Source of the DNA: Myxococcota bacterium
Lineage (GTDB): Bacteria > Myxococcota_A > UBA9160 > JAFDDA01
Direction of reading: 5' to 3'
DNA: 64,000 nt
Assembly (NCBI GenBank): GCA_965228475.1
Contig: OZ245817.1
Span: 1,696,001-1,760,000, forward strand
Made by a program: the position numbers and the translations under genes. Under the pieces are notes generated by a model, which had not been told where the DNA came from, did not search any database, and saw nothing but the letters and a program-made list of their open reading frames with translations. Below, in pieces: positions 1-64,000 of this stretch (position 1 is the first letter of the stretch; every line of letters begins with the position of its first letter).

Positions 1-14
1 GGGGAAGAATGCCG

Positions 15-42
15 TCAAGTTCGGTGAAACGGGTTCCGATGG
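15..42 (+). promoter_or_regulatory. sigma28-like promoter motif upstream of histone-like gene
   Basis: TCAAG-N15-TCCGATGG, resembling the FliA-family TCAAG/TAAAG-N14/15-GCCGATA consensus. Confidence 0.35.
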
Positions 43-156
43 TTGGCGCAAGCGCCGTGTTCGCGAAAGCGGGCGGGGCGTGTGTCGTTGGTCTGTCGGG
101 TCCGTTCCCCGTTGGGCGCGGTACTCGGAGCCACACAACATGGGGGAAACCCAAAC

Positions 157-558
157 ATGGCCGCTCGTAAGCGGAAGGCCAAGAAGAAGGCCACAAAGAA
201 GGCCACGCGACGTCGGAAGACGACGCGGAAGAAGGCCACCAAGCGCAAGACCAAGAAGAAGGCCGCCAAGAAGAAGGCGACCAAGAAGAAGGCCAAGCGG
301 AAGGCCGCCAAGAAGAAGGCGACCAAGAAGAAGGCCAAGCGGAAGACCGCAAAGCGGAAGGCCGCGAAGCGCAAGACCAAGAAGAAGGCCAAGCGCAAGA
401 CCGCCAAGCGCAAGACCAAGAAGAAGGCCAAGCGCAAGACGGCGAAGCGCAAGACCAAGAAGAAGGCCAAGCGCAAGACTGCCAAGCGCAAGACCAAGCG
501 CAAGGCCAAGAAGAAGGCCACGAAGAAGGCTACGCGGCGCCGCCGCAAGAAGGCCTGA
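157..558 (+). CDS. Histone H1-like, Lys/Arg/Ala/Thr-rich basic nucleoid protein (133 aa)
   Basis: ATG at 157 after GGGGG; MAARKRKAKKKATKK...; almost only K/R/A/T, using AAG/GCC/ACC codons; followed by a terminator hairpin. Confidence 0.8.
   Translation: MAARKRKAKKKATKKATRRRKTTRKKATKRKTKKKAAKKKATKKKAKRKAAKKKATKKKAKRKTAKRKAAKRKTKKKAKRKTAKRKTKKKAKRKTAKRKTKKKAKRKTAKRKTKRKAKKKATKKATRRRRKKA
367..483 (+). repeat. 3 x 39-nt coding tandem repeat (KRKTKKKAKRKTA)
   Basis: aagcgcaagaccaagaagaaggccaagcgcaagacNgcS at 367, 406 and 445. Confidence 0.85.
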
Positions 559-606
559 TTCGGGTCGAAGCTTCAGCTCGCCCCACAAGGGTGGGCAGGC
601 TGCGGA

Positions 607-636
607 CCCCGGCCGACGCAAGTCGGCCGGGGTTTC
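607..636 (+). terminator. Probable intrinsic terminator
   Basis: CCCCGGCCGAC-GCAA-GTCGGCCGGGG: perfect 11-bp stem with GNRA loop, then TTTC. Confidence 0.65.
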
Positions 637-708
637 GTCCGTCTGGGGCTCGGTGGCGTTTGGAGCGGTTGGAGGGCTGGGCCGGGCCGCGGAGGCGCCC
701 CGGCGGGT

Positions 709-1998
709 TCAGCCGACGACGTCGATCGGGATCTCGATGTCGACCGTCGTGCCCTGGCCGATCTCGCTGCGGAGAGCGAGGGTTCCTTCGAGCAGGGTGA
801 TCAGGTCCTGGACGAGGGAGAGGCCGAGGCCCGCCCCGCGGAAGCGGTTCGAGCCCGTGTCGTCGACCTGGTAGAACTCGTCGAACACGGATTCCTGGTC
901 GTCCGGCGCGATGCCGATGCCGGTGTCCCGGATCGAGCAGCAGAGCCGGTCGTTCTCGACCCGCGCCGAGACCTCGATCGTGCCCTGGGGCGTGAACTTG
1001 GCGGCGTTGTCGAGCAGCAGGTAGAGCACCTGGTGGAGCTTCGCGAGGTCCGTGCGGATCTTCGGGAACGGTTCCTGGAGGCTCCGTTCGACGACCACGG
1101 GCTTGCCCTCGAAGGCGTCCTGGATGCTGAAGGTGACCTCCTCGACCACCTCGCGGAAGTTCACGTCCTGGACTTCCACGGGCAGCTCGCCCTGCTTGAT
1201 GCGCCAGAGGTCGAGGATGTTCTGGAGCGTGCGCAGGAAGCTCGTGCCCTCGTCGAGCGCGCCGCGCAGGCCGCTGCGGCTCTCCTCGGACAGGCCGTCG
1301 GTGTCGCTCGCCAGCACCGAGATGATCGCCTCGATGATGTTGTTGAGCGGCGCCCGCAGCTCGCGGGACATCTTCTCGATGAAGTCCTTCTTGAGCTTCT
1401 CGATCTTTCCGAGCTGCTCGTTGCTGCGGCGGAGCTCGATGTCCTGGGCGAAGAGCGCTTCGGAGAGCTTCAGGATCTCTTCCGCATCCTCTTCCGGGGG
1501 CGCGCCGCCGGCGGCGTCGGCCTTGCCCGCCGCGAGGAGGGCATGATCCAGCCGGATGGCGACGATCTCGGAGACGTGGGAGAGCGCCTGCCGGGCCGCA
1601 TCGGAAACCGTATTGGGTGCCGCGACGAGCAGGACGCCGTGCCAGCGGCTCCCGACGCACAGCGGAACCCCGACGAGGCCGCCGGCGCCGCGCACGCCGA
1701 GCGAGTCGAGCGGCGCGTAGGGCGTCGGCTCGGTGCGCTCGCGCAGATCCCGGAGGACGGGGAGCAGGGCCTCGGAGGCCTGGCGGGCCGCCGTCGGCGT
1801 CGCGAAGCCGGCTGCGGCGCGCAGCTGGGGCGCCGCGTCGCTCGGCGTCTCTTCGACGGAGGCGAACAGGAGAGCGAGACCGCCGCCGACGATCTCGACC
1901 GAGCGCGAGGTCGCCGCGCGGGCTGCCTGGGCGATGCCCTGGGTCAGGTCCGGGCCGGTGCTCGCCTCCGAGGCGCCGGTTTGCGTGGGATCGTTCAT
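709..1998 (-). CDS. GAF-like + HisKA/HATPase protein lacking the phospho-acceptor His (pseudokinase)
   Basis: H-box reads MSRELRAPL rather than SHELRTPL; intact N box (LLDNAAKFT), G1 (DTGIGI) and G2 (GAGLGL). Confidence 0.85.
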   Translation of the reverse strand: MNDPTQTGASEASTGPDLTQGIAQAARAATSRSVEIVGGGLALLFASVEETPSDAAPQLRAAAGFATPTAARQASEALLPVLRDLRERTEPTPYAPLDSLGVRGAGGLVGVPLCVGSRWHGVLLVAAPNTVSDAARQALSHVSEIVAIRLDHALLAAGKADAAGGAPPEEDAEEILKLSEALFAQDIELRRSNEQLGKIEKLKKDFIEKMSRELRAPLNNIIEAIISVLASDTDGLSEESRSGLRGALDEGTSFLRTLQNILDLWRIKQGELPVEVQDVNFREVVEEVTFSIQDAFEGKPVVVERSLQEPFPKIRTDLAKLHQVLYLLLDNAAKFTPQGTIEVSARVENDRLCCSIRDTGIGIAPDDQESVFDEFYQVDDTGSNRFRGAGLGLSLVQDLITLLEGTLALRSEIGQGTTVDIEIPIDVVG

Positions 1999-2007
1999 CG
2001 CCCCACC

Positions 2008-3144
2008 TCAGTCCGTCTCGATCTCGAGGATCTCGGTGCGGCCGGGTTCCTCGTCCCGCTCGCTGGCGGCGGCGCCTTCGAGGGAGAGCTTCGTCTGGAA
2101 GTCCGTCGGGTTGGTGGCGGCGTTCAGCGCCGTCTCCACCGAGATCTTGTTGGCGGTCACGAGGTCGAGCAGATGCTGGTCGAAGGTCTGCATCTTCTCG
2201 GTCTTGCCCTTGGCCATGAACTCGGTGATCGCCTCGTTCTTGGACGGATCCTTGATGCACTCGCGGATGCTGCGCGTGCTGCGCATGATCTCGACCGCGG
2301 GCACCCGCCCGGTCTTCTTCTTGTTGAGCAGCAGACGGAGCGAAACGACGGCCTTCAGGTTGTCCGCGAGCCGCGCCCGCACCTGGTTCTGCTCCTCGCT
2401 CGGGAAGAAGGAGACGAGCCGGTTGATCGTGCTGGCGACGTCGTTCGTGTGGATCGTCGAGAAGACCAGGTGGCCCGTCTCGGCGGCCTTGAGCGAGGTG
2501 TCGACCGTTTCGAGGTCGCGCATCTCGCCCACCATGATGACGTCCGGGTCCTGGCGCAGGGCGGCGCGCAGCGCGTCCGGGAAGCTCCCGGTGTCGGTTC
2601 CGATCTCGCGCTGGGTGACGATCGCCTTGTCCGGCTGGAACACGAACTCGATCGGGTCCTCGACGGTGACGATCTTGGCCTTGCGCGTGTGGTTGATCTC
2701 GTTGATCACCGTCGCGAGCGTGGTCGACTTGCCCATGCCGGTGGCACCGGTGACGAGCACGTAGCCGCGCCGGAGCGCGGCGAGGTCGGCGACGGAGGCG
2801 GGCAGGTTCAGCTCGTCCGCGCCCTGGACCTCGAGCGGGATCACGCGCAGGACGATGTTGTAGAAGCGGCGCTGGCGCGAGATGTTGACGCGGAAGCGGC
2901 CTTCGCCGGGCAGCTCGAAGGCGAGGTCGCGCTCGTTGAAGTCGAGGCCGAGGTCGCGCGGGTCGGACTCGACGAGAAGCTGGGCGATGCACTCCGTGTC
3001 TTCGGGGGTCAGCACCTTGTACCGCAGCTCGACCAGTTCGCCGTGGAAGCGGTAGAGCGGCAGATAGCCGACCTGGAAGTGGATGTCGGAGGCGCCCTTC
3101 TCGATCCCGAGACGCAGCAGCCGGAACAGTTTTTCGCGATCCAT
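2008..3144 (-). CDS. pilT: PilT/PilU-family type IV pilus retraction ATPase
   Basis: ASDIH, Walker A GATGMGKST, TVEDPIE, RAALRQDPDVIMVGEMRD, His box GHLVFSTIH, MQTFDQ; ATG at 3144. Confidence 0.9.
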   Translation of the reverse strand: MDREKLFRLLRLGIEKGASDIHFQVGYLPLYRFHGELVELRYKVLTPEDTECIAQLLVESDPRDLGLDFNERDLAFELPGEGRFRVNISRQRRFYNIVLRVIPLEVQGADELNLPASVADLAALRRGYVLVTGATGMGKSTTLATVINEINHTRKAKIVTVEDPIEFVFQPDKAIVTQREIGTDTGSFPDALRAALRQDPDVIMVGEMRDLETVDTSLKAAETGHLVFSTIHTNDVASTINRLVSFFPSEEQNQVRARLADNLKAVVSLRLLLNKKKTGRVPAVEIMRSTRSIRECIKDPSKNEAITEFMAKGKTEKMQTFDQHLLDLVTANKISVETALNAATNPTDFQTKLSLEGAAASERDEEPGRTEILEIETD

Positions 3145-3214
3145 CGAGGATCCCCTGGTGGAGGCTCTCGGGCCTCCTTGCGGAAGACATCGGATGGGAA
3201 CGTGCCCTGCTTGC

Positions 3215-3241
3215 GTATCGGCCTTTCGCCCCACGCCTTGA
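3215..3241 (-). promoter_or_regulatory. sigma28-like promoter upstream of pilT
   Basis: Minus strand reads TCAAG-N14-GCCGATAC, a close match to the FliA consensus. Confidence 0.6.
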
Positions 3242-3310
3242 CTTCTTCTCCGTCCGCGGCCTGAGGCTTCGTCGCCCGCCGCGGCGGGGCGGATCCCGGG
3301 CGGGCGTGGG

Positions 3311-3853
3311 GTGGACGCTATACTCCCGCCCGTGCGCACGACCTTCTCGTGGATAACCCTGGCCTGGCTCGTCGCGGCGGCGCCCGTGGTGCTCGCGGAC
3401 GAGCCGCCCGCGGCCCCGCTGGGCGCCGGGGCAGCCGAGGCCGACGCGCCGGCCTCGAAGCCCGTCGTGCCCCTCGAGCGCCTCTTCGAGCTGCCGAGCG
3501 GCTTCGAGACCCGGCCCGTGGAGAGGCGGTCCGGGAAGGACGAGGCCACCTGGCGCCGCCGCTTCGCCGACGCCCGCTCGGCCATCTCCTCCTCCGAGTC
3601 CGCCCTGGCGGCCTCGAAACGGGAACTCGCCGATCTCGCCGAGGACTCCAATGCCTGGACCCTCGCTCCGCCCGTGGGTGTTCCCGCCCAGAGCCACGAT
3701 GCGCCTCTTTCCTACCAGCTCCGCCAGAAGATCCGGCGCCAGGAGGGAGAGGTGGCTTCGGCGAAGGAGCAGCTGCTGAACCTCGAGGTGGAGGCCAACC
3801 TGAAGGGCGTCCCCGACGAGTGGCGGAGCGTGGAAGCTGCTTCCCGAAACTGA
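3311..3853 (+). CDS. Hypothetical exported coiled-coil protein
   Basis: Signal-peptide-like N-terminus (TLAWLVAAAPVVLA-DE), helical C-terminal half, GC3-biased codons; start 3311 or 3332. Confidence 0.65.
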   Translation: MDAILPPVRTTFSWITLAWLVAAAPVVLADEPPAAPLGAGAAEADAPASKPVVPLERLFELPSGFETRPVERRSGKDEATWRRRFADARSAISSSESALAASKRELADLAEDSNAWTLAPPVGVPAQSHDAPLSYQLRQKIRRQEGEVASAKEQLLNLEVEANLKGVPDEWRSVEAASRN

Positions 3854-4640
3854 CGAGGCCCTCCTGGCCTACGCCCAACCCGCCGGGCCGGCGCCCGGCG
3901 CGAAGGGTCTCTTCCCCGACGAGAGCTGGCTACGCCGTGTCTCCGGCTCACCCGTTGCGATCTTCGGAGGTGGTCGAGCACTCCTGCTCGAGGTGGCCCA
4001 TCCCTTCGTGGCGGCCGGCGTGGCGGAACACTCGGCGTATCGCACGGACCCCTTCGGCCGATTGCAACGCACCCTCGCGGCCATGTCGGCGATCACCTTC
4101 GGCACCGTCCCGGCGGCCCTGGCGGCAGCGCGCGGCGTCGAGCGTGCCCACGCGCACGTCGTCGGGACGCTCCCGGAGACGGTGGGGCGCTACCGGGCCG
4201 GAACTCCCTACAGCGGCCGCGATCCCGAAGCCGTGCGCTGGGTGTGGGCGACCCTCGCCGACACGGCCTGGTGCATCTACGAACGCTTCGTCGAGCCCCT
4301 CGACGCCGAGGCGTGCGAAGCCTACTACGCGGACCATCGGGTCCTGGCGCGGCTTCTCGGGGTTCCGGCCGAGATCGTGCCCGAAGACTGGCCGGGCTTC
4401 CGGGCCTACTTCGACGGCATGCTCGAGGGCGATGCCCTTGCGGTTTCGGCCCAGGCGCGGGACATCGCGCGCCACGTGCTCGCCGCGCCGGACCCGGTGA
4501 CGGGAGCGAAGGCCCGGACGATCACCGCCGGCCTGCTGCCCGAGGCCTACCGCACGGCCTTCGAGCTGCCGTGGGACGCCGCCGAAGCCGCGCGCTTCGA
4601 GGAGCTCATCGCTTCGGTCCGGCGCCTCCGGGCGGGCTAG
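3837..4640 (+). CDS. DUF2236 / MpaB-like oxygenase family protein
   Basis: GGGRALLLEVAHPFVAAGVAEHS, RLQRT, H..V.G, YSGRDPE..WVWATL motifs. Family-like sequence extends upstream of the GTG at 3993; probable CTG start at 3837 after GGAG. Confidence 0.75.
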   Translation: MLPETDEALLAYAQPAGPAPGAKGLFPDESWLRRVSGSPVAIFGGGRALLLEVAHPFVAAGVAEHSAYRTDPFGRLQRTLAAMSAITFGTVPAALAAARGVERAHAHVVGTLPETVGRYRAGTPYSGRDPEAVRWVWATLADTAWCIYERFVEPLDAEACEAYYADHRVLARLLGVPAEIVPEDWPGFRAYFDGMLEGDALAVSAQARDIARHVLAAPDPVTGAKARTITAGLLPEAYRTAFELPWDAAEAARFEELIASVRRLRAG

Positions 4641-4710
4641 GGCGGGGGAGGGCGCTTGCGGGGCGCCCGGGGATCGGGCACCCTGCCGCCGCCGCAACCG
4701 AGGAGCACCC

Positions 4711-4854
4711 ATGGCCGACCCGCAGAACGAAGAAGAGAACGAGGGCGTCGTCGACACGACCGCGATCCTCTACATCGTGGGCGGAATCCCGGCCATGGTC
4801 GCCTACTTCGTGATCCTGTTCCTGCTGGCGCGCTGGTTCAACGTCGCCGCCTAA
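4711..4854 (+). CDS. Small single-pass membrane protein (47 aa), absent from the ORF track
   Basis: AGGAG RBS at 4701; MADPQNEEENEGVVDTTAILYIVGGIPAMVAYFVILFLLARWFNVAA; typical codon usage. Confidence 0.7.
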   Translation: MADPQNEEENEGVVDTTAILYIVGGIPAMVAYFVILFLLARWFNVAA

Positions 4855-5076
4855 CTAAGGGCGCCTCCGGCCCCGGCTCCCGCCTCTCCTGGGCCCGCTC
4901 TTGCCGGTTCATTTTCCCCTCATTTCAGTTGCCTTCGTCCCGCCGCCCGTCGATGGCGCAGGCGGCGCTGCAACGTGTGGGCCGTGAAGGGCTTTTCGTT
5001 TCTCCAGAGATCTTGACCTCGCGAGACCAGGCGCAGGCTAAACCCCACACTCCCGATTTCCGAAACCGCCTCTGTC

Positions 5077-5817
5077 ATGAGTGCGGTACTTCCCCAACAC
5101 CCCATTCGCCTGTGCAGCCTTCTGGTGGCCCTCTGGGCCCTTGCCGGTGGGGCGACCCCCCTGGCTCCGGTCAGCGCCGGCCAGGCCAACTCCTACGACT
5201 ACTTCGAGAAGCCGAGCGCCCTCGACCCGTGGACGCCGAAGATCCGCGGCTGGCAGCTCCGGGAGCGGGCCCAGCCCGAGATCACCGAGCTGGCCGACCC
5301 GCCGCCGGCCGTCTCGACCAGCGGGCGCCCGACCGTGAAGGTCCGCGGCGAGAGCCTGCGCGACCGCTACTTCCGCTACCGAAGCGACACGAAGCGCGAG
5401 ATGGCCCGGGAGCTCGTCGGCTGGATGCAGAAGATCGCGAAGCGTCACTACGTCGCCGACGGTCTGGTCGATCACTGGGCGACGCTCCAGGAAACCCTCG
5501 ACCGCAACGGCGACGACTGCGACGGCCTCGAGCTGCTCGCCTACCACTTCCTGCGCGACCACGGCTTCTCCGAGGATGAGGTGTTCCGCGCGATCGTCTA
5601 CCGCCCCGACGACGGGCAACACCACATGGTGACGCTCTGGTTCGAGGACGCGCGCGACCCCTGGGTCCTCGATCCGACGGGCGCCATGACGAGCGGCATG
5701 CCCCGGCTCTCGGAGCGGCCGAAGTGGGTTCCCCTGAAGGTCTTCACCGAGACCGAGCAGTTCACCGTCCGCGAAGGCAGCGGGCTCGATACGAACCGCT
5801 ACGCCCACCGCCGCTAG
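5077..5817 (+). CDS. Transglutaminase-like cysteine peptidase (BTLCP/LapG-like), exported
   Basis: Signal peptide; DHWAT..ETL...GDDCDG (Cys), HHMV (His), WVLD (Asp) triad pattern. Confidence 0.75.
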   Translation: MSAVLPQHPIRLCSLLVALWALAGGATPLAPVSAGQANSYDYFEKPSALDPWTPKIRGWQLRERAQPEITELADPPPAVSTSGRPTVKVRGESLRDRYFRYRSDTKREMARELVGWMQKIAKRHYVADGLVDHWATLQETLDRNGDDCDGLELLAYHFLRDHGFSEDEVFRAIVYRPDDGQHHMVTLWFEDARDPWVLDPTGAMTSGMPRLSERPKWVPLKVFTETEQFTVREGSGLDTNRYAHRR

Positions 5818-5892
5818 GTTCCCGGGCCGAGGCATCGAGCCCCCGGCCGGACCGTTGGCCCCCGCCGGAACCCTCGGTTAGCGTCCGACTCC

Positions 5893-6717
5893 GTGTCCGA
5901 CCTGCCGCCCATCGACCCCGAACGCCTGCGCGAGCGGCGCGAGCGCGTCTTCCTGATCCTGGCCGGGATCTTCCTCGGGACCCTGGCCCTGCTGAACGTG
6001 CTCGGGATCAGCCGCTTCCTGCGCCTCGGCCAGATCGGCGAGGGGCCCGACGCCTGGGTCTTCGCCGTGGCCGTCGGTGTCCTGCCCTATCCCGTGACGT
6101 TCCTCTGCACGGACTTCATCTGCGAGCTCTACGGGCGCCGGCGGGCCAACTTCGTCGTGTTCGTCGGCCTGATCCTGAACCTCTGGGTCGTCGCCCTGCT
6201 CTGGCTCGGCGGAGAGCTGCCGGGCTTCTCGGTGATCGACCCGGCGACGGGCATGCCGCCCCGGGACGCCGACGACTGGGCCTTCTTCCGCATCCGCGAG
6301 CTGACCTTCGGCGCCGTGGCCGCCTCGATGTTCGCCTACCTGGCGGCGCAGTTCTGCGACGTCCAGCTCTTCCATTTCTGGAAGCGGCTCACGAAGGGCC
6401 GCCACCTCTGGCTGAGAAACAACGGCTCGACCGTCGTGAGCCAGATCGTCGATACCACCGCCGTCATCCTGATCACCCACTACTACGCGAACGCGCTGCC
6501 GATCAACGAGGACGCCCCGTTGGCGCGCCAGCTCGCGACGTTCATCGCGACCGGCTACGCGTTCAAGCTCGTCGTGGCGCTGCTCGACACGGTTCCGTTC
6601 TACATCGGCGTCCACTATCTCTCGCGCTACCTGCGGCTCGAGCCCGGTGAGGAGAAGACGGGGCTCGAGCTCGGCATGTTCGGCGCCGAGGGCGAAGGCA
6701 AGGGGGACCCCCGCTGA
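5893..6717 (+). CDS. Queuosine precursor transporter (YhhQ/VUT family)
   Basis: YPVTFLCTDFICELYG, AS..AYL.AQFCDV, HLWLRNNGST..SQIVDT motifs; multiple TM segments. Confidence 0.85.
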   Translation: MSDLPPIDPERLRERRERVFLILAGIFLGTLALLNVLGISRFLRLGQIGEGPDAWVFAVAVGVLPYPVTFLCTDFICELYGRRRANFVVFVGLILNLWVVALLWLGGELPGFSVIDPATGMPPRDADDWAFFRIRELTFGAVAASMFAYLAAQFCDVQLFHFWKRLTKGRHLWLRNNGSTVVSQIVDTTAVILITHYYANALPINEDAPLARQLATFIATGYAFKLVVALLDTVPFYIGVHYLSRYLRLEPGEEKTGLELGMFGAEGEGKGDPR

Positions 6718-7106
6718 GCGCCGCCGGGGAGCCCGGTCGACTGTTCGTCTACGGCACCCTGCGCCGGGGGCTCGCGCCGGCGCAGCTGGCCTGGCTCGAC
6801 GGCGTCGAACGCGAGCCGGCCGAGGTCGCGGGCCTGCTCCTCGACCTCGGCGACTACCCGGGCTTCCTGCCCGATCCCGGGGGCTCCGGCCGCGTGCGCG
6901 GGGAGCTCCTGGTCGTGACCGGAGAGCAGTGGGAGCCGCTCGATCGGTACGAGGGGTTCCATCCCGAGGATCCTGCGCGAAGCCTCTTCGTGCGCGAGCG
7001 GACGGTCGCCCGCGCGCCGTCGGGAGAGCATCCGTGCTGGATCTACCGGTACGCGGGCCCGCGTGCGGGGCACGACGTCGTGGCCTCGGGCGACTGGCTG
7101 GCCTAG
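6714..7106 (+). CDS. Gamma-glutamylcyclotransferase (AIG2-like) family protein
   Basis: RLFVYGTLRRG at 6738, DLGDYPG, V.GEL, LDRYEG, WIY. No in-frame ATG/GTG/TTG before the motif; CTG start at 6714 (CTGA overlap) or 6741. Confidence 0.8.
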   Translation: MSAAGEPGRLFVYGTLRRGLAPAQLAWLDGVEREPAEVAGLLLDLGDYPGFLPDPGGSGRVRGELLVVTGEQWEPLDRYEGFHPEDPARSLFVRERTVARAPSGEHPCWIYRYAGPRAGHDVVASGDWLA

Positions 7107-7113
7107 GCCGGCC

Positions 7114-9306
7114 CTAGGGTGCGCCTTCCACGTCGAGCTCGAGCTCCTTGCGCTGGCGCTCGGCCTCGGCCGCGGCCTTGGCGCGCTCGCGCTGGATCTC
7201 GACGAGGAGTTCCTTGCGCGCGGCCTCGGCGGCCTCGCGCTCCACGGCGATGCGGCCCCGCCGCAGTTCGAGCAGCTTGCGCTCGAGGAGCCGGTTCTTC
7301 TTGCTCACGAGTTCGCGCGGCACTTCGGGGTCCGCCTCGCCGGGCGCGTGCTGCAGGGTGACCTTCTGGCGCGCGACGCGGCCGTCGTCGGCGCGGGCGG
7401 TGACCTCGATCTCGTTGCGGCCGACCTCGAGCGGAACGAGCGCCGTCCAAGAGCCGTCGACGTTCAGCTGGACCTGCTCCGCCACGTCCCCGGTCGTTCG
7501 GTTCGTGAGCTCGACGCTCTCGATCTCCGTGAACTTCACGACCTCGACGACCTGGACGAGGTCGCCCGGGTCGCGCACCGGGGTGAAGAAGCCGTCGGTG
7601 CGCTCGGCCATCTCGACGACGGCGACCGGGCCGGCCAGGGCCTCCTGGCCGAGGGCGAAGGAGTGGATGCGCAGGCCGCCGCGGCGCGCGCGCTCCGCGG
7701 CCCGGAAGACGGCTTCGACGTTCGCCCGTTCGAGGTGGTCGTAGGGGAGGGTGGGCTGCCCGTCCGTGAAGAAGAGCACGATCTTCTCCGCCTCGGGGTC
7801 GACCTCGGAGAGCGAGCCCTGAAGGCCGAGGAGCTCGATCGTGGCCTGGTCGACGCCCGCGGCCATGTGGGTGAGCCCGCTCGGGCCCCGTTGGAAGACG
7901 CGCTTCAGGGCGGCGTCGACGAGCTCGTAGTCGCGCGTCAGCGGCTCCTCGGTGATGGCGGGCTGCCGCCGTCCGCCGCCGATGCGGAAGACGCCGGGCT
8001 GCGGGTCGTGGGCCGACTCCCCGGCGAAGGTCACGAGGCCGACCCGGGTGCTGCGCGGATCGAGCCCGAGCAGGAGCTGTCGCGCCGCGAGGATCTCGGC
8101 GGCCAGCACGGAGTCGCCCGGGTCCGTCATGCCGAGCCCGAAGATCCCGCCGACCGGGCCGAGAGGGAGCTTCCCGACCCTGCCGTCCCCGTCGACGTCG
8201 TGGCCCGTCGGCTCGTGGGTCGAGCCCGAGGTGTCGATCACGAAGATCACGTCGAACTTCTTGAACTCGCCGTGGACGGCCATCGCGCGGCCGGCCAGGA
8301 AGGCGCCGGCCCGGTTGCCGACGACGGCTTCTTCGCCGGGATACTCGACGGCCAGGCGCAGCTCGCTCTCGCCGACGCCCTGGTCGACGTAGCGGCGCGG
8401 CGGGGACGGGCGCGAAGCCGCAGCGGTCGTGGTCCGGTTGCTCGAGGCGACGGGGACCGGCCGCATGCGCTTCGGGTCGGGGACGCCGTCGTCCTCCTCG
8501 GCCTCGCGGTCGAAGGGGTTGCCCTTGGGCGGCGTGAGCTCCCAGGCGTAGTTCTCGTAGTGGGAGAACGGCTGGCCGAGCCCCTTGGCCAGCGGCGTCT
8601 TCAAGGCGTCGAGGACGCCGTCGATCGGTGCGATGCCGAGGCGGTAGGTTCCGCCGATGGGCCACGCGCCCTCGAGAATGCCGAGCACCCGGCCCGACCC
8701 CTCGGCCACGACCGGCGCTCCGCCCCAGCCGCGCAGGTCCTCCGGCGCGTCGAGGTCCACCTCGATCCGTTCGTTGCTGACCTCGACGAGCGTCCCGCGC
8801 AGCTCGGTCTGGTCGCTGCGCCCGACGTTCGGAATGCCGAGGATGCGGACCCGCTCTCCGGCGCGCGGAAGCTTCCCGACCGCCGGGTCGAGGATGCGCA
8901 CGCCGCTCGGCGCGAGGTCGAGGGCGAAGACGATGAAGTCGCCGCGGAGCGTGCCGCCCGGGAGTCGGAAGGGTTTGCCCGGCTTGGCGAGGTAGCGGCT
9001 GGCGACCGAGACCTGGGTTCCGGAGCCCGGCAGCATGAAACGGACCTCGCCGGCCTGCCCGAGCTTCTCGAGGTCGAAGGAGTGGGCGGCCCCGACGGCC
9101 ACGAAGCCGACGTCGTCGGCCGGGACGTCCTGGGGAAGCGCCAGGAAGAAGACCGTGCTGTGGGATTGGAGCTCTCCCCCGTGGTGGTAGGTCGGGCGCG
9201 CTACGGCGGGGGCGCTCTGGGAGCCAGGCTGGGCGGCCGCCGGCGCCGCCGCGGCCAGGACGAAACAGAGGGCCAGCGCGGAGCGGAGTGCGGGGCAGCT
9301 CGTCAT
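7114..9306 (-). CDS. Exported protein: trypsin-like N-terminal domain + VWA domain + Ig-like/coiled-coil tail
   Basis: Signal peptide; GAAHS / GDFIVF / GWGGAP trypsin-like motifs; MIDAS DTSGS, RVGLVTF, GLT, FFTDG. Confidence 0.8.
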   Translation of the reverse strand: MTSCPALRSALALCFVLAAAAPAAAQPGSQSAPAVARPTYHHGGELQSHSTVFFLALPQDVPADDVGFVAVGAAHSFDLEKLGQAGEVRFMLPGSGTQVSVASRYLAKPGKPFRLPGGTLRGDFIVFALDLAPSGVRILDPAVGKLPRAGERVRILGIPNVGRSDQTELRGTLVEVSNERIEVDLDAPEDLRGWGGAPVVAEGSGRVLGILEGAWPIGGTYRLGIAPIDGVLDALKTPLAKGLGQPFSHYENYAWELTPPKGNPFDREAEEDDGVPDPKRMRPVPVASSNRTTTAAASRPSPPRRYVDQGVGESELRLAVEYPGEEAVVGNRAGAFLAGRAMAVHGEFKKFDVIFVIDTSGSTHEPTGHDVDGDGRVGKLPLGPVGGIFGLGMTDPGDSVLAAEILAARQLLLGLDPRSTRVGLVTFAGESAHDPQPGVFRIGGGRRQPAITEEPLTRDYELVDAALKRVFQRGPSGLTHMAAGVDQATIELLGLQGSLSEVDPEAEKIVLFFTDGQPTLPYDHLERANVEAVFRAAERARRGGLRIHSFALGQEALAGPVAVVEMAERTDGFFTPVRDPGDLVQVVEVVKFTEIESVELTNRTTGDVAEQVQLNVDGSWTALVPLEVGRNEIEVTARADDGRVARQKVTLQHAPGEADPEVPRELVSKKNRLLERKLLELRRGRIAVEREAAEAARKELLVEIQRERAKAAAEAERQRKELELDVEGAP

Positions 9307-9360
9307 GCCCGGCAATCTAGCGCGCCTGCTTGGCGGAGCGTCTGCGGGCCGTGCGCTGGC

Positions 9361-9388
9361 TTGACGCGCAGGGGGTGTGCCATACCGT
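9361..9388 (+). promoter_or_regulatory. sigma70-like promoter for the exonuclease gene
   Basis: TTGACG-N16-TACCGT in the divergent intergenic region. Confidence 0.4.
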
Positions 9389-9507
9389 AGAGGTCCCTCC
9401 TCCTGATCCTCCAGGAGCGCTGTCGCCTGTCTGTTTCAGACTCCGCCTCGAACGCGATATTCGAGTCGATCCTTGCGGAACTGCGCCGAAAGGATGGGGG
9501 ACTTCCC

Positions 9508-10326
9508 GTGGCCCACGTCGCGCGGGCCCTGCTCGCGGCCTCGAGCGCGCCCCCCGAGCCGCTGGCCCGCCAGATCGTGGGAGCCGCTCTGGGACGCCCG
9601 CCCTCGGCGGTGCCGGCCTGGCTCCAGGCGGAAGACCTCACCGTCGAATCGCCCGAGCCCGACTGGAGATCGACCCCGCTCGCCCGGGCGGAGTTCCATG
9701 TCGTCGATCTGGAAACGACGGGGCTCTCGCGCCAGTGCGACATCCTCGAGATCGGGGCCGTCCACCTCGCGGCCGGGCGCCGGGTCTCGCAGTTCTTCAG
9801 CCTGGTGCGTCCGGCCTCGGGGCGGGTCCCGGTGAAGATCACGGCCCTGACCGGCATCGACGATTCGCTGGTTCGCGATGCGCCGCCCCAGGGCGACTGC
9901 CTGCGCCGCTTCCGCGCCTGGCTCGACCGCTCGCCCGGCGCGGTGTTCGTCGCCCACAACGCGCCCTTCGATTCGGGCTTCGTTCGCCGCGGCTTCGCTC
10001 GCTACGGGCTCCCGACCCTCGCCGCCCCCGTCCTCTGCACCCGAAAGCTCGGCCGCCGGGCCGTGCCCGAACTGCTCCGCTACGACCTCGACCGCCTCTG
10101 CGGCCACTTCGGAATCGACAACGGCGCCCGCCACCGCGCGACCGGCGACGCCTCGGCGACGGCGGATCTCCTGCTGGCGATGCTCGAGCGGCTCCCGGGC
10201 GAGGTCGCGACCCTCGGCGATCTGTTCGACCGCCTCGCCGCGCCGCCGCCTCCGCGCCCGGGCGCGAAGCGCAGCCGGAACCGCCGGTCTCGGGCGAAAC
10301 CCCGTCCGCCGGCCCCGAACGCCTAG
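9508..10326 (+). CDS. DEDDh 3'-5' exonuclease (DNA Pol III epsilon/PolC-exo-like)
   Basis: VVDLETTG, FVAHNAPFD, HRATGDA. May start at CTG 9427 after AGGAG. Confidence 0.85.
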   Translation: MAHVARALLAASSAPPEPLARQIVGAALGRPPSAVPAWLQAEDLTVESPEPDWRSTPLARAEFHVVDLETTGLSRQCDILEIGAVHLAAGRRVSQFFSLVRPASGRVPVKITALTGIDDSLVRDAPPQGDCLRRFRAWLDRSPGAVFVAHNAPFDSGFVRRGFARYGLPTLAAPVLCTRKLGRRAVPELLRYDLDRLCGHFGIDNGARHRATGDASATADLLLAMLERLPGEVATLGDLFDRLAAPPPPRPGAKRSRNRRSRAKPRPPAPNA

Positions 10327-10339
10327 GGGCAAGGGCCCA

Positions 10340-10367
10340 TCCAGCGGCGGCGGAAGGGCGCCGATGT
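10340..10367 (+). promoter_or_regulatory. sigma28-like motif upstream of motA1
   Basis: TCCAG-N15-GCCGATGT; same context (CATCYAGCG) and spacing as the motif before motA2. Confidence 0.35.
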
Positions 10368-10433
10368 AGCACTCGTACCTGACCCGGTTCCGGCCACGCT
10401 GGCCCGGAACGGAGCGCGACGAGGCGGTTCGAA

Positions 10434-11192
10434 TTGGACCTCGCAACCATTATCGGCCTGATCACGGCCTTCGCGTTGATCATCGGCTCGATGCTGCTCG
10501 GTGGCTCGCTCTCGGCCTTCGCCAACGCTCCCGGTCTGTTGATCGTGGTCGGCGGCACGTTCGCAGCGGCCTTCATCAACCAGCGCATGACCCACGTGCT
10601 CGGGGCGTTCAAGGTCATGCTGCAGGCGTTCTTCGACAAGACCACGCCCCTCGACGAGCAGATCCCGATCATCATCGGACTGGCCCAGAAGGCGCGGAAG
10701 GAAGGTCTCGTCGCGCTCGAAGGCGAAGAGATCTCGGACGAGTTCCTCGCGCGGGGCGTGCGCCTCGGTGTCGACGGCCTCTCGCCGGAGATGATCCGCG
10801 CCACGCTCACGAGCGAGCTCGCCGCGGTGAAGCGCCGGCACGAGCGCGGCCAGAAGCTCTTCAAGTTCATGGAGGCGACGGCGCCGGCCATGGGCATGAT
10901 CGGCACCCTGATCGGCCTGGTGCAGATGCTCCAGACCCTCTCGGACCCGTCCGCGATCGGCCCCGCCATGGCGGTCGCGCTCCTCACCACTCTCTACGGC
11001 GCGATCCTCGCCTTCGTGATCTTCGGGCCCATCGCCTCGAAGCTCGAGGGGCGCACCAACGACGAGGTCGCGGCCAAGAGCCTCGCGATCGCCGGCGTCG
11101 AGTCGATCCTCAAGGGCGACAACACGATGCTCATCCAGTCGAAGCTCGAGGCCTACCTCTCGCCCATCGAGCGCGAAAAGAACGCCGAGTAG
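10434..11192 (+). CDS. motA: Flagellar stator A subunit (PomA/MotA-type)
   Basis: MDLATIIG, ARKEGLVALE, APAMGMIGTLIGLVQML, AVALLTTLYG; TTG start. Confidence 0.93.
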   Translation: MDLATIIGLITAFALIIGSMLLGGSLSAFANAPGLLIVVGGTFAAAFINQRMTHVLGAFKVMLQAFFDKTTPLDEQIPIIIGLAQKARKEGLVALEGEEISDEFLARGVRLGVDGLSPEMIRATLTSELAAVKRRHERGQKLFKFMEATAPAMGMIGTLIGLVQMLQTLSDPSAIGPAMAVALLTTLYGAILAFVIFGPIASKLEGRTNDEVAAKSLAIAGVESILKGDNTMLIQSKLEAYLSPIEREKNAE

Positions 11193-11198
11193 CCGGCG

Positions 11199-12017
11199 GT
11201 GTCCGACGAGATCGAAGAGGGTGGCGGCGGCGACGGCGGTTCCCCGGCATGGATGGCGACCTTCGGCGACCTGATGAGTCTCCTGCTCTGCTTCTTCGTC
11301 CTCCTGCTCTCCTTCGCGACCATGGACATCATCAAGTTCACCCAGATGGTGGGGTCGCTGCAGAGCGCCTTCGGCGTCCAGCAGGAGATCGTCGCCGATT
11401 TCCGGTCGCTCTCGACGTCGCCCATCGAGTTCTCGGCGACGCCGTCCTCGCCCCAGCTCGACATCCTCGAGACGCCGACCACGGGCCACAGCCAGAGCGA
11501 CGAGTCGCGCCGGCTCGTGACCGAGATCGAGCGCGTGGTCCGGGAGCTCCAGCTCGAAGACGCCGTCGAGGTCGAGAACGAGCAGCGCGGCGTCGTCCTG
11601 CGCGTGAGCGGGAAGCTCCTGTTCGGCTCCGGCGGGACGGAGATCAGCGAGGAGTCCGCGCCGCTGCTCGAGCGGATCTCGGAGATCGCGGGCAAGGTCT
11701 CCAACCAGATCAGCATCGAGGGGCACAGCGACGACCAGCACATCGAGAGCGAGCGTTATCCGAGCAACTGGCACCTGGCGGCCGGCCGTGCGATCTCGAC
11801 CCTCGACCACCTCTCCGAGGAGAACGGCCTCGACCGCTCGCGCATGAGCGCCACCTCTTATGGGGAGACCCGCCCGCTCGTCCCCAACGATTCCGAGGGC
11901 GGCCGCTCGACGAACCGCCGCGTGGAGTTCGTCTTCCTGCGCGATTCCCACGCGACCTCGCGCTACGCGCCCGGTTCCCCGGCCCGGGTCCTCGAAGAGG
12001 CGGGGATTTTCGACTGA
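11199..12017 (+). CDS. motB: Flagellar stator B subunit (PomB-like)
   Basis: WMATFGDLMSLLLCFFVLLLS TM segment; OmpA-like domain (EGHSD, SNWHL, NRRVE). Confidence 0.93.
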   Translation: MSDEIEEGGGGDGGSPAWMATFGDLMSLLLCFFVLLLSFATMDIIKFTQMVGSLQSAFGVQQEIVADFRSLSTSPIEFSATPSSPQLDILETPTTGHSQSDESRRLVTEIERVVRELQLEDAVEVENEQRGVVLRVSGKLLFGSGGTEISEESAPLLERISEIAGKVSNQISIEGHSDDQHIESERYPSNWHLAAGRAISTLDHLSEENGLDRSRMSATSYGETRPLVPNDSEGGRSTNRRVEFVFLRDSHATSRYAPGSPARVLEEAGIFD

Positions 12018-12144
12018 CGAGGCCGCCCGAACCGTTCGCCGTGAAACGCTTGCAACATCCCGTTTCAACAAGGATTTCAAGCTGAGCGGCGGCCCCCTCG
12101 ATTCCCCCGGCGCGGTTTTTCGCATGGAATCGCGGAGTTGGAGC

Positions 12145-12171
12145 TAAAGACCGCGTGTGACTCGCCGATCC
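12145..12171 (+). promoter_or_regulatory. sigma28-like promoter upstream of the kinase/sigma54-activator pair
   Basis: TAAA-N15-GCCGATCC. Confidence 0.55.
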
Positions 12172-12209
12172 CTGGGCCTGTAGGTGGCTCAAAATGAGGG
12201 GGATCGAAA

Positions 12210-13013
12210 GTGAGTCAGCGGAAGGCATCGCGGCCTGAAAGGCCGGACGCTTCAGATCGCACGGCACGGGCCCCCGAGGCGCCGGCCTGCGAGCCGCCCT
12301 CCGAGATCCGGCTGCCCGCCTCCGTCGCCCACGAACTCGCGAACCCGCTCGTCGCGATGACCCAGGCCGTTTCGGTCCTGCGCGGAAGCCTCGAGGATCC
12401 CGACGACGTCGAGCTCGCCGACTGCGTCCTCACCGAAGGGCGCCGCCTCCGCCGCCTGATCCAACGCTCCGCGGCGGCGGGGTGGCGGCCGGTTCGCGCC
12501 GTCGACGCCACCGCCATCGAAGAGTTGATCCACGCCGTGGTCGCCCTGGTCCGACTCGACCCGCGCGCGCCCGCCGACGTCCGCTTCCACCTGCGCCTCG
12601 AGCCCGGCCTCGAACCCATCCCGATGGACCGCGACGCCGTGACCCAGGTGCTCTGGAACCTCGTGTTGAACGCCGTCCAGGCGGTGGACCGGGAGGGCAA
12701 CGTGACGGTCCTCGCCGAGCGGGCCACCGGCGGAGGCCTGCGCGTGGAGGTCCGGGACGACGGCCCGGGGGTTCCGGCGGGCGACGTCGAGGGTCTCTTC
12801 GCGACCGGCGTGAGCCTTCGCGCGGAAGGAACCGGCCACGGGCTCGCCGTCTCGCGGGAGATCGTCGAGGCCCACGGCGGGGCGCTGACCTTCGAACCCT
12901 CGGAGTCGGGCGGCGCCCGGGTCCGCTTCTTGCTCCCCCGCAACGGCCCTCCCTCGCACGCAGGAACCTCGGAAACCCAAACGGACCCCACGGGCTCGCG
13001 CCCGACGAACTGA
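12210..13013 (+). CDS. Small cytoplasmic histidine kinase with no evident sensor domain
   Basis: AHELANPL, NLVLNAVQA, DDGPG, GTGHGL. Confidence 0.85.
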   Translation: MSQRKASRPERPDASDRTARAPEAPACEPPSEIRLPASVAHELANPLVAMTQAVSVLRGSLEDPDDVELADCVLTEGRRLRRLIQRSAAAGWRPVRAVDATAIEELIHAVVALVRLDPRAPADVRFHLRLEPGLEPIPMDRDAVTQVLWNLVLNAVQAVDREGNVTVLAERATGGGLRVEVRDDGPGVPAGDVEGLFATGVSLRAEGTGHGLAVSREIVEAHGGALTFEPSESGGARVRFLLPRNGPPSHAGTSETQTDPTGSRPTN

Positions 13014-13029
13014 GCAAGGAGCACGAGAC

Positions 13030-14418
13030 GTGTCCCAGATTCTCGTCGTCGACGACGAAAAGACGATCCGCATGGCCCAGGCCACGGCCCTGCGGCGAGC
13101 GGGTTTCGACGTAGAAACCGCCGCCACGGGGGAAGAGGCCGTGGCGATGGTGCGCGACACCCCCTTCGGCCTGGTCCTGAGCGACGTTCGGCTCCAGGGG
13201 ATGGACGGGATGGAGGTGCTGCGCGCCGTCCGCGCGGCGAGCCCGGGCACCCAGGTGATCCTGATGACGAGCTTCGGCACCGTCGAGGACGCCGTCGAGG
13301 CGATGCAGCTCGGCGCCCACAGCTACGTCCGCAAGCCCATCGAGATGGCCGACCTCGAGCCGATCGTCCGCGAATGCCTCGCGGCGGGCGGCAGCGGGGC
13401 GGAGTCCGCGGCGGCCCCGCCGAGCCAGCGCGCCGACGCCGGGCGCGATTCCTTCGCCGGCATCATCGGCGACTCCCGCAAGATGCGGGAGCTGCTCGAG
13501 CTCGTCGGCAAGGTCGCCGACACGGACAGCACCGTCCTGATCACCGGGGAGACGGGCACCGGCAAGGAGCTCGTCGGGCGCGCGATCCACAACGCGAGCC
13601 GGCGCCGCGAGCGCGTCTTCAGCGCAGTGAACTCGGCGGCCTTCCCCGAGACGCTCCTCGAAAGCGAGCTGTTCGGGCATCGCCGCGGAGCCTTCACCGG
13701 AGCGAGCAGCAACAAGAAGGGGCTGTTCGAGCACGCCCACCAGGGCACGGTGTTCCTCGACGAGGTCGCCGAGATGCCGCTCTCGATGCAGGCGAAGCTG
13801 CTGCGCTTCCTGCAGACCGGCGAGATCCGCCCCGTGGGCGGGGAGGCCACGCGTCTCGTCGACGTCCGCCTCGTCACCGCCACCAACAAGAATCTCGAGG
13901 ACGAGGTCGCCCGCCGAACGTTCCGGGAAGACCTGTACTACCGGCTGGCGGTGATCCCGGTGCACGTGCCGCCGCTGCGCGACCGCATCGAGGACGTCCC
14001 GCTCCTGGCGCGCCACTTCCTGCGCGGCTTTGCTGCGAAGATCGGGAAGGACGTCGGCGAAGTGAGCGACGAGGCCATGCAGGCCCTGCTCGCCTACGAC
14101 TGGCCCGGCAACGTGCGCGAGCTCGAGAACTCGATCGAGCGCGCCGTGGCCCTCTGCCGCACCGATCGCGTCCTGCGCGACGACCTGCCCGGGCGCATCC
14201 TCGAGCGCCGCGTCGCCCTGCCGTCGAACGGCATCCAGAGCCTTCAGACCCTCGAGCGCGCCCACATCATCGACACGCTCGAGAAGGTCGGCTGGAGCCG
14301 CAAGCGCGCGGCCGAGCTGTTGAACATCTCCACCACCACGCTCTGGCGCCGGCTCAAGGAGTTCGGGATCGACGCGTCCGCATCGCGCCCGCCCGAGTCC
14401 GTCCAGCCGCAGCCCTAG
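13030..14418 (+). CDS. NtrC-family sigma54-dependent response regulator (REC-AAA+-HTH)
   Basis: ILVVDDE, LVLSD, GETGTGKE, ELFGH..GAFTGA, FLDE, WPGNVREL, Fis-type HTH. Confidence 0.93.
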   Translation: MSQILVVDDEKTIRMAQATALRRAGFDVETAATGEEAVAMVRDTPFGLVLSDVRLQGMDGMEVLRAVRAASPGTQVILMTSFGTVEDAVEAMQLGAHSYVRKPIEMADLEPIVRECLAAGGSGAESAAAPPSQRADAGRDSFAGIIGDSRKMRELLELVGKVADTDSTVLITGETGTGKELVGRAIHNASRRRERVFSAVNSAAFPETLLESELFGHRRGAFTGASSNKKGLFEHAHQGTVFLDEVAEMPLSMQAKLLRFLQTGEIRPVGGEATRLVDVRLVTATNKNLEDEVARRTFREDLYYRLAVIPVHVPPLRDRIEDVPLLARHFLRGFAAKIGKDVGEVSDEAMQALLAYDWPGNVRELENSIERAVALCRTDRVLRDDLPGRILERRVALPSNGIQSLQTLERAHIIDTLEKVGWSRKRAAELLNISTTTLWRRLKEFGIDASASRPPESVQPQP

Positions 14419-14472
14419 CCACGCCCGGTCGGCGCTAGCCACGGCTAGTCACCAGGTTCGGAGGATCCATCC

Positions 14473-15048
14473 ATGGCCGAAGAAGAGACCACCGAAAGCA
14501 CCGAGGAAGAAGCCGCCGCCGAAGGCGGAGGCAAGAGCTCGCTCATCATGATGATCGGCGCTGCGGTCGCGGCGCTCGGCGTCGGGGCGGGCGCGGCCTA
14601 CGTGGCGATCAAACCCGATGCGGACCGGCTCGCCGAGCTCGAGGCCCAGGTGGCCGCGGAGGGCGAGATCGAAGCCGGCGACGCCGCGACGATGGAGGAG
14701 GGCGCCGAGGCGACGGGAGACGTCGCCGCCGGCGGCGAAGCCTTCGCCGAGCGCGTGCTGGCCCTCGAGCCCTTCGTCGTGAACATCACGGGCCACGACT
14801 ACGCCCGCTACCTGAAGGTGAAGATCGAGCTCGAGGCCGAATCGCCCACCGTGCGAACGGAGCTCGAGGAACGCCTGCCCCAGGTGCGCGACGGCGTGAT
14901 CGTCCTGCTTTCCTCTCGCCGCCTCTCGGACGTGACGGACTTCGAGGGGAAGGTGCTGCTCAAGGAGGCCATCGCCGAGCGCATCAACGGGATGCTCGAG
15001 TCGGGCGCGGTCCGGCAGGTGATGTTCACGGAGTTCGTCGTCCAGTGA
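14473..15048 (+). CDS. fliL: Flagellar basal-body protein FliL
   Basis: N-terminal TM; LEPFVVN, RYLKV, FTEFVVQ. Confidence 0.92.
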   Translation: MAEEETTESTEEEAAAEGGGKSSLIMMIGAAVAALGVGAGAAYVAIKPDADRLAELEAQVAAEGEIEAGDAATMEEGAEATGDVAAGGEAFAERVLALEPFVVNITGHDYARYLKVKIELEAESPTVRTELEERLPQVRDGVIVLLSSRRLSDVTDFEGKVLLKEAIAERINGMLESGAVRQVMFTEFVVQ

Positions 15049-15977
15049 GTGAAGGGGCCGTCCGCGGAGACGTCCTCTCGCGGGACGAGCTCGATGCGCT
15101 CCTGGCCACCCTGGCCGACGAGCGCAGCGAGAAGGATGGCGAGCGCGCGGGCGCCGGCCGCGAGGGCGGACGCGCGCGCGCCTCTGCGCCGACCGCACTG
15201 GGACGCCACCTCGAACACTGGGCCCACGAGCAGGCCCGCCGCCTTTCCTCGGTCCATCAGACGACCGTCCAGTTTCCGCTCTCCCGTTGGGAGACCATGT
15301 CCTCCGGCGAGCTCGCCGAGGCCATTCCTCCCTCGGACCTCCTGACGGTCGTCGAGTTCTCGCCGAACAACGCCGTCGGCTACCTGTGGCTCGGCCGTCC
15401 GCTGCTCTTCTCGATGATGGCGCTCTCCTACGGCGCACCGAGCGTCAAGGCTGCCGCGCCGGTGGCGCGCCCGTACACGCGGATCGAGAAGCGCTACTAC
15501 CGCCACTTCTCGAGCGAGCTGCTCTCGACCCTCGATGCCGCCTGGCAGGATCTGGTGGAGCTTCGCTCCCGCGTCCTCACCGTGGACGGTCTCGACCGCC
15601 TCTACGAGGACGCCCACGACCCGATGCTCGTCGCCACCTTCGAGGTGGAGGGCCTTTCGGACTTCGGGCGGATGCGTCTGGCGCTGCCGGCGGGGCCCTT
15701 CGAATCCCTGGCGGGCAGCCCCGCGCGGGTCGCACCCACGCGGCGCTGCGAGCTCGAGGACGCCGTGCTCGACACCGCGGTTTCCCTGCGAGTCGAAGCC
15801 GGGGGACTCGACCTGACCCTGCGTGCCCTCGCCGGGCTCGAGGTCGGCCAGGTGCTTCCGCTCGACACCGAGCGGGATGGCGAATTCGTGGTCCGGATCG
15901 AAGGGCGCCCGAAGTTCCGGGGGCTGCGGGGGGCCGTGGGCAACCGGCTCGCGATCCAGATCACCGAACGGCTCTAG
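15045..15977 (+). CDS. fliM: Flagellar motor switch protein FliM (divergent middle domain)
   Basis: LSRDELDALL CheY-binding-like N-terminus, RPYTRIE, C-terminal SpoA domain; synteny. Confidence 0.85.
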   Translation: MSEGAVRGDVLSRDELDALLATLADERSEKDGERAGAGREGGRARASAPTALGRHLEHWAHEQARRLSSVHQTTVQFPLSRWETMSSGELAEAIPPSDLLTVVEFSPNNAVGYLWLGRPLLFSMMALSYGAPSVKAAAPVARPYTRIEKRYYRHFSSELLSTLDAAWQDLVELRSRVLTVDGLDRLYEDAHDPMLVATFEVEGLSDFGRMRLALPAGPFESLAGSPARVAPTRRCELEDAVLDTAVSLRVEAGGLDLTLRALAGLEVGQVLPLDTERDGEFVVRIEGRPKFRGLRGAVGNRLAIQITERL

Positions 15978-16007
15978 GCCTCGCGAGTTCGCGAGGGGAG
16001 AAGAGAG

Positions 16008-16346
16008 ATGTCCGAAGAAGCGACCGTCGAGAACGCAGAAGAGATCCCGCAGGAGGCTGCGCCCGCCGCCGCAGGCATGGAGGCGCAGAAGGCCGGCGAC
16101 GGCCTCGATCTCGTCCTCGACGTCCCGTTGCACGTGACCGTCGAGGTCGGCGGCGCCCGCATGAACGTCCGCGAGATCCTCCAGCTCGCGAAGGGCTCGG
16201 TGGTCGAGCTGGATCGCTCCTCGGGCGAACCCGCCGACGTGCTCGTCAACGGGCGCGTGGTGGCGCGGGGAGAACTGACGGTCGTCGACGACCAGGTCGC
16301 GGTGCGGATCGTCGAAGTGGTCGGAACCGCGGGCGCCGGGCACTAG
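16008..16346 (+). CDS. fliN: Flagellar motor switch protein FliN
   Basis: LVLDVPLHVTVEVG, GSVVELD, VNGRVVARGE. Confidence 0.93.
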   Translation: MSEEATVENAEEIPQEAAPAAAGMEAQKAGDGLDLVLDVPLHVTVEVGGARMNVREILQLAKGSVVELDRSSGEPADVLVNGRVVARGELTVVDDQVAVRIVEVVGTAGAGH

Positions 16347-16381
16347 GCCGGCGTCCGGGGAAGGAAAGGGGGCACCGGGGG

Positions 16382-17449
16382 GTGTGGCTCGAATCCGTAT
16401 CGGCTCTGCTCATGGTCCTGGGCGTCTTGATCGCCCTGCGGCTCGCCTTGCGCGGCGTTCTGCCCCGGGTCTCGGCCCGTCGGAGCGTCCGCGTGACGGA
16501 GTCCTGTGCGCTCGGTGGGAAGCAGCGTCTCCTGGTCGTCGAGGTGGACGGGGAGCGGCTCCTGCTTGGGGCCGGGGAAGGCTCGATCGAACTCCTTCGC
16601 GAGCTCCCGCCGGCGCCGGCCAAGGAATCGGAAGAAGCGAGCGACGGGCCGGACGTGGAGGGCTGGTGGCAGACCGTGCGCCAGGTGCTCCGCACGGCGG
16701 GGATCGGCGCGGCCCTGGCGCTGTGTCTGGGGGCCGCGGAGCCGGCCTTCGCCCAGACCGTCTCGACCGCGGGCGACGGCTCCTCCGTGACCCTCTCCCT
16801 CGAGGGCGCCACCGCGCCGGATCGAATTTCGTCGACGCTGCAGATCGTCCTGCTGATGACGCTGCTCTCCGTCGCACCCTCCCTGCTCCTGGTCGCGACG
16901 TCCTTCACGCGCATCGTCATCGTGCTGTCGCTGTTGCGGCAGGCCATGGGCATCCACCAGCTCCCGCCGAACCAGATCATCGTCGGTCTCGCGCTCTTCA
17001 CCACCTTCTACGTGATGGCGCCGGTCGGAGCCGAGATGAAGGAGACGGCCTACGACCCCTACGTCGCCGGGGAGATCGGGGAGGAGGAGCTTCTCGAGCG
17101 CGGCGTGAAGCCCGTGCACACCTTCATGACCCAACACACGCGGGAGTCGGACCTGGCGCTGTTCGCCGACCTCGCGGGCAAGACCCTGCCCGAGGATCCG
17201 GCCGACATCCGCTTCTCGAACCTGCTCCCGGCGTTCCTGATCAGCGAGATCCGCACGGCCTTCGAGATCGGCTTCATGGTCTATCTGCCGTTCCTGATCG
17301 TGGACCTCGTCATCGCGAGCATGCTGATCTCGATGGGCATGATCGTCCTGCCCCCGATCATCATCTCCCTTCCGTTCAAGATCATGCTGTTCGTCCTGCT
17401 CGACGGCTGGAACCTGATCATCAAGGCCCTGGTCTCGGGATTGCTGTAG
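16382..17449 (+). CDS. fliP: FliO-FliP fusion (single open frame)
   Basis: FliO-like TM + LGGKQRLLVVEVDGERLLLG continues without a stop into FliP (TSFTRIVIVL, PPNQ, LPFLIVD, PFKIMLFVLLDGW). Confidence 0.85.
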   Translation: MWLESVSALLMVLGVLIALRLALRGVLPRVSARRSVRVTESCALGGKQRLLVVEVDGERLLLGAGEGSIELLRELPPAPAKESEEASDGPDVEGWWQTVRQVLRTAGIGAALALCLGAAEPAFAQTVSTAGDGSSVTLSLEGATAPDRISSTLQIVLLMTLLSVAPSLLLVATSFTRIVIVLSLLRQAMGIHQLPPNQIIVGLALFTTFYVMAPVGAEMKETAYDPYVAGEIGEEELLERGVKPVHTFMTQHTRESDLALFADLAGKTLPEDPADIRFSNLLPAFLISEIRTAFEIGFMVYLPFLIVDLVIASMLISMGMIVLPPIIISLPFKIMLFVLLDGWNLIIKALVSGLL

Positions 17450-17451
17450 GC

Positions 17452-17721
17452 ATGGAGATGGAGCAGATCACGACGCTCTTGCGCTCGACGATCTTCACGG
17501 CGCTGCTGGTCTCCTCGCCGGTGCTGATGGCGGCGCTGTCCGTCGGTCTCATCATCTCGATCCTGCAGGCCGCAACGCAGGTGAACGAGCAGACCCTCAC
17601 CTTCGTGCCGAAGATCGTCGCCGTGCTGGGCACCTTCGCGCTGCTCTTCCCGTGGATCTTCGGGACGGTCCGCGACTACGGCATCTACCTGATGGAATAC
17701 GCCGTGAAGGTCGCGCCATGA
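17452..17721 (+). CDS. fliQ: Flagellar export protein FliQ
   Basis: VGLIISILQAATQVNEQTLTFVPK. Confidence 0.93.
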   Translation: MEMEQITTLLRSTIFTALLVSSPVLMAALSVGLIISILQAATQVNEQTLTFVPKIVAVLGTFALLFPWIFGTVRDYGIYLMEYAVKVAP

Positions 17722-17737
17722 GCAGCGGAGCTCCTTC

Positions 17738-18511
17738 ATGAGCGTCCACTTCGCGATGGACGAGGTCGTGCTGCTGATGCTCGGCGCCATCCGAATGGCG
17801 GCGTTGCTGCTCTCGGCACCGATCTTCGGTCACATGGCCGTTTCGGCACGGGTGCGCGTGATGATCGCGCTCTCGGTGGTCCTGGCGCTGCCGCTCGAGC
17901 CGGCCCCCGGATTCGACCCGAGGGAACTCTCGGCGATCGTCCTGCTCGCGGCGGGCGGCCGGGAGGTCCTGATCGGCGTGATGATCGGCTTCGGGACCCG
18001 GCTTCTGTTCGCGGCGTTCAGCCTCTTCGGCGAGATCCTCTCGATCGAATCGGGTCTTTCCCACGCCCGCGTCCTCGACCCGAACACCGGCGGGACCTCG
18101 GTGGCGCTCGCCTCGTTGTTCGACCTCTTCGTGATCGGCGTCTTCTTCGCGGTGGGCGGCCATCACTGGATGATCGAGACCTTCGCGCTCTCCTTCCAGA
18201 CCTGGCCGATCGGAGGAGGGGCCCCCGCTGCCGGGTTCTTCTTCGAGATCGCGAGCATGGGCGGAAAGCTCTTCAGCATGGCGCTCCAGCTCGCCATGCC
18301 CGTGGTCGTCGCGATGACCCTTTCGAACCTGGGGCTCGGCATCCTCGCGCGCGCGGTGCCCCAGCTCAACTTGATGATGCTGCAGCTCCCGGCCCACGTG
18401 GTCATGGGGCTCGCCATGTTGAGCTTCGGCTCGGGCGCGCTGATCCGCGCTTCCGGGCGGGAGATCCTCGCGTGGAGCGAGATGCTCGCTCGGCTGGTCG
18501 GAGGGGTCTAG
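17738..18511 (+). CDS. fliR: Flagellar export protein FliR
   Basis: APIFG, polytopic membrane protein, RAVPQLN; synteny. Confidence 0.9.
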   Translation: MSVHFAMDEVVLLMLGAIRMAALLLSAPIFGHMAVSARVRVMIALSVVLALPLEPAPGFDPRELSAIVLLAAGGREVLIGVMIGFGTRLLFAAFSLFGEILSIESGLSHARVLDPNTGGTSVALASLFDLFVIGVFFAVGGHHWMIETFALSFQTWPIGGGAPAAGFFFEIASMGGKLFSMALQLAMPVVVAMTLSNLGLGILARAVPQLNLMMLQLPAHVVMGLAMLSFGSGALIRASGREILAWSEMLARLVGGV

Positions 18512-18514
18512 TCC

Positions 18515-19603
18515 ATGGCCGAAGGCGAAAAGACCGAGCCGGCCACCGCGAAGAAGCGGCAGGACGCCCGCGACCAGGGCGACGTCGCGACCTCGCGTGA
18601 GGTGCCGTCCGTGCTCGTACTGCTCGTGGTGCTGATCGGCCTCCTCGCCGGCATCGGCACGTCGGTGGTGTCGACCGTCGGCACGCAGTCCTACGACGTC
18701 TGGAGCGGCAAGGAGATCCACCCGACGACGATGGCGGACTTCCACGCCGTCCTGATCCACCACGGCCAGCGCACCATGATCGCCCTCACGCCCATCCTCG
18801 GCCTGATCATGCTGGCGGGACTCGCGAGCTACTGGCTCCAGACCGGACCCATGTGGGCGAGCAAGGCGCTCGGCTGGAAGTGGAGCCGCGTCAGCTTCTT
18901 CAAGGGCATGAAGCGGCTGGTGGACAAGAACAAGATCTTCGAGCTGGCGAAGGCGCCGGTCAAGATCGCGATCATCGTCGTGGCCGCATGGTTCACCATC
19001 GCCGACGACCTCGAGCAGGTCTACGTCCTGGTCGACGCCTCGATCTGGACGGCGATGACCGAGATGGGCCGCATGGCGGTCGAGATGTGCATCCTCGCGA
19101 TCATCATGCTCACCTTCCTGGCGATCGCCGACGTCTTCTGGACGCGGTATCGCCACGAAGAGAAGCTCAAGATGACCAAGCAGGAGGTCCGCGACGAGCA
19201 CAAGCAGCGCGACGGCGACCCGCAGATCAAGAGCCGCATGCGCCAGATGCAGCGGGAGCTCACGCGACAGCGCATGATCCGCGACGTCGCGGAGGCCGAC
19301 GTCGTGGTGACCAACCCGACGCACTTCTCCGTGGCCCTCTCCTACAAGCAGGCGGCCGCCGGCGCACCGAAGGTGATCGCCAAGGGGCGCGGATACGTCG
19401 CGCTCCGCATCCGGGAGGAGGCGCGAAAGCACGGCATCCCCCTGGTCGAGAACCGGCCCCTGGCCCAGGTCCTCTACAAGACCGTCGAGGTCGGGCGCGA
19501 GGTGCCCGAGAACCTCTATCAGGCCGTGGCCGAGGTGCTGGCCTACGTCTACCGCCTGCGCGGGGGCCGCCCGGCGCCCGCCGCCGCGGCCGGGGTGGCC
19601 TGA
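18515..19603 (+). CDS. flhB: Flagellar export protein FlhB
   Basis: EKTEPAT, KMTKQEV, GDPQIK, NPTH autocleavage motif. Confidence 0.95.
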   Translation: MAEGEKTEPATAKKRQDARDQGDVATSREVPSVLVLLVVLIGLLAGIGTSVVSTVGTQSYDVWSGKEIHPTTMADFHAVLIHHGQRTMIALTPILGLIMLAGLASYWLQTGPMWASKALGWKWSRVSFFKGMKRLVDKNKIFELAKAPVKIAIIVVAAWFTIADDLEQVYVLVDASIWTAMTEMGRMAVEMCILAIIMLTFLAIADVFWTRYRHEEKLKMTKQEVRDEHKQRDGDPQIKSRMRQMQRELTRQRMIRDVAEADVVVTNPTHFSVALSYKQAAAGAPKVIAKGRGYVALRIREEARKHGIPLVENRPLAQVLYKTVEVGREVPENLYQAVAEVLAYVYRLRGGRPAPAAAAGVA

Positions 19604-21681
19604 TGGACGGCGGACGCAAGGAAATCGCGATCGGCGCGGCGTTCTTCTTCATCCTCGCGCTGCTGATCGTCCCGGTGCCGCCGGCGCTGCTGGACCTGCT
19701 GGTCTCGGTCTCGCTCACCCTCGGCCTGATCACCCTGCTGCTCGCGCTCTACGCCGAGCGGCCCCTCGAGTTCTCCGTCTTCCCGTCGCTCCTGCTGATG
19801 CTGACGCTCTTCCGGCTCGGACTGAACGTCGCGAGCACGCGTTTGATCCTCCTGCGCGGTGGCGACGGGGCGAGCGCCGCGGGCCACGTGATCGAGGCGT
19901 TCGGGAACTTCACCGTCGGCGGCAACTACGTCGTCGGTCTCGTGATCTTCTTCATCTTCGTGATCATCAACTTCATGGTCATCACGAAGGGCGCCGGGCG
20001 CATCGCCGAGGTGGCCGCGCGCTTCACCCTCGACGCCATGCCCGGCAAGCAGATGGCCATCGATGCGGACCTGAACCAGGGCGTGATCGACGACCAGGAG
20101 GCGGTGCAGCGCCGCTCGGACATCCAGCGTGAGGCGGACTTCTACGGCGCGATGGACGGCGCCAGCAAGTTCGTCAAGGGCGACGCGATGGCGGGCATCG
20201 TGATCATGCTGATCAACGTGATCGGCGGCCTCGTGATCGGCGTGGCCCAGCTCGGCCTGGGCTTCGAGGACGCGCTCGAGACCTACACGCTCCTGACCGT
20301 CGGGGACGGCCTCGTCTCCCAGGTCCCGGCGCTGGTGATCTCGACCGCCGCCGGTGTGATCGTGGCGCGGGCCGCGGCCGGGGCCCCCCTGGCCGAAGAG
20401 GTCCGCCAGCAGGTCTTCCTGCAGCCGCGCGCGCTCGGCGTCGCCTCGGTGATGCTCGGGGCGATGGCGCTCACGCCGGGTCTTCCCTTCGTGCCGTTCG
20501 CCGCGCTGGCCGCCGGTGCGGGCATCCTCGCGCGGACCGTCTCGAAACCCGAGGAGGAATCGGCCGCCGTCCCGGAGGAGGGAACGGAGGCCCCCGACCC
20601 GGAGGCCCAGGCCGCCGCCCAGGAGGCGGAGGTCAAGGGAGCCCTCGCGCTCGACGAGCTCGAACTGGAGATCGGCTACGGGCTCGTCGGCCTCGTGGAC
20701 CCCGAACGCGGGGGCGAGCTGCTGACACGCATCCGCGGCATCCGCAAACAGCTGGCTTCGGAGCTCGGGTTCGTCGTGCCCCTGGTCCACATCCGCGACA
20801 ACCTGCAGCTCGAACCGAACACGTATTCGATCCTGGTCCGCGGCAACCCGGTCGCGAAGGGCGAGGTTCCGCCCGGGCGCTGGCTCGCCCTGAAGGGCGA
20901 CCCGAACGCGCCGAAGGTTCCGGGCATCAAGACGAAGGATCCGGCCTTCGGCCTGCCGGCCGTCTGGGTGCAGGAGCGCGATCGCGAGCGCGCCTCGGCG
21001 TCCGGCTACGCCGTGGTCGACGCGTCGACCTCCGTGGCGACCCACCTCTCCGAGGTCATCCGGGGCCACGCTCCGGACCTGCTTTCGCGCCAACAGGTCC
21101 GCGAGCTGCTCGACCAGCTGGCGGAGACGGCGCCGAAGGTGGTCGAGGAGATCGTGCCGAACATCGTGCACGTCTCGGTCCTGCACCGGACGCTTCGCAG
21201 CCTGCTCGCCGAACGGGTCTCCGTGCGCGACCTGCCGACCATCCTCGAGACCCTGGCCGAGTACGCGCCGCGGATCCAGGATCCGGACCTGTTGACGGAC
21301 CTCGTGCGCGAGCGCCTCGGGCGGACCATCACGCGCCGCTACCAGACGCCGGAGGGCGCGCTGCGGGTGATCACCCTGGCGCCCGAAGTCGAAGACACCC
21401 TCCGGCAGGGCGTGCAGCGCTCGGACAGCGGTTCGTACCTCTCGGTCGACCCCCAGACCCTCGACCGGCTCGTGAAGGGGATCGAGGCCACCGTCGAACA
21501 GATCGGCGGGGTCTCGGACGGGCGCGGCCCGGTTCTCCTCTCGTCGCAGACGGTTCGCTCCCCGCTCCGGCAGATCCTCGGGCGCGTGCTCCCGCGGCTC
21601 GCCGTGGTTTCCCACAACGAACTCCCCTCGGACGTCCAGATCGTGGGCGACGGGATCGTGAGGCTCGCCGATGCACATTAA
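19603..21681 (+). CDS. flhA: Flagellar export protein FlhA
   Basis: RIAEVAARFTLDAMPGKQMAIDADL, FYGAMDGASKFVKGD; ATG at 19603 overlaps the flhB stop. Confidence 0.96.
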   Translation: MDGGRKEIAIGAAFFFILALLIVPVPPALLDLLVSVSLTLGLITLLLALYAERPLEFSVFPSLLLMLTLFRLGLNVASTRLILLRGGDGASAAGHVIEAFGNFTVGGNYVVGLVIFFIFVIINFMVITKGAGRIAEVAARFTLDAMPGKQMAIDADLNQGVIDDQEAVQRRSDIQREADFYGAMDGASKFVKGDAMAGIVIMLINVIGGLVIGVAQLGLGFEDALETYTLLTVGDGLVSQVPALVISTAAGVIVARAAAGAPLAEEVRQQVFLQPRALGVASVMLGAMALTPGLPFVPFAALAAGAGILARTVSKPEEESAAVPEEGTEAPDPEAQAAAQEAEVKGALALDELELEIGYGLVGLVDPERGGELLTRIRGIRKQLASELGFVVPLVHIRDNLQLEPNTYSILVRGNPVAKGEVPPGRWLALKGDPNAPKVPGIKTKDPAFGLPAVWVQERDRERASASGYAVVDASTSVATHLSEVIRGHAPDLLSRQQVRELLDQLAETAPKVVEEIVPNIVHVSVLHRTLRSLLAERVSVRDLPTILETLAEYAPRIQDPDLLTDLVRERLGRTITRRYQTPEGALRVITLAPEVEDTLRQGVQRSDSGSYLSVDPQTLDRLVKGIEATVEQIGGVSDGRGPVLLSSQTVRSPLRQILGRVLPRLAVVSHNELPSDVQIVGDGIVRLADAH

Positions 21682-22849
21682 ACGTTTCTCGGCGCCGACC
21701 ATGCTCGAGGCCGTGCAGCAGGTGAAGGCCGCGCTCGGGCCGGATGCGCTCGTGCTCGACACGCGAACGGTCCGGAAGGGGCAGGGGCCCTTCGGCCTGC
21801 TCGGCCGAACGTGGGTCGAGGTCACGGCCGCGGCCGAGCGGAGCGAAGCGACGACGGACTCCCCCGAGTCACGAAGGTCCACGAGAGCGGCCGCGCCGCA
21901 CGAAGGGGAGGGCCGCGTCGACGCGAACGTCGCGCGCGAACTCCGCGCCCTGCGCGAACGGATCGACGGTCTGGACCGCGCCGGCGCGAACCAGGACGAA
22001 GCGCTCCAGGAACTCGCGGAGCTCCGGGCCTGGACGGCCGAGCTCGCCCGCGGACGAAGGCCGGAAGGCGAGGGGCCCATCGAAACCCGGCTCGCTGGTC
22101 ACCTGCTCGCCGGTGGGCTCGCCCCGCGCCATGCGTGGGTCCTCGGGCGCGCGGCTGCGGCCCGGCCCGAGGTCGGCCAGGACGAGCGCGCCGCCCTGGC
22201 GGCCGCGCTGCGGGCGGAACTCGACGATCGCATGCTCCCGCCCCGGGCCGACGACGGCATCGAGGTCGAGTTCTTCGTCGGCCCGACCGGCGCCGGCAAG
22301 ACCACGACCCTGGCCAAGCTGGCGGCGCGCGGGAGGGAGGAGCCTGGCGGCGTCGCGCTGGTCACCACCGACGTCCATCGTCTGGGCGCGGTCGAGCAGC
22401 TCGAACGCTACGCCGGGAGCCTCGGCGTCCCCTTTGCGACGGCCGGCGACGCCGAAGCGCTCGGGGAGCGCATCCGGGCACGGCCCGCGCGACGGGTGCT
22501 CGTCGACACGGCGGGCCGCAGTGCCGATCCCGAAGCCCTCGCCGGCCTACGCCGCCTGCGCGATGCGGCGGGCGGCCCCACGCGAGTGAGTCTGGTGCTC
22601 TCGGCCACGGCCGGCGCCGAGCAGCTCGCGCACGAACGCGAGCGCTACGCACCGCTCGGACCGGAGGCGCTCGTGCTGACGAAACTCGACGAGTGCGTCT
22701 CCTTCGCACCCGCCGCGAATCTGCTCCTCGACGAGACCACGCCTCCGCTGTCCTGGACGGCGACGGGACAGCGCGTCCCGGAGGACCTCCGCGTCGCCGA
22801 GCCCGAACCGTTCGCGCACGCGCTGCTCGGCGTGGAGGGCCGCCCGTGA
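21671..22849 (+). CDS. flhF: SRP-family GTPase FlhF
   Basis: MHIKRF..., GPTGAGKTTT, DTAG, TKLDE, GQRVPED. Confidence 0.92.
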   Translation: MHIKRFSAPTMLEAVQQVKAALGPDALVLDTRTVRKGQGPFGLLGRTWVEVTAAAERSEATTDSPESRRSTRAAAPHEGEGRVDANVARELRALRERIDGLDRAGANQDEALQELAELRAWTAELARGRRPEGEGPIETRLAGHLLAGGLAPRHAWVLGRAAAARPEVGQDERAALAAALRAELDDRMLPPRADDGIEVEFFVGPTGAGKTTTLAKLAARGREEPGGVALVTTDVHRLGAVEQLERYAGSLGVPFATAGDAEALGERIRARPARRVLVDTAGRSADPEALAGLRRLRDAAGGPTRVSLVLSATAGAEQLAHERERYAPLGPEALVLTKLDECVSFAPAANLLLDETTPPLSWTATGQRVPEDLRVAEPEPFAHALLGVEGRP

Positions 22850-23661
22850 GCGCGCCGCGGCCGGTGGCCGTCGTCAGTGGGAAGGGTGGCGTCGGGAAGA
22901 CGCACCTGGTCGTGAACCTCGGCGTGGCCGCGGCTGCGCGGGGCACGCGCGTGCTGGTCGTGGACGGGGATCTCGGTCTGGCGAACATCGACGTCCTGCT
23001 CGGCCTCGTCCCCGAGCGCTCGATCGCGGACGTGGTCGCCGGCGAATGCAGCCTCTCCGAGGCCCTGCTGCCCGGCCCGGGCGGGATCCACGTGCTGCCC
23101 GCGGCGTCGGGGCGGAGCGAGCTCGCCGCCCTCGGCGGGAACCGTCTCACGCGTCTGGTCGCCGAGCTCTGGAACGCGGCGCGGGAGTTCGACCTGGTCT
23201 TGATCGACGCCGGCGCCGGCATCGGCTCCTCCGTCGTCGGGCTCGCAGCGGCGTGCACGCGCGGCCTGCTCGTCACGACCCCCGAGCCGACCAGCCTGGC
23301 GGACGCGTACGCGACCCGGAAGGTGCTGCGTCACTATGCCCCGGCCCTGGATCTCTCCCTCGTCGTGAACCACGCCAAGAGCGAGCTCGAGGCCCATCGC
23401 ACCCACACCCAGCTCGATCGACTCTCACGCCGGTTTCTCTCGGCGCCGATCGCGCTCTCCGGGTTCCTTCCGCGCGACCCCAAGGTCGGGGAAGCCGCCC
23501 GTCTGCAGCAGCCGGTGTCGCTGGCCTTCCCGCAGTCGCCCTTCGCGCGCCGTCTCCTGCCCCTCGCCGACGCCCTCGTCACCGTCGCCCGGAAACCCGG
23601 ATCGAAGCCCGCGCCCCAACCCATCCCACGCCGCAACCCAGCCGGAGTCACCCCATCATGA
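22846..23661 (+). CDS. flhG: MinD-like ATPase FlhG/FleN
   Basis: SGKGGVGKT, DGDLGLANID, DAGAG, TPEPTSLADAYA. Confidence 0.92.
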   Translation: MSAPRPVAVVSGKGGVGKTHLVVNLGVAAAARGTRVLVVDGDLGLANIDVLLGLVPERSIADVVAGECSLSEALLPGPGGIHVLPAASGRSELAALGGNRLTRLVAELWNAAREFDLVLIDAGAGIGSSVVGLAAACTRGLLVTTPEPTSLADAYATRKVLRHYAPALDLSLVVNHAKSELEAHRTHTQLDRLSRRFLSAPIALSGFLPRDPKVGEAARLQQPVSLAFPQSPFARRLLPLADALVTVARKPGSKPAPQPIPRRNPAGVTPS

Positions 23662-24512
23662 ACACCAAACTGAGCCGCTACCTGAACAAGGTCGGAGACC
23701 TCCCGACCGTGCCGATGGTCGCGCAGAAGGTCATGCAGCTCGTCGAGAACCCCGAGACGAGCGTCGACGACCTGAAGCGGGTGATCGAGACCGATCCGGC
23801 GATCGCGAGCCGCATCCTGAAGGTGGCGAACTCGTCGCTCTACGGGTTCTCACGTTCGATCGAGACCCTCGCCCACGCGATTTCGCTGCTCGGTTTCCGG
23901 ACCGTGCGCAGCCTGGTGATGGCCGCCTCCCTGAATCAGTCGTTCCGCCACTTCGGCCTGACGGAGAAGCTCCTCTGGGAGCACGCGATCGTCGCGAGCA
24001 CGGTCTCCGGCGCGCTCGGCGAGTACGGCGGCATCGGCATCCCGCGCGAGGAAGCCTTCACCGTGGGCCTCTTGCACGACCTCGGCAAGATCGCGCTCTC
24101 GAACTGCTCCCACGACGAATACGACGACGTGATCCGCACGACCTACAACGACGGCCGCAGCTTCGCCGACGTCGAACGGGAGGTCTTCGGCTTCGACCAT
24201 GCGGAGATCGGCGCCCAGGTCGCCCGGAAGTGGAAGCTCCCCGGGAACCTCGAGGCGGCCATCCGGTACCACCACGAGCCGGAGAGCCTGGCGAAGCTCA
24301 CGCCCGAGGAAGGCCGCATGACGGCGCTCGCCACCGTGACCACGAGCCTGTGCACGCGGCTCGGCGTGGGCCGCCGGGGCCCCATCGAGGAGATCGACGT
24401 CCCGGCGATGCCGGCGTGGTCCTACCTCGGCTTGAAGGATTCGGACTGGGAAGAGGTCTGGGCCTTGACCCAGGAGCAACACGAACACTCCGCGGGGTTC
24501 ACATCGCCCTAG
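23658..24512 (+). CDS. HDOD domain protein
   Basis: LPTVP, DPAIASRILKVANS, LWEHA, GLLHDLGK, FGFDHAEIG..W, HH; ATG overlaps the flhG stop. Confidence 0.9.
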   Translation: MNTKLSRYLNKVGDLPTVPMVAQKVMQLVENPETSVDDLKRVIETDPAIASRILKVANSSLYGFSRSIETLAHAISLLGFRTVRSLVMAASLNQSFRHFGLTEKLLWEHAIVASTVSGALGEYGGIGIPREEAFTVGLLHDLGKIALSNCSHDEYDDVIRTTYNDGRSFADVEREVFGFDHAEIGAQVARKWKLPGNLEAAIRYHHEPESLAKLTPEEGRMTALATVTTSLCTRLGVGRRGPIEEIDVPAMPAWSYLGLKDSDWEEVWALTQEQHEHSAGFTSP

Positions 24513-24537
24513 CGGAAGGTGATTCGGAGGACGCGCC

Positions 24538-24732
24538 ATGGCTGGAGGAGACGGAGTCACCCTCCCCCCGATCGAGCGCCCGGCGGTACCGGAGCCCGTC
24601 GCGGAAGTGGACCGCGACCGGCAGCGCCGGCGCCAGGAGCGGGAGAAGCGCAAGAAGAAGCCGTCCGGGAAGTCCGACGACGACAAGCCGGTCGAGGACG
24701 GCAAGGGCGAACGCGTCGACATCCGCGCCTAG
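24538..24732 (+). CDS. Small hypothetical protein (64 aa)
   Basis: GGAGG RBS; charged body; KGERVDIRA C-terminus. Confidence 0.6.
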   Translation: MAGGDGVTLPPIERPAVPEPVAEVDRDRQRRRQEREKRKKKPSGKSDDDKPVEDGKGERVDIRA

Positions 24733-24762
24733 CGCGGAGCGGGTCCCGGCTCGAGACCGGCG

Positions 24763-26130
24763 TTAGTCGCTCGGCGGCGGCGATGCGACGTCGACGGTCA
24801 GCTCGCGAAGCTGTCGTGCCGCGTCGGCTTCGATTCGCTCCCGGTCGGCCTCGATCGACCGGCGGATCGCAGCGTCCTCGCCGGCCGCGACCTCGAGCTC
24901 GCGCCCACCCTTGCGGGAGAGGCGGCTCCGCCGCTCCTCGAGTTCCGCCGGAATGAACGCCCGCGCGGACCCGGGCGCGTAGTGCACCTCGCGCTCGACG
25001 GCGACCGGAATGCCGGCCACGACCGCACGAACCCGGAGCCGGTTGCGTCCGGGCACGAGCGGAACGAGCGCGTCGAAGCGGCCGTCCCGGGAGAGGTGCA
25101 TGCGGTGGGCGCCGCGTTGACGCGTCAGGTTCTCGATCGCGAACTCTTCCAGCCCGCGCAGGGGAAGGGATTGCACGGCGACGTTCAGGTCCTGGGCCCG
25201 CCGCACGGGCGTGAAGACGCCCCCCGTCCGCCGGGCCATCTCGACGGTGGCGAGGGGGCGCGCCAGGGCTTCGGGCCCCACGGCGAAGCTGAAGACGCGG
25301 ACCCCGTGCGCCGCCGCGCGCTCGGCGGCGTGCAACACGGCGATCTCGTTGTCGCGTTCCTCGGCGTGGGGGTGGGTCGGCGTGCCGTCGGTGAAGAACA
25401 CGACGACGGGCTGCGCTTCCGGGTCCGGCTTCGACCAGCCCCGGCCCACGAGCTCGTCGACGGCGCGGTCGAGCGCCCCGGCCATGTTGGTGCTCCCGCC
25501 GGCTCCCTCGCGCTCGATGCGATCGAGGCCTTCCGCCAGGACGTCGGTGTCGCGGGTCAGGGTGACCTCGGTCCAGGCGCCGTGTCCGGGCCGGGGCGGG
25601 TCGAAACGGTCGCCCGCCGAAAAGGCGATCAGCCCGATCCGGGTATCGCGCGGATCGACGTCCGAGAGCAGGATGCGCGCGGATTCGAGTTCGGTCCGCA
25701 GGATGCTGACGTCGCGCTCCCGGGGTGTCCCTCGGACGCGCTCCCGGACGCGGTCGACGTTCGGACGGGTCGGGCGCTCGGTCGAACCCGACACGTCGAG
25801 GACGAAGATGGCGTCGACGCGGCCGGGCGTCCCGAAGGGCGCGTCGATCCGGCCCGCGAGGTAGGCCTCGCCTCCGAAGCTGAAGACGGTCCCATCGTCC
25901 GGATACTCGAGGCCGAGGTCCACGCGCGTCGGCGGCCCGGGGCGCCGCGGTGCGATCGCGAGGCGCGCGGCCTCGGCGGGAGCGAGCTCCCTCAGCGGCG
26001 GCGCGGAAGACTTCGAGAGCGCCTCTTCGGGAATGCGCAGGGGATCGAGGTCGTCGGCCCGAGCCGGACCCGGCGCCGTCGGCGCGAAACCCAGGGCAGC
26101 GAGAACGGCGATGCAGAGCAGCAGGCGCAT
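24763..26130 (-). CDS. Exported VWA-domain protein, paralog of the 7114-9306 C-terminal part
   Basis: Signal peptide; LEYP, MIDAS DVSGS, RIGLIAF, GST, FFTDG, LVPLVPGRNRL. Confidence 0.82.
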   Translation of the reverse strand: MRLLLCIAVLAALGFAPTAPGPARADDLDPLRIPEEALSKSSAPPLRELAPAEAARLAIAPRRPGPPTRVDLGLEYPDDGTVFSFGGEAYLAGRIDAPFGTPGRVDAIFVLDVSGSTERPTRPNVDRVRERVRGTPRERDVSILRTELESARILLSDVDPRDTRIGLIAFSAGDRFDPPRPGHGAWTEVTLTRDTDVLAEGLDRIEREGAGGSTNMAGALDRAVDELVGRGWSKPDPEAQPVVVFFTDGTPTHPHAEERDNEIAVLHAAERAAAHGVRVFSFAVGPEALARPLATVEMARRTGGVFTPVRRAQDLNVAVQSLPLRGLEEFAIENLTRQRGAHRMHLSRDGRFDALVPLVPGRNRLRVRAVVAGIPVAVEREVHYAPGSARAFIPAELEERRSRLSRKGGRELEVAAGEDAAIRRSIEADRERIEADAARQLRELTVDVASPPPSD

Positions 26131-26276
26131 CGCTCGAAGCTAGCGATTCGCGCCCGGCCCGCGCGGTTTCCCGCTGAAACCCGCCCGGCAAGAGTTGCCG
26201 AGGGCCGCTCCCCCCGAGCGGGCCCGATCAGGCAAAAAGCGAAGCGATTTCAGAGGTTTTCCGCGCCACCCGCCGG

Positions 26277-26292
26277 TGGCACGCGCCTTGCT
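26277..26292 (+). promoter_or_regulatory. sigma54 -24/-12 promoter of the flgF operon
   Basis: TGGCAC-GCGCC-TTGCT. Confidence 0.85.
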
Positions 26293-26315
26293 CTAAGGGA
26301 GGCCGGGAGGTTCCC

Positions 26316-27050
26316 ATGCCCGACGAACTGTTCGTCTCCGCAAGCGGTGCGAAGGCTCGGCTGCGCCAGCTCGAGGTCGTCTCGAACAACCTCGCGAACG
26401 CCAACACGGTGGGGTTCCGGCGGGATCAGACGGCTTTCTCCGCGACGCTGAACGCCCAGATTCGCTTCGAGGACGGCCCCGCGCGGGGCGCCGATGCCAT
26501 GTCCTTCGTCGAGATCGACGGCGCGAGCATCGACACGCGGCCCGGCACGATCACCCGGACGGGCTCGCCGCTCGACGTCGCGATCCAGGGCGAAGGCTAC
26601 TTCGAACTGTTGAGTCCCGAGGGCCCGCGCTACACGCGCGCCGGGGATTTCTCGATCGGCGCCAACCGGCAGCTCTCGACGAAGCAGGGGATCCCGGTGG
26701 CCGGAGACGGTGGACCGATCGAACTCGGGGACCGGCCCGTGGAGATCGTCGCGAGCGGTGAGATCGTCGACGATCAGGGCCAGACGCTCGGCCGCCTGAA
26801 GGTGGTGGAGATCGACGCGGCCGACCTCGTGAAGGAAGGCTCGAACCGCTTCACGCTCGCCGAGGGCGCCGTCGTGCGCCCGCTCGCGAACGTCCAGCTC
26901 GCCGAACGCTCCGTGGAAGGCTCGAACGTCCAGACCGTTCGCGCCCTGGCGGAGCTGATGATGATTCAACGCTCCTTCGAGGCCAGTCTGCAGACGCTAC
27001 AGGCCAGCGACGGCGCGACCCAAGCATTGTTGAGGGAGATCTCGCAGTAA
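26316..27050 (+). CDS. flgF: Flagellar rod protein FlgF
   Basis: SNNLANANTVGF, TGSPLDVAIQGEGYF, YTRAG, EGSNV. Confidence 0.9.
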   Translation: MPDELFVSASGAKARLRQLEVVSNNLANANTVGFRRDQTAFSATLNAQIRFEDGPARGADAMSFVEIDGASIDTRPGTITRTGSPLDVAIQGEGYFELLSPEGPRYTRAGDFSIGANRQLSTKQGIPVAGDGGPIELGDRPVEIVASGEIVDDQGQTLGRLKVVEIDAADLVKEGSNRFTLAEGAVVRPLANVQLAERSVEGSNVQTVRALAELMMIQRSFEASLQTLQASDGATQALLREISQ

Positions 27051-27835
27051 TGAGAGCACTGTTCACGGCGGCCACGGGCATGGAGGCGCAGCAGCTGCGC
27101 ATCGACAACATCGCCAACAACCTGGCCAACATCGGGACCACTGGCTTCAAGAAGACGCGCGCGGAGTTCCAGGACCTCTTCTACGAGATCCTGCAGACGC
27201 CGGGCGCGACCTCCTCGACGGGCGAACAGCTCCCGACGGGCGTGCAGATCGGCCACGGCGTGAAGGTCTCGGGCACCCAGCGCATCTTCACCCAGGGCGA
27301 CCGCACCCAGACCGGCCGGGACCTCGACTTCACCGTCGACGGGGACGGCTTCTTCCAGGTGCAGCGCAGCGGCGGTGAGACCGTCTACACCCGCGACGGC
27401 TCCTTCAAGCTCGACAGCCAGGGCAACCTCGTCACCGCCCAGGGCTACCCAATGATCCCGGGCATCCAGATTCCGACGGACACGATCGCCCTGACCGTGC
27501 TCGACGATGGGACGGTCTCGGGCCTGATCGCCGGCGATACGGACGCGACGAACCTCGGCCAGATCGAGCTCGCGCGCTTCGCGAACCCGTCGGGCCTGCG
27601 CGCCCTGGGCAACAACTTCTTCGTGCCGACCGAGGCCTCGGGGAACCCGGAGACGGGCACCCCGGGCGCCGATGGCTACGGCTCGATCACCCAGGGGATG
27701 CTCGAGGCCTCGAACGTGAACGTCGCCGAGGAGCTCGTCCAGATGATCCTCGCGCAGCGGGCGTTCGAGCTGAACTCGCGCGTCATCCAGACCGGCGACC
27801 AGATGCTCCAGGCCGCTGCGGCGCTCTCGCGCTGA
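27050..27835 (+). CDS. flgG: Flagellar distal rod protein FlgG
   Basis: MRALFTAATGM, ANNLANIGTTGFKK, FQDLFY, LEASNV. Confidence 0.95.
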   Translation: MRALFTAATGMEAQQLRIDNIANNLANIGTTGFKKTRAEFQDLFYEILQTPGATSSTGEQLPTGVQIGHGVKVSGTQRIFTQGDRTQTGRDLDFTVDGDGFFQVQRSGGETVYTRDGSFKLDSQGNLVTAQGYPMIPGIQIPTDTIALTVLDDGTVSGLIAGDTDATNLGQIELARFANPSGLRALGNNFFVPTEASGNPETGTPGADGYGSITQGMLEASNVNVAEELVQMILAQRAFELNSRVIQTGDQMLQAAAALSR

Positions 27836-28566
27836 TGCGTAGCCATCGCCCGGCCAGGCTCTGGGTTTCGTTCCGCGCAGCGCTCGCCGCTTCGCTGGCG
27901 CTGGCGTCGGCCGTGGTGGGTGCCCCGGCGTCCGCGGCGCCCGAGGACGCCCTCCGCCGCCAGCTCGAGCGCTACGTCGAAGAGCGCGCGCCGGTGCCGC
28001 CCACCTCGATCGAGATTCCGTCGCTCACGGACTTCGCCATTGCGTGGGAAGCGCCCGGCGAGGTTCGCGTCGTCTTCACGACGGCCCCGCAGCGTTTCCT
28101 CGGGAGCGTGCCGGTCACGATCACGGTCTACGTCGAGGGGGAGGCGGTGAAGCGCGGCGTGGTGACCACCCGCGTGCGAGCGGAGCAGACGATCTACCTG
28201 ACGGCCCGGGCGCTCGAACGGGGCGCGCTGGTGCATCGTCAGGATCTGCGGGAGGAGCGCCGCGACGTCTCGAACATCCCGACCGGTGCCCTCGCCGACC
28301 CGGGCGAGATCGTCGGCAAGCGAACGACCCGGGCGCTGCCTTCGGGCTCGGTCTGGCTGCCCAGCCACCTGAGAACGCCCCAGATCGTCACCCGCGGTCA
28401 GGTCGTGCGGCTGAACTTCCGCAGCGGGGCCCTCGCCATCGAGGGGCTCGGCAAGGCACGCCAGGACGGCCGGCCCGGCGAACGCATTCGCGTGATCAAC
28501 GTGGACACGCGCCGCGAGGTCGTCGGCATCGTCACGCCGGCTGGGGAGGTGGACGTTGCGCTCTAG
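27835..28566 (+). CDS. flgA: P-ring chaperone FlgA
   Basis: Signal peptide, SAF domain, VTRGQVV, GKARQDG..GERIRV.N. Confidence 0.88.
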   Translation: MRSHRPARLWVSFRAALAASLALASAVVGAPASAAPEDALRRQLERYVEERAPVPPTSIEIPSLTDFAIAWEAPGEVRVVFTTAPQRFLGSVPVTITVYVEGEAVKRGVVTTRVRAEQTIYLTARALERGALVHRQDLREERRDVSNIPTGALADPGEIVGKRTTRALPSGSVWLPSHLRTPQIVTRGQVVRLNFRSGALAIEGLGKARQDGRPGERIRVINVDTRREVVGIVTPAGEVDVAL

Positions 28567-29311
28567 GCTCGTGACCCTCGCGACGGTGCTCGCCTCCGCG
28601 CTGACGCTCGGCTGTGTCGAGAACGCGATCATGCAGCAGCGCGTGCCCTTCGAGTACGGTGCGCTCCCGGCGCCGGAGCCTCCGGGCCCGAGCGAGGGCG
28701 CCATCTGGCCCGGGGATACCCGGGGCGGCTCGTTCCTTTTCTTCGACTCGAAGGCTCGCGCGATCGGCGACCTCGTCACGATCCGCATCAACGAGGACCT
28801 CGAGGCCGACAGCGAGGCCAACACCGACGTCGGGCGAAGTGCGAGCCACGGGCTCTCGCTCTCCTCGGACGTGGGCTTCCAGGCGCTGGCCGAGAAGGGC
28901 GCCGAGAAGCTCCTGGCCCTGCTCGGGATCGGCAACGACCGCAGCTCCCCGGAGACCGCGAGCGGCACCAGCCTGAACGTGCTGACGACCTCGACCTCGA
29001 GCGACTTCTCGGGCGACGGCGCGACGGACCGCAAGGGCAGCTTCACCGGCATGATGACCTGCCGCGTCGTGAACGTGCTGCCGAGCGGCGTCTATCACAT
29101 CCAGGGCCGCCGCCAGATCATCGTCAACCACGAAGCGCAGTGGATCACGCTCGAAGCGCTCGTCCGCCAGGAAGACATCGGGATCGACAACATGGTCGAC
29201 TCGACCAAGCTCGCCGAGGCGCGCCTCTCCTTCGATGGGATCGGCGTGATCGACGACAAGCAGCGGCCCGGCTGGGTCGCGAGGGTGCTCGATTGGGTGT
29301 ATCCGTTCTGA
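28556..29311 (+). CDS. flgH: L-ring lipoprotein FlgH
   Basis: Lipobox LTLGC; DSKARAIGDLVTI, VRQEDI, Q.PGW...PF. Confidence 0.92.
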   Translation: MRSRLVTLATVLASALTLGCVENAIMQQRVPFEYGALPAPEPPGPSEGAIWPGDTRGGSFLFFDSKARAIGDLVTIRINEDLEADSEANTDVGRSASHGLSLSSDVGFQALAEKGAEKLLALLGIGNDRSSPETASGTSLNVLTTSTSSDFSGDGATDRKGSFTGMMTCRVVNVLPSGVYHIQGRRQIIVNHEAQWITLEALVRQEDIGIDNMVDSTKLAEARLSFDGIGVIDDKQRPGWVARVLDWVYPF

Positions 29312-30399
29312 CGAGACTGGCACTCGGCCTCCTGCTCCTCGTCCTGCCGCTTCCGGCGGACGCGGCGCGCGTGAAGGACTTCGCCTCGGTGAAGGGCGTC
29401 CGCCCGAACCAGATCATCGGCTACGGCCTGGTGGTCGGGCTCGCGGGCACCGGTGACAAGCCCCAGACCGAGTTCACCGTGCAGTCGCTCTCGAGCATGC
29501 TCTCGAAGATGGGCGTCGGCGTGGACCCCGACCTCGTGAAGGTCAAGAACGTCGCGGCCGTGATGGTGACGGGGCATCTGCCCGCCTTTTCGCGCACCGG
29601 CTCGAAGATCGACGTGATGGTTTCCTCCCTCGGCGATGCGACGAGCCTCGAGGGCGGCACCCTCCTGATGACGCCGATGCTCGGCACCGATGGCAACGTC
29701 TACGCCCTGGCCCAGGGCGCGCTCTCCGTGAACGGCTTCGCGGTCAGCGGCGGAGGCGGGAGCTCGGTGCAGAAGAACCACCCCACGGTGGGCCGGATCC
29801 CGAACGGCGCCAGCGTCGAGCGCGAGGTGCCGTACTGGATCGACGGCAAGCGCGAGTTCGAACTCGCCCTCGGCGCGCCGGACTTCACCACGGCCCTGCG
29901 CACGGTCGAAGCCATCAACCGCTACTTCAAGACGCCGGTGGCCGCGGCACGCGATGCCGGGACCCTGGCCCTGGCCGTTCCCGAGATCTACGCCGACGAC
30001 GTCGTGGGTTTCATGGCCGCCGTCGAAGGAATCGAGGTCGAGCCCGACGTTCGTGCGCGTGTGGTCTTGAACGAGCGGACCGGCACGGTCGTGATGGGCT
30101 CGAAGGTCCGCATCGACACCGTGGCCGTCTCCCACGGGAGCCTCTCGGTCACGATCAGCGCGACCAACACCGTCTCTCAGCCGCTCCCGTTCTCGGACGG
30201 CGTCACCACGCCCGTCGTGAACGACGACGTCTCCGCGGTCGAGGAGCCCTCGGCGCTCGTCGTGATCGACGGCCCGGTCACGATCGGGGAGCTCGTCCGT
30301 GGCCTGAACGCGATGGGCGTCACGCCCCGCGACCTGATCGCCATTCTGCAAGCCGTGAAAACCGCCGGAGCGCTCTCGGCGGATCTGGAGATCATGTGA
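29293..30399 (+). CDS. flgI: P-ring protein FlgI
   Basis: RVKD, GYGLVVGLAGTGD, KNVAAVMVT, NERTGTVV; TTG at 29293 after GAGGG (or CTG at 29308). Confidence 0.95.
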   Translation: MGVSVLTRLALGLLLLVLPLPADAARVKDFASVKGVRPNQIIGYGLVVGLAGTGDKPQTEFTVQSLSSMLSKMGVGVDPDLVKVKNVAAVMVTGHLPAFSRTGSKIDVMVSSLGDATSLEGGTLLMTPMLGTDGNVYALAQGALSVNGFAVSGGGGSSVQKNHPTVGRIPNGASVEREVPYWIDGKREFELALGAPDFTTALRTVEAINRYFKTPVAAARDAGTLALAVPEIYADDVVGFMAAVEGIEVEPDVRARVVLNERTGTVVMGSKVRIDTVAVSHGSLSVTISATNTVSQPLPFSDGVTTPVVNDDVSAVEEPSALVVIDGPVTIGELVRGLNAMGVTPRDLIAILQAVKTAGALSADLEIM

Positions 30400-30731
30400 G
30401 TGACCTCGCGGCCCTTGCGGCCACCTCCTTCCGCTCGCCCCACGACGTGAAGGCGACGCCCGACCTCGAGACCGCGGCCAGCGAGTTCGAGGCCTACCTG
30501 ATCGGCGAGCTGCTGCGGCTCTCGGAGGCTTCGGCGCTCCACGAGGGGCCCCTGGCCGGTGGGCACGGCGGCAAGATGATGAAGAGTCTCTTCCACGAGG
30601 AGATCGCCCGGACGGTCGCTGCCAACGGCGGCCTCGGCGTCGCCCGGATGCTGACGACCCAGCTCGAGCCCGCGGATCCCGCGGACCCCAACGCTTCGCG
30701 CGAGGGTGATGACGAGGAGCTGGGCCGATGA
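30396..30731 (+). CDS. flgJ: FlgJ rod-binding domain only (no muramidase)
   Basis: AASEFEA, GGLGVARML; position after flgI. Confidence 0.75.
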   Translation: MSDLAALAATSFRSPHDVKATPDLETAASEFEAYLIGELLRLSEASALHEGPLAGGHGGKMMKSLFHEEIARTVAANGGLGVARMLTTQLEPADPADPNASREGDDEELGR

Positions 30732-31237
30732 GCCTCGCCACTCCGTCCCCGAACGAACTGCTCGACGTGCTCGAATCCGAGGAGCGCCTCTACCAGGAGC
30801 TCCGCGGCGTTCTCCAGGAAGAGCGGGAGCGCATCGTGAACCTGGATGCCGGCGGGCTCGAGGAGGTCGTCCAGCGCAAGGAGGCCCTCGCCGCCGAAGG
30901 CAAGCTGCTCGAGGAAGGCCGCATCGAGGCCGCGCGCCGCCTGGCGACCGGGCTCGGCCTTTCCGGGGAGCGCCCGACGCTCTCGGCCCTGTGCGATGCC
31001 CTCGGCGATGGGGCGAAGGAGCTCCGCGAGGCCCACAGCCGGATGGTCGCGCTCGTCGGTGCGGTCCGCGAGCTGCTCGATGCGAACGCGGGTTTCGCGG
31101 GGGAATCCCTCGGGCAGGTGCGCGGAACGCTGACGCTGCTCGGCCGACTCCTGCCGGTGAACGCGAGCTATGGGCCGGTCGTGACCGCCGCTCCGGCCGG
31201 GCCGTCGAGCGGCTCGCTCGTGCGGCGATCGGCGTAG
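30728..31237 (+). CDS. flgN: Flagellar chaperone FlgN
   Basis: All-helical protein directly upstream of flgK; TLSAL, N and Y motifs. Confidence 0.75.
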   Translation: MSLATPSPNELLDVLESEERLYQELRGVLQEERERIVNLDAGGLEEVVQRKEALAAEGKLLEEGRIEAARRLATGLGLSGERPTLSALCDALGDGAKELREAHSRMVALVGAVRELLDANAGFAGESLGQVRGTLTLLGRLLPVNASYGPVVTAAPAGPSSGSLVRRSA

Positions 31238-31249
31238 GGGGCAGGGCGC

Positions 31250-32710
31250 GTGGCGAATCTCTTCGGTGTGCTCGACACGGCTTCGCGTGGGTTGTTGATC
31301 AACCAGCGCGGAATCGGCGTGACGGGCCACAACATCGCCAACGCCGGGAACACGGACTACTCGCGCCAGCGGCAGGTGCTCGAAGCGGCGCGGCCGATGC
31401 AGAGCCCGGAAGGCGCGATCGGCCTCGGCGTACGCCAGGTCGCGATCGAACGCATCACGGATCAGTTCCTCGCGCGGGCGCTGGTCGAGGAGCGCAGCGC
31501 GAACGGCTCGATCCAGGTGCAGTCGGACGCCCTGAACGCCCTCGAGACGATCTTCAACGAGCAGCAGGGCCCCGGTCTGACGGCGGCGCTCTCGGACTTC
31601 TACAACGCCTTCGAAGAGCTCACGGCTTCGACGGACCCGACGGGCGGGACCGAGCGAGCGCTCGTGGTCTCGCGCGCGGAGGCCGTCGCGGCCGAGTTCC
31701 AGCGCATGGACGCCCAGATCCGGGACCAGCAGCGGGCCGCCGACCGCGGCATCCGCGGCACCGTCGACCAGATCAACGGCCTGACGGCGCGCATCCAGGA
31801 GCTGAACGACGAGATCGTCCGGGCTGAGGTCACGGCCCCCGCGAACGACCTGCGCGACCTGCGTGACGCGGCTCTGCGGGAGCTCGCGTCGCTCGTCGAC
31901 GTCCAGACCTTCGAGCAGGCCGAGGGCGATCTCGTCGTGATGATGGGCAGCAACGGCCTTCCGCTCGTCGAAGGCCAGACCGCCCGGCAGCTCGTGGCCA
32001 CCGCGAACGGGACAAACCCCTTCGATCCGACCTACGTCCAGGTGACCTACAGCGAGGGCAGCAACCTGATCGACATCACCTCCGACATCGGGGGCGGGGA
32101 GCTCGGCGGTCTGCTGAACGTGCGAGACCAGATCCTCTCGGGCGCGATCCGGAGTCTCGACACCCTGGCCTACAACCTGATCGAGACGGTCAACACCCAG
32201 CACCAGGCCGGCTTCGACCTCACCGGCGCGGCCGGCGGGGACTTCTTCACGGACACCCTGGCGGCCGGCGTGGCCGACGCCGCCAGCACGATCAGCCTCG
32301 ATGCGGCGCTCACCGGCGACACGATCGCCGCCGCTGCCAACGCCGCGGGCGACCCGGGCGACCGCGGCAACGCCCAGGCCATGGCGGATCTGCGCAACGC
32401 CTCGGCGGCGCTCTACCTGCCCGGGGACCCGGCGCCGCCCGGGGCGGCCACGGGCCCGGTCCGCAGCGTGCTCGAGCACACCGCAGCCACGATCGCCGAC
32501 GTCGGTCAGCAGGCCCAGGGGCTCGCCGCCGCGCGCGACCAGCAGGGCCGGGTGCTCGAGACCCTCGAGAACCGGCGGGACGCGATCTCCGGCGTGTCCG
32601 TCGACGAAGAGGTCGTGAACCTGGTGCGGCTCGAGGCCGCCTTCCAGGCCAACGCGCGGGTCATCGCCACCGTTCAGCAGATGCTGGACGAGCTGGTGTC
32701 GCTACTCTAG
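31250..32710 (+). CDS. flgK: Hook-associated protein FlgK
   Basis: TGHNIANAG..YSRQ, NDLRD.RD, SGVSVDEE. Confidence 0.94.
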   Translation: MANLFGVLDTASRGLLINQRGIGVTGHNIANAGNTDYSRQRQVLEAARPMQSPEGAIGLGVRQVAIERITDQFLARALVEERSANGSIQVQSDALNALETIFNEQQGPGLTAALSDFYNAFEELTASTDPTGGTERALVVSRAEAVAAEFQRMDAQIRDQQRAADRGIRGTVDQINGLTARIQELNDEIVRAEVTAPANDLRDLRDAALRELASLVDVQTFEQAEGDLVVMMGSNGLPLVEGQTARQLVATANGTNPFDPTYVQVTYSEGSNLIDITSDIGGGELGGLLNVRDQILSGAIRSLDTLAYNLIETVNTQHQAGFDLTGAAGGDFFTDTLAAGVADAASTISLDAALTGDTIAAAANAAGDPGDRGNAQAMADLRNASAALYLPGDPAPPGAATGPVRSVLEHTAATIADVGQQAQGLAAARDQQGRVLETLENRRDAISGVSVDEEVVNLVRLEAAFQANARVIATVQQMLDELVSLL

Positions 32711-32725
32711 GAGCAGGGGCAGGGG

Positions 32726-33682
32726 ATGGGCTTTCGCATCACGAACTCGATTCTCTATCGCACGACGCTCGCCAACGTCAGCCGGCAGCGTGAGCGCCTC
32801 GCCGTCCGCCAGGAGCAGGCGGCCAGTGGCCTCCGCGTGAACCGCCCTTCGGACGACCCCGCGGCGGTCCGAACCGCCTCCGTCCTCAAGGCGGCGCTCT
32901 CCGCCAACGAACAGTTCGGCCGCAACGTCACGCAATCGCGCTCGCGGGTGCAGGGCATGGAGTCGGCGCTCGCCAACGTGAACGAGCTGCTCGTCACCCT
33001 GCGGGACCGGGTCCTGCAGGGCGCGAACGACCCGACCGGCGACGCCGCGGCGAACCTCGCCCAGGACGTCGAGCAGATCCACGGGTCGCTGCTCGCGGAG
33101 GGCAACACCACCGTGGGCGGCTCGCACGTCTTCTCGGGCTACGCGAGCCAGACGCCCCCGTTCGCGGTCGCCGGCCCCTTCGTCGATGGCAGCCCGTCGC
33201 CCGTGACCTCCTTCGCCGGGGACCGCAACGAACTCGTCGTGCAGATCGACGAGGGCGTCAGCACCCGGGTCACCCTGAACGGCCAGCGGGTCTTCATGGG
33301 CGATGCCGACGGCGACGGCAACGTGGACGCCGGCCGGGCCGACGTCTTCGACGTGGCCGCGGACGTGCGGGACGCACTCCTCCTCCCCGACGATCAGCGC
33401 GGCGATGCCCTGCGTGCGACGCTCGCGCGCATCGACACCGCGATCGAGCAGGTCGGGGCCGAGCGCAGCCGGGTCGGCGCCATCGACACGAAGCTCGTCC
33501 GCCAGCAGGAACTCCTGGCCGACCGCGAGCTTCGCCTGACCGAAGGGCTCTCGGACGCCCAGGACGCCGACGCCGTCGAGGTGTTCTCGGACCTGGTCAG
33601 CCAGGAGGCGGCCCTGCAGGCGTCGCTCGGCGCGACCGCGCGGGTGATCCAACCGACGCTCATGAACTTCCTGGGGGGCTGA
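32726..33682 (+). CDS. flgL: Hook-associated protein FlgL
   Basis: SGLRVNRPSDDP, VFSG, TLMNFL. Confidence 0.9.
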   Translation: MGFRITNSILYRTTLANVSRQRERLAVRQEQAASGLRVNRPSDDPAAVRTASVLKAALSANEQFGRNVTQSRSRVQGMESALANVNELLVTLRDRVLQGANDPTGDAAANLAQDVEQIHGSLLAEGNTTVGGSHVFSGYASQTPPFAVAGPFVDGSPSPVTSFAGDRNELVVQIDEGVSTRVTLNGQRVFMGDADGDGNVDAGRADVFDVAADVRDALLLPDDQRGDALRATLARIDTAIEQVGAERSRVGAIDTKLVRQQELLADRELRLTEGLSDAQDADAVEVFSDLVSQEAALQASLGATARVIQPTLMNFLGG

Positions 33683-33942
33683 TGCTCGTCTTATCCCGAA
33701 AGCCCGGTGAGAGTCTGCGCGTCGGGAGCGACGTGAAGATCACCGTCGTCTCGACGGCCTCCGGCCAGGTGCGCATCGGCATCGAGGCGCCCGCCGACGT
33801 CGAGATCCTGCGCGAAGAAGTCTACGAACGCATCGTGGAAGCGAACCTCGAAGCCGCCAAGAGCTCCGGGGCCGTCCCGCGTACCGTCCTCCCCCCGAAC
33901 CTGCAGAAGAACGACCGCCGCGGCGGGGGAGAACGCACATGA
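33682..33942 (+). CDS. csrA: Carbon storage regulator CsrA (long, FliW-binding type)
   Basis: MLVLSRKPGESL, VRIGIEAP, REEVY plus C-terminal extension. Confidence 0.95.
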   Translation: MLVLSRKPGESLRVGSDVKITVVSTASGQVRIGIEAPADVEILREEVYERIVEANLEAAKSSGAVPRTVLPPNLQKNDRRGGGERT

Positions 33943-34406
33943 GCTCGGAACGCACCACGATCGAAACCACCCGGTTCGGCACGCTGGAGGTGGACGCCTC
34001 GGAAGCCTTCCGCTTCGGCGGAGTGCCCGGCTTTCCGGACGCCGAGCGTTTCGTGTTGATGCAGCACGACACGGGCTCCACGTTCGCCTGGCTGATCTCC
34101 CTCGAGCTCCCGGACCTCGCCTTCGTCGTGGCCGACCCGTGGCAGTTCTTCCCGGACTACCGGCCGCCGCTCGAGCCGCGTCATCTGATGACGATCGGCG
34201 TCGAGCAGGCCGAGGACTTCGAGCTCCTGTGCCTCGTGAGCTTCCAGAACGGGGAAGCGACGGTGAACCTCGCGGCCCCGATCCTGATCAACGCCAAGGA
34301 GCGGCGAGGGGCCCAGGTCATCCTCGAGACCGACGACCTGAACGTCCGCGAGGTCGTTCCCGCCCCGGTGCCGGAAGAAGAGGCCGCGGACGGCCAGGCC
34401 GGCTAG
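33939..34406 (+). CDS. fliW: Flagellar assembly factor FliW
   Basis: TTRFG, GVPGF, AFVVADPWQFFPDY, TVNLAAPILIN, GAQVIL. Confidence 0.92.
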   Translation: MSSERTTIETTRFGTLEVDASEAFRFGGVPGFPDAERFVLMQHDTGSTFAWLISLELPDLAFVVADPWQFFPDYRPPLEPRHLMTIGVEQAEDFELLCLVSFQNGEATVNLAAPILINAKERRGAQVILETDDLNVREVVPAPVPEEEAADGQAG

Positions 34407-34426
34407 GCCGCCCGGGTCAGCGCCGG

Positions 34427-35302
34427 CTAGCGCGTCCGTTCGATCGGCGGGAGCCGGTCGAGCAGGTTGCCGAGGGCCTCTTCGGGGCCCGGGGCTTCGT
34501 AGCCCGCGGCCGGATCCGCCAGCAAGACGAGATCGACGCGCCGGTTCGCGGCGCGCCCCTCCGGAGAATCGTTCGGCAGGAGCGGGCGGTACTCCGCGTA
34601 GCCAGCGGCGGAGAGCCGGCTCGGGCGCAGGCGGTGGTGCTCGAGCAGGTACCGCAGCACGCCCGTCGCTCGGGCCGTCGACAGCTCCCAGTTGCTCTCG
34701 AAAACCCTCGCGCTTTCGAACGACCCCGCTGCGTCGCCAGCCTTCGTGCTCCGGATCGGGGCGTCGTCGGTGTGACCCTCGATGCGGATCGGCGCGGCGA
34801 CGCTTTCGAGGACGGTGCCGAGCCGATCGAGAACGGGCCCCGCTTCCCCGCGCAGCGTCGCCGAGCCCGGGCTGAACAGGTGGCCCGCCGACAGCGAGAT
34901 CGTGAAGCCCTCGGGAGAGCCCTGCATGCGGACCACCTCCTCGAGTTCGTCGGGGGAGAGCAGTGCGCCGAGGCTGCCCGTGAGTTCGTCCCGGACGGCG
35001 GCGAACTGCGGGGCGATGGCGTCGGCCTCCGAGGCCTGGGGCGCACGGTCGCCGTCGGATTCGGCCGCGAGGCCTCCGGTGCCGCCGGGAAGCAGCAGGT
35101 CGAAGAGGATCGGCTGGGCGCCGGCGGCCCCATCGGCGAAGGCTTCCTTCACGCCGGTCGAGACGCGCTCGAACTTCACGGCGTCGATCGTCGAGCTGGC
35201 GTAGAGCACGACGAAGAAGGCAAACAGGAGCGTGATGAAGTCCGCGTAGGACACCATCCAGCGGTCGCGATCCGGCTCCTCGTCGAGTTCGAGGCGGCGC
35301 AT
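34427..35302 (-). CDS. motB: Second stator B subunit (MotB/MotD-like)
   Basis: RWMVSYADFITLLFAFFVVLYA; EGHTD, SNWELSTARA, NRRVD. Confidence 0.92.
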   Translation of the reverse strand: MRRLELDEEPDRDRWMVSYADFITLLFAFFVVLYASSTIDAVKFERVSTGVKEAFADGAAGAQPILFDLLLPGGTGGLAAESDGDRAPQASEADAIAPQFAAVRDELTGSLGALLSPDELEEVVRMQGSPEGFTISLSAGHLFSPGSATLRGEAGPVLDRLGTVLESVAAPIRIEGHTDDAPIRSTKAGDAAGSFESARVFESNWELSTARATGVLRYLLEHHRLRPSRLSAAGYAEYRPLLPNDSPEGRAANRRVDLVLLADPAAGYEAPGPEEALGNLLDRLPPIERTR

Positions 35303-35327
35303 CAGCGGGCTCCCGGGAGTGCGGGCT

Positions 35328-36098
35328 TCACGCCGCTTCCAGCTCTTCCCCGGCCGGTCGGCTGAAGAAGGCCTGCATGCGGTCGTCGAGAACGCTCGGC
35401 GAGACGCCGGATTGGATGCCCAGGGCGGCCTCGATCACCATCTCGTGCACGCTGCGTTCCTTCACCGTGAGCCGCTTCAGCCGTTTGGCGATGGGAAGGA
35501 AGACCAGGTTCGCCGCCCCGACGCCGTAGATCGTGGCGACGAAGGCCACCGCGATGCCGGCTCCGAGCCGCGACGGGTCCGCGAGGTTCTCCATCGTGTG
35601 GATCAAGCCGAGGACGGCGCCGAGGATGCCGAGCGTCGGCGCGAATCCCCCGGCGGTCTCCCAGACCCGGGCCGCCGCGAGTGACTTCTCCGTCCGGATC
35701 TGGACGTCGGTCTCGAGGACGTCGCGCAGGGCTTCGCCCGTGGTGCCGTCGACGACGCGCTGGATCGCGTAGCGCAGGAAGGGGTCCGGATCTCTCCGGC
35801 AACCTTCCTCGAGGGCCACGATGCCCTCGCGCCGGGCGAGGGAGGACATCTCGAACAGGCGGCCGGCGACCTCCCGCGGGTGGGTGTCCTCGGCGGTGAA
35901 GACGCGCCGGAGCATGCGGATCGCGCGCAGGATCTCGGCGGTGGGGGACGAGAGCAGCGTGGCGCCCGCGGTTCCGCCGAGCACGATGACGGCGGCGGTC
36001 GGCTGGAGCAGGGAGCTCAGCGCACCGCCTTCGAGCCATTGGCCGCCGAAGAGCGCGAGCAGTCCGATCAGCAAACCCGCAAGGGCCGTCCACTCCAA
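35328..36098 (-). CDS. motA: Second stator A subunit (MotA/MotC-like)
   Basis: ARREGIVALE, GGFAPTLGILGAVLGLI, AVAFVATIYGV. Confidence 0.92.
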   Translation of the reverse strand: MEWTALAGLLIGLLALFGGQWLEGGALSSLLQPTAAVIVLGGTAGATLLSSPTAEILRAIRMLRRVFTAEDTHPREVAGRLFEMSSLARREGIVALEEGCRRDPDPFLRYAIQRVVDGTTGEALRDVLETDVQIRTEKSLAAARVWETAGGFAPTLGILGAVLGLIHTMENLADPSRLGAGIAVAFVATIYGVGAANLVFLPIAKRLKRLTVKERSVHEMVIEAALGIQSGVSPSVLDDRMQAFFSRPAGEELEAA

Positions 36099-36120
36099 AC
36101 GTGCTTTCCTCCCGTTCCTT

Positions 36121-36148
36121 CAATCGGCGAACGGGGCTCGTCGCTAGA
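36121..36148 (-). promoter_or_regulatory. sigma28-like motif upstream of motA2
   Basis: Minus strand TCTAG-N15-GCCGATTG. Confidence 0.35.
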
Positions 36149-37289
36149 TGGAGTCGAAACCCCAAAGGAAGAACGGCGGGGCGGTGAGGGCCCCGAGGCG
36201 GGCCGCCCATTCGTCGGGGAGGGACCGCCGCCCCTGCTGCGAGAGGCCCGGCCCGAGAACGGTGCGGACGAACTCGGCGGGGCCGAGGGAAACCCGGTCG
36301 TTTCCTCGGCGGATCCACGGAGCTTCGGGGGGGCCGCCTGCCTGGAGGCCGCTTTCCGGGTGCGCGGCGGCGAGCAGCGCGGCTGGGTCGAGCAGGCGGA
36401 CGAGGCCGAGGACACCTTCGAAGTGGCGGGCCCCGGCCCGGCGGAGGCTCGGGGCGGGTTCCGGCGCCTCGGGTCCGCAGAGCAGGGCGATCTCGTCGGC
36501 GCCGGCGCCGAGCGCCTCGAGGCAGGCGACGACGCCTCCCGGATCACCGGCCCATTCGTGGACGACACCCGGGAAGTCGTCGCCGCGTCCGAGGGCGGCG
36601 TAGGCGACGGGGCCGTTCGCGTCGCGGGCGACGCACACGCGGCAGTCGGGGGCGGCCGCGAGGCGGCGGAGAGCACCCGGTTCGCGCAGCGCGAAGCCCG
36701 GGTGTGCGTGGATCAGGGGCTCGAGGGCGTCCCACTCTTCGAGCCGGGGCGGACCGGTGGTGACGGATGCAGGCGGGCGCAGCGCGACCGTCGGGAGCAT
36801 GCTCGTCGGGATCCGGAGCATGGCCTCGTGGCCGGCGGCATGGAAACCCATGCGCTCGTAGAACGCGTGGCGGTCGCTCCACAGCACCGCCACGGCGGCT
36901 CCGGCCCGTGCGAGATCCCGAACGCAGGCTTCGACGCAGCGGGTCGCGAGCCCGCGGCGCCGGTGGGCGGGGTCGGTGTAGACGAGCCCGATCATGCCGG
37001 CCTCGAGCACGCGGCCGCGAGCGCACAGCGTGATCGGCCGGCCGACCGCGTGGGCCGCGGGCGCTCCGTCGACCCAGGCGATCTGGTGGAAGGGCGAAGC
37101 GCCGGGGTCGAGCAGCGTCGGGACCTCGGCGGCGAGCCGGCCCGGGCGTCCCGGGCGAAGGCCGCGCTCGAGCCACCCGAGGGCCGCCGCGCGCTCGGAG
37201 GCCTTCGGGGGGCGGACCTGGGCGCCATCGTCGGGCCCGTCCACCGTTTCGGGGGCCGGGACGTTGGTGTGCAGGAGATCGGCACTCAT
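36144..37289 (-). CDS. Tandem GNAT N-acetyltransferase (Eis-like architecture)
   Basis: IGLVYTDPAHRRRGLA acetyl-CoA motif, FYERMGF, second GNAT-like half, C-terminal WGFDSI; start uncertain. Confidence 0.8.
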   Translation of the reverse strand: MSADLLHTNVPAPETVDGPDDGAQVRPPKASERAAALGWLERGLRPGRPGRLAAEVPTLLDPGASPFHQIAWVDGAPAAHAVGRPITLCARGRVLEAGMIGLVYTDPAHRRRGLATRCVEACVRDLARAGAAVAVLWSDRHAFYERMGFHAAGHEAMLRIPTSMLPTVALRPPASVTTGPPRLEEWDALEPLIHAHPGFALREPGALRRLAAAPDCRVCVARDANGPVAYAALGRGDDFPGVVHEWAGDPGGVVACLEALGAGADEIALLCGPEAPEPAPSLRRAGARHFEGVLGLVRLLDPAALLAAAHPESGLQAGGPPEAPWIRRGNDRVSLGPAEFVRTVLGPGLSQQGRRSLPDEWAARLGALTAPPFFLWGFDSI

Positions 37290-37302
37290 CGCGCGGGTGA
37301 TG

Positions 37303-37318
37303 TGCAAGTTCGATGCCC
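37303..37318 (-). promoter_or_regulatory. sigma54 promoter of the GNAT-motA2-motB2 unit
   Basis: Minus strand GGGCAT-CGAAC-TTGCA (GG-N10-GC). Confidence 0.7.
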
Positions 37319-37344
37319 CGTTTCCGGCTGCCTGCGGGCCCTCC

Positions 37345-37386
37345 GCACCGTTCATGCTGAACCCCTGCTTTCAGCATGAACGGTGC
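37345..37386. repeat. Perfect 17-bp inverted repeat (8-nt spacer) between divergent sigma54 promoters
   Basis: GCACCGTTCATGCTGAA-cccctgct-TTCAGCATGAACGGTGC; each arm contains TTCA-N3-TGAA. Confidence 0.85.
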
Positions 37387-37541
37387 AGCGCCGAAGCGGG
37401 CGCTCCCCGGGCGTGCGCGGCTCTCGCGCATCGCACCGGCAATTTTCGAGCACCCCGGGAGCAGATCTGGCGCCTACCGGTTCGATCCGTCGTCGCGACG
37501 GGAACCGGCCGATTCTGGGCTGCCTTTCGAGCGTTTCGACG

Positions 37542-37557
37542 TGGCACGGGCCCTGCA
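37542..37557 (+). promoter_or_regulatory. sigma54 promoter of flagellin
   Basis: TGGCAC-GGGCC-CTGCA. Confidence 0.75.
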
Positions 37558-37569
37558 AACGGGACGTAC

Positions 37570-37759
37570 TCCAACAGCAGGCGCGTGGTGCCCGGGATGC
37601 AGTCGTGCCGTGGAGCTTCCGCAGAATGGCTCATCCCGGGCCACGAGTCTGCCGATGCGCAACTAAGGTTGGAAGGACCCATGTTGCGCGAAGAACAAAG
37701 ACGGGAACGTCTCGCCCGCCAAGGATCGGTGGGTGCACCCATGATCATGGAGGATACAA
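37570..37759 (+). promoter_or_regulatory. Structured flagellin 5' leader with GGA-loop hairpins (putative CsrA sites)
   Basis: Hairpins AGACG-GGAA-CGTCT, GCCCGCC-AAGGATC-GGTGGGT and GCGCAAC...GGAAGG...GTTGCGC, plus a long 5' stem; ATGGAGGA at the RBS. Confidence 0.6.
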
Positions 37760-38584
37760 GTGGGTCTTCGTGTCAATACCAACGTGGCGTCCCTGAACGC
37801 CCAACGGAATCTTGCCAACACCACCCAGCGTCTGGGGCGGTCGCTCGAGCGATTGTCTTCGGGCCTGCGGATCAACCGGGCGGCCGACGATGCGGCCGGC
37901 CTCGCGATCTCCGAGTCCTTTCGGGCGGAGATCCGGAGCCTCGAGCAGGCGCAGCGGAACGCGTTCGATGCGATCTCGCTGGTGCAGATCGCGGAAGGGG
38001 CGCTCGACGAGACGGGCAGCAACCTCATCCGGATCCGCGAGCTTGCCGTGCAGGCGGCCAACGGGACCCTGGGCAGCGCCGAGCGTGGTTCGCTGAATCA
38101 GGAAGTCCAGGATCTCCTGGCCGAGATCGATCGGGTCGCCGCGGTGACCAACTTCAACGGCATCCAGCCCCTGGCCGGCGCTTCCGCCGCCGTGACCTTC
38201 CAGGTGGGTGTCAATGGAACGTCGAATGACACGATCACCGTCAGCGGAACGAATGCGACGGCCGCGTCGATCGGCGTCTCGGGTGTGTCGGTGGCGACTG
38301 CATCCGGGGCCCAGGCTGCCCTGGGTGCGCTCGACAGCGCCATCGCCGCCGTGGCTTCTCTGCGGGCCACGTTCGGTACGACGCAGAATCGCCTCGAGTC
38401 GACGATCCGGTCGATCGCGGTGGCAATCGAGAACACCTCGGCTGCCGAATCGCGAATCCGGGACGTCGACGTGGCGAACGAGACCGCGAACCTCACGAGG
38501 AATCAGGTTCTCCAGCAGGCCGGCGTGTCCGTCCTGGCTCAGGCGAACGTGTCCACCTCGATCGCTCTGTCACTGCTCGGTTAG
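37760..38584 (+). CDS. fliC: Flagellin (short, 274 aa, no large variable domain)
   Basis: NTNVASLNAQRNL, RLSSGLRINRAADDAAGLAI, QNRLE, SRIRDVD, QAGVSVLAQAN. Confidence 0.97.
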   Translation: MGLRVNTNVASLNAQRNLANTTQRLGRSLERLSSGLRINRAADDAAGLAISESFRAEIRSLEQAQRNAFDAISLVQIAEGALDETGSNLIRIRELAVQAANGTLGSAERGSLNQEVQDLLAEIDRVAAVTNFNGIQPLAGASAAVTFQVGVNGTSNDTITVSGTNATAASIGVSGVSVATASGAQAALGALDSAIAAVASLRATFGTTQNRLESTIRSIAVAIENTSAAESRIRDVDVANETANLTRNQVLQQAGVSVLAQANVSTSIALSLLG

Positions 38585-38593
38585 TCGCAGTGA

Positions 38594-38664
38594 TGCGCCC
38601 GATGGCCGGGGGGGCCGTCGGGCGCACCGGGTACGCCCGGGGCGGAGCTTCGCTCCGCTCCGGG
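38594..38664 (+). other. Two tandem GC-rich hairpins after fliC, without a U-tract
   Basis: TGCGCCCGATGGCC/GGCCGTCGGGCGCA (38594-38626) and CCCGGGGCGGAG-CTTCG-CTCCGCTCCGGG. Confidence 0.6.
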
Positions 38665-38754
38665 TCACCCGCCGGGCCGGGCCGGTCGCTCGTTCGTCGC
38701 ACGGGGTGCGTGAGGCACACGCCCGCTTTGCGGACGTGTGCGAAGGAGTGAGAG

Positions 38755-40236
38755 ATGTCGGTCGGTAGCACCGGAACGACCCTGGGCGGACGCCTGACCT
38801 TCGGCGGCCTGGCCAGCGGCCTCGATACGAACGCGCTGGTCCAGACCCTGTTGGCGGTCGAAGCGCGTCCCCTGGTACGCCTCGAGAGCCAGAAGTCCGA
38901 GCTCGAGAACGACCGGAAGAAGTATCAGGAGCTGAACACCAAACTCCTCGAGCTGCGCAACCAGGCGCGCGCGCTCGACAACCGCACCCCGAGCCTGGGC
39001 CTCGCATCCTTCGAGGAAGAGCTGCTCGAGTACTCGGCGGCCTCGGCCGACGAGGCGGCCGTCACGGTCTCGGCGACCGGCGAGGCGGTGCCCGGCAGCT
39101 ACGACATCAAGGTCGGGCAGCTCGCTTCCGTGGGCCGCGAGTTCTCCACGGGCTTCGCCTCCCAGGACACGGACCTCGGCTTCGCCGACGGCAACACCCT
39201 GAGCATCGAGTTCGGCGGGGACGCGCCGATCGAGGTCGACGTCGACAGCGGGACGACGCTCCTCCAGATCCGCGACGCGATCAACACCGACTCCGAGAAC
39301 AACGGGAACGTCCAGGCGTCGGTGCTCTACGACGGTACGGACTATCACCTGATCATCGCCGGGACCGAGACCGGCGCGGCGAACGACATCACCACCACCG
39401 CCTCGGCCGGGCTCGGAGCCTTCATCGAGTCCGAAACGGTGGCCCAGGACGCATTCATCGAGGTGCTCGGCTTCACGGTCCAGCGCGAGAGCAACGAGCT
39501 CACCGACGTGCTGGACGGCGTCACGCTGAACCTGCGCGGAACGACCGGCGACGGCTTCGACGACACCGCTCCGGACTTCTCCAGCTTCTCGACGGTCGAG
39601 GTCACGATCGAGACCGACGTCACGGCGATCGGCGACAAGCTCCGCGAGTTCGCGACGGCCTTCAACGAGGTCCGTGACCTGATCAAGACCGAGAGCGCCT
39701 TCGACCTCGAGACCCGGCAGGGGAGGGCCTTCACCGGGGACTCGACGGTGCGGGTGATCGACCAGGAGATCCAGAAGACCCTGGTGGAGAGCTTCGACGT
39801 CGGAGGCTCTTTCGAGGGCCTCGCGGAAATCGGCGTCTCGTTCGATTCGAACGGCCGCCTGTCCGTGGACGATGCGAAGCTCGAGGAAGCGCTGATCGAA
39901 GACGTCTCGAGCGTCAAGCGCCTGCTCGGCGGGGATCCCGACACGCCGGAAGGCACCGATCCGACCGACGACGACGAGGGCGACGGCGTCACCGGCGTCT
40001 CGGGTGTGATGACCGAGCTCGCGAACGTGCTGAAGCCGATCACCCAGAGCGGCGACGGAACCCTCGCCATCCGCGACGACTCCTTCGAGGCACGCATCAA
40101 GACCACCGAAGAGCGGATCGACGCCTTCGAGCTCCTGTTGCAGGGCCGGGAGGAAGCGCTGATCCGCGAGTTCTCCGCGCTCGAGAGCTCGATCGCCGCC
40201 CTCCAGGCCCAGAGCGGCTTCCTGAGCGCCATCTAG
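38755..40236 (+). CDS. fliD: Filament cap FliD
   Basis: FGGLASGLDT, G.Y.I.V.QLA, AQDA, GVTLNL, FSALE. Confidence 0.93.
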   Translation: MSVGSTGTTLGGRLTFGGLASGLDTNALVQTLLAVEARPLVRLESQKSELENDRKKYQELNTKLLELRNQARALDNRTPSLGLASFEEELLEYSAASADEAAVTVSATGEAVPGSYDIKVGQLASVGREFSTGFASQDTDLGFADGNTLSIEFGGDAPIEVDVDSGTTLLQIRDAINTDSENNGNVQASVLYDGTDYHLIIAGTETGAANDITTTASAGLGAFIESETVAQDAFIEVLGFTVQRESNELTDVLDGVTLNLRGTTGDGFDDTAPDFSSFSTVEVTIETDVTAIGDKLREFATAFNEVRDLIKTESAFDLETRQGRAFTGDSTVRVIDQEIQKTLVESFDVGGSFEGLAEIGVSFDSNGRLSVDDAKLEEALIEDVSSVKRLLGGDPDTPEGTDPTDDDEGDGVTGVSGVMTELANVLKPITQSGDGTLAIRDDSFEARIKTTEERIDAFELLLQGREEALIREFSALESSIAALQAQSGFLSAI

Positions 40237-40288
40237 GAACCGAGCCCGAACGAACCAGGAACCGGACCGCACGAAAGGACGAGCCAGC

Positions 40289-40666
40289 TTGTTGGACCAG
40301 TACCGTGAGACCGAGATCCGCACCGCCAGCCCCGAGATGCTGGTGGTGAAGATGTACGAGGGTGCGATCCGTTTCGCACGTCAGGCGATCGAGATGAACG
40401 AGGCCGGCCGGCTCGTCGAGCGCGGCAACGCGCTCTCGCGCTGCATGGCGATCGTCGCCGAACTCCGCAACAGCCTGGATCACGAGCAGGGCGCCGAGAT
40501 CGCGACGAACCTCGAGCGGCTCTACAACTTCGTGACCGAGCGCCTGCTCGACGCGAACCTGCAGGGGCGCTCCGAGAGCATCGAGGAGGCGGTCCGTGTC
40601 CTCGACGTGCTGCTCGGGGGCTGGGCCGAGATCGCCAACGGGCCGAAGGCCGAAGGCCCCGCGTGA
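40289..40666 (+). CDS. fliS: Flagellin chaperone FliS
   Basis: TASPEMLVVKMYEGAI, SLD..GAEIA.NL..LY, GW. Confidence 0.93.
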   Translation: MLDQYRETEIRTASPEMLVVKMYEGAIRFARQAIEMNEAGRLVERGNALSRCMAIVAELRNSLDHEQGAEIATNLERLYNFVTERLLDANLQGRSESIEEAVRVLDVLLGGWAEIANGPKAEGPA

Positions 40667-41022
40667 GTTCCGCCCCTGAAACACCCGAAACGGGGTGCGT
40701 CGACCTCGCGCGCCGGCTGCTCGCAGCCACCCAGGCTCTCGCGGAAGCCCAGGCTTCCGGCGATGCCGCCGCCATGGAGATGGCGCTCCAGGAACGCGAG
40801 GAGGCCTTCGAGGTCCTGCGCAACCGGGTTGGCGAGCGGCCTCCGGAATCGGTCGCCCCTCTGCTGCGTGAGGTCAAAGCCCTCGATGAACGGCTCGTCG
40901 CCGAGGCGTCCGCACGTCAGGAGGCCATCCGCGCGGAGCGCGCCCAGCTCCTCGAGGCGCGCGACGCCGCCCGGCGCGTCCGGCCCGAGGCCGAGCCCCG
41001 GTTCCTCGACGTCCGGGCCTGA
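40663..41022 (+). CDS. fliT: FliT-like chaperone
   Basis: Helical 119-aa protein after fliS, ending PRFLDVRA; call rests mainly on synteny. Confidence 0.6.
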   Translation: MSSAPETPETGCVDLARRLLAATQALAEAQASGDAAAMEMALQEREEAFEVLRNRVGERPPESVAPLLREVKALDERLVAEASARQEAIRAERAQLLEARDAARRVRPEAEPRFLDVRA

Positions 41023-41155
41023 GTCCGGCCCCGACGTCACTGCGCCCGCCCGGCTCGCGGCGATTCCATTCTGGAAACAGTCCGTTTCGATCTGAAGGCC
41101 GGGCCTTCGGAGAGCGTCCTCCCTGCCTCCTGCTTGCCGTCCGGCTGCCGGGCCT

Positions 41156-41171
41156 TGGCACCGATCTTGCT
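41156..41171 (+). promoter_or_regulatory. sigma54 promoter of the pseB operon
   Basis: TGGCAC-CGATC-TTGCT. Confidence 0.85.
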
Positions 41172-41217
41172 CATTGACTGCGCATGACACCCGTTCCGGG
41201 TGGGGGGATTGCGCGCG

Positions 41218-42189
41218 ATGAGTCTTGCAGAACAGCAGATCCTGCTGACCGGTGGCACCGGCTCGTTCGGAAAGGCCTTCGCCCGGCGCCTGCTGCGTTC
41301 GGAAGAGGACGTCACGGTCCGGATCTACAGCCGGGACGAGCTGAAGCAGGTCGAGATGGCCCGCGAGTTCGGGGACGACCCGCGCCTCCGGTTCTTCATC
41401 GGCGACGTCCGCGATGCCAAGCGGCTGCGGCGTGCCATGCAGGGCGTCGACGTCGTCGTCCACGCGGCGGCCATGAAGCAGGTTCCGGTCTGCGAGTACA
41501 ACCCGGCCGAGGCCGTGCGCACGAACGTCGAGGGCGCCCAGAACGTGATCGATGCCGCGATCGACGCGGGCGTCCCGCGAACGATCGCCCTCTCGACGGA
41601 CAAGGCCGTGAATCCGGTGAACCTGTACGGCGCGACGAAGCTCTGCGCCGAGAAGCTCTTCGTCCATGGAAACATCTACGACGGAAGCCGGCAGTCGCGC
41701 TTCGCCTGCGTCCGCTACGGCAACGTCATGGGGAGCCGCGGTTCGGTGATCCCGCTCTTCCGGAAGCAGGCGGCCAGCGGGACGCTGACCCTGACCGACC
41801 GCCGCATGACGCGCTTCTGGCTTTCCCTCGAGCAGGCGGTGAGCCTCGTCCTGCTCTGCCTCGACGAGATGGAGGGCGGCGAGATCTTCATCCCGAAGAT
41901 CCCGAGCATGCGGATCACGGACCTCGCCCGTGCCGTGGCTCCGGAGGCGGACTGCAAGGAGATCGGCATCCGGGCCGGTGAGAAGCTCCACGAGATCCTG
42001 CTCACCGAGGAGGAGGCCCGTATGGCCGCGGAGTTCCCGACCCACTACGTGATCGGCCGCACCGGCCCGCCGGAGGGGGGCAAGGCCATTCCCGACGGCA
42101 CCAACTACTCGAGCGACACCAACACCCAGTGGATGACGGTGGAGTCGCTCCGGGACTACATCGCGGAGCTCGACGAGGCCGCGCCTTGA
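41218..42189 (+). CDS. pseB: UDP-GlcNAc 4,6-dehydratase (inverting) PseB
   Basis: TGGTGSFG, YSRDELKQ, HAAAMKQVP.CEYNP, STDKAVNPVNLYGATK, RYGNVMGSRGSV, GIRAGEKLHE. Confidence 0.93.
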   Translation: MSLAEQQILLTGGTGSFGKAFARRLLRSEEDVTVRIYSRDELKQVEMAREFGDDPRLRFFIGDVRDAKRLRRAMQGVDVVVHAAAMKQVPVCEYNPAEAVRTNVEGAQNVIDAAIDAGVPRTIALSTDKAVNPVNLYGATKLCAEKLFVHGNIYDGSRQSRFACVRYGNVMGSRGSVIPLFRKQAASGTLTLTDRRMTRFWLSLEQAVSLVLLCLDEMEGGEIFIPKIPSMRITDLARAVAPEADCKEIGIRAGEKLHEILLTEEEARMAAEFPTHYVIGRTGPPEGGKAIPDGTNYSSDTNTQWMTVESLRDYIAELDEAAP

Positions 42190-43376
42190 GTCAAGCGGAT
42201 CCGCTGCCCTACGCCCGCCACGCGATCACCCCCGAAGACATCCAGGCCGTGGCGGACGTCCTGGCCGGCGCCCAGGTGGCCCAGGGCCCCGAGGCCGCTG
42301 GCTTCGAACGTGGCCTCGCCGCGGCGACGGGCGCGAGCCACGCGGTCTCCGTCTCGAGCGGAACGGCGGCGCTCCACGTGGCGCTGCGGGCCCTCGGCGT
42401 CGGCCCCGGGGACGAAGTGATCGTTCCCTCGCTCACGTTCCTCGCCACGGCCAACGCCGTGCTGTTCTGCGGCGCCCGGCCCGTCTTCGCCGACGTCGAC
42501 CCCGAGACCCTGACCCTGGACCCGGCGAGCGTCGCGGCGCGAACGACCTCGCGGACCCGCGGCGCCATTCCCGTCCACTTCGCGGGCCATCCCGCGGATA
42601 CGCGGGGCATCGCCGATGCCCTCGGGCCGGGCCGGTTCCTCGTCGAGGACGCCTGCCACGCGCTCGGCGCCCGCGCGGGCGACCGGCCGGCCGGAAGCCT
42701 CGGCGACGCCGCGTGCTTCTCCTTCCACCCCGCGAAGCACATCACGACGGGGGAGGGCGGGGCGGTCACCTGTGCCGACGACGACCTGGCCCAGCGTCTG
42801 CGTTCCTTGCGCAACCACGGCGTCGAGCGGCGCCCGGAGAACTTCCGAGGGCTCGGGCTACCGGCCGAGCTCTCGGCCGAGGAGCGCGGCCCGTGGATCT
42901 ACGAGATGCACGAGCTGGCCCCGAACTACCGCCTCTCCGAGCCCGCCGCCGCCCTCGGGCGCAGTCAGCTCCGGCGCCTCGAGGAGAACCTCCGAAGCCG
43001 CCGGGAGATCGTCGGCGTCTACGCCGAGGCCTTCGCGGATGAACCCCTGCTCCGGCTGCCGACCGAGCGCGCCGGCTACACCTCGGCGTGGCACCTCTAT
43101 CCGATCCGCCTCGAGATCGGCGCCCTGCGCGGAGGCCGGGCGGCGTTCTTCGACGGCCTGCGGCGCGCGGGGCTCGGCGTGCAGGTCCACTACATCCCCG
43201 TCCACCTTCAGCCCTACTACCGGAAGCAGCTCGGGACCGCCTGGGGCGACCTCCCGGCGACGGAGGACGCCTACCTCCGCATGCTTTCGCTCCCGCTGTT
43301 CCCGAGCGCCTCGGATGCCGAGATCGATCGGGTGATCCGCGCCGTGCGAGGGCTCGCCGTGAGGCTCCGCCGGTGA
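42186..43376 (+). CDS. pseC: PLP aminotransferase PseC (DegT/DnrJ family)
   Basis: LPYARH.I, SSGTAALH, EDACHALG, SFHPAKHITTGEGG, QVHYIPVH.QPYY; TTG at 42186 overlaps the pseB stop. Confidence 0.9.
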   Translation: MSQADPLPYARHAITPEDIQAVADVLAGAQVAQGPEAAGFERGLAAATGASHAVSVSSGTAALHVALRALGVGPGDEVIVPSLTFLATANAVLFCGARPVFADVDPETLTLDPASVAARTTSRTRGAIPVHFAGHPADTRGIADALGPGRFLVEDACHALGARAGDRPAGSLGDAACFSFHPAKHITTGEGGAVTCADDDLAQRLRSLRNHGVERRPENFRGLGLPAELSAEERGPWIYEMHELAPNYRLSEPAAALGRSQLRRLEENLRSRREIVGVYAEAFADEPLLRLPTERAGYTSAWHLYPIRLEIGALRGGRAAFFDGLRRAGLGVQVHYIPVHLQPYYRKQLGTAWGDLPATEDAYLRMLSLPLFPSASDAEIDRVIRAVRGLAVRLRR

Positions 43377-45739
43377 GCGGCGGCGGCGCGGCGAATCCGC
43401 TGCGCCTCTTCACCGTCTTCCACGGCAACCTCGACTTTTCGGCCCTGCCGGACCGCGATCTCCCGATCGTGATCGAGCGCTGCTACTGGCCGCTGCTGGC
43501 CCTGGCTTCGGACGCCCGGATCCCGTTGGGTTTCGAGATGCCCGCCCGTACCCTCGAGCGGCTCGCCCACGAGGACCCCGAGTGGTTGAAGACCTTTCGT
43601 GAGTTGGCCGAGCGCGGCCTCGTCGAGCCGGTCGGCTCGGGCGACGTCCAGCTGATCGGTCCCCTGGTTCCCGCGGACGTGAATCGTGCGAACCTGCGGC
43701 GCGGCGCGGAGAGCTACGCCCGCCTGCTCGGGGCGCCGCCGACGACGTGGTTCGTCAACGAGCAGACCTTCTCGAGCGGGCTCGCGCCGCTCTACCACGA
43801 GGCGGGCGCCGAACGGCTCGTGATGGAGTGGAACAATCCCGCGAGCCGCCGCCCGGAACTCCGGCCGCTTCGGCACCGCTCGGCGAAGCTCGACGTCGGC
43901 GGCGGCCGCACGCTGCCCCTGCTCTGGAACGACTCGATCGTCTTCCAGAAGCTCCAGCGGACGGTGCACGGGCACACCCCGGTCCGGGACTACCTCGATG
44001 CCGTCGTCCGGGCGCAGTCCTCCGACGATTCGCCCCGAGCCCTGTGTGCCTACGGCGGCGACGTCGAGATCTTCGACTACCGGCCGGGCCACCCCGCTCC
44101 CGAGGGTGCCCGCGAAGGCCGGGAGATGGCCCGGCTCGCGGCGACGCTGCGGACGCTACGGGCGGTCCCCGGCGTGGCCTTCCGGCTCCCGCGCGACGTG
44201 TTCGGCACGGACGAGCTCGGGCCGACGGTCGAACTCAGCAGCGCCAGCGACCCGATCCCGTGCAAGAAGCAGCCTCGCTACAACCCGACGCGCTGGGCCG
44301 TCTCGGGCCGCGACGGCGCCGGCCAGAACACGCGCTGCTTCCTGCTGCATCGCTGGCTCGCGACGGAGCGTGCGCTCGCGGGCGGACCGACGACCGAGGC
44401 CGCCGGGGTCGCCAATGCGGAGGATCCGGAGCGCGATCTCGTCCGCTCCTGGGGCAGCGACTCCCGGACCCGCGCGACCGAAGAGCGCCTGCTCGCCTTC
44501 CACGCGCGCATGGGCATCGCGCTCGCCGGGGTCCGCGCCCGGGTCGATCGCCGGCTGCCGGAGCGCCGAGACGGCGAGGACGTCCTGCTGTGCAACGCCT
44601 CCCACGAGGCGTGGGAAGGCCTGCCCATCGAAGTCCCGCTGCACCTGGCGCCGGGACGCCTTCCTGATCTTCGCGCGGTGCCGGACGTCGCGGAGTTCCT
44701 TCCGCCGGGCCGCCAGCAGCTCGAAGTCCACGGCCGCTACCGCGACGGGAGCGTCCGCCGCGCGATCCTGCTCCTCGAGCCCGAGCTTCCCCCCGGCGCG
44801 CGCCTGCGTCTCCGGCTCGAGCCGGCGCTCCAGGGCGAGGGCGCAGCGGGGGGCGAAGCATCGTCCGTCGAGTCGCCGCCGGACCGGCTCGCGACCGGCG
44901 AGGTTTCTGCGGAGTTCCTCCTGCACCGTGGCGGCGCTCTGGCCGCGCTCGCCTTTCCGCGCCAGGGTCCCGCGGCCCTGCTCGGCAGCGTTCCCCACGG
45001 AAGCTACGACGAGATCGCCTACACGCCGGACTTCTACTCGGGGCACGTCGTTGCCGTCGGGGAAGACGGAAAGAAGAGAACGGACCTGGCCCGGGCCGGC
45101 GCCTTCGCGGTCCACCGTGGCGCGCTGCGGACCACCCTCGGCCTGCGCTTCGCGACGCCCATCGGCGAATGGACGAAGCTCTACCGCGTCTACGAGCGGC
45201 ATCCGCGTCTCGACCTCGTGCACGGCCTGGCGTTCCACGAGGCACGCCTCGCCTCGCTGCGCCTCGGGACGTTGACGGCCCGTCCGGACGGGTTCTCCCG
45301 TGCGGGGCTCGGGTACGAGACGATGAACGGGGGCGACACGGTCGAGCGCTTCGACCTCTCGCCGGGCTGCCGCGTCGATCAGCACGCGCCGGTTCCCGGC
45401 GCGACCACGGCGACCTCCTGCCTCGGCGCGACCGGCGGCTTCGTGACCCTGCGGGACGCCGAGCGCGCGGTGACCGTCGCCGGGGACCGCAGCCAGTCCG
45501 CGGTCGTCCCCCTGCTCGAGTTCAACGACGTCGACGGCGGCTACTTCCTGCGGCTGCATCACACCCTCGCCGAGAGCGACGAGACCCGCGCGACCTTCCT
45601 GCGTGGCTTCCGCCGCGTCGCCTTCGCCGTGGTCGGCCACCCGCCGCAAGGGGGCGAAGGCCGGCGCCACGCCGGGGCGCTCCAGCGGGGTCTCCTCTAT
45701 CGAACGGAGCACGGAATTGGAATCGCACGCGGCGTTTGA
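43373..45739 (+). CDS. Glycoside hydrolase family 57-like protein with long C-terminal beta-rich region
   Basis: FHGNL, CYWPLL, FVNEQ (putative nucleophile Glu), GGDVEIF (putative acid/base Asp), SDSRT; GTG at 43373 overlaps the pseC stop. Confidence 0.65.
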   Translation: MSGGGAANPLRLFTVFHGNLDFSALPDRDLPIVIERCYWPLLALASDARIPLGFEMPARTLERLAHEDPEWLKTFRELAERGLVEPVGSGDVQLIGPLVPADVNRANLRRGAESYARLLGAPPTTWFVNEQTFSSGLAPLYHEAGAERLVMEWNNPASRRPELRPLRHRSAKLDVGGGRTLPLLWNDSIVFQKLQRTVHGHTPVRDYLDAVVRAQSSDDSPRALCAYGGDVEIFDYRPGHPAPEGAREGREMARLAATLRTLRAVPGVAFRLPRDVFGTDELGPTVELSSASDPIPCKKQPRYNPTRWAVSGRDGAGQNTRCFLLHRWLATERALAGGPTTEAAGVANAEDPERDLVRSWGSDSRTRATEERLLAFHARMGIALAGVRARVDRRLPERRDGEDVLLCNASHEAWEGLPIEVPLHLAPGRLPDLRAVPDVAEFLPPGRQQLEVHGRYRDGSVRRAILLLEPELPPGARLRLRLEPALQGEGAAGGEASSVESPPDRLATGEVSAEFLLHRGGALAALAFPRQGPAALLGSVPHGSYDEIAYTPDFYSGHVVAVGEDGKKRTDLARAGAFAVHRGALRTTLGLRFATPIGEWTKLYRVYERHPRLDLVHGLAFHEARLASLRLGTLTARPDGFSRAGLGYETMNGGDTVERFDLSPGCRVDQHAPVPGATTATSCLGATGGFVTLRDAERAVTVAGDRSQSAVVPLLEFNDVDGGYFLRLHHTLAESDETRATFLRGFRRVAFAVVGHPPQGGEGRRHAGALQRGLLYRTEHGIGIARGV

Positions 45740-47621
45740 ACGCAACCTGGCGCGGATTCGTCGGCGCAACGCGCCTTCGGCCCGGCTCGTCGAGACCAGT
45801 ACCGACCCGACGATCCGCGTGGTCGAAGGGCCGAAGGGCGCCTCGACGATCTCCGTCGGCGGCAAGCTCCTGGGCTCCGCCTACGATCCGAAGGCCGAGG
45901 GCGAGCGCCTGGCCGGGAGCTGGCTGAAGGAGAAGACCGACGTGCTCGTGGCGGTCGGCTTCGGTCTCGGGCACCAGCTCGAAGCGTTCCGCGAGCGGAA
46001 CCCGTGCCCCATCCTGATCTACGAGCCGTCTCCGGCACGCCTGCGCGCCGCCCTCGAGACGCGCTCCTTCCCGCTCCTCGAAGAGGACGACGTGTGGCTC
46101 ACGACGGAGCTCACGCCCCTCGGCGGATTGCTCGCTCGCTACTACGTCCCCGGCCTGTCCATCCGGGTCGCCCCGCACCCGGCGCTGCTCGACCTCGACC
46201 CGGCGGCCGTGCAGGATGCCGTCGCCCAGGTCCGGCAGACGAAGAACGCCCTCGACATCACCGCGGCCACGCGCGTCGAGAAATCGGCGGCGTGGGCGGG
46301 GTTGACGGTCGAGAACCTTCCGGAGTGGCTGCCGTCTCCGAGCGCCTTCGCGCTGAAGAACGCCTTCGAGGGCATGCCCGCCGTGGTATGCGCGGCCGGC
46401 CCCTCCCTCGATGCGCAGCTGCCCCGACTCCGCGAGTACCAGGACCGGGTGTTGATCGTGGCGATCGGCCAGGTCGTCGGGTCGCTGCGCGCGGCGGGGA
46501 TCCGTCCCCACCTCGTCCACATCGTCGAGTCCCAGGACGTCCGCCACCATCTCGTCGACGCCGATGGGCAGGGCAGCGAGGATCTCGACCTCTTCGTCCT
46601 CGCGAACGTCTTCCCGGGGCTCTTCGAGCCGCCCGTCCGAACGCGCTACCACGTGCCGATCCAGGCCGACAGCGTGGCGACCTGGCTGCGCGGCTTCGCC
46701 GGCGACGCCCGCGGGATGCACAGCGGCGGAACGGTGGCACAGACCGCGGTGTTCCTGGCGCGCGTCCTCGGTGCCGACCCGGTGCTCCTGATCGGCCAGG
46801 ATCTCGCCTACACGAATCAACGCGCCTATGCGAAGGGCAGCAGCTACGACGGCGTCGGCTTCCAGGAAGACGGCGAGGGTCACTACCGCCTGACGCGGAT
46901 CGACCGCAAGATGCGCCACTTCCGCAAGGTGAAGGGGCCGGCGCGGACGCAGCCGCGGGAACTGGTCTGGGTGCCGGGCTGGGGCGGCGAGCGCGTCGCG
47001 ACCTCGCCCGCCTACGCCTCCTTCCGGGAGACCTACCGCGACATCGCGGCCTCGGTCGAGCGCGATGGCGGACGCCTGATCAACTGCACGGAGGGGGGTG
47101 CCCTGATCCCCGGCGTCGATCACGAGCCCTTCGCCGCGATGCTCGAGCGCCACGCGGCGCCGGGGCCCGTCGCGATCTCGGAGCGGATCGCCAAGGTGCA
47201 CGCCGAGCATGCTCCCCTCGAACGCGAACCGTTCGAGCAGGGTCTCGCACGCCTCGACCGGGCCCTCGACGCGCTCGAGCGCGATGCCCGGGATGGACTC
47301 GAGGGTGCGGAGAAGGCGCTCCGGGCGCTCTCGCGCCGGACGAGCCAGCAGCGCCAGATCGATCTGCTGCGCGGCATCGGGCGCTGCGAACGGCGCGTCC
47401 AGAAGGGGCTCGCCGGGGTGCCGTGGCTCGACCCGCTGATCCAGGCGGCTCTGCACGAGGCCATTGCGGAGTCCCGCCGCCGCGGCGGTGCGACACCGAC
47501 CGCGGAGCACGCCGCCGAAGAATCGAAGACGCTCTTCGAGACCACGATCGAAGGGATCGAGCGCGCGCGGGAGATGCGCTCGCGGATCGAGGAACGTCTC
47601 GAGACCTGTCTGCCGTCCTAG
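45717..47621 (+). CDS. maf: Maf-family (DUF115) putative flagellin glycosyltransferase
   Basis: GFGLGH, AVVCAAGPSLD, GGTVA, LIGQDLAY, INCTEGGA; TTG start after GGAG. Confidence 0.85.
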   Translation: MESHAAFERNLARIRRRNAPSARLVETSTDPTIRVVEGPKGASTISVGGKLLGSAYDPKAEGERLAGSWLKEKTDVLVAVGFGLGHQLEAFRERNPCPILIYEPSPARLRAALETRSFPLLEEDDVWLTTELTPLGGLLARYYVPGLSIRVAPHPALLDLDPAAVQDAVAQVRQTKNALDITAATRVEKSAAWAGLTVENLPEWLPSPSAFALKNAFEGMPAVVCAAGPSLDAQLPRLREYQDRVLIVAIGQVVGSLRAAGIRPHLVHIVESQDVRHHLVDADGQGSEDLDLFVLANVFPGLFEPPVRTRYHVPIQADSVATWLRGFAGDARGMHSGGTVAQTAVFLARVLGADPVLLIGQDLAYTNQRAYAKGSSYDGVGFQEDGEGHYRLTRIDRKMRHFRKVKGPARTQPRELVWVPGWGGERVATSPAYASFRETYRDIAASVERDGGRLINCTEGGALIPGVDHEPFAAMLERHAAPGPVAISERIAKVHAEHAPLEREPFEQGLARLDRALDALERDARDGLEGAEKALRALSRRTSQQRQIDLLRGIGRCERRVQKGLAGVPWLDPLIQAALHEAIAESRRRGGATPTAEHAAEESKTLFETTIEGIERAREMRSRIEERLETCLPS

Positions 47622-48328
47622 CCCAGGTCTGCGTTGATCTCTGCGAGTTCCGGGCGGAGCTCGAGCCGCTCGATCAGGTCTTCCGTCGTGAAGTCCGCAC
47701 TCCCGAACTCCGCGTAGACCGCCTGGGCGAACCGGAGGTCGTCCGGGAGGTCGACGCACAGCCGCCAGCCGGGCCGGGGGCCGTGGCCTTCGGGCGCCGG
47801 GGCGACGGCCAGCTTGAACGCGTCCGGGTGGTGCTCTGCGAGCAGCGCCAGGTGTTCCCGCTCCTCCCGCGTGGCGTGGCCGGTGTGGAAGCGGTCGAGG
47901 ACGCGCCGGGAGAAGGGGTCGATCCCGATGTGCAGGGTCGGCCGGTCGAAGGTGGCGTAGTCGCCGTCCTGGTCGACGAGCGCGCGGGCCAGGCGGCCGA
48001 CGGCTTCCGGACAGACGAAAGGGCAGTCTCCGGTCACCCGGATCAGGTGGTCGAGGCGCCAGGCGTCGGCGCAGGCGACGAAGCGCCCGAGGACGTCGTC
48101 GACGTCGTCGGCCCGCAGGCAGGGCACCGAGAGTTCGTGGCAGAGCGCCTCGACGGCGTGGTCGCGCGGATCGGTGCTCGTCGCCACCGCGACCTGATCG
48201 ACGTGGTCCGCCCGCGCGAGCCGTTCGAGGATGCGTTCGAGCATCGGCCGGCCCGCGAGCTCGGCGAGCACCTTGCCGGGCAGACGTCGGCTTCCCATTC
48301 GGACCTGTACGACGACACCGGTTCTCAT
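47618..48328 (-). CDS. pseF: SpsF/PseF-like nonulosonate cytidylyltransferase
   Basis: QVRMGSRRLPGKVL, VATS, DDVLGRF, RVTGDCP, REH, RLCVD..DD. Confidence 0.8.
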   Translation of the reverse strand: MRTGVVVQVRMGSRRLPGKVLAELAGRPMLERILERLARADHVDQVAVATSTDPRDHAVEALCHELSVPCLRADDVDDVLGRFVACADAWRLDHLIRVTGDCPFVCPEAVGRLARALVDQDGDYATFDRPTLHIGIDPFSRRVLDRFHTGHATREEREHLALLAEHHPDAFKLAVAPAPEGHGPRPGWRLCVDLPDDLRFAQAVYAEFGSADFTTEDLIERLELRPELAEINADLG

Positions 48329-49416
48329 CGGGCCTCCCCAGCGCTTCCGGCCACGCCTTCCCGGCACGGGAGACGCGTCCGGCCTCCGGTCTCGTCATCG
48401 GCACGAAGCGTGCGGGACAGGAGGAGATCGAGGATCCGGGCCGCTCCACGGCCGTCTCCGAGCAACGCCTTCGCCCGGGCCGCGCTCGACTCCCGGAAGG
48501 CCGCGTCGAGGAGGCTTCCTTCGAGCAGGGCTCCGACGGCGTCCGGGTCGAGGGATCCGCCGTATCCGCCCGCGACCCCGACGCCGCGCGCCTCGAGGCG
48601 GTGGGCATGGGGGACGTCGGATGCGTGGTGGGTGAAGCTCACGAAGGGGACGCCGAGCCAGGCGAGCTCCTGGGCGGTCGTCCCGAAGCCGATCACGGCC
48701 GCCGCCGCGCGGCGCGCGAGGGCGACGAAGTCGGCGCGGGGCAGGGCGCGGTGCACGGTGAAGCCGGCCTCGCGCGCGCGCTCGGCAACGGCGTCGGGCC
48801 GGGCGAAGGAGGGCCCGACGACGGCGTGCAGCGCCGGCGCCGAGGCTCCGCGCCAGCGGCCGGCCGCCTGCGCGACGGGTTCGAGGAGCCGTTCGGTCAG
48901 GCCGAGGGGGTCGGCTCCGCCGAGCGAGAGCAGGAAGACGTCGCGTTCATGGTTCGCAGCAAGCGGTGCGGCGCGAACCGCCTCCGGAACGATGCACCAG
49001 TCGGCGCCGGCTCGAATGCGAGGATGTTCCGTTGGCGCGGCGTGGAGGACGGGCAGGACGGTCGCATCCGCCACATCGGCGAGATCCGTTCGGTCGAGGA
49101 CCAGCGTTGGCCAGCCCGCCTCGGCCAGGGCGATGACGTCCTCACGGCATGCGTCGCGGGTATCGAAGAGGGCGGCGCGGGGCTTCGCGTCGGTCGCGCC
49201 GATCAGATCGGCGCCGCGGTCCCACGGCCGGCACGGAACGCCCGGCAGCTCGCTCTTCACCCACGCGCGGCCGCTCTCGTCCCCGCGCAGCGCGACGCTG
49301 GCGCGCAGGCCGCGGGCCAGGGCTTCGCGCACGAGCTCCGCGCTCCGCATCACGTGTCCGAGGCCGGTCTCCCGCCCCCCGGACACGACGAAGAGGAGCT
49401 CGGGCCCGCTCGTCAC
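48325..49416 (-). CDS. pseG: PseG/SpsG-like UDP-sugar hydrolase
   Basis: GLGHVMRS, SLGGADP, VVGP, FGTTAQEL, G.GA.RI. Confidence 0.75.
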   Translation of the reverse strand: MTSGPELLFVVSGGRETGLGHVMRSAELVREALARGLRASVALRGDESGRAWVKSELPGVPCRPWDRGADLIGATDAKPRAALFDTRDACREDVIALAEAGWPTLVLDRTDLADVADATVLPVLHAAPTEHPRIRAGADWCIVPEAVRAAPLAANHERDVFLLSLGGADPLGLTERLLEPVAQAAGRWRGASAPALHAVVGPSFARPDAVAERAREAGFTVHRALPRADFVALARRAAAAVIGFGTTAQELAWLGVPFVSFTHHASDVPHAHRLEARGVGVAGGYGGSLDPDAVGALLEGSLLDAAFRESSAARAKALLGDGRGAARILDLLLSRTLRADDETGGRTRLPCREGVAGSAGEAR

Positions 49417-50375
49417 AAGCTTGCCCCGAGCGACCGGCGCGTGGCCCGAAGCGGGCGCAGGCCATCCCCCGGGTCGGCTCGCCAGGCCCGCTCCGCTCGC
49501 TCCGAGGGGGCGGCCGACTTCTCACCGCTGCCGTCCGCGGCGCGGCCGCAGCGGACCTGGCGGATCAGCTCTTCCATGGCCTCGGGCAGCCAGCAGTGCC
49601 CCGCGGAGAACTCTTCCCCTTCGCCTTCGAGGTCGAGGTGGAACTCGACCATCTCGGCACCGTGGGCGTGGACCGCGCGGTGGATCACGCCGGGCTCGAG
49701 GCTGTGGTCGCTCCAGCCGACGCGGAAGCGCCCGGCCCCGGGCGCCAGGCGTCGCAGCGTATCGATGGCCGAGAGGTTCGCTTCGTCCGCGGGCATGGGA
49801 TAGGTCGACACGCAGTGGAGGACGGTCAGGTCCTCGGCTCCGGCCGCGGTGGCGACTTCGATGGCGTGGGCGACCTCCGCGTGGTCCGCCATGCCGGTCG
49901 AGAGCACGAGCGGCAGGCCCGTGGCGGCGCAGGCGGCGATCAGTCCGTCCCAGAGAAGCTCGTAGGAGGCGACCTTGTAGAAGTCGACGTGGGGTTCGAG
50001 CTCCTCAACGGCGCGCAGGTCGAAGGGCGTGCAGCCGAAGCCGATGCCGAGCTCGCGCGAGCGCTCCGCCAGCGGGGCCAGGAAGTCGACGGGCAGTTCC
50101 CAGCGCTCGCGCTCGCGATGCTCCGGGCTTCGCGCCAGGACCTCCGGGGCGAAGAGCTCCCCCACCCGGAAGAGCTGGAACTTGACCGCGTCGCAGCCGA
50201 TCGCCGCGGAGCGTTCGACGAAGGCCAGACAGCGCTCGAAGTCGCGGTGGTGGTTGCTCGAGACCTCGGCCACGAAGCTCGGGGTGCGCCGGCTCCAGTC
50301 TGCGGGGTTCTCCGCCCGGAAGCTTCTGCCCGAGGCGGCCTCCGGCGCGTTTCGTGCTGCAACGTTGCGTTTCAT
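49413..50375 (-). CDS. pseI: NeuB/PseI-family nonulosonic acid synthase lacking the C-terminal SAF domain
   Basis: FVAEVSSNH, AVKFQ, TPFD, KVASYE, LSTGMA, LHCVS.YP, GWSDH, EFH; start uncertain. Confidence 0.85.
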   Translation of the reverse strand: MKRNVAARNAPEAASGRSFRAENPADWSRRTPSFVAEVSSNHHRDFERCLAFVERSAAIGCDAVKFQLFRVGELFAPEVLARSPEHRERERWELPVDFLAPLAERSRELGIGFGCTPFDLRAVEELEPHVDFYKVASYELLWDGLIAACAATGLPLVLSTGMADHAEVAHAIEVATAAGAEDLTVLHCVSTYPMPADEANLSAIDTLRRLAPGAGRFRVGWSDHSLEPGVIHRAVHAHGAEMVEFHLDLEGEGEEFSAGHCWLPEAMEELIRQVRCGRAADGSGEKSAAPSERAERAWRADPGDGLRPLRATRRSLGASL

Positions 50376-50449
50376 CTTGAAACCCCACCCGGAAGGTTCT
50401 TCCCGTTCGAGGAGCCATCGCGGCCCCTCGAAGCCCGAAAGCTCGAATG

Positions 50450-50465
50450 TGCAAGAGGCATGCCC
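50450..50465 (-). promoter_or_regulatory. sigma54 promoter of pseI-pseG-pseF
   Basis: Minus strand GGGCAT-GCCTC-TTGCA. Confidence 0.65.
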
Positions 50466-50497
50466 CGTTTCCGGCCCCGGGGCCGGATCTCGGGGGT

Positions 50498-50513
50498 TGG
50501 CATGACGCTTGCT
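50498..50513 (+). promoter_or_regulatory. sigma54 promoter of the hypothetical-PilZ-TPR-activator operon
   Basis: TGGCAT-GACGC-TTGCT. Confidence 0.8.
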
Positions 50514-50586
50514 CATTCCTTCGCCCGGGGGAGCCGCGCGGCCCGGCACCGGGCTCGACGCCGCCGGACCTCCACAGGGGGGAAGC

Positions 50587-51192
50587 ATGATCTGCATTCG
50601 ACACAACGGAGTGGAGCGGAAGACCGCGGGGGACGGCATGGCCAGCCTCGCGGATCTCGTCCGCTGGAGCTGCGGGGAGGCCGGGCTCTGCGAGGAGATC
50701 GTGGTCGACTGCCGGGTGAACGGCATGCCCCTCGACGAAGAGCGCATGGCCGCCCTCGATGCCGTGCCGATCGATCAGCTGGCCGAGGTCGAGCTCGAGA
50801 CCCGGGCACCGCGCACCATCGCGCTGTCGAGCCTGTCGAGCTCGCGCGAGTACACCGACCGCGTGCGCGAGGCGCTCGGGCGGACCGCCGGGCTGCTCCG
50901 CGAGGGCCAGGTCGAAGCGGCCAACCAGCTCTACGCCGACGCGATCGATGCGCTCTCGGTGCTCGTCTACGCGATCAGCACCGCCGGGCAGCAGCTCGGC
51001 GAGGAAGCGTCGCCCCTCCATCACATCGAGGCGGAGGTCCAGCCCTGGCTCGGGGAGCTCGTCGACGCCCAGTCCACCCGCGATTGGGTTCGGGTGGCGG
51101 ACTACCTCGAGTACGAGATGGAGCCGATCCTCGCGGATTGGGCCCGCCGCATCGACGGCGTGCGCAGCGGCTGCGAGGCGGATCATGTCTGA
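50587..51192 (+). CDS. Conserved-looking hypothetical protein (flagellar-locus associated)
   Basis: ATG after GGGGG; helical body ending DWVRVADYLEYEMEP; follows a sigma54 promoter. Confidence 0.7.
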   Translation: MICIRHNGVERKTAGDGMASLADLVRWSCGEAGLCEEIVVDCRVNGMPLDEERMAALDAVPIDQLAEVELETRAPRTIALSSLSSSREYTDRVREALGRTAGLLREGQVEAANQLYADAIDALSVLVYAISTAGQQLGEEASPLHHIEAEVQPWLGELVDAQSTRDWVRVADYLEYEMEPILADWARRIDGVRSGCEADHV

Positions 51193-51724
51193 GGCGACGC
51201 CCGCGGCTTCGTCGCGCAGCCGATCCCCTTCGAACCGGCGCCGCGCGTTCCGCGTCCGGACGCATCTCCCGATCCGCATCCGGCCGCTCACTGCCGGAGA
51301 ACTCACCCGGGAGGAGCGGGACTTCGGCGCGCGCGAGGCGATGCCCGTTCCGCGCGACCCGGCCGTCGCGGTCTGGCTCCGGCGCATCGAGGCCAAGCTC
51401 GATCGACTCTGCGCGGAGGTGATCCCGGGTTCGGCCGCGGTCGAGCTGCCGCCCGGACCTGCCGAGCGGCGCGAGGTGGACCTGTCCTCCGTGGGCGTGC
51501 GGTTCGCGGGAGACGGAACGCTTCGCGAGGGCGCCGACGTGCTCGTCGAATGCCTGGTACCCGGCGACCTGCCGCGCCCGATCCGCATGCTCGCGCGCGT
51601 CGCGCGGGTCAGCGGCTCGGGTACGGAGGAGCGGGTCGCGCTCGATTTCCGCCGCATCACCGGCCCGGACCAGGACGCTCTCGTCCGCTTCACCCAGGAC
51701 GTCCAGCGGTGCGCATCGTTCTAG
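51185..51724 (+). CDS. PilZ-domain c-di-GMP receptor
   Basis: NRRRAFR (RxxxR) and DLSSVG (DxSxxG) motifs. Confidence 0.8.
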   Translation: MSEATPAASSRSRSPSNRRRAFRVRTHLPIRIRPLTAGELTREERDFGAREAMPVPRDPAVAVWLRRIEAKLDRLCAEVIPGSAAVELPPGPAERREVDLSSVGVRFAGDGTLREGADVLVECLVPGDLPRPIRMLARVARVSGSGTEERVALDFRRITGPDQDALVRFTQDVQRCASF

Positions 51725-53790
51725 GCAGGGCGGCCCGGCTCGCGGTCTTCCTCGTGGCCTTCGTTGCGACGGCGGCGGGGTCCGTGCTGCAGGCTTCGGC
51801 CATGCCGTCGCCCTACCGCGTCGTGCGGATCGGTGCGCTCAAGACGCCGCCGCTCGACGCCTACGGCTTCTGCGTTCCGGGCGACGTCGACCCGGACCTG
51901 CGCCAGGTCGCCGAGACCGCGGCCAGCAGCGGCGCCGAGGCGGCGGCCTCGAGCCTCGAGGCGCTCTCGGAAACGCCGGGCTTCGACCCGGAGGGAATCA
52001 CCCTGGTGCGCGCCGGTCTGGCGGCGCGCCTCGCAACGGACGGGCGCAGCCAGCGCGAGGCCCGCGAAGGCCTGCGCCTGGCGATGGCCGCGGGCGGGCC
52101 GCCCGGCGCGATCGCCTGCGCACGGCTCGAATCCGCCCGCCTCGAGATCCACTCCGCGCGCTATCCGGAAGGCGCGGCCCAGGCCGCCCTGGCCCTCGCC
52201 ATGCGGAGTCAGATCGCGGATCCGGTCCCGATCGGCGACGCCGCCTCGTTCTACCGCGCCGAAGCGCTCTACCTGGCAGGCCACCTCGACCGGGCCGCCG
52301 AGCAGTACCGCCGCCTGGCCGCCACGCCGCGCGTCCGGACGGCCGCCGCCGCACGCCTGCGTCTCGCCGACGTCCGCTTCGACGGCGGGGACACCCTCGG
52401 CGCGCGCGGGGACTACGAGGCGTTGCTCGCGAAGGCCGAGGTCTTCGGTGCGAGCGTCGACGGCTGGGCGCTGCGGGCGGCCGAGACCGCCTTCACCGCC
52501 GAAGACGTCGCGGCCGCCGCGAACTGGCTCCAGCGGTTCCTGTTGGCCGACGTGGATCGGGACGTCCGGGGCCTCGCGGAAATCCGCCTGGCCGACGCCT
52601 ACGCCGCCGGCGGCGACGCCAAGGCGAGCCGTGAGGCGCTCGAGCGCGTGATCGAGGCCCACGGGGAGAACGCGATCGGCCTGCTGGCCGAGGTGCGCGG
52701 CTTCGATCTCGGCGTGACGAACGTGCCGTCCGAGCAGCAGGCCGAGCGGCTCGCCGTCGCGGGTCGGCATCCCACCCTCGGTCTCTCCCTCTACGCGCGC
52801 GCCGCGCTCGGGCGGCTCCTGCGCGATCGCCACGAGATCGACGCCGCCCTCGAGGTGCTGACGGCCCTCAGCTACGAGTCGCCGCCGCTCGAACTGGCGC
52901 CGACGCTCAGCGAGGACATCGATGCCGTGATGGCGCTGGCCGCCTCGACGGTCCGGGGCGAAGACGGCTGCATGGCCTTCGTCGAGCGCGCCGGGGCGCA
53001 CAGCGCATCGCTCTCGCGAAGTGCCGGGAACCCGGAGCCGTTCCAGACGCTCGCCTCGTGCTACGAGCACCTCCGGCTCCCGTCGCTGGCCCTGAAGGTG
53101 CATCGGGAGCTCATCCGCGCCTTCGGCTCGGAGCTCGGTGAGGAGGCCGCACTTCCCGTCGCCCGCGCGGCCTTCGCCACCGGCGACGTGAGCCTCGCGC
53201 GGACCGCGGCCGTCGCCGGCGTACGGCGCGGCGGCGAACGCCGGGATGCCTGGGCACTCCTGCTCGGCGAAGCCGAGCGCGTCGAAGGGCGCCTCGATGC
53301 GGCGGCCGAACAGCTCCTGCCGCTCGTCGAGGCGGGCAAGCCCGAGGCCGACCCGGTGGCCGCGATCCTCGCCTTGGCGCGCACGGCCGTGAAGCGCAAA
53401 GCCGCGGACGACGGACGGACCCCGCTCTCGGCAGCACTCGACCGGCTCGATGCGGCGCAGCGGCTGGCCGGCGGCGAGCGGCTCGGTGAGGCCGCCAAGC
53501 TCACCGCCGAACTCTTCCGCAAGCGCGGCGAGGCTGGACGCGCCGCCGAGCTCTACCAGCTGGCCCTCGACCGCCTCGCCGACGGCGTGCAGCGCGCCGA
53601 ATCCGCCTATTGGCTCGGCGCGCTCACCGAGGACGAAGCGGTGCGGACCGATGCCTGGCGCATCGCGGCGGAGATGAAGGAAGGCGGATCCTGGAGCCGG
53701 CTCGCGCGCAGCGAGGAGGCGCTCCGTCCGCTCCGGCAGAAGGTCGGCGGGGGCGAAGGGCCGCCCGCCAGCGCGGAGGGGGGACGATGA
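51709..53790 (+). CDS. Large exported/anchored TPR-repeat protein
   Basis: Hydrophobic N-terminus; TPR-like helices (FYRAEALYLAG, RLADVRF, RLADAY). Confidence 0.7.
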   Translation: MRIVLGRAARLAVFLVAFVATAAGSVLQASAMPSPYRVVRIGALKTPPLDAYGFCVPGDVDPDLRQVAETAASSGAEAAASSLEALSETPGFDPEGITLVRAGLAARLATDGRSQREAREGLRLAMAAGGPPGAIACARLESARLEIHSARYPEGAAQAALALAMRSQIADPVPIGDAASFYRAEALYLAGHLDRAAEQYRRLAATPRVRTAAAARLRLADVRFDGGDTLGARGDYEALLAKAEVFGASVDGWALRAAETAFTAEDVAAAANWLQRFLLADVDRDVRGLAEIRLADAYAAGGDAKASREALERVIEAHGENAIGLLAEVRGFDLGVTNVPSEQQAERLAVAGRHPTLGLSLYARAALGRLLRDRHEIDAALEVLTALSYESPPLELAPTLSEDIDAVMALAASTVRGEDGCMAFVERAGAHSASLSRSAGNPEPFQTLASCYEHLRLPSLALKVHRELIRAFGSELGEEAALPVARAAFATGDVSLARTAAVAGVRRGGERRDAWALLLGEAERVEGRLDAAAEQLLPLVEAGKPEADPVAAILALARTAVKRKAADDGRTPLSAALDRLDAAQRLAGGERLGEAAKLTAELFRKRGEAGRAAELYQLALDRLADGVQRAESAYWLGALTEDEAVRTDAWRIAAEMKEGGSWSRLARSEEALRPLRQKVGGGEGPPASAEGGR

Positions 53791-54461
53791 CCGCTTCGCG
53801 TGGAAGTCGCCCCGAACACGCCGGCGCCGAGCCGCCGGAGCGCAGCGTCGTGGCGGCCGCCCGCGTGGTCGGTCTGCGCACACCGCTCTCGAGGATCCGC
53901 CTCGTGGCCGATCGGCTCCGCGACCCGGCCGGCGCCGGTCTCGCGCAGCAAGCTTCGAGCCTCGACGACGCCGTCGACGCGGTCGATCGTGGGATCCAGG
54001 AGATCCTGGCCGTCCTGGTGCCGCCTCGGGCCCTGGGGCGCTCGGTCGAGGTCGGCGATTTCCTCGCGACGCTTCGCGGCCGGACGGCGCCCTCGCTCCG
54101 TGCGCGCGGCATCGAGTGGTTGGAAGAAGGCGGCGAAGCGCCGGGCATCGAAGCTCCCGCGAGCCTGATCCACGAAGCCGCCGTGGCCCTCGTCCGCGAT
54201 GCGGCGGCGGCGGGGGACGCGGGATCGCAGTTCCGCCTGCGCGGGGTGACCGCCGGACCCGAATCCTGGGGGCTCGAACTCAGCGTCGAACCGCCGCTCG
54301 CCTGCGCGGAAGAGGAGCCCTTCGACGTCACCGCCGAGTGGGCCCTCCGCCAGGGCGCGACCCTCGAAGTGCACGCCGCCGGCGCCACCGTCTGGCTCGG
54401 GGGGGCCGAACCGAATCCCGCGTTCCGCGGCGGAGGGGAGGGCGCATGCCCCGCCTCCTGA
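53787..54461 (+). CDS. Degenerate histidine-kinase-like protein (no phospho-His, eroded ATP boxes)
   Basis: VVGLRTPLSRI in place of HELRTPL; ALVRDA in place of NL..NA; no DxGxG or GxGL; coupled to the downstream activator. Confidence 0.55.
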   Translation: MTASRGSRPEHAGAEPPERSVVAAARVVGLRTPLSRIRLVADRLRDPAGAGLAQQASSLDDAVDAVDRGIQEILAVLVPPRALGRSVEVGDFLATLRGRTAPSLRARGIEWLEEGGEAPGIEAPASLIHEAAVALVRDAAAAGDAGSQFRLRGVTAGPESWGLELSVEPPLACAEEEPFDVTAEWALRQGATLEVHAAGATVWLGGAEPNPAFRGGGEGACPAS

Positions 54462-55723
54462 TCCTCGAACGGGACGAGCGGCTGCGGGCAGAGTTCCGAC
54501 GGGTCGCCGGCGAGTGCGGTTGGGAGGCCGCCGAGCTGCCCGCGCGCGCCGCGGAGGCCCTGGAGCCGAGCGACCTCCCGGCGTTCGACGTCGCCCTCGT
54601 CACCGTCGAGGACCATCGGGATCTCGAGACGATCGACGTCCTGCGGCGGGAAGCGCCGTCCTCCTCGGTCCTGGCGGCCGGCGCTTCGCCGGGGCTCGAC
54701 GTGGCGATCGCGGCGATGAAGCGCGGCGCGCGCGACTTCCTGCGCAAGCCCTTCGGTGCCGGCCGGCTCGCGTCGGCCCTGGCCGCGGCGCTGCCCGAGC
54801 GGCCCCGCGCCGACGCCGAGCCCCTGCTGACGCGAGATCCGGGCATGGAGCGCGTCCTCCGCCAGATCGACGCCGCCGCGGCGACCGAAGCCACGGTGCA
54901 GATCGTCGGGGAAAGCGGGACCGGCAAGGATCTCCTGGCCCGGCGACTCCACCGGCGCAGCGCCCGGCGCGAGGCCCCCTTCGTCGTGGTGAACTGTGCG
55001 GCGCTCCCGAGCACCCTCGCCGAGAGCGAGCTGTTCGGCCACGAAGCCGGCGCCTTCACGGGCGCTCGGGAGGCTCGCCTGGGCCAGTTCACGAGCGCCG
55101 ACGGCGGAACCGTCCTGCTCGACGAAGTGAGCGAGCTCTCCCTGGAACTCCAGCCGAAGCTCCTGCGCGTGCTCCAGGAGAGAGAGGTGCAGCCCGTCGG
55201 CGCGCTCAGTCCGAAGCCCGTCGACGTGCGGGTCGTGGCGACGAGTCAGCGCCCCCTCGCCGCGGAGTCCGCCGCGGGCCGCTTCCGCGAGGATCTCCAC
55301 TACCGCCTCGACGTGATCGTGCTCCAGGTGCCGGCCCTGCGGGAGCGCCCCGAAGACATCCTCTTCCTGGCGGAGCACTTCCTCGAGCGCTTCGCCGAGG
55401 CCAACCGCTGCGCCGCGCCGCGCCTGACGGACGCCGCACGCCGCGCCCTGCGCCGCCACCCCTTCCGCGGGAACGTGCGCGAGCTCGAGAACCGGATGCG
55501 GCGGGCCGTCGTGCTCCATCCCGGCGCCGCGCTCGCGCCCGAGCAGGTCCTCCCCGAAGCGGAGGTCGAGAAGCCGAGCGGCTTCAACCTCCGGGAGGTC
55601 GAACGTCAGGTGATCGCCCGATCCCTCGCCGAGACCGGCGGCAACCGGACGCGCGCTTCGCAGCTCCTCGGCATCAGCGTCCGAACCCTTCGCAACAAGC
55701 TGAAGCTCTACGAGCTCGCCTAG
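54446..55723 (+). CDS. sigma54-dependent activator with atypical receiver domain (FlrC/FleR position)
   Basis: GESGTGKD, ELFGHEAGAFTGA, LLDE, GNVRELEN, HTH; REC reads DVALVT at the phospho-Asp position. Confidence 0.9.
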   Translation: MPRLLILERDERLRAEFRRVAGECGWEAAELPARAAEALEPSDLPAFDVALVTVEDHRDLETIDVLRREAPSSSVLAAGASPGLDVAIAAMKRGARDFLRKPFGAGRLASALAAALPERPRADAEPLLTRDPGMERVLRQIDAAAATEATVQIVGESGTGKDLLARRLHRRSARREAPFVVVNCAALPSTLAESELFGHEAGAFTGAREARLGQFTSADGGTVLLDEVSELSLELQPKLLRVLQEREVQPVGALSPKPVDVRVVATSQRPLAAESAAGRFREDLHYRLDVIVLQVPALRERPEDILFLAEHFLERFAEANRCAAPRLTDAARRALRRHPFRGNVRELENRMRRAVVLHPGAALAPEQVLPEAEVEKPSGFNLREVERQVIARSLAETGGNRTRASQLLGISVRTLRNKLKLYELA

Positions 55724-55825
55724 GACGCACGAAGGCGACCCGGCAGATCTTTCCCATGCCCCGTTTCAAGCTGAAGCATCGACCCCCCAGGCGTTCCGGA
55801 ACGGGCGCCAGAGGCCGCAACCGGC

Positions 55826-55841
55826 TGGCACGTCCCTTGCT
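55826..55841 (+). promoter_or_regulatory. sigma54 promoter of the flgB operon
   Basis: TGGCAC-GTCCC-TTGCT. Confidence 0.88.
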
Positions 55842-55878
55842 CTTGAGAAGCACGGGCGCTCCCCTGCCCGGAGGAACG

Positions 55879-56262
55879 ATGAAGATCTACACCGACGCCT
55901 TGCGCGAGCTCGAATCCGCTCTCCGGTTCCGGACGGCGCGGCAGGGTGTGCTCGCCGGCAACATCGCCAACGTCGATACGCCTCGCTATCGCGCGCGCGA
56001 CATCTCCTTCGAGACGATCCTCGGCCACCAGCAGCTGCAGATGACGGGGACCGACGGCCGGCATCTCGCCGCCGGCGCGGCCCACGATCCGACGCCGCGC
56101 CTCGTCCTCGGCCCGAAGGGTGATGGCCCGGACGGCAACGGCGTCTCTCTCGACGACGAACTGATTCGCATGTCCCGCAACGCCGGGGCGTACCAGGACC
56201 AGGCGGACATCCTCTCCCGGATGCTCGGCCTCATGCGCTCCGCCATCGCGGGGGAGGGCTAG
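55879..56262 (+). CDS. flgB: Proximal rod protein FlgB
   Basis: RQGVLAGNIANVDTPRYRARD, DGNGVSLD. Confidence 0.92.
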   Translation: MKIYTDALRELESALRFRTARQGVLAGNIANVDTPRYRARDISFETILGHQQLQMTGTDGRHLAAGAAHDPTPRLVLGPKGDGPDGNGVSLDDELIRMSRNAGAYQDQADILSRMLGLMRSAIAGEG

Positions 56263-56315
56263 TCCCGTGGAGTTCCGTGCCATGAACCTCGAAACCGCAG
56301 GAAGGGCCTAGCGCC

Positions 56316-56741
56316 ATGGACCTCGGAACCATCAGCGACATCGCCATCTCGGGCCTCCGGGCCCAGCGGGCCCGGATCGCCACCGGCGCCTCGAACATCG
56401 CCAACGCGGAGACCACGCGGACCGCCGAGGGGGGTCCCTACCAGCGGCGCGACCCGGTCTTCCAGACCGAGCGCGTGGGCGGCGCCTTCTCGGATCAGCT
56501 CGAACGCTCGCTCCGGGGGGTGGACGTGCCGCGCATCGTCGCCTCCCAGGGCGAGCCGATCGAACGCTTCCTGCCCGGTCACCCCGACGCCAACGAGGAA
56601 GGCATGGTCGCCTTCCCGGCCGTCAACGTGATCGAAGAGATGACGCGCGTGACGAGCGCCCAGCGAAGCTACGAAGCGAACCTCGCCGTGATGCGCAAAG
56701 TGCGCGCCATGGGTGACGCGACGATGCGGATCGGCCGCTAG
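56316..56741 (+). CDS. flgC: Proximal rod protein FlgC
   Basis: SGLRAQR, SNIANAETTRT, GPYQRR, PGHPDA, RSYEAN. Confidence 0.94.
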   Translation: MDLGTISDIAISGLRAQRARIATGASNIANAETTRTAEGGPYQRRDPVFQTERVGGAFSDQLERSLRGVDVPRIVASQGEPIERFLPGHPDANEEGMVAFPAVNVIEEMTRVTSAQRSYEANLAVMRKVRAMGDATMRIGR

Positions 56742-56743
56742 CC

Positions 56744-57049
56744 ATGGCGGACGGAGTCTCGGACGTGCGCATCACGACGCCCCAGATGATCGCGATGCCC
56801 AAGAGCCTCGAGGCCGCGGCCCAGGGTGACGAGGGCGGCTTCGCGAAGGTGCTCGGCGAGATGATCGGGCAGGCGGACAGCCTGCAGAAGAACGCCGAGA
56901 CGGAAGCTCGCGAGCTGGCGGCGGGGCGGGGCGACTCGCTCGCCGCCGTCACCGCAATCAGTCAGGCCGACCTCTCCCTGCGCTTCCTGATGGGGCTGCG
57001 CAATCGGGCCCTGGAAGCCTTCAACGAAATCATCCGGATGCCAATCTAA
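56744..57049 (+). CDS. fliE: Hook-basal body protein FliE
   Basis: RNRALEAFNEIIRMPI. Confidence 0.9.
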   Translation: MADGVSDVRITTPQMIAMPKSLEAAAQGDEGGFAKVLGEMIGQADSLQKNAETEARELAAGRGDSLAAVTAISQADLSLRFLMGLRNRALEAFNEIIRMPI

Positions 57050-58654
57050 ATGCCTGATTCCATGACGCAATTGTTGGCCCAGCTGCAGGGCATGTCGCCT
57101 GGGCGCCGGCTCATGCTGGCGGCCACGACGGTCGGCTCCCTGGCCTTCTTCGCCTGGCTCGCGCTCGGGACCACCCGCGCCGACCACTCGGTGCTCTACT
57201 CCGGCCTGGCCGAGGAAGAGGCCGCGCGTATCGTCGAGGTGCTCCAGAACGAGCGGGTCGAGTACCGCCTCGAAGCCGGCGGGAGCCGCATCACCGTTCC
57301 GGCGACCCAGGTGCCGGAGGCGCGCATGCGCATCGCCGCGAAGGGGCTCCCGAGCGGCGGCGGCTCGGGCTTCGAGCTCTTCGACGAGCAGGGCTTCGGC
57401 GTGACGGACTTCGTGCAGCGCGTGAACTATCGCCGCGCGCTCCAGGGCGAACTCCAGCGCAGCATCACGCAGATCGACGCGGTCTCGCGGGCGCGCGTGC
57501 AGATCGCCATGCCCGACCGCACGACCTTCGTTTCCGACCGCAAGCGGCGCTCGAGCGCCTCGGTGGTGGTGGAGCTCGAACCGGGCGCCCAGCTCGGGCA
57601 GGGCGAAGTGCAGGCGATCGTCCACCTGATGGCTTCGAGCGTCGAACGTCTCGATCCGGCCCACGTGACCGTGGTCGACCACCGCGGCCGCATGCTCGCA
57701 CCGACCGGCGAGGGAACGCCCGGGCCGAACGCGCCGAGCGGCGCCAACGCGCACCAGGCTTCCGTCGAGCGGGATCTCTCGGAGCGCGTGGAGACCCTGC
57801 TCGCCCGGACCGTCGGGCCGGGCCGGGTGATCGCGCGGGTTCGTGCCGAGCTCGACTGGACCCAGTCCGAGACCACGGAAGAGCGCTACGACCCGGAGGG
57901 GCAGGTCGCGCGAAGCGAGCAGCTCACGAAGGAGGAGAACAGCGACGGCGAGACCGGCGGCATCCCCGGTCTGCCCGCCGGCGACTTCAGCACGCCGGGC
58001 AACAGCTCGACGCGCACCGCCGAGACGATCAACTACGAGATCAGCAAGAGCGTGAGCCGGGTCGTGCGCCCCGTCGGGAGCGTGAAGCGCCTCCACGTCG
58101 CCGTCCTGATCGACGGCAAGCCCGTACCCGCCGCTCCCGCCGAAGGCACCGAGGGGGAAGGCGAGGGCGCGCCGGTCTTCACGCCCTGGGAGGCCGCGGA
58201 GCTCGAGCAGTTCGAACAGCTCGCGCGCCAGGCCGTGGGCTTCGACGAAGAACGCGGCGACGTGATCACCCTGACGAGCGCGCCCTTCCGCACCTTCGAT
58301 CTCGAAGAGGACGCGGGCGGCCCGATCTCGCCGGATCTCCTGCCGCTGGTCGGCATGGGGATCCGCTACCTGGGCCTGCTCGTCGCCCTGGTGCTCTTCG
58401 CGAAGCTCGTGATCTCGCCGCTGCTGAACGCCGCGGGGGAAACGAGCGCCGCACCGGTGAACCTGACCGTCGGCGACCTCGAGGCCCAGCTGGTCGGCGC
58501 CGCGGCCGGCGGAACCGCGGCCGGCGCACAGGCCGGGCCCGCCCTCGAAGGTCCGGTCGCCACGCCGAGCCTCGCAGAACAGGTGAGCGACGTGGCGCGG
58601 ACGCGGCGCGACGAGAGCGTCAAGGCCATCCAGAACTGGATCTCCGAGGGATGA
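57050..58654 (+). CDS. fliF: MS-ring protein FliF
   Basis: GFELFD, FGVTDF, RALQGEL.RSI, SASV, NYE, RLHVAVL. Confidence 0.95.
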   Translation: MPDSMTQLLAQLQGMSPGRRLMLAATTVGSLAFFAWLALGTTRADHSVLYSGLAEEEAARIVEVLQNERVEYRLEAGGSRITVPATQVPEARMRIAAKGLPSGGGSGFELFDEQGFGVTDFVQRVNYRRALQGELQRSITQIDAVSRARVQIAMPDRTTFVSDRKRRSSASVVVELEPGAQLGQGEVQAIVHLMASSVERLDPAHVTVVDHRGRMLAPTGEGTPGPNAPSGANAHQASVERDLSERVETLLARTVGPGRVIARVRAELDWTQSETTEERYDPEGQVARSEQLTKEENSDGETGGIPGLPAGDFSTPGNSSTRTAETINYEISKSVSRVVRPVGSVKRLHVAVLIDGKPVPAAPAEGTEGEGEGAPVFTPWEAAELEQFEQLARQAVGFDEERGDVITLTSAPFRTFDLEEDAGGPISPDLLPLVGMGIRYLGLLVALVLFAKLVISPLLNAAGETSAAPVNLTVGDLEAQLVGAAAGGTAAGAQAGPALEGPVATPSLAEQVSDVARTRRDESVKAIQNWISEG

Positions 58655-58692
58655 AACTGATGCGCGGCGCGCGCCGGGAAGAGGAGTAGCGG

Positions 58693-59694
58693 GTGCAGTT
58701 CGAAGCCCTGAGCGGGCCCGAGAAGAGTGCCGTCCTGATGCTGTCGCTCCCAGAGGAGACGGTGGAGGCGTTCCTCGCCCAGCTCTCGGATGCCGAGGTC
58801 GAGCGCGTGATGGCCGCCGTCTCGCGCATGGAGGAGGTCCCGGCGAACGTGCAGGAGACCGTCCTGCGCGAGTTCCACCAGGCCCTCGGTTCGAGCGAGA
58901 ACCGGGTGCTCGGCGGCCGGAGCCGCGCCATGGCGCTGATCCACGCCTCCCTCGAAGAAGGGCGCTCGAAGAAGATCCTCGAGAAGCTCGGCCGCGACGA
59001 GAAGCGGATCGACTGGACGCTGCGGGCCTTCGAGCCGCCCTACATCGCCGAGGTGCTCTCGGGCGAGCACCCGCAGACGATCGCCTTCGTACTCTCCCAG
59101 CTCCCCGCGGACCGCGGCGGAGCGGTGATCGCGGCCCTGCCCGAAGACATGCGGCCCGACGTCGTGATCCGCCTCGCGGAGCTCGAGGCCGTCAGCAACG
59201 AGGTGATCACGCTGATCGAGGAAGGCGTGGCGGAACTCTTCGGGCGTCCGATGGGCGCGCCGACGAAGGTCGGCGGCCACGATGCCGCGGCGCGTCTGCT
59301 GAACCAGGTCCCGAAGAGCGACGGCAGCGCGATCCTCGAGAGCGTGGATGGCCGCGATCCGAACATCGCGAGCGAGCTGCGCAAGCGCATGCTGACCTTC
59401 AACGACCTCGCGACCGTCGACAACCGCGGCTTCCAGAGCCTGCTGCGCGAGGTCTCGACCGAGGACCTGGTGATCGCCCTGAAGACGTCCTCCGAGGAGA
59501 TGAAGGAGAAGGTCTTCTCGAACGTGTCCTCGCGCGCGGCGGAGCAGATCAAGGAGGAGGCCGAGCTCCTCCCGCCCATGAAGCTCTCGGAAGTCGAGCA
59601 GGTCCAGATGCAGATCGTGGACGCGGCTCGGCGGCTCGAGGAAGAGGGCAAGCTGAACATCGATGCGGGAGGCGGTGAGGATGTCCTCGTCTAG
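58693..59694 (+). CDS. fliG: Motor switch protein FliG
   Basis: EKSAVL, EHPQTIA, MLTFNDL, NVSSRAA. Confidence 0.95.
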   Translation: MQFEALSGPEKSAVLMLSLPEETVEAFLAQLSDAEVERVMAAVSRMEEVPANVQETVLREFHQALGSSENRVLGGRSRAMALIHASLEEGRSKKILEKLGRDEKRIDWTLRAFEPPYIAEVLSGEHPQTIAFVLSQLPADRGGAVIAALPEDMRPDVVIRLAELEAVSNEVITLIEEGVAELFGRPMGAPTKVGGHDAAARLLNQVPKSDGSAILESVDGRDPNIASELRKRMLTFNDLATVDNRGFQSLLREVSTEDLVIALKTSSEEMKEKVFSNVSSRAAEQIKEEAELLPPMKLSEVEQVQMQIVDAARRLEEEGKLNIDAGGGEDVLV

Positions 59695-60472
59695 CGCCTT
59701 CGTGCCCACGCCGCTGGTCGCCGAACGGACGTTCCGTCCGCTGGCGGAGGCGGGGTTCGAGGCGGAGCCCGCGCCGAGCGCAGCGGCCGCCGGCCCCGCC
59801 GAGGAATCGTCTCCGACCGATGCGCCGATCGCGAGCCCCGAGGACTCGCCCGAGTACCAGCGAGGCCTCGAGGCGGGTCTCGCCCAGGGCCGTGAGGAAG
59901 GGGCGGAAGCCGCGCGCGCCGAGTTCCCGGCGGCGGAGGTCGAGCTGCTGCGGAGTGCCGGTCAGAGCCTCGAGGAGGCCGCGCGCGGGATGGGCGCTCT
60001 CGAGCGGGGCTACTGGGTCGAGAACCGCAAGATCGTCGTCGAACTCGCCCTGGCCCTGGCGCACCGGCTGCTCGGCCGCGAACTGGCTGCCGACCCGGAT
60101 GCGTTGGCCGGAATCGTCGAGCGGGCCCTCGAGGCGCTCGGGGACCGGCCACCCGTGACCCTGCGCGTGGCACCGGCGGTGGCCGAGGCCCTGGCCGACG
60201 GGCGCACCGCGAACCTCGCCGCGCTGGCCGAGGCGCACGGGTTCGTCGTCGAATCCGATGCACGCCTCGCGCCCGGGGACGCCCGCGTACTGGCCGAACG
60301 AACCGCCGTCGACGCGCGCGTGGCCGAGAGCCTGCGCCGCATCGGCGAAGAGCTTTCCGAAGCCGCGGAACAGGCTGCCATTCCGAGCCCGGGGAGCGAT
60401 CGAGACGCTGCTTCCGCAGGCGAAGACGGCACGGCACCCGAAGGTGGGCCGGACGAAGGGGGCCGCTCGTGA
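59681..60472 (+). CDS. fliH: Export apparatus protein FliH
   Basis: GxxxG repeats (RGLEAGLAQGREEG), C-terminal FliH domain; synteny. Confidence 0.85.
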   Translation: MSSSSAFVPTPLVAERTFRPLAEAGFEAEPAPSAAAAGPAEESSPTDAPIASPEDSPEYQRGLEAGLAQGREEGAEAARAEFPAAEVELLRSAGQSLEEAARGMGALERGYWVENRKIVVELALALAHRLLGRELAADPDALAGIVERALEALGDRPPVTLRVAPAVAEALADGRTANLAALAEAHGFVVESDARLAPGDARVLAERTAVDARVAESLRRIGEELSEAAEQAAIPSPGSDRDAASAGEDGTAPEGGPDEGGRS

Positions 60473-61830
60473 GCGCGGACCCCGCCTTCGCCGAAGCCTG
60501 CCGCGGACGGATCGCCGTGGCGGCGCCCGAGATCGCCGAGGGCCGCGTGCGCGGCCTCGTCGGCACCTTGATCGAAGGCGAAGGGCTCGCCGTCCCGGTG
60601 GGCGGGGTTTGCCGGGTGAAACCGGCGGACGGCTCCGCGGCCTTCGTGGCCGAGGTGGTCGGCTTCCGTGACGAACGCGTCCTGCTGATGCCGCTCGGTG
60701 AGCACCACGGCGTCGGGCCGGGTTCGAGGATCGAGGCCGACTCCGCGCGCGCGACGGTTCCGGCCGGCGACGCCTGCCTCGGCCGCGTGCTCGATGCGCT
60801 CGGCCGCCCCCTCGACGGCGGTCCGTCCCTCGAAGGGGCCGAGCCGGTTCCGCTCTATCGCGCGCCCGAGTCCGTGATGGCCCGGGAGCGGATCCACCAG
60901 CCTCTCGATCTCGGCGTCCGGGCGATCGACGCCTTCGCCACCGTGGGCCGCGGCGCCCGGATCGGCGTGTTCGCCGGCTCTGGCGTCGGAAAATCGACGC
61001 TGCTCGGGCAGATCGCCCGTCACACCCGGGCGGACGTCAACGTCATCGCCCTCGTCGGTGAGCGGGGCCGGGAGGTCCGCGACTTCATCGAGCGCGACCT
61101 CGGCTCGGCGCTCGAACGCTCCGTCGTGATCGTGGCGACGGCCGACGAGATGCCGCTCCTGCGGGTGCGCGCCGCGCACGCCGCCACCGCCATCGCCGAA
61201 CGGTTCCGCGACAGCGGCCGCCACGTGATGCTGATGATGGATTCGCTCACGCGCTTCTGCATGGCGCGGCGCGAGATCGGCCTGGCCGTGGGAGAGCCTC
61301 CGACGACCCGCGGCTACACCCCGTCGACCTGGAGCGAACTGCCGCGCCTGCTCGAACGCGCGGGAACGGCGCCGGGCGGCGCGAGCATCACGGGGATCTA
61401 CTCCGTCCTGGTCGAGGGCGACGACCCGAACGAACCCGTCGCCGACGCGGCCCGCGCCGCGCTCGACGGGCACATCAGCCTGACGCGCGAGCTCGCTCAC
61501 CGGGGTCACTTTCCCGCCATCGACGTTCTCTCGAGCGTGTCCCGCGTCATGACCGACGTGGTTCCCGACGCCCAGCAGAGCCTCGCGCGGGCCGGCCGAG
61601 AGGCCCTCGCGACGCTGCGCAAGCACGAAGACCTGATCGCCATCGGCGCCTACACCGAAGGCACCGACCCGGCCGTCGACCGCGCCCGCGCGCTCGAGGC
61701 GCCGCTGCGATCCTTCCTGATCCAGCGGCCCGAGGAGCCGAGCGACGTGGCGAGCGCTTCGGCGGATCTCGCCGCCGTGCTCTCGCCGTCGGCACCCGTG
61801 GCGCCGAAGCCCGCGGAGATGCCGTCGTGA
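60469..61830 (+). CDS. fliI: Flagellar export ATPase FliI
   Basis: FAGSGVGKST, GERGREV, MDSLTRF, GEPP, LDGHI. Confidence 0.95.
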   Translation: MSADPAFAEACRGRIAVAAPEIAEGRVRGLVGTLIEGEGLAVPVGGVCRVKPADGSAAFVAEVVGFRDERVLLMPLGEHHGVGPGSRIEADSARATVPAGDACLGRVLDALGRPLDGGPSLEGAEPVPLYRAPESVMARERIHQPLDLGVRAIDAFATVGRGARIGVFAGSGVGKSTLLGQIARHTRADVNVIALVGERGREVRDFIERDLGSALERSVVIVATADEMPLLRVRAAHAATAIAERFRDSGRHVMLMMDSLTRFCMARREIGLAVGEPPTTRGYTPSTWSELPRLLERAGTAPGGASITGIYSVLVEGDDPNEPVADAARAALDGHISLTRELAHRGHFPAIDVLSSVSRVMTDVVPDAQQSLARAGREALATLRKHEDLIAIGAYTEGTDPAVDRARALEAPLRSFLIQRPEEPSDVASASADLAAVLSPSAPVAPKPAEMPS

Positions 61831-62276
61831 AGGGCTTCCAGTTCCGACTCGAACCGGTGCTGCGGGTCCGGCGCCACGCGCTCGAGCAGTGCCGACTCGC
61901 CCTCGCGAAGGCGCGCCGCGCCCTGCGAGAGGCGCTCGCCACGCGCAGCGCCTGCGATGCCGTCCTGCGCGAGGCCCAGGCCATCTGCGCGGACCGGATG
62001 GCGCAGGGTCTGCCGGGCGGGGAGCTGCGCGAGCGACGCAATGCCCTGGCCCACGCGCTCGGAGAGCTCGCCCAGGCGGAGGCGGCGGCCGTGGCCGCCG
62101 AGCAGCAGGTCACGGCAGCGCTGGCGGCGGTGACCCACGCTCGCCGGGAGGTCCGTGCTCTCGAGATCCTTCGCGAAAAGGCACTCACCGAGTACCGGCG
62201 CGAAGCGGCGCGCCGTGAGCAGGCCGAGCTCGACGAGGTGGCATCGCGCGTCCGCGGGCTGGAGGCGGCATGGTGA
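61827..62276 (+). CDS. fliJ: Export chaperone FliJ
   Basis: FQFRLEPVL..R, EQAELDE. Confidence 0.88.
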   Translation: MKGFQFRLEPVLRVRRHALEQCRLALAKARRALREALATRSACDAVLREAQAICADRMAQGLPGGELRERRNALAHALGELAQAEAAAVAAEQQVTAALAAVTHARREVRALEILREKALTEYRREAARREQAELDEVASRVRGLEAAW

Positions 62277-62776
62277 AGACCGGCGTGGCCGGCATGCTCG
62301 CACTGTCGCTCCTCGTCGGAGCCGCCGGCGCGATCTCCGCCGAAGAAGGGGAGGGCCGTCTCGCCGGTCTGCTGGCCTCGCTTCGGGATCGAGAGGTCGA
62401 ACTCGATCGTCGAACCCGAGAACTCGACGAGCGGGAGCGGACCCTCGAGCAGCTCGAGGAGCGCGTGAACGGGCGTCTCGACGAGATCCGCACCATCCAG
62501 CGCGACGTCGAGGCGCGCATCCTCGAGTGGGAAGGGCAGGACGACGCGCGGATCAAGCGCCTCGCCAAGGTCTACGAGTCGATGCCGCCCGATAGCGTCG
62601 CGCCCCTGCTCGAGAACCTCGAGATCGACCTCGCGACCTCGATCGTGAGCCGCATGAAGGCCAAGAAGTCCGGCGCCGTTCTCGCGGTCATGGAGCGGGA
62701 AGAGGCGCTCGTCCTGAGCCGTCGCGTCGCGCGGCCCCTGGCACCGCGGCCCGAAGACGAAGAGGCGTCGCCGTGA
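62270..62776 (+). CDS. MotE/FlbB/YlxF-like protein (MgtE N-domain-like)
   Basis: Signal/TM, coiled coil, KRLAKVYESMPP..A, MKAKKSGAVLA. Confidence 0.8.
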   Translation: MVKTGVAGMLALSLLVGAAGAISAEEGEGRLAGLLASLRDREVELDRRTRELDERERTLEQLEERVNGRLDEIRTIQRDVEARILEWEGQDDARIKRLAKVYESMPPDSVAPLLENLEIDLATSIVSRMKAKKSGAVLAVMEREEALVLSRRVARPLAPRPEDEEASP

Positions 62777-64000
62777 ACGTCCCCGTCACCGCGATCCTCC
62801 CGGGCGTCGCACCGGGCCTGCCGCCCGCCGCGCAGAGTCTCGCGCAGGGCGTCGCGCCCTCCGCGTTCCTCGATACGCTCACCGGCGCGCTCGCTCGTGT
62901 GCCCGAGACGCGGTCGACCGCTTTGGATCGTCTCGTGGCCCAGCTCGACCGCGAAGCGCCGCGGACCGAGCTCGCGGGCCTCGCCGAAGGCCTCGCGCAC
63001 CCGGCGCTTCCGCAGCTCGTCGCTTCCCTCGTCGGCGCGGAAGGCCGCGCCGCGCGGCTCGCCGAAGCGCTTCCGAGCCCGTCGCCGGTTCCGGGCGGAG
63101 CACCCGCTCCCCAGGCGAACCCGGGTGGCGTCTCGGCCGGTGCCAACGCGGCACCCGCCTTGCCCGTCGACGTGGCGCGCGCCCTCGCCGCCTCCGATGC
63201 GGCGGCGGCTCCCGACGGTCGCCCCGTCGATCCGGCCGGCGCCGCGCCGGCAGACCGTGCCTTGCGAGGCGCTCCCGCGGCCCCGACCCCGGTTCCCGGC
63301 GCTTCGCCCGAGGCTTCCCTGCAGAGCGCTGCCAGCCCGCGAGCCGAGGCCGTGACGGCCGAGGCGCCGCGTGAAGTCGCCGCCGAGGCGCTCCGCAACC
63401 TGGCCAGATCCGCGCGCGGTGAGGGCACCGAAACGCGCCTTGCGAACGAGCGCGTCGAGCCCGCTCCCGCGCAGCCCGCCGGACGCGAGGCCGGCCCGGC
63501 GACGGAGGGTCGGCCGGAGTCGGCCCCCGACGCCGACGGCCGTGCCCGTGACGATTCCGGTTCGCGCTTCCGGGAGGACACCGGCTCCCGCTTCCGCGAC
63601 GACCCCGGCGCGCGCTTCCGAAACGATCCTGCTGCCGCGTTCCGGAACGACCCGGGTGCCGCATTCCGTGACGACCCGGGCGCACGACTCCGCCTGGAAG
63701 GCACCGCACGCATCGGCTCCGAAGGGGCCGCTCGCCTCCCGGACCCGGCGGCGCTGACCCCGCGCGATGCACTCGGCCGTCCGGTTCCCGCGGAGATCGC
63801 CGGAGGGGTGCCCGCTTCTCCCTCCGCTGACGGCGTCCAGAACTCCGCCGCGACGGCGCCCGGCCGGGAGGCCGTGCCCGTCTCCCGAGCGACCGAAGCC
63901 ATGGCCGCCCACGTCCAACGCCTTGCGAACGCCGAGGGCGGAACGGCACGCATCCGCCTGCATCCGCAGAGCCTCGGGGAGCTCCATCTCCAGGTCCGCG
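62773..64000 (+). CDS. fliK: Hook-length control protein FliK (partial, runs off the window)
   Basis: GTG at 62773 overlaps the upstream stop; Ala/Pro-rich open frame ending GGTARIRLHPQSLGELHLQVR (FliK C-domain); not in the ORF track. Confidence 0.85.
   Translation, partial: MNVPVTAILPGVAPGLPPAAQSLAQGVAPSAFLDTLTGALARVPETRSTALDRLVAQLDREAPRTELAGLAEGLAHPALPQLVASLVGAEGRAARLAEALPSPSPVPGGAPAPQANPGGVSAGANAAPALPVDVARALAASDAAAAPDGRPVDPAGAAPADRALRGAPAAPTPVPGASPEASLQSAASPRAEAVTAEAPREVAAEALRNLARSARGEGTETRLANERVEPAPAQPAGREAGPATEGRPESAPDADGRARDDSGSRFREDTGSRFRDDPGARFRNDPAAAFRNDPGAAFRDDPGARLRLEGTARIGSEGAARLPDPAALTPRDALGRPVPAEIAGGVPASPSADGVQNSAATAPGREAVPVSRATEAMAAHVQRLANAEGGTARIRLHPQSLGELHLQVR
63547..63690 (+). 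repeat. 6 x 24-nt imperfect coding tandem repeat in fliK
   Basis: RDDSGSRF REDTGSRF RDDPGARF RNDPAAAF RNDPGAAF RDDPGARL. Confidence 0.85.

Follow-up and report, generated by a model that had tools for sequence, protein, structure and literature searches.

A possible sigma-54 to sigma-28 to sigma-54 relay, with no FlgM found, at an accessory flagellar block of a Myxococcota bacterium

Myxococcota were long held to be a non-flagellated phylum, and in the flagellar hierarchies that have been studied, sigma-28 comes last, held back until FlgM is secreted. The stretch of 64,000 nucleotides analysed here (the window) contains most of an accessory flagellar block of around 67 kb, which spans window positions ~10,300 to ~77,400 and is missing from a same-genus genome with syntenic flanks. 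An initial sequence-only reading had described a rewired hierarchy with no local fliA or flgM, sigma-54 motifs on flagellin, and sigma-28-like boxes on regulators and stators. Which sigma factor opens this block, and what checks its flagellin if FlgM does not? Our analysis confirmed the observation behind that reading in part, and its interpretation was partly supported.

Gene order and predicted sigma-54 promoters of the block

Neither fliA nor flgM was present in the window, and a Pfam scan of its 150 ORFs found no sigma-70 region 2 or 4 domain. As had been claimed, no flgM lies between flgJ (30396-30731) and flgN (30728-31237), which overlap by 4 nt with no gene between them. Likewise, flhF (21671-22849) and flhG (22849-23661, ParA/CbiA) are followed by an HDOD gene (23658-24512) and a 64-aa ORF, with no fliA. 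There were no terminator-like sites on the plus strand from 9300 to 14600, and a sigma-70 consensus scan recognized no housekeeping promoter in the within-window part of the block, a scan of low power in this genome of 70% GC, where shuffled sequences averaged only 0.1-0.6 matches.

All seven sigma-54 motifs reported earlier were present (Table 1), two minus-strand sites having been cited by their low ends. Five are strict TGGCAY-N5-BTGCW boxes. The pattern TGGCAC-N5-TTGCW, in which the GG and GC dinucleotides of the window sites stand 10 nt apart, is perfect at 26277+, 41156+, and 55826+ and has 1 mismatch at 37542+ and 50498+. The two minus-strand boxes read GGGCAT-N5-CTTGCA with 2 mismatches. 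Scoring against a spacing control gave a clear excess, since TGGCAC-Nx-TTGC[AT] occurred 22 times genome-wide at x = 5 versus 0-2 times at every other x from 1 to 11. A looser pattern occurred 53 times versus 5-14 in the control, with 5 of the 53 in the window, which represents 1.3% of the genome. In a synteny comparison, all seven boxes recurred at the orthologous promoters of flagellated relatives (fractions in Table 1); the relatives compared are kin, so that the conservation counts given here and below are not independent.

The genome encodes rpoN (459 bits) and 22 sigma-54 activators, two of them in the window. The operon behind the 50498 promoter comprises an unknown ORF, a PilZ protein, a 746-aa TPR-like protein, a pseudo-kinase (53787-54461), and a second activator (54446-55723). 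The H-box histidine of the pseudo-kinase is replaced, and it is also missing in 5 relatives. The flgB operon runs on past the window end into flgD and flgE.

Table 1. Features of the window discussed in the text, with predicted promoter elements and their conservation
Feature	Position	Strand	Remarks
Sigma-28-type box TCAAG-N16-TCCGATGG	15..42	+	Score 18.0, genome rank 50; outside flagellar block
Sigma-28-type box GTCAAG-N15-GCCGATAC	3215..3241	-	Score 20.7, genome rank 28; outside flagellar block
Sigma-28-like box TCCAG-N15-GCCGATGT	10340..10367	+	Upstream of motA1 (10434-11192), motB1 (11199-12017); score 15.7, rank 102
Sigma-28-type box TAAAG-N14-GCCGATCC	12145..12171	+	39 nt before flrB-like start
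FlrB-like cytoplasmic histidine kinase (12210-13013), FlrC-like REC-AAA-HTH sigma-54 activator (13030-14418)	12210..14418	+	Pfam
fliL, fliM, fliN, (fliOPQ), fliR, flhB, flhA, flhF, flhG, HDOD gene, orf64	14473..24732	+	Pfam; close-packed behind flrBC, without fliA
Predicted sigma-54 promoter of flgFGAHIJ-flgNKL-csrA-fliW (26316-34406)	26277..26292	+	Perfect; 6/6 relatives (flgF)
csrA (33682-33942), fliW (33939-34406)	33682..34406	+	Pfam E-values 8.8e-24 and 5.6e-32
Sigma-28-like box before motA2	36121..36148	-	Score 8.2, rank >3000, chance level
Degenerate sigma-54 box GGGCATCGAACTTGCA; GNAT gene (36147-37355), motA2, motB2	37303..37318	-	Similar box on GNAT strand in 4/6 relatives
Predicted sigma-54 promoter of fliC, TGGCACGGGCCCTGCA	37542..37557	+	1 mismatch; 218 nt before start codon; 5/6 syntenic relatives
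Weak sigma-28-like box in fliC leader, GCTCATC-N15-GCCGATGC	37631..37658	+	Score 13.9, rank 211
fliC leader: 8-bp hairpin with AAGGA in loop (37713-37735), GGAGGA Shine-Dalgarno (37749-37754)	37713..37754	+	Predicted CsrA sites
Flagellin fliC	37760..38584	+	Then fliD 38755-40236, fliS 40289-40666, FliT-like ORF 40663-41022
Predicted sigma-54 promoter of pseB, pseC, and downstream genes through maf (flagellin glycosylation)	41156..41171	+	Perfect; 3/3 pseB-bearing relatives
Degenerate sigma-54 box; pseI (49416-50747) and pseF-side genes	50450..50465	-	2/2 relatives: G006 similar (1 mismatch), G027 (2 mismatches)
Predicted sigma-54 promoter of PilZ operon	50498..50513	+	1 mismatch; 2/2 relatives scanned
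Pseudo-kinase and FleQ-like activator	53787..55723	+	Weak HisKA match; degenerate receiver domain, AAA and HTH domains in activator
Predicted sigma-54 promoter of flgB (55876-56262), flgC, fliE, fliF, fliG, fliH, fliI, fliJ, fliK	55826..55841	+	Perfect; 5/5 relatives

Sigma-28-like boxes inside and outside the block

The sigma-28 consensus is TAAA/TCAA, a spacer of 15-16 nt, and GCCGAT(A/G). A spacing-specific excess of such an element (TAAA/TCAA, 15-16 nt, GCCGATAA-like) was found in the genome, with 36 sites of TCAA-N15/16-KCCGATR versus 0-3 at each other spacing. With a matrix built from 33 genomic sites of this form, we found 41 non-coding matches scoring at least 15.5 for spacer 16 and 15 for spacer 15, both counts including seed sites, versus an average of 6.1 for ten wrong spacers. 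At scores of 10-12, many matches also occurred in the wrong-spacer controls.

Of five sigma-28-like motifs proposed earlier, those at 15+, 3241- (previously given by its low end, 3215), and 10340+ scored well against the spacing control, whereas those at 12145 and 36121 were at background level on the matrix. The 3241- box stands before genes for a T2SSE-family ATPase (2011-3144) and for a kinase (712-1998), and not before a flagellar gene; the ATPase ortholog is preceded by the same sigma-28-type box in 5/5 relatives without FlgI and flagellin. The genes behind such boxes genome-wide are mostly non-flagellar, encoding GGDEF, EAL, and PilZ proteins, T2SSE ATPases, and response regulators.

Within the block, the 10340 box falls into a score band in which ~85% of the matches exceed the wrong-spacer background, and a CCGAT element precedes motA1 in all 4 relatives, with differing -35 parts. 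The 12145 box reached a matrix score of only 11.1 (rank 753), but the genome has only 8 TAAA-N15-17-CCGAT sites, this box included, and a sigma-28-type box stands upstream of flrB/flrC in 7/7 flagellated genomes with a readable region, five recognized by pattern and two, with the looser variants TTAAG and GCCGAA, by eye. Its equivalents are in G006, G019, G021, G023, G013, and G005. What argues for the 12145 box as a putative promoter is this conservation. The claim of boxes on regulators and stators held for the kinase/activator pair and for motA1B1, but not for motA2 (35331-36098; motB2, 34430-35302), where the 36121 box was rejected for its chance-level score. Of the 2 motA2-bearing relatives, G006 has a similarly placed CCGAA and G027 has nothing.

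Could the block's sigma-28-like boxes be chance matches, with the sigma-54 layer alone being real? The background-level scores of the 12145 and 36121 boxes and the abundance of wrong-spacer matches in the lower score range would fit such a reading. By our own arithmetic from base composition, however, the strict form T[ACT]AAG-N15/16-GCCGAT is expected ~1.5e-4 times per 300-nt region, yet this form or a near variant occurs in 7/7 orthologous intergenic regions that are otherwise unalignable; the excess in the score band of the 10340 box also speaks against chance. We regard this explanation as very improbable.

At the flrBC pair, neither the window nor the syntenic G006 contained a sigma-54 box with up to 2 mismatches in the 350 nt preceding flrB, and before flrC, G023 was the only genome to show sigma-54 boxes, two with 2 mismatches each.

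A distant fliA gene and the flagellin leader

A sigma-28-family factor encoded elsewhere had been postulated, and a genome-wide search found one FliA/WhiG-family gene ~402 kb from the window, scoring 278.1 bits on TIGR02479 with a cut-off of 189.6. No other gene passes this cut-off, the five other sigma-70-family genes lying at ~83-109 bits on the FliA model. Searches for FlgM were consistent with FlgM independence. There were 0 matches to PF04316 genome-wide at E up to 1, the best match to TIGR03824 (E 0.24) lay inside an MgtE gene, no conserved ORF was found beside fliA, and no flgM-fliA pair was detected; FlgM is short and poorly conserved and may therefore have been missed.

The proposal that sigma-28 stands ahead of sigma-54 needs to be changed, since a predicted sigma-54 box (TGGCATGAGCCGTGCT) lies ~96 nt before the fliA ATG in the source genome and a -24/-12 box is found upstream of fliA in 79/79 related loci, which suggests that sigma-54 acts first, at fliA. 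The neighbouring activator is kept in 73/80 loci and a PAS kinase in 57/80. FliA was present in 21/21 good genomes of the order, with FlgI in 10/21 and flagellin in 9/21, and by such gene content the encoded sigma is not flagellum-specific.

The boxes might instead be real promoters of the form TCAAG/TAAAG-N15/16-GCCGAT that are read by another sigma-70-family factor, the FliA regulon being different or smaller. The five further sigma-70-family genes would provide candidates, most of the genes that follow the boxes are non-flagellar, and across the phylum, box counts do not cleanly separate FliA-positive from FliA-negative genomes. Against this, the boxes follow the sigma-28 consensus, a single gene exceeds the FliA/WhiG cut-off, and within the order, the 19 FliA-positive genomes have 7-22 boxes each, while the single FliA-negative genome has 0. 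This reading appeared quite improbable to us.

The assignment of sigma-54 to flagellin stood in part. At flagellin loci at least 63% identical, a sigma-54 box was found in 19/20 with up to 2 mismatches and in 17/20 with up to 1. Less clear-cut are the weak sigma-28-like box in the fliC leader, the G006 fliC gene, which is without a sigma-54 box and shows GCTCATC-N15-GCCGATAC in the corresponding position, and four further flagellin genes elsewhere in the genome, of which one carries a sigma-28-like box (TCAA-N16-GCCGAAC).

Late timing had been ascribed to CsrA/FliW. The csrA and fliW genes lie side by side where the flgKL operon ends, and both are kept in 6/6 relatives. A consensus fold of 9 flagellin leaders revealed compensatory changes in 7 of 8 stem pairs, so that the leaders combine a covarying GGA hairpin with a GGA Shine-Dalgarno sequence, as CsrA control predicts. 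This lends support to the proposed timing.

The proposed relay and comparison with known hierarchies

Our preferred reading, to which we give roughly even odds (a probability of about 0.5), is a relay from sigma-54 to sigma-28 to FlrBC/sigma-54 without FlgM. Outside the block, the conserved PAS kinase and NtrC-type activator would switch on fliA via its sigma-54 promoter. FliA, as a sigma-28-family factor kept by the order with or without flagella, would read the TCAAG/TAAAG-N15/16-GCCGAT boxes, two of which lie in the block, before motA1B1 and before the long flrB-flrC-fliLMN...flhBAFG operon. Since a box precedes that operon, sigma-28 would supply the export gate as well as the FlrBC-like two-component system. 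FlrC and the second, FleQ-like activator may then act on the sigma-54 promoters that serve the rod, ring, hook, glycosylation, and flagellin genes. The late checkpoint would be translational and would not involve FlgM, with CsrA acting on the GGA hairpin and the flagellin Shine-Dalgarno sequence and FliW relieving it. The pairing of sigma factors with boxes, the order of the steps, and the pairing of activators with promoters are what we infer from the observed motifs, spacing-specific excess, conservation, and gene distribution. Against the relay, any of the 22 activators could start the block with no need for sigma-28, acting at the PilZ/FleQ or flgB promoters.

We put forward a fuller version only tentatively. 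It holds that a FliA/WhiG-family sigma, kept throughout an order of uncultured Myxococcota regardless of flagella and activated by a conserved two-component system and sigma-54, may be the master entry of a dispensable ~67-kb island, with sigma-28 above FlrBC and the export gate, FlgM absent, and CsrA/FliW as the only assembly-coupled check on flagellin.

The locus could also follow an ordinary polar hierarchy with a FleQ-like activator on top, started by an unrecognized housekeeping promoter or an outside activator, in which the motA1B1 and flrBC sigma-28 boxes are late or auxiliary feed-forward promoters. Such boxes would have a parallel in the sigma-D promoter that precedes the fla/che operon of Bacillus subtilis, and sigma-28-dependent motAB genes are the textbook late class. 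The block does hold a FleQ-like activator whose receiver is degenerate, the number of activators in the genome and the low power of the sigma-70 scan leave room for such a start, and sigma-28-like boxes occur at fliC and one paralog. However, the FleQ-like gene is preceded by a conserved sigma-54 promoter and not by a recognizable sigma-70 one, the one conserved promoter-like element seen before flrBC is of the sigma-28 type, and no FlgM was found that would delay sigma-28. We consider this hierarchy somewhat unlikely.

The polar hierarchy of Vibrio cholerae and Pseudomonas aeruginosa proceeds from FlrA/FleQ to FlrBC/FleSR with sigma-54 and then to FliA with FlgM. Our locus shares with it FlhF/FlhG, a cytoplasmic kinase with a REC-AAA-HTH activator, a second FleQ-like activator, and rod and ring operons under predicted sigma-54 promoters. 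By contrast, flrBC and the export-gate genes here carry a box of the sigma-28 type and not a sigma-54 box, fliA lies outside the flhA-flhF-flhG cluster with its own sigma-54 promoter, fliEFGHIJ belong to the same sigma-54 operon as flgBC and flgDE, and csrA and fliW are present while FlgM was not found. The relay would be a variant of the known polar hierarchies. A sigma-54-dependent flagellin, as predicted here, is already known from V. cholerae flaA (PMC7064773).

The CsrA-FliW-flagellin partner switch is that of B. subtilis hag, Campylobacter jejuni flaA, and Borrelia flaB. The hag leader of B. subtilis has a two-site CsrA layout, and B. subtilis, like C. jejuni, has FlgM and a target flagellin that depends on sigma-28. 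Our locus resembles the switch in its adjacent csrA/fliW genes and in the two GGA elements of the leader, but differs in that the controlled flagellin is predicted to be sigma-54-transcribed, with no parallel FlgM. Caulobacter crescentus has sigma-54 flagellins, no sigma-28, and a translational checkpoint by FlbT/FlaF. The sigma-54 flagellin and the late checkpoint at translation predicted here are alike, whereas our locus retains a sigma-28-family factor, employs CsrA/FliW instead of FlbT/FlaF, and has its early genes, as far as visible, under no CtrA-like regulator. For C. jejuni flaA, the partner switch is treated in PMC4894983.

The whole relay picture is drawn from sequence. If it is true, sigma-28 standing before FlrBC and the export gate would change the sigma-28-last picture; the order of sigma factors would be interchangeable, with the assembly logic kept and checkpoints moved to translation. 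It would also offer a concrete model for the connection of a large accessory flagellar block to regulators that its host already had, which bears on motility gain and loss in Myxococcota.

Sigma-28-family factors used outside flagella include WhiG of Streptomyces and others (PMC7005675, PMC8325347, and PMC12871210). As with WhiG, the FliA/WhiG-family sigma here has been retained by genomes that lack flagellar genes and has a likely regulon rich in c-di-GMP proteins; unlike WhiG, it belongs to another phylum and, where a flagellar block exists, seems to feed that as well. Non-flagellated members of the order keep the same sigma, apparently for c-di-GMP and ATPase genes.

Content and extent of the flagellar block

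The source genome is a single contig of 5.0 Mb with 70.5% GC; owing to this high GC, genes were called from third-position GC content and the calls were then checked against Pfam. From about 10,400 to the end of the window, nearly all genes were flagellar. The stretch is opened by motA1B1 and contains an FlrB-like kinase and an FlrC-like REC-AAA-HTH activator, fliLMN...R, flhB, flhA, flhF, flhG and an HDOD gene, flgFGAHIJ, flgNKL, csrA and fliW, the opposite-strand genes motB2, motA2 and GNAT, fliC, fliD, fliS and a FliT-like ORF, pseudaminic-acid and maf genes, a PilZ/TPR operon whose last two genes encode a putative pseudo-kinase and a second activator, and flgBC, fliEFGHIJ and fliK. Past the window end, flgD, flgE, ATP-grasp and other modification genes continue to about 77,300.

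The whole block of about 67 kb was missing from a genome of the same genus (G001), with matching flanks on both sides: a 79-kb contig (C111) matched the source sequence up to window position 10,259, and the match resumed at 77,479, past the window end. The roughly 5 kb in between includes a homolog of the VWA gene at 24766-26130. This genome, which is 89% complete, contains FliA and gave no FlgI or flagellin match, and the block is predicted to be dispensable.

Within the PilZ/TPR operon, the kinase-like protein has its H-box histidine replaced, in the source genome and in five relatives, and directly precedes the activator, whose receiver domain is degenerate; the two genes look like a pseudo-kinase/pseudo-receiver pair. 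The C-terminal ending [VL]D[IV]RA is common to a highly charged 64-aa ORF that follows the HDOD gene and to the FliT-like ORF behind fliS; in the related genome G027 the 64-aa ORF again follows the HDOD gene, ending RVDIRA.

Coordinates, scores and conservation of the features discussed (window positions unless prefixed G000:C1, the source contig; fliA in genome positions)
Feature	Position	Strand	Score, identity or conservation
Flagellar block	~10,260 to ~77,480 (G000:C1:1706260-1773480)		
Kinase-like protein and second activator	53787-55723		
64-aa ORF	24538-24732		
FliT-like ORF	40663-41022		
sigma-54 box, flgF			6/6 relatives
sigma-54 box, fliC			5/6 relatives
sigma-54 box, pseB			3/3 relatives
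sigma-54 box, PilZ operon			2/2 relatives
sigma-54 box, flgB			5/5 relatives
sigma-54 box, GNAT (degenerate)		-	4/6 relatives
sigma-54 box, pseI (degenerate)		-	2/2 relatives
sigma-28-like box	3241	-	matrix 20.7
sigma-28-like box	15	+	matrix 18.0
sigma-28-like box	10340	+	matrix 15.7
sigma-28-like box	12145	+	matrix 11.1
sigma-28-like box	36148	-	matrix 8.2
Second fliC element	37631		matrix 13.9
Boxes 7 nt before a start codon (examples)	G000:C1:1807010, 1857049, 2411360, 4501966		
fliA	2,162,482-2,163,159		278 bits
PAS kinase, divergent from fliA			57/80 related loci
REC-AAA-HTH activator, upstream of fliA			73/80 related loci
PP2C phosphatase, convergent with fliA			70/80 related loci
Large response regulator beside fliA			66/80 related loci
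Flagellin outside block	G000:C1:3744141-3744956		82% identical to FliC
Flagellin outside block	G000:C1:4261480-4262301		80%
Flagellin outside block	G000:C1:2650472-2651278		62%
Flagellin outside block	G000:C1:950532-951332		62%

Sigma-54 and sigma-28-type boxes

All seven sigma-54 boxes listed in the sequence-only reading were present. The pattern TGGCAC-N5-TTGC[AT] occurred at 22 sites in the genome versus 0-2 at any other spacing, and a looser pattern at 53 sites (five of them within the window) versus 5-14; because of this spacing-specific excess, the box class was taken as real. The genome encodes rpoN. Recurrence of each box was compared in six flagellated relatives that keep the gene order (table). 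Outside the flagellar block, the VWA-domain gene 7117-9315 is preceded, at a distance of about 50 nt, by TGGCACACCCCCTGCG at 9367-9382 on the minus strand.

A promoter class of the form TCAA-N15/16-KCCGATR was found at 36 sites versus 0-3 at each other spacing, and the genes behind it encode GGDEF, EAL and PilZ proteins, T2SSE ATPases, single-domain response regulators, cNMP-binding proteins and a cyclase. For many TCAAG-N16-KCCGATR boxes across the genome, exactly 7 nt separate the end of the box from ATG or GTG, a spacing that points to a group of signalling genes with leaderless mRNAs. A matrix was built from 33 TCAA-N15/16-KCCGATR sites, with wrong spacers as the null; an iterated version merely strengthened TCAA and was replaced by the seed matrix with wrong-spacer controls. 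With the seeds included in the on-spacer counts, non-coding hits scoring at least 15.5 numbered 41 (spacer 16) and 15 (spacer 15) versus a wrong-spacer mean of 6.1, and those scoring at least 18 numbered 25 and 5 versus 0.8. Measured against this null, three of the five sigma-28-like boxes proposed from the sequence (3241-, 15+ and 10340+) were good, the box at 12145 was weak and that at 36148- was at chance level.

The box at 3241, before a T2SSE gene, was kept in 5/5 relatives without FlgI or flagellin. At one locus upstream of a T2SSE ortholog (L180, in G009:C166), the -35 element is repeated, with four tandem GGAATCGAGGTCAAGCC copies ahead of the conserved sigma-28-type box. TAAA-type boxes, at eight sites in the genome, stood before mixed genes (gpsA region, TonB receptor, Roadblock/small-GTPase pair, LuxR regulator) and gave no flagellar signal. 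One of them, TAAAG-N16-GCCGATTG at G000:C1:3364375 (locus L049), stands before the genes of a Roadblock/LC7 protein and a small Arf-like GTPase, two proteins resembling an MglB/MglA-type pair.

Although weak on the matrix, the 12145 box before flrBC is a canonical TAAAG-N14-GCCGAT. Four relatives (G006, G019, G021 and G023) have an equivalent box in their motB1-flrB/C spacer, which otherwise cannot be aligned, and G013 carried the variant TTAAG-N15-GCCGATTC. Upstream of the G005 kinase, a strict pattern search gave no box, and a looser TCAAG-N14-GCCGAAAC was then found by eye. Including these two looser variants, a sigma-28-type box preceded flrB/C in 7/7 genomes with a readable region, a count that leaves out G004 and G027, whose contigs end at flrB; from base composition, a strict box is expected at about 1.5e-4 matches per 300 nt. 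G002, G024 and G028 yielded no FlrC ortholog, only paralogs at most 49% identical. The kinase upstream of the G005 FlrC ortholog (L189/L197, C90) exceeds 480 aa versus 267 aa for the cytoplasmic kinase in the window, indicating that the sensor part varies within the order.

The unlinked fliA gene and a proposed entry into the block

In the block, flgJ and flgN share a 4-nt overlap and the gene after flhG is the HDOD gene, not fliA. The proposal that a sigma-28-family factor is encoded elsewhere was borne out, since one gene about 402 kb from the window passed the FliA/WhiG model (cut-off 189.6 bits). Its neighbours are widely kept in related loci (table), and a -24/-12 box, TGGCAY-N5-[GC]TGCT, precedes fliA in all 79 loci with enough upstream sequence, the source genome included; thus, sigma-54 would act before sigma-28, at fliA itself. 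FliA was found in 28/31 relatives and 21/21 good genomes, FlgI in 12/31 and 10/21, and flagellin in 11/31. The FliA-family sigma factor is not tied to flagella. WhiG is a sigma-28-family factor with known use outside flagella, and 69 of 121 genomes in a phylum-wide sample passed the FliA/WhiG cut-off.

The suggested absence of flgM held genome-wide as far as PF04316 (0 matches at E up to 1) and TIGR03824 reach, FlgM being so short and variable that its absence is unprovable; the sole TIGR03824 match (E 0.24) was rejected as it lies at the N-terminal end of an MgtE transporter. Across the 80 related loci, no conserved ORF or DNA match was detected beside or downstream of fliA. Two long, near-perfect inverted repeats, which are not conserved in related loci, occupy the stretch from fliA to the convergent PP2C gene (L010:2100-2470).

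The only promoters found inside the block were of the sigma-28 and sigma-54 types, and both block activators lie behind such promoters. The simplest and most likely arrangement is therefore that resident sigma-28 would enter the block at flrB and motA1, after which FlrC and the FleQ-like second activator would act at the sigma-54 promoters. In the chief alternative, the block is switched on by an activator encoded outside it or by a housekeeping promoter that escaped detection, and the sigma-28 boxes have an auxiliary role; the genome encodes 22 activators, and the sigma-70 consensus scan, which gave no promoter within the block, has low power. With sigma-28 entry as the preferred reading, the rewired hierarchy proposed earlier is confirmed in part as an observation and supported in part as an interpretation, at the level of sequence inference.

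Among known systems, the block most resembles the FlhF/FlhG polar programme of Vibrio and Pseudomonas, from which the source genome differs in the promoter type at flrBC, an unlinked and sigma-54-driven fliA, no FlgM found, and the presence of CsrA/FliW. Sigma-54-dependent flagellin is already known in V. cholerae, where the major flagellin gene flaA is FlrBC- and sigma-54-dependent and flrBC needs FlrA (PMC7064773). No description of such wiring was found in the literature searched, including that on flagella in Myxococcota MAGs and on sigma-54 flagellin with CsrA/FliW. One preprint reportedly just mentions flagellar assembly genes in Myxococcota MAGs.

Flagellin genes and their leaders

The genome carries five flagellin genes, and the upstream boxes of the four outside the block differ among themselves; at the second copy the sigma-54 box is perfect, and the third has TCAA-N16-GCCGAAC. 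A sigma-54 box with at most two mismatches was present at 19 of 20 flagellin loci at least 63% identical to FliC and at 0/6 more distant copies. The window fliC also has GCTCATC-N15-GCCGATGC, and the same kind of element occurs in G006, the one relative without the fliC sigma-54 box. An 8-bp hairpin, with compensatory changes at seven pairs, is common to nine flagellin leaders; its loop contains GGA, and a GGAGGA Shine-Dalgarno sequence follows downstream. Together with the adjacency of csrA and fliW, these leaders fit a CsrA/FliW partner switch that would act on flagellin.
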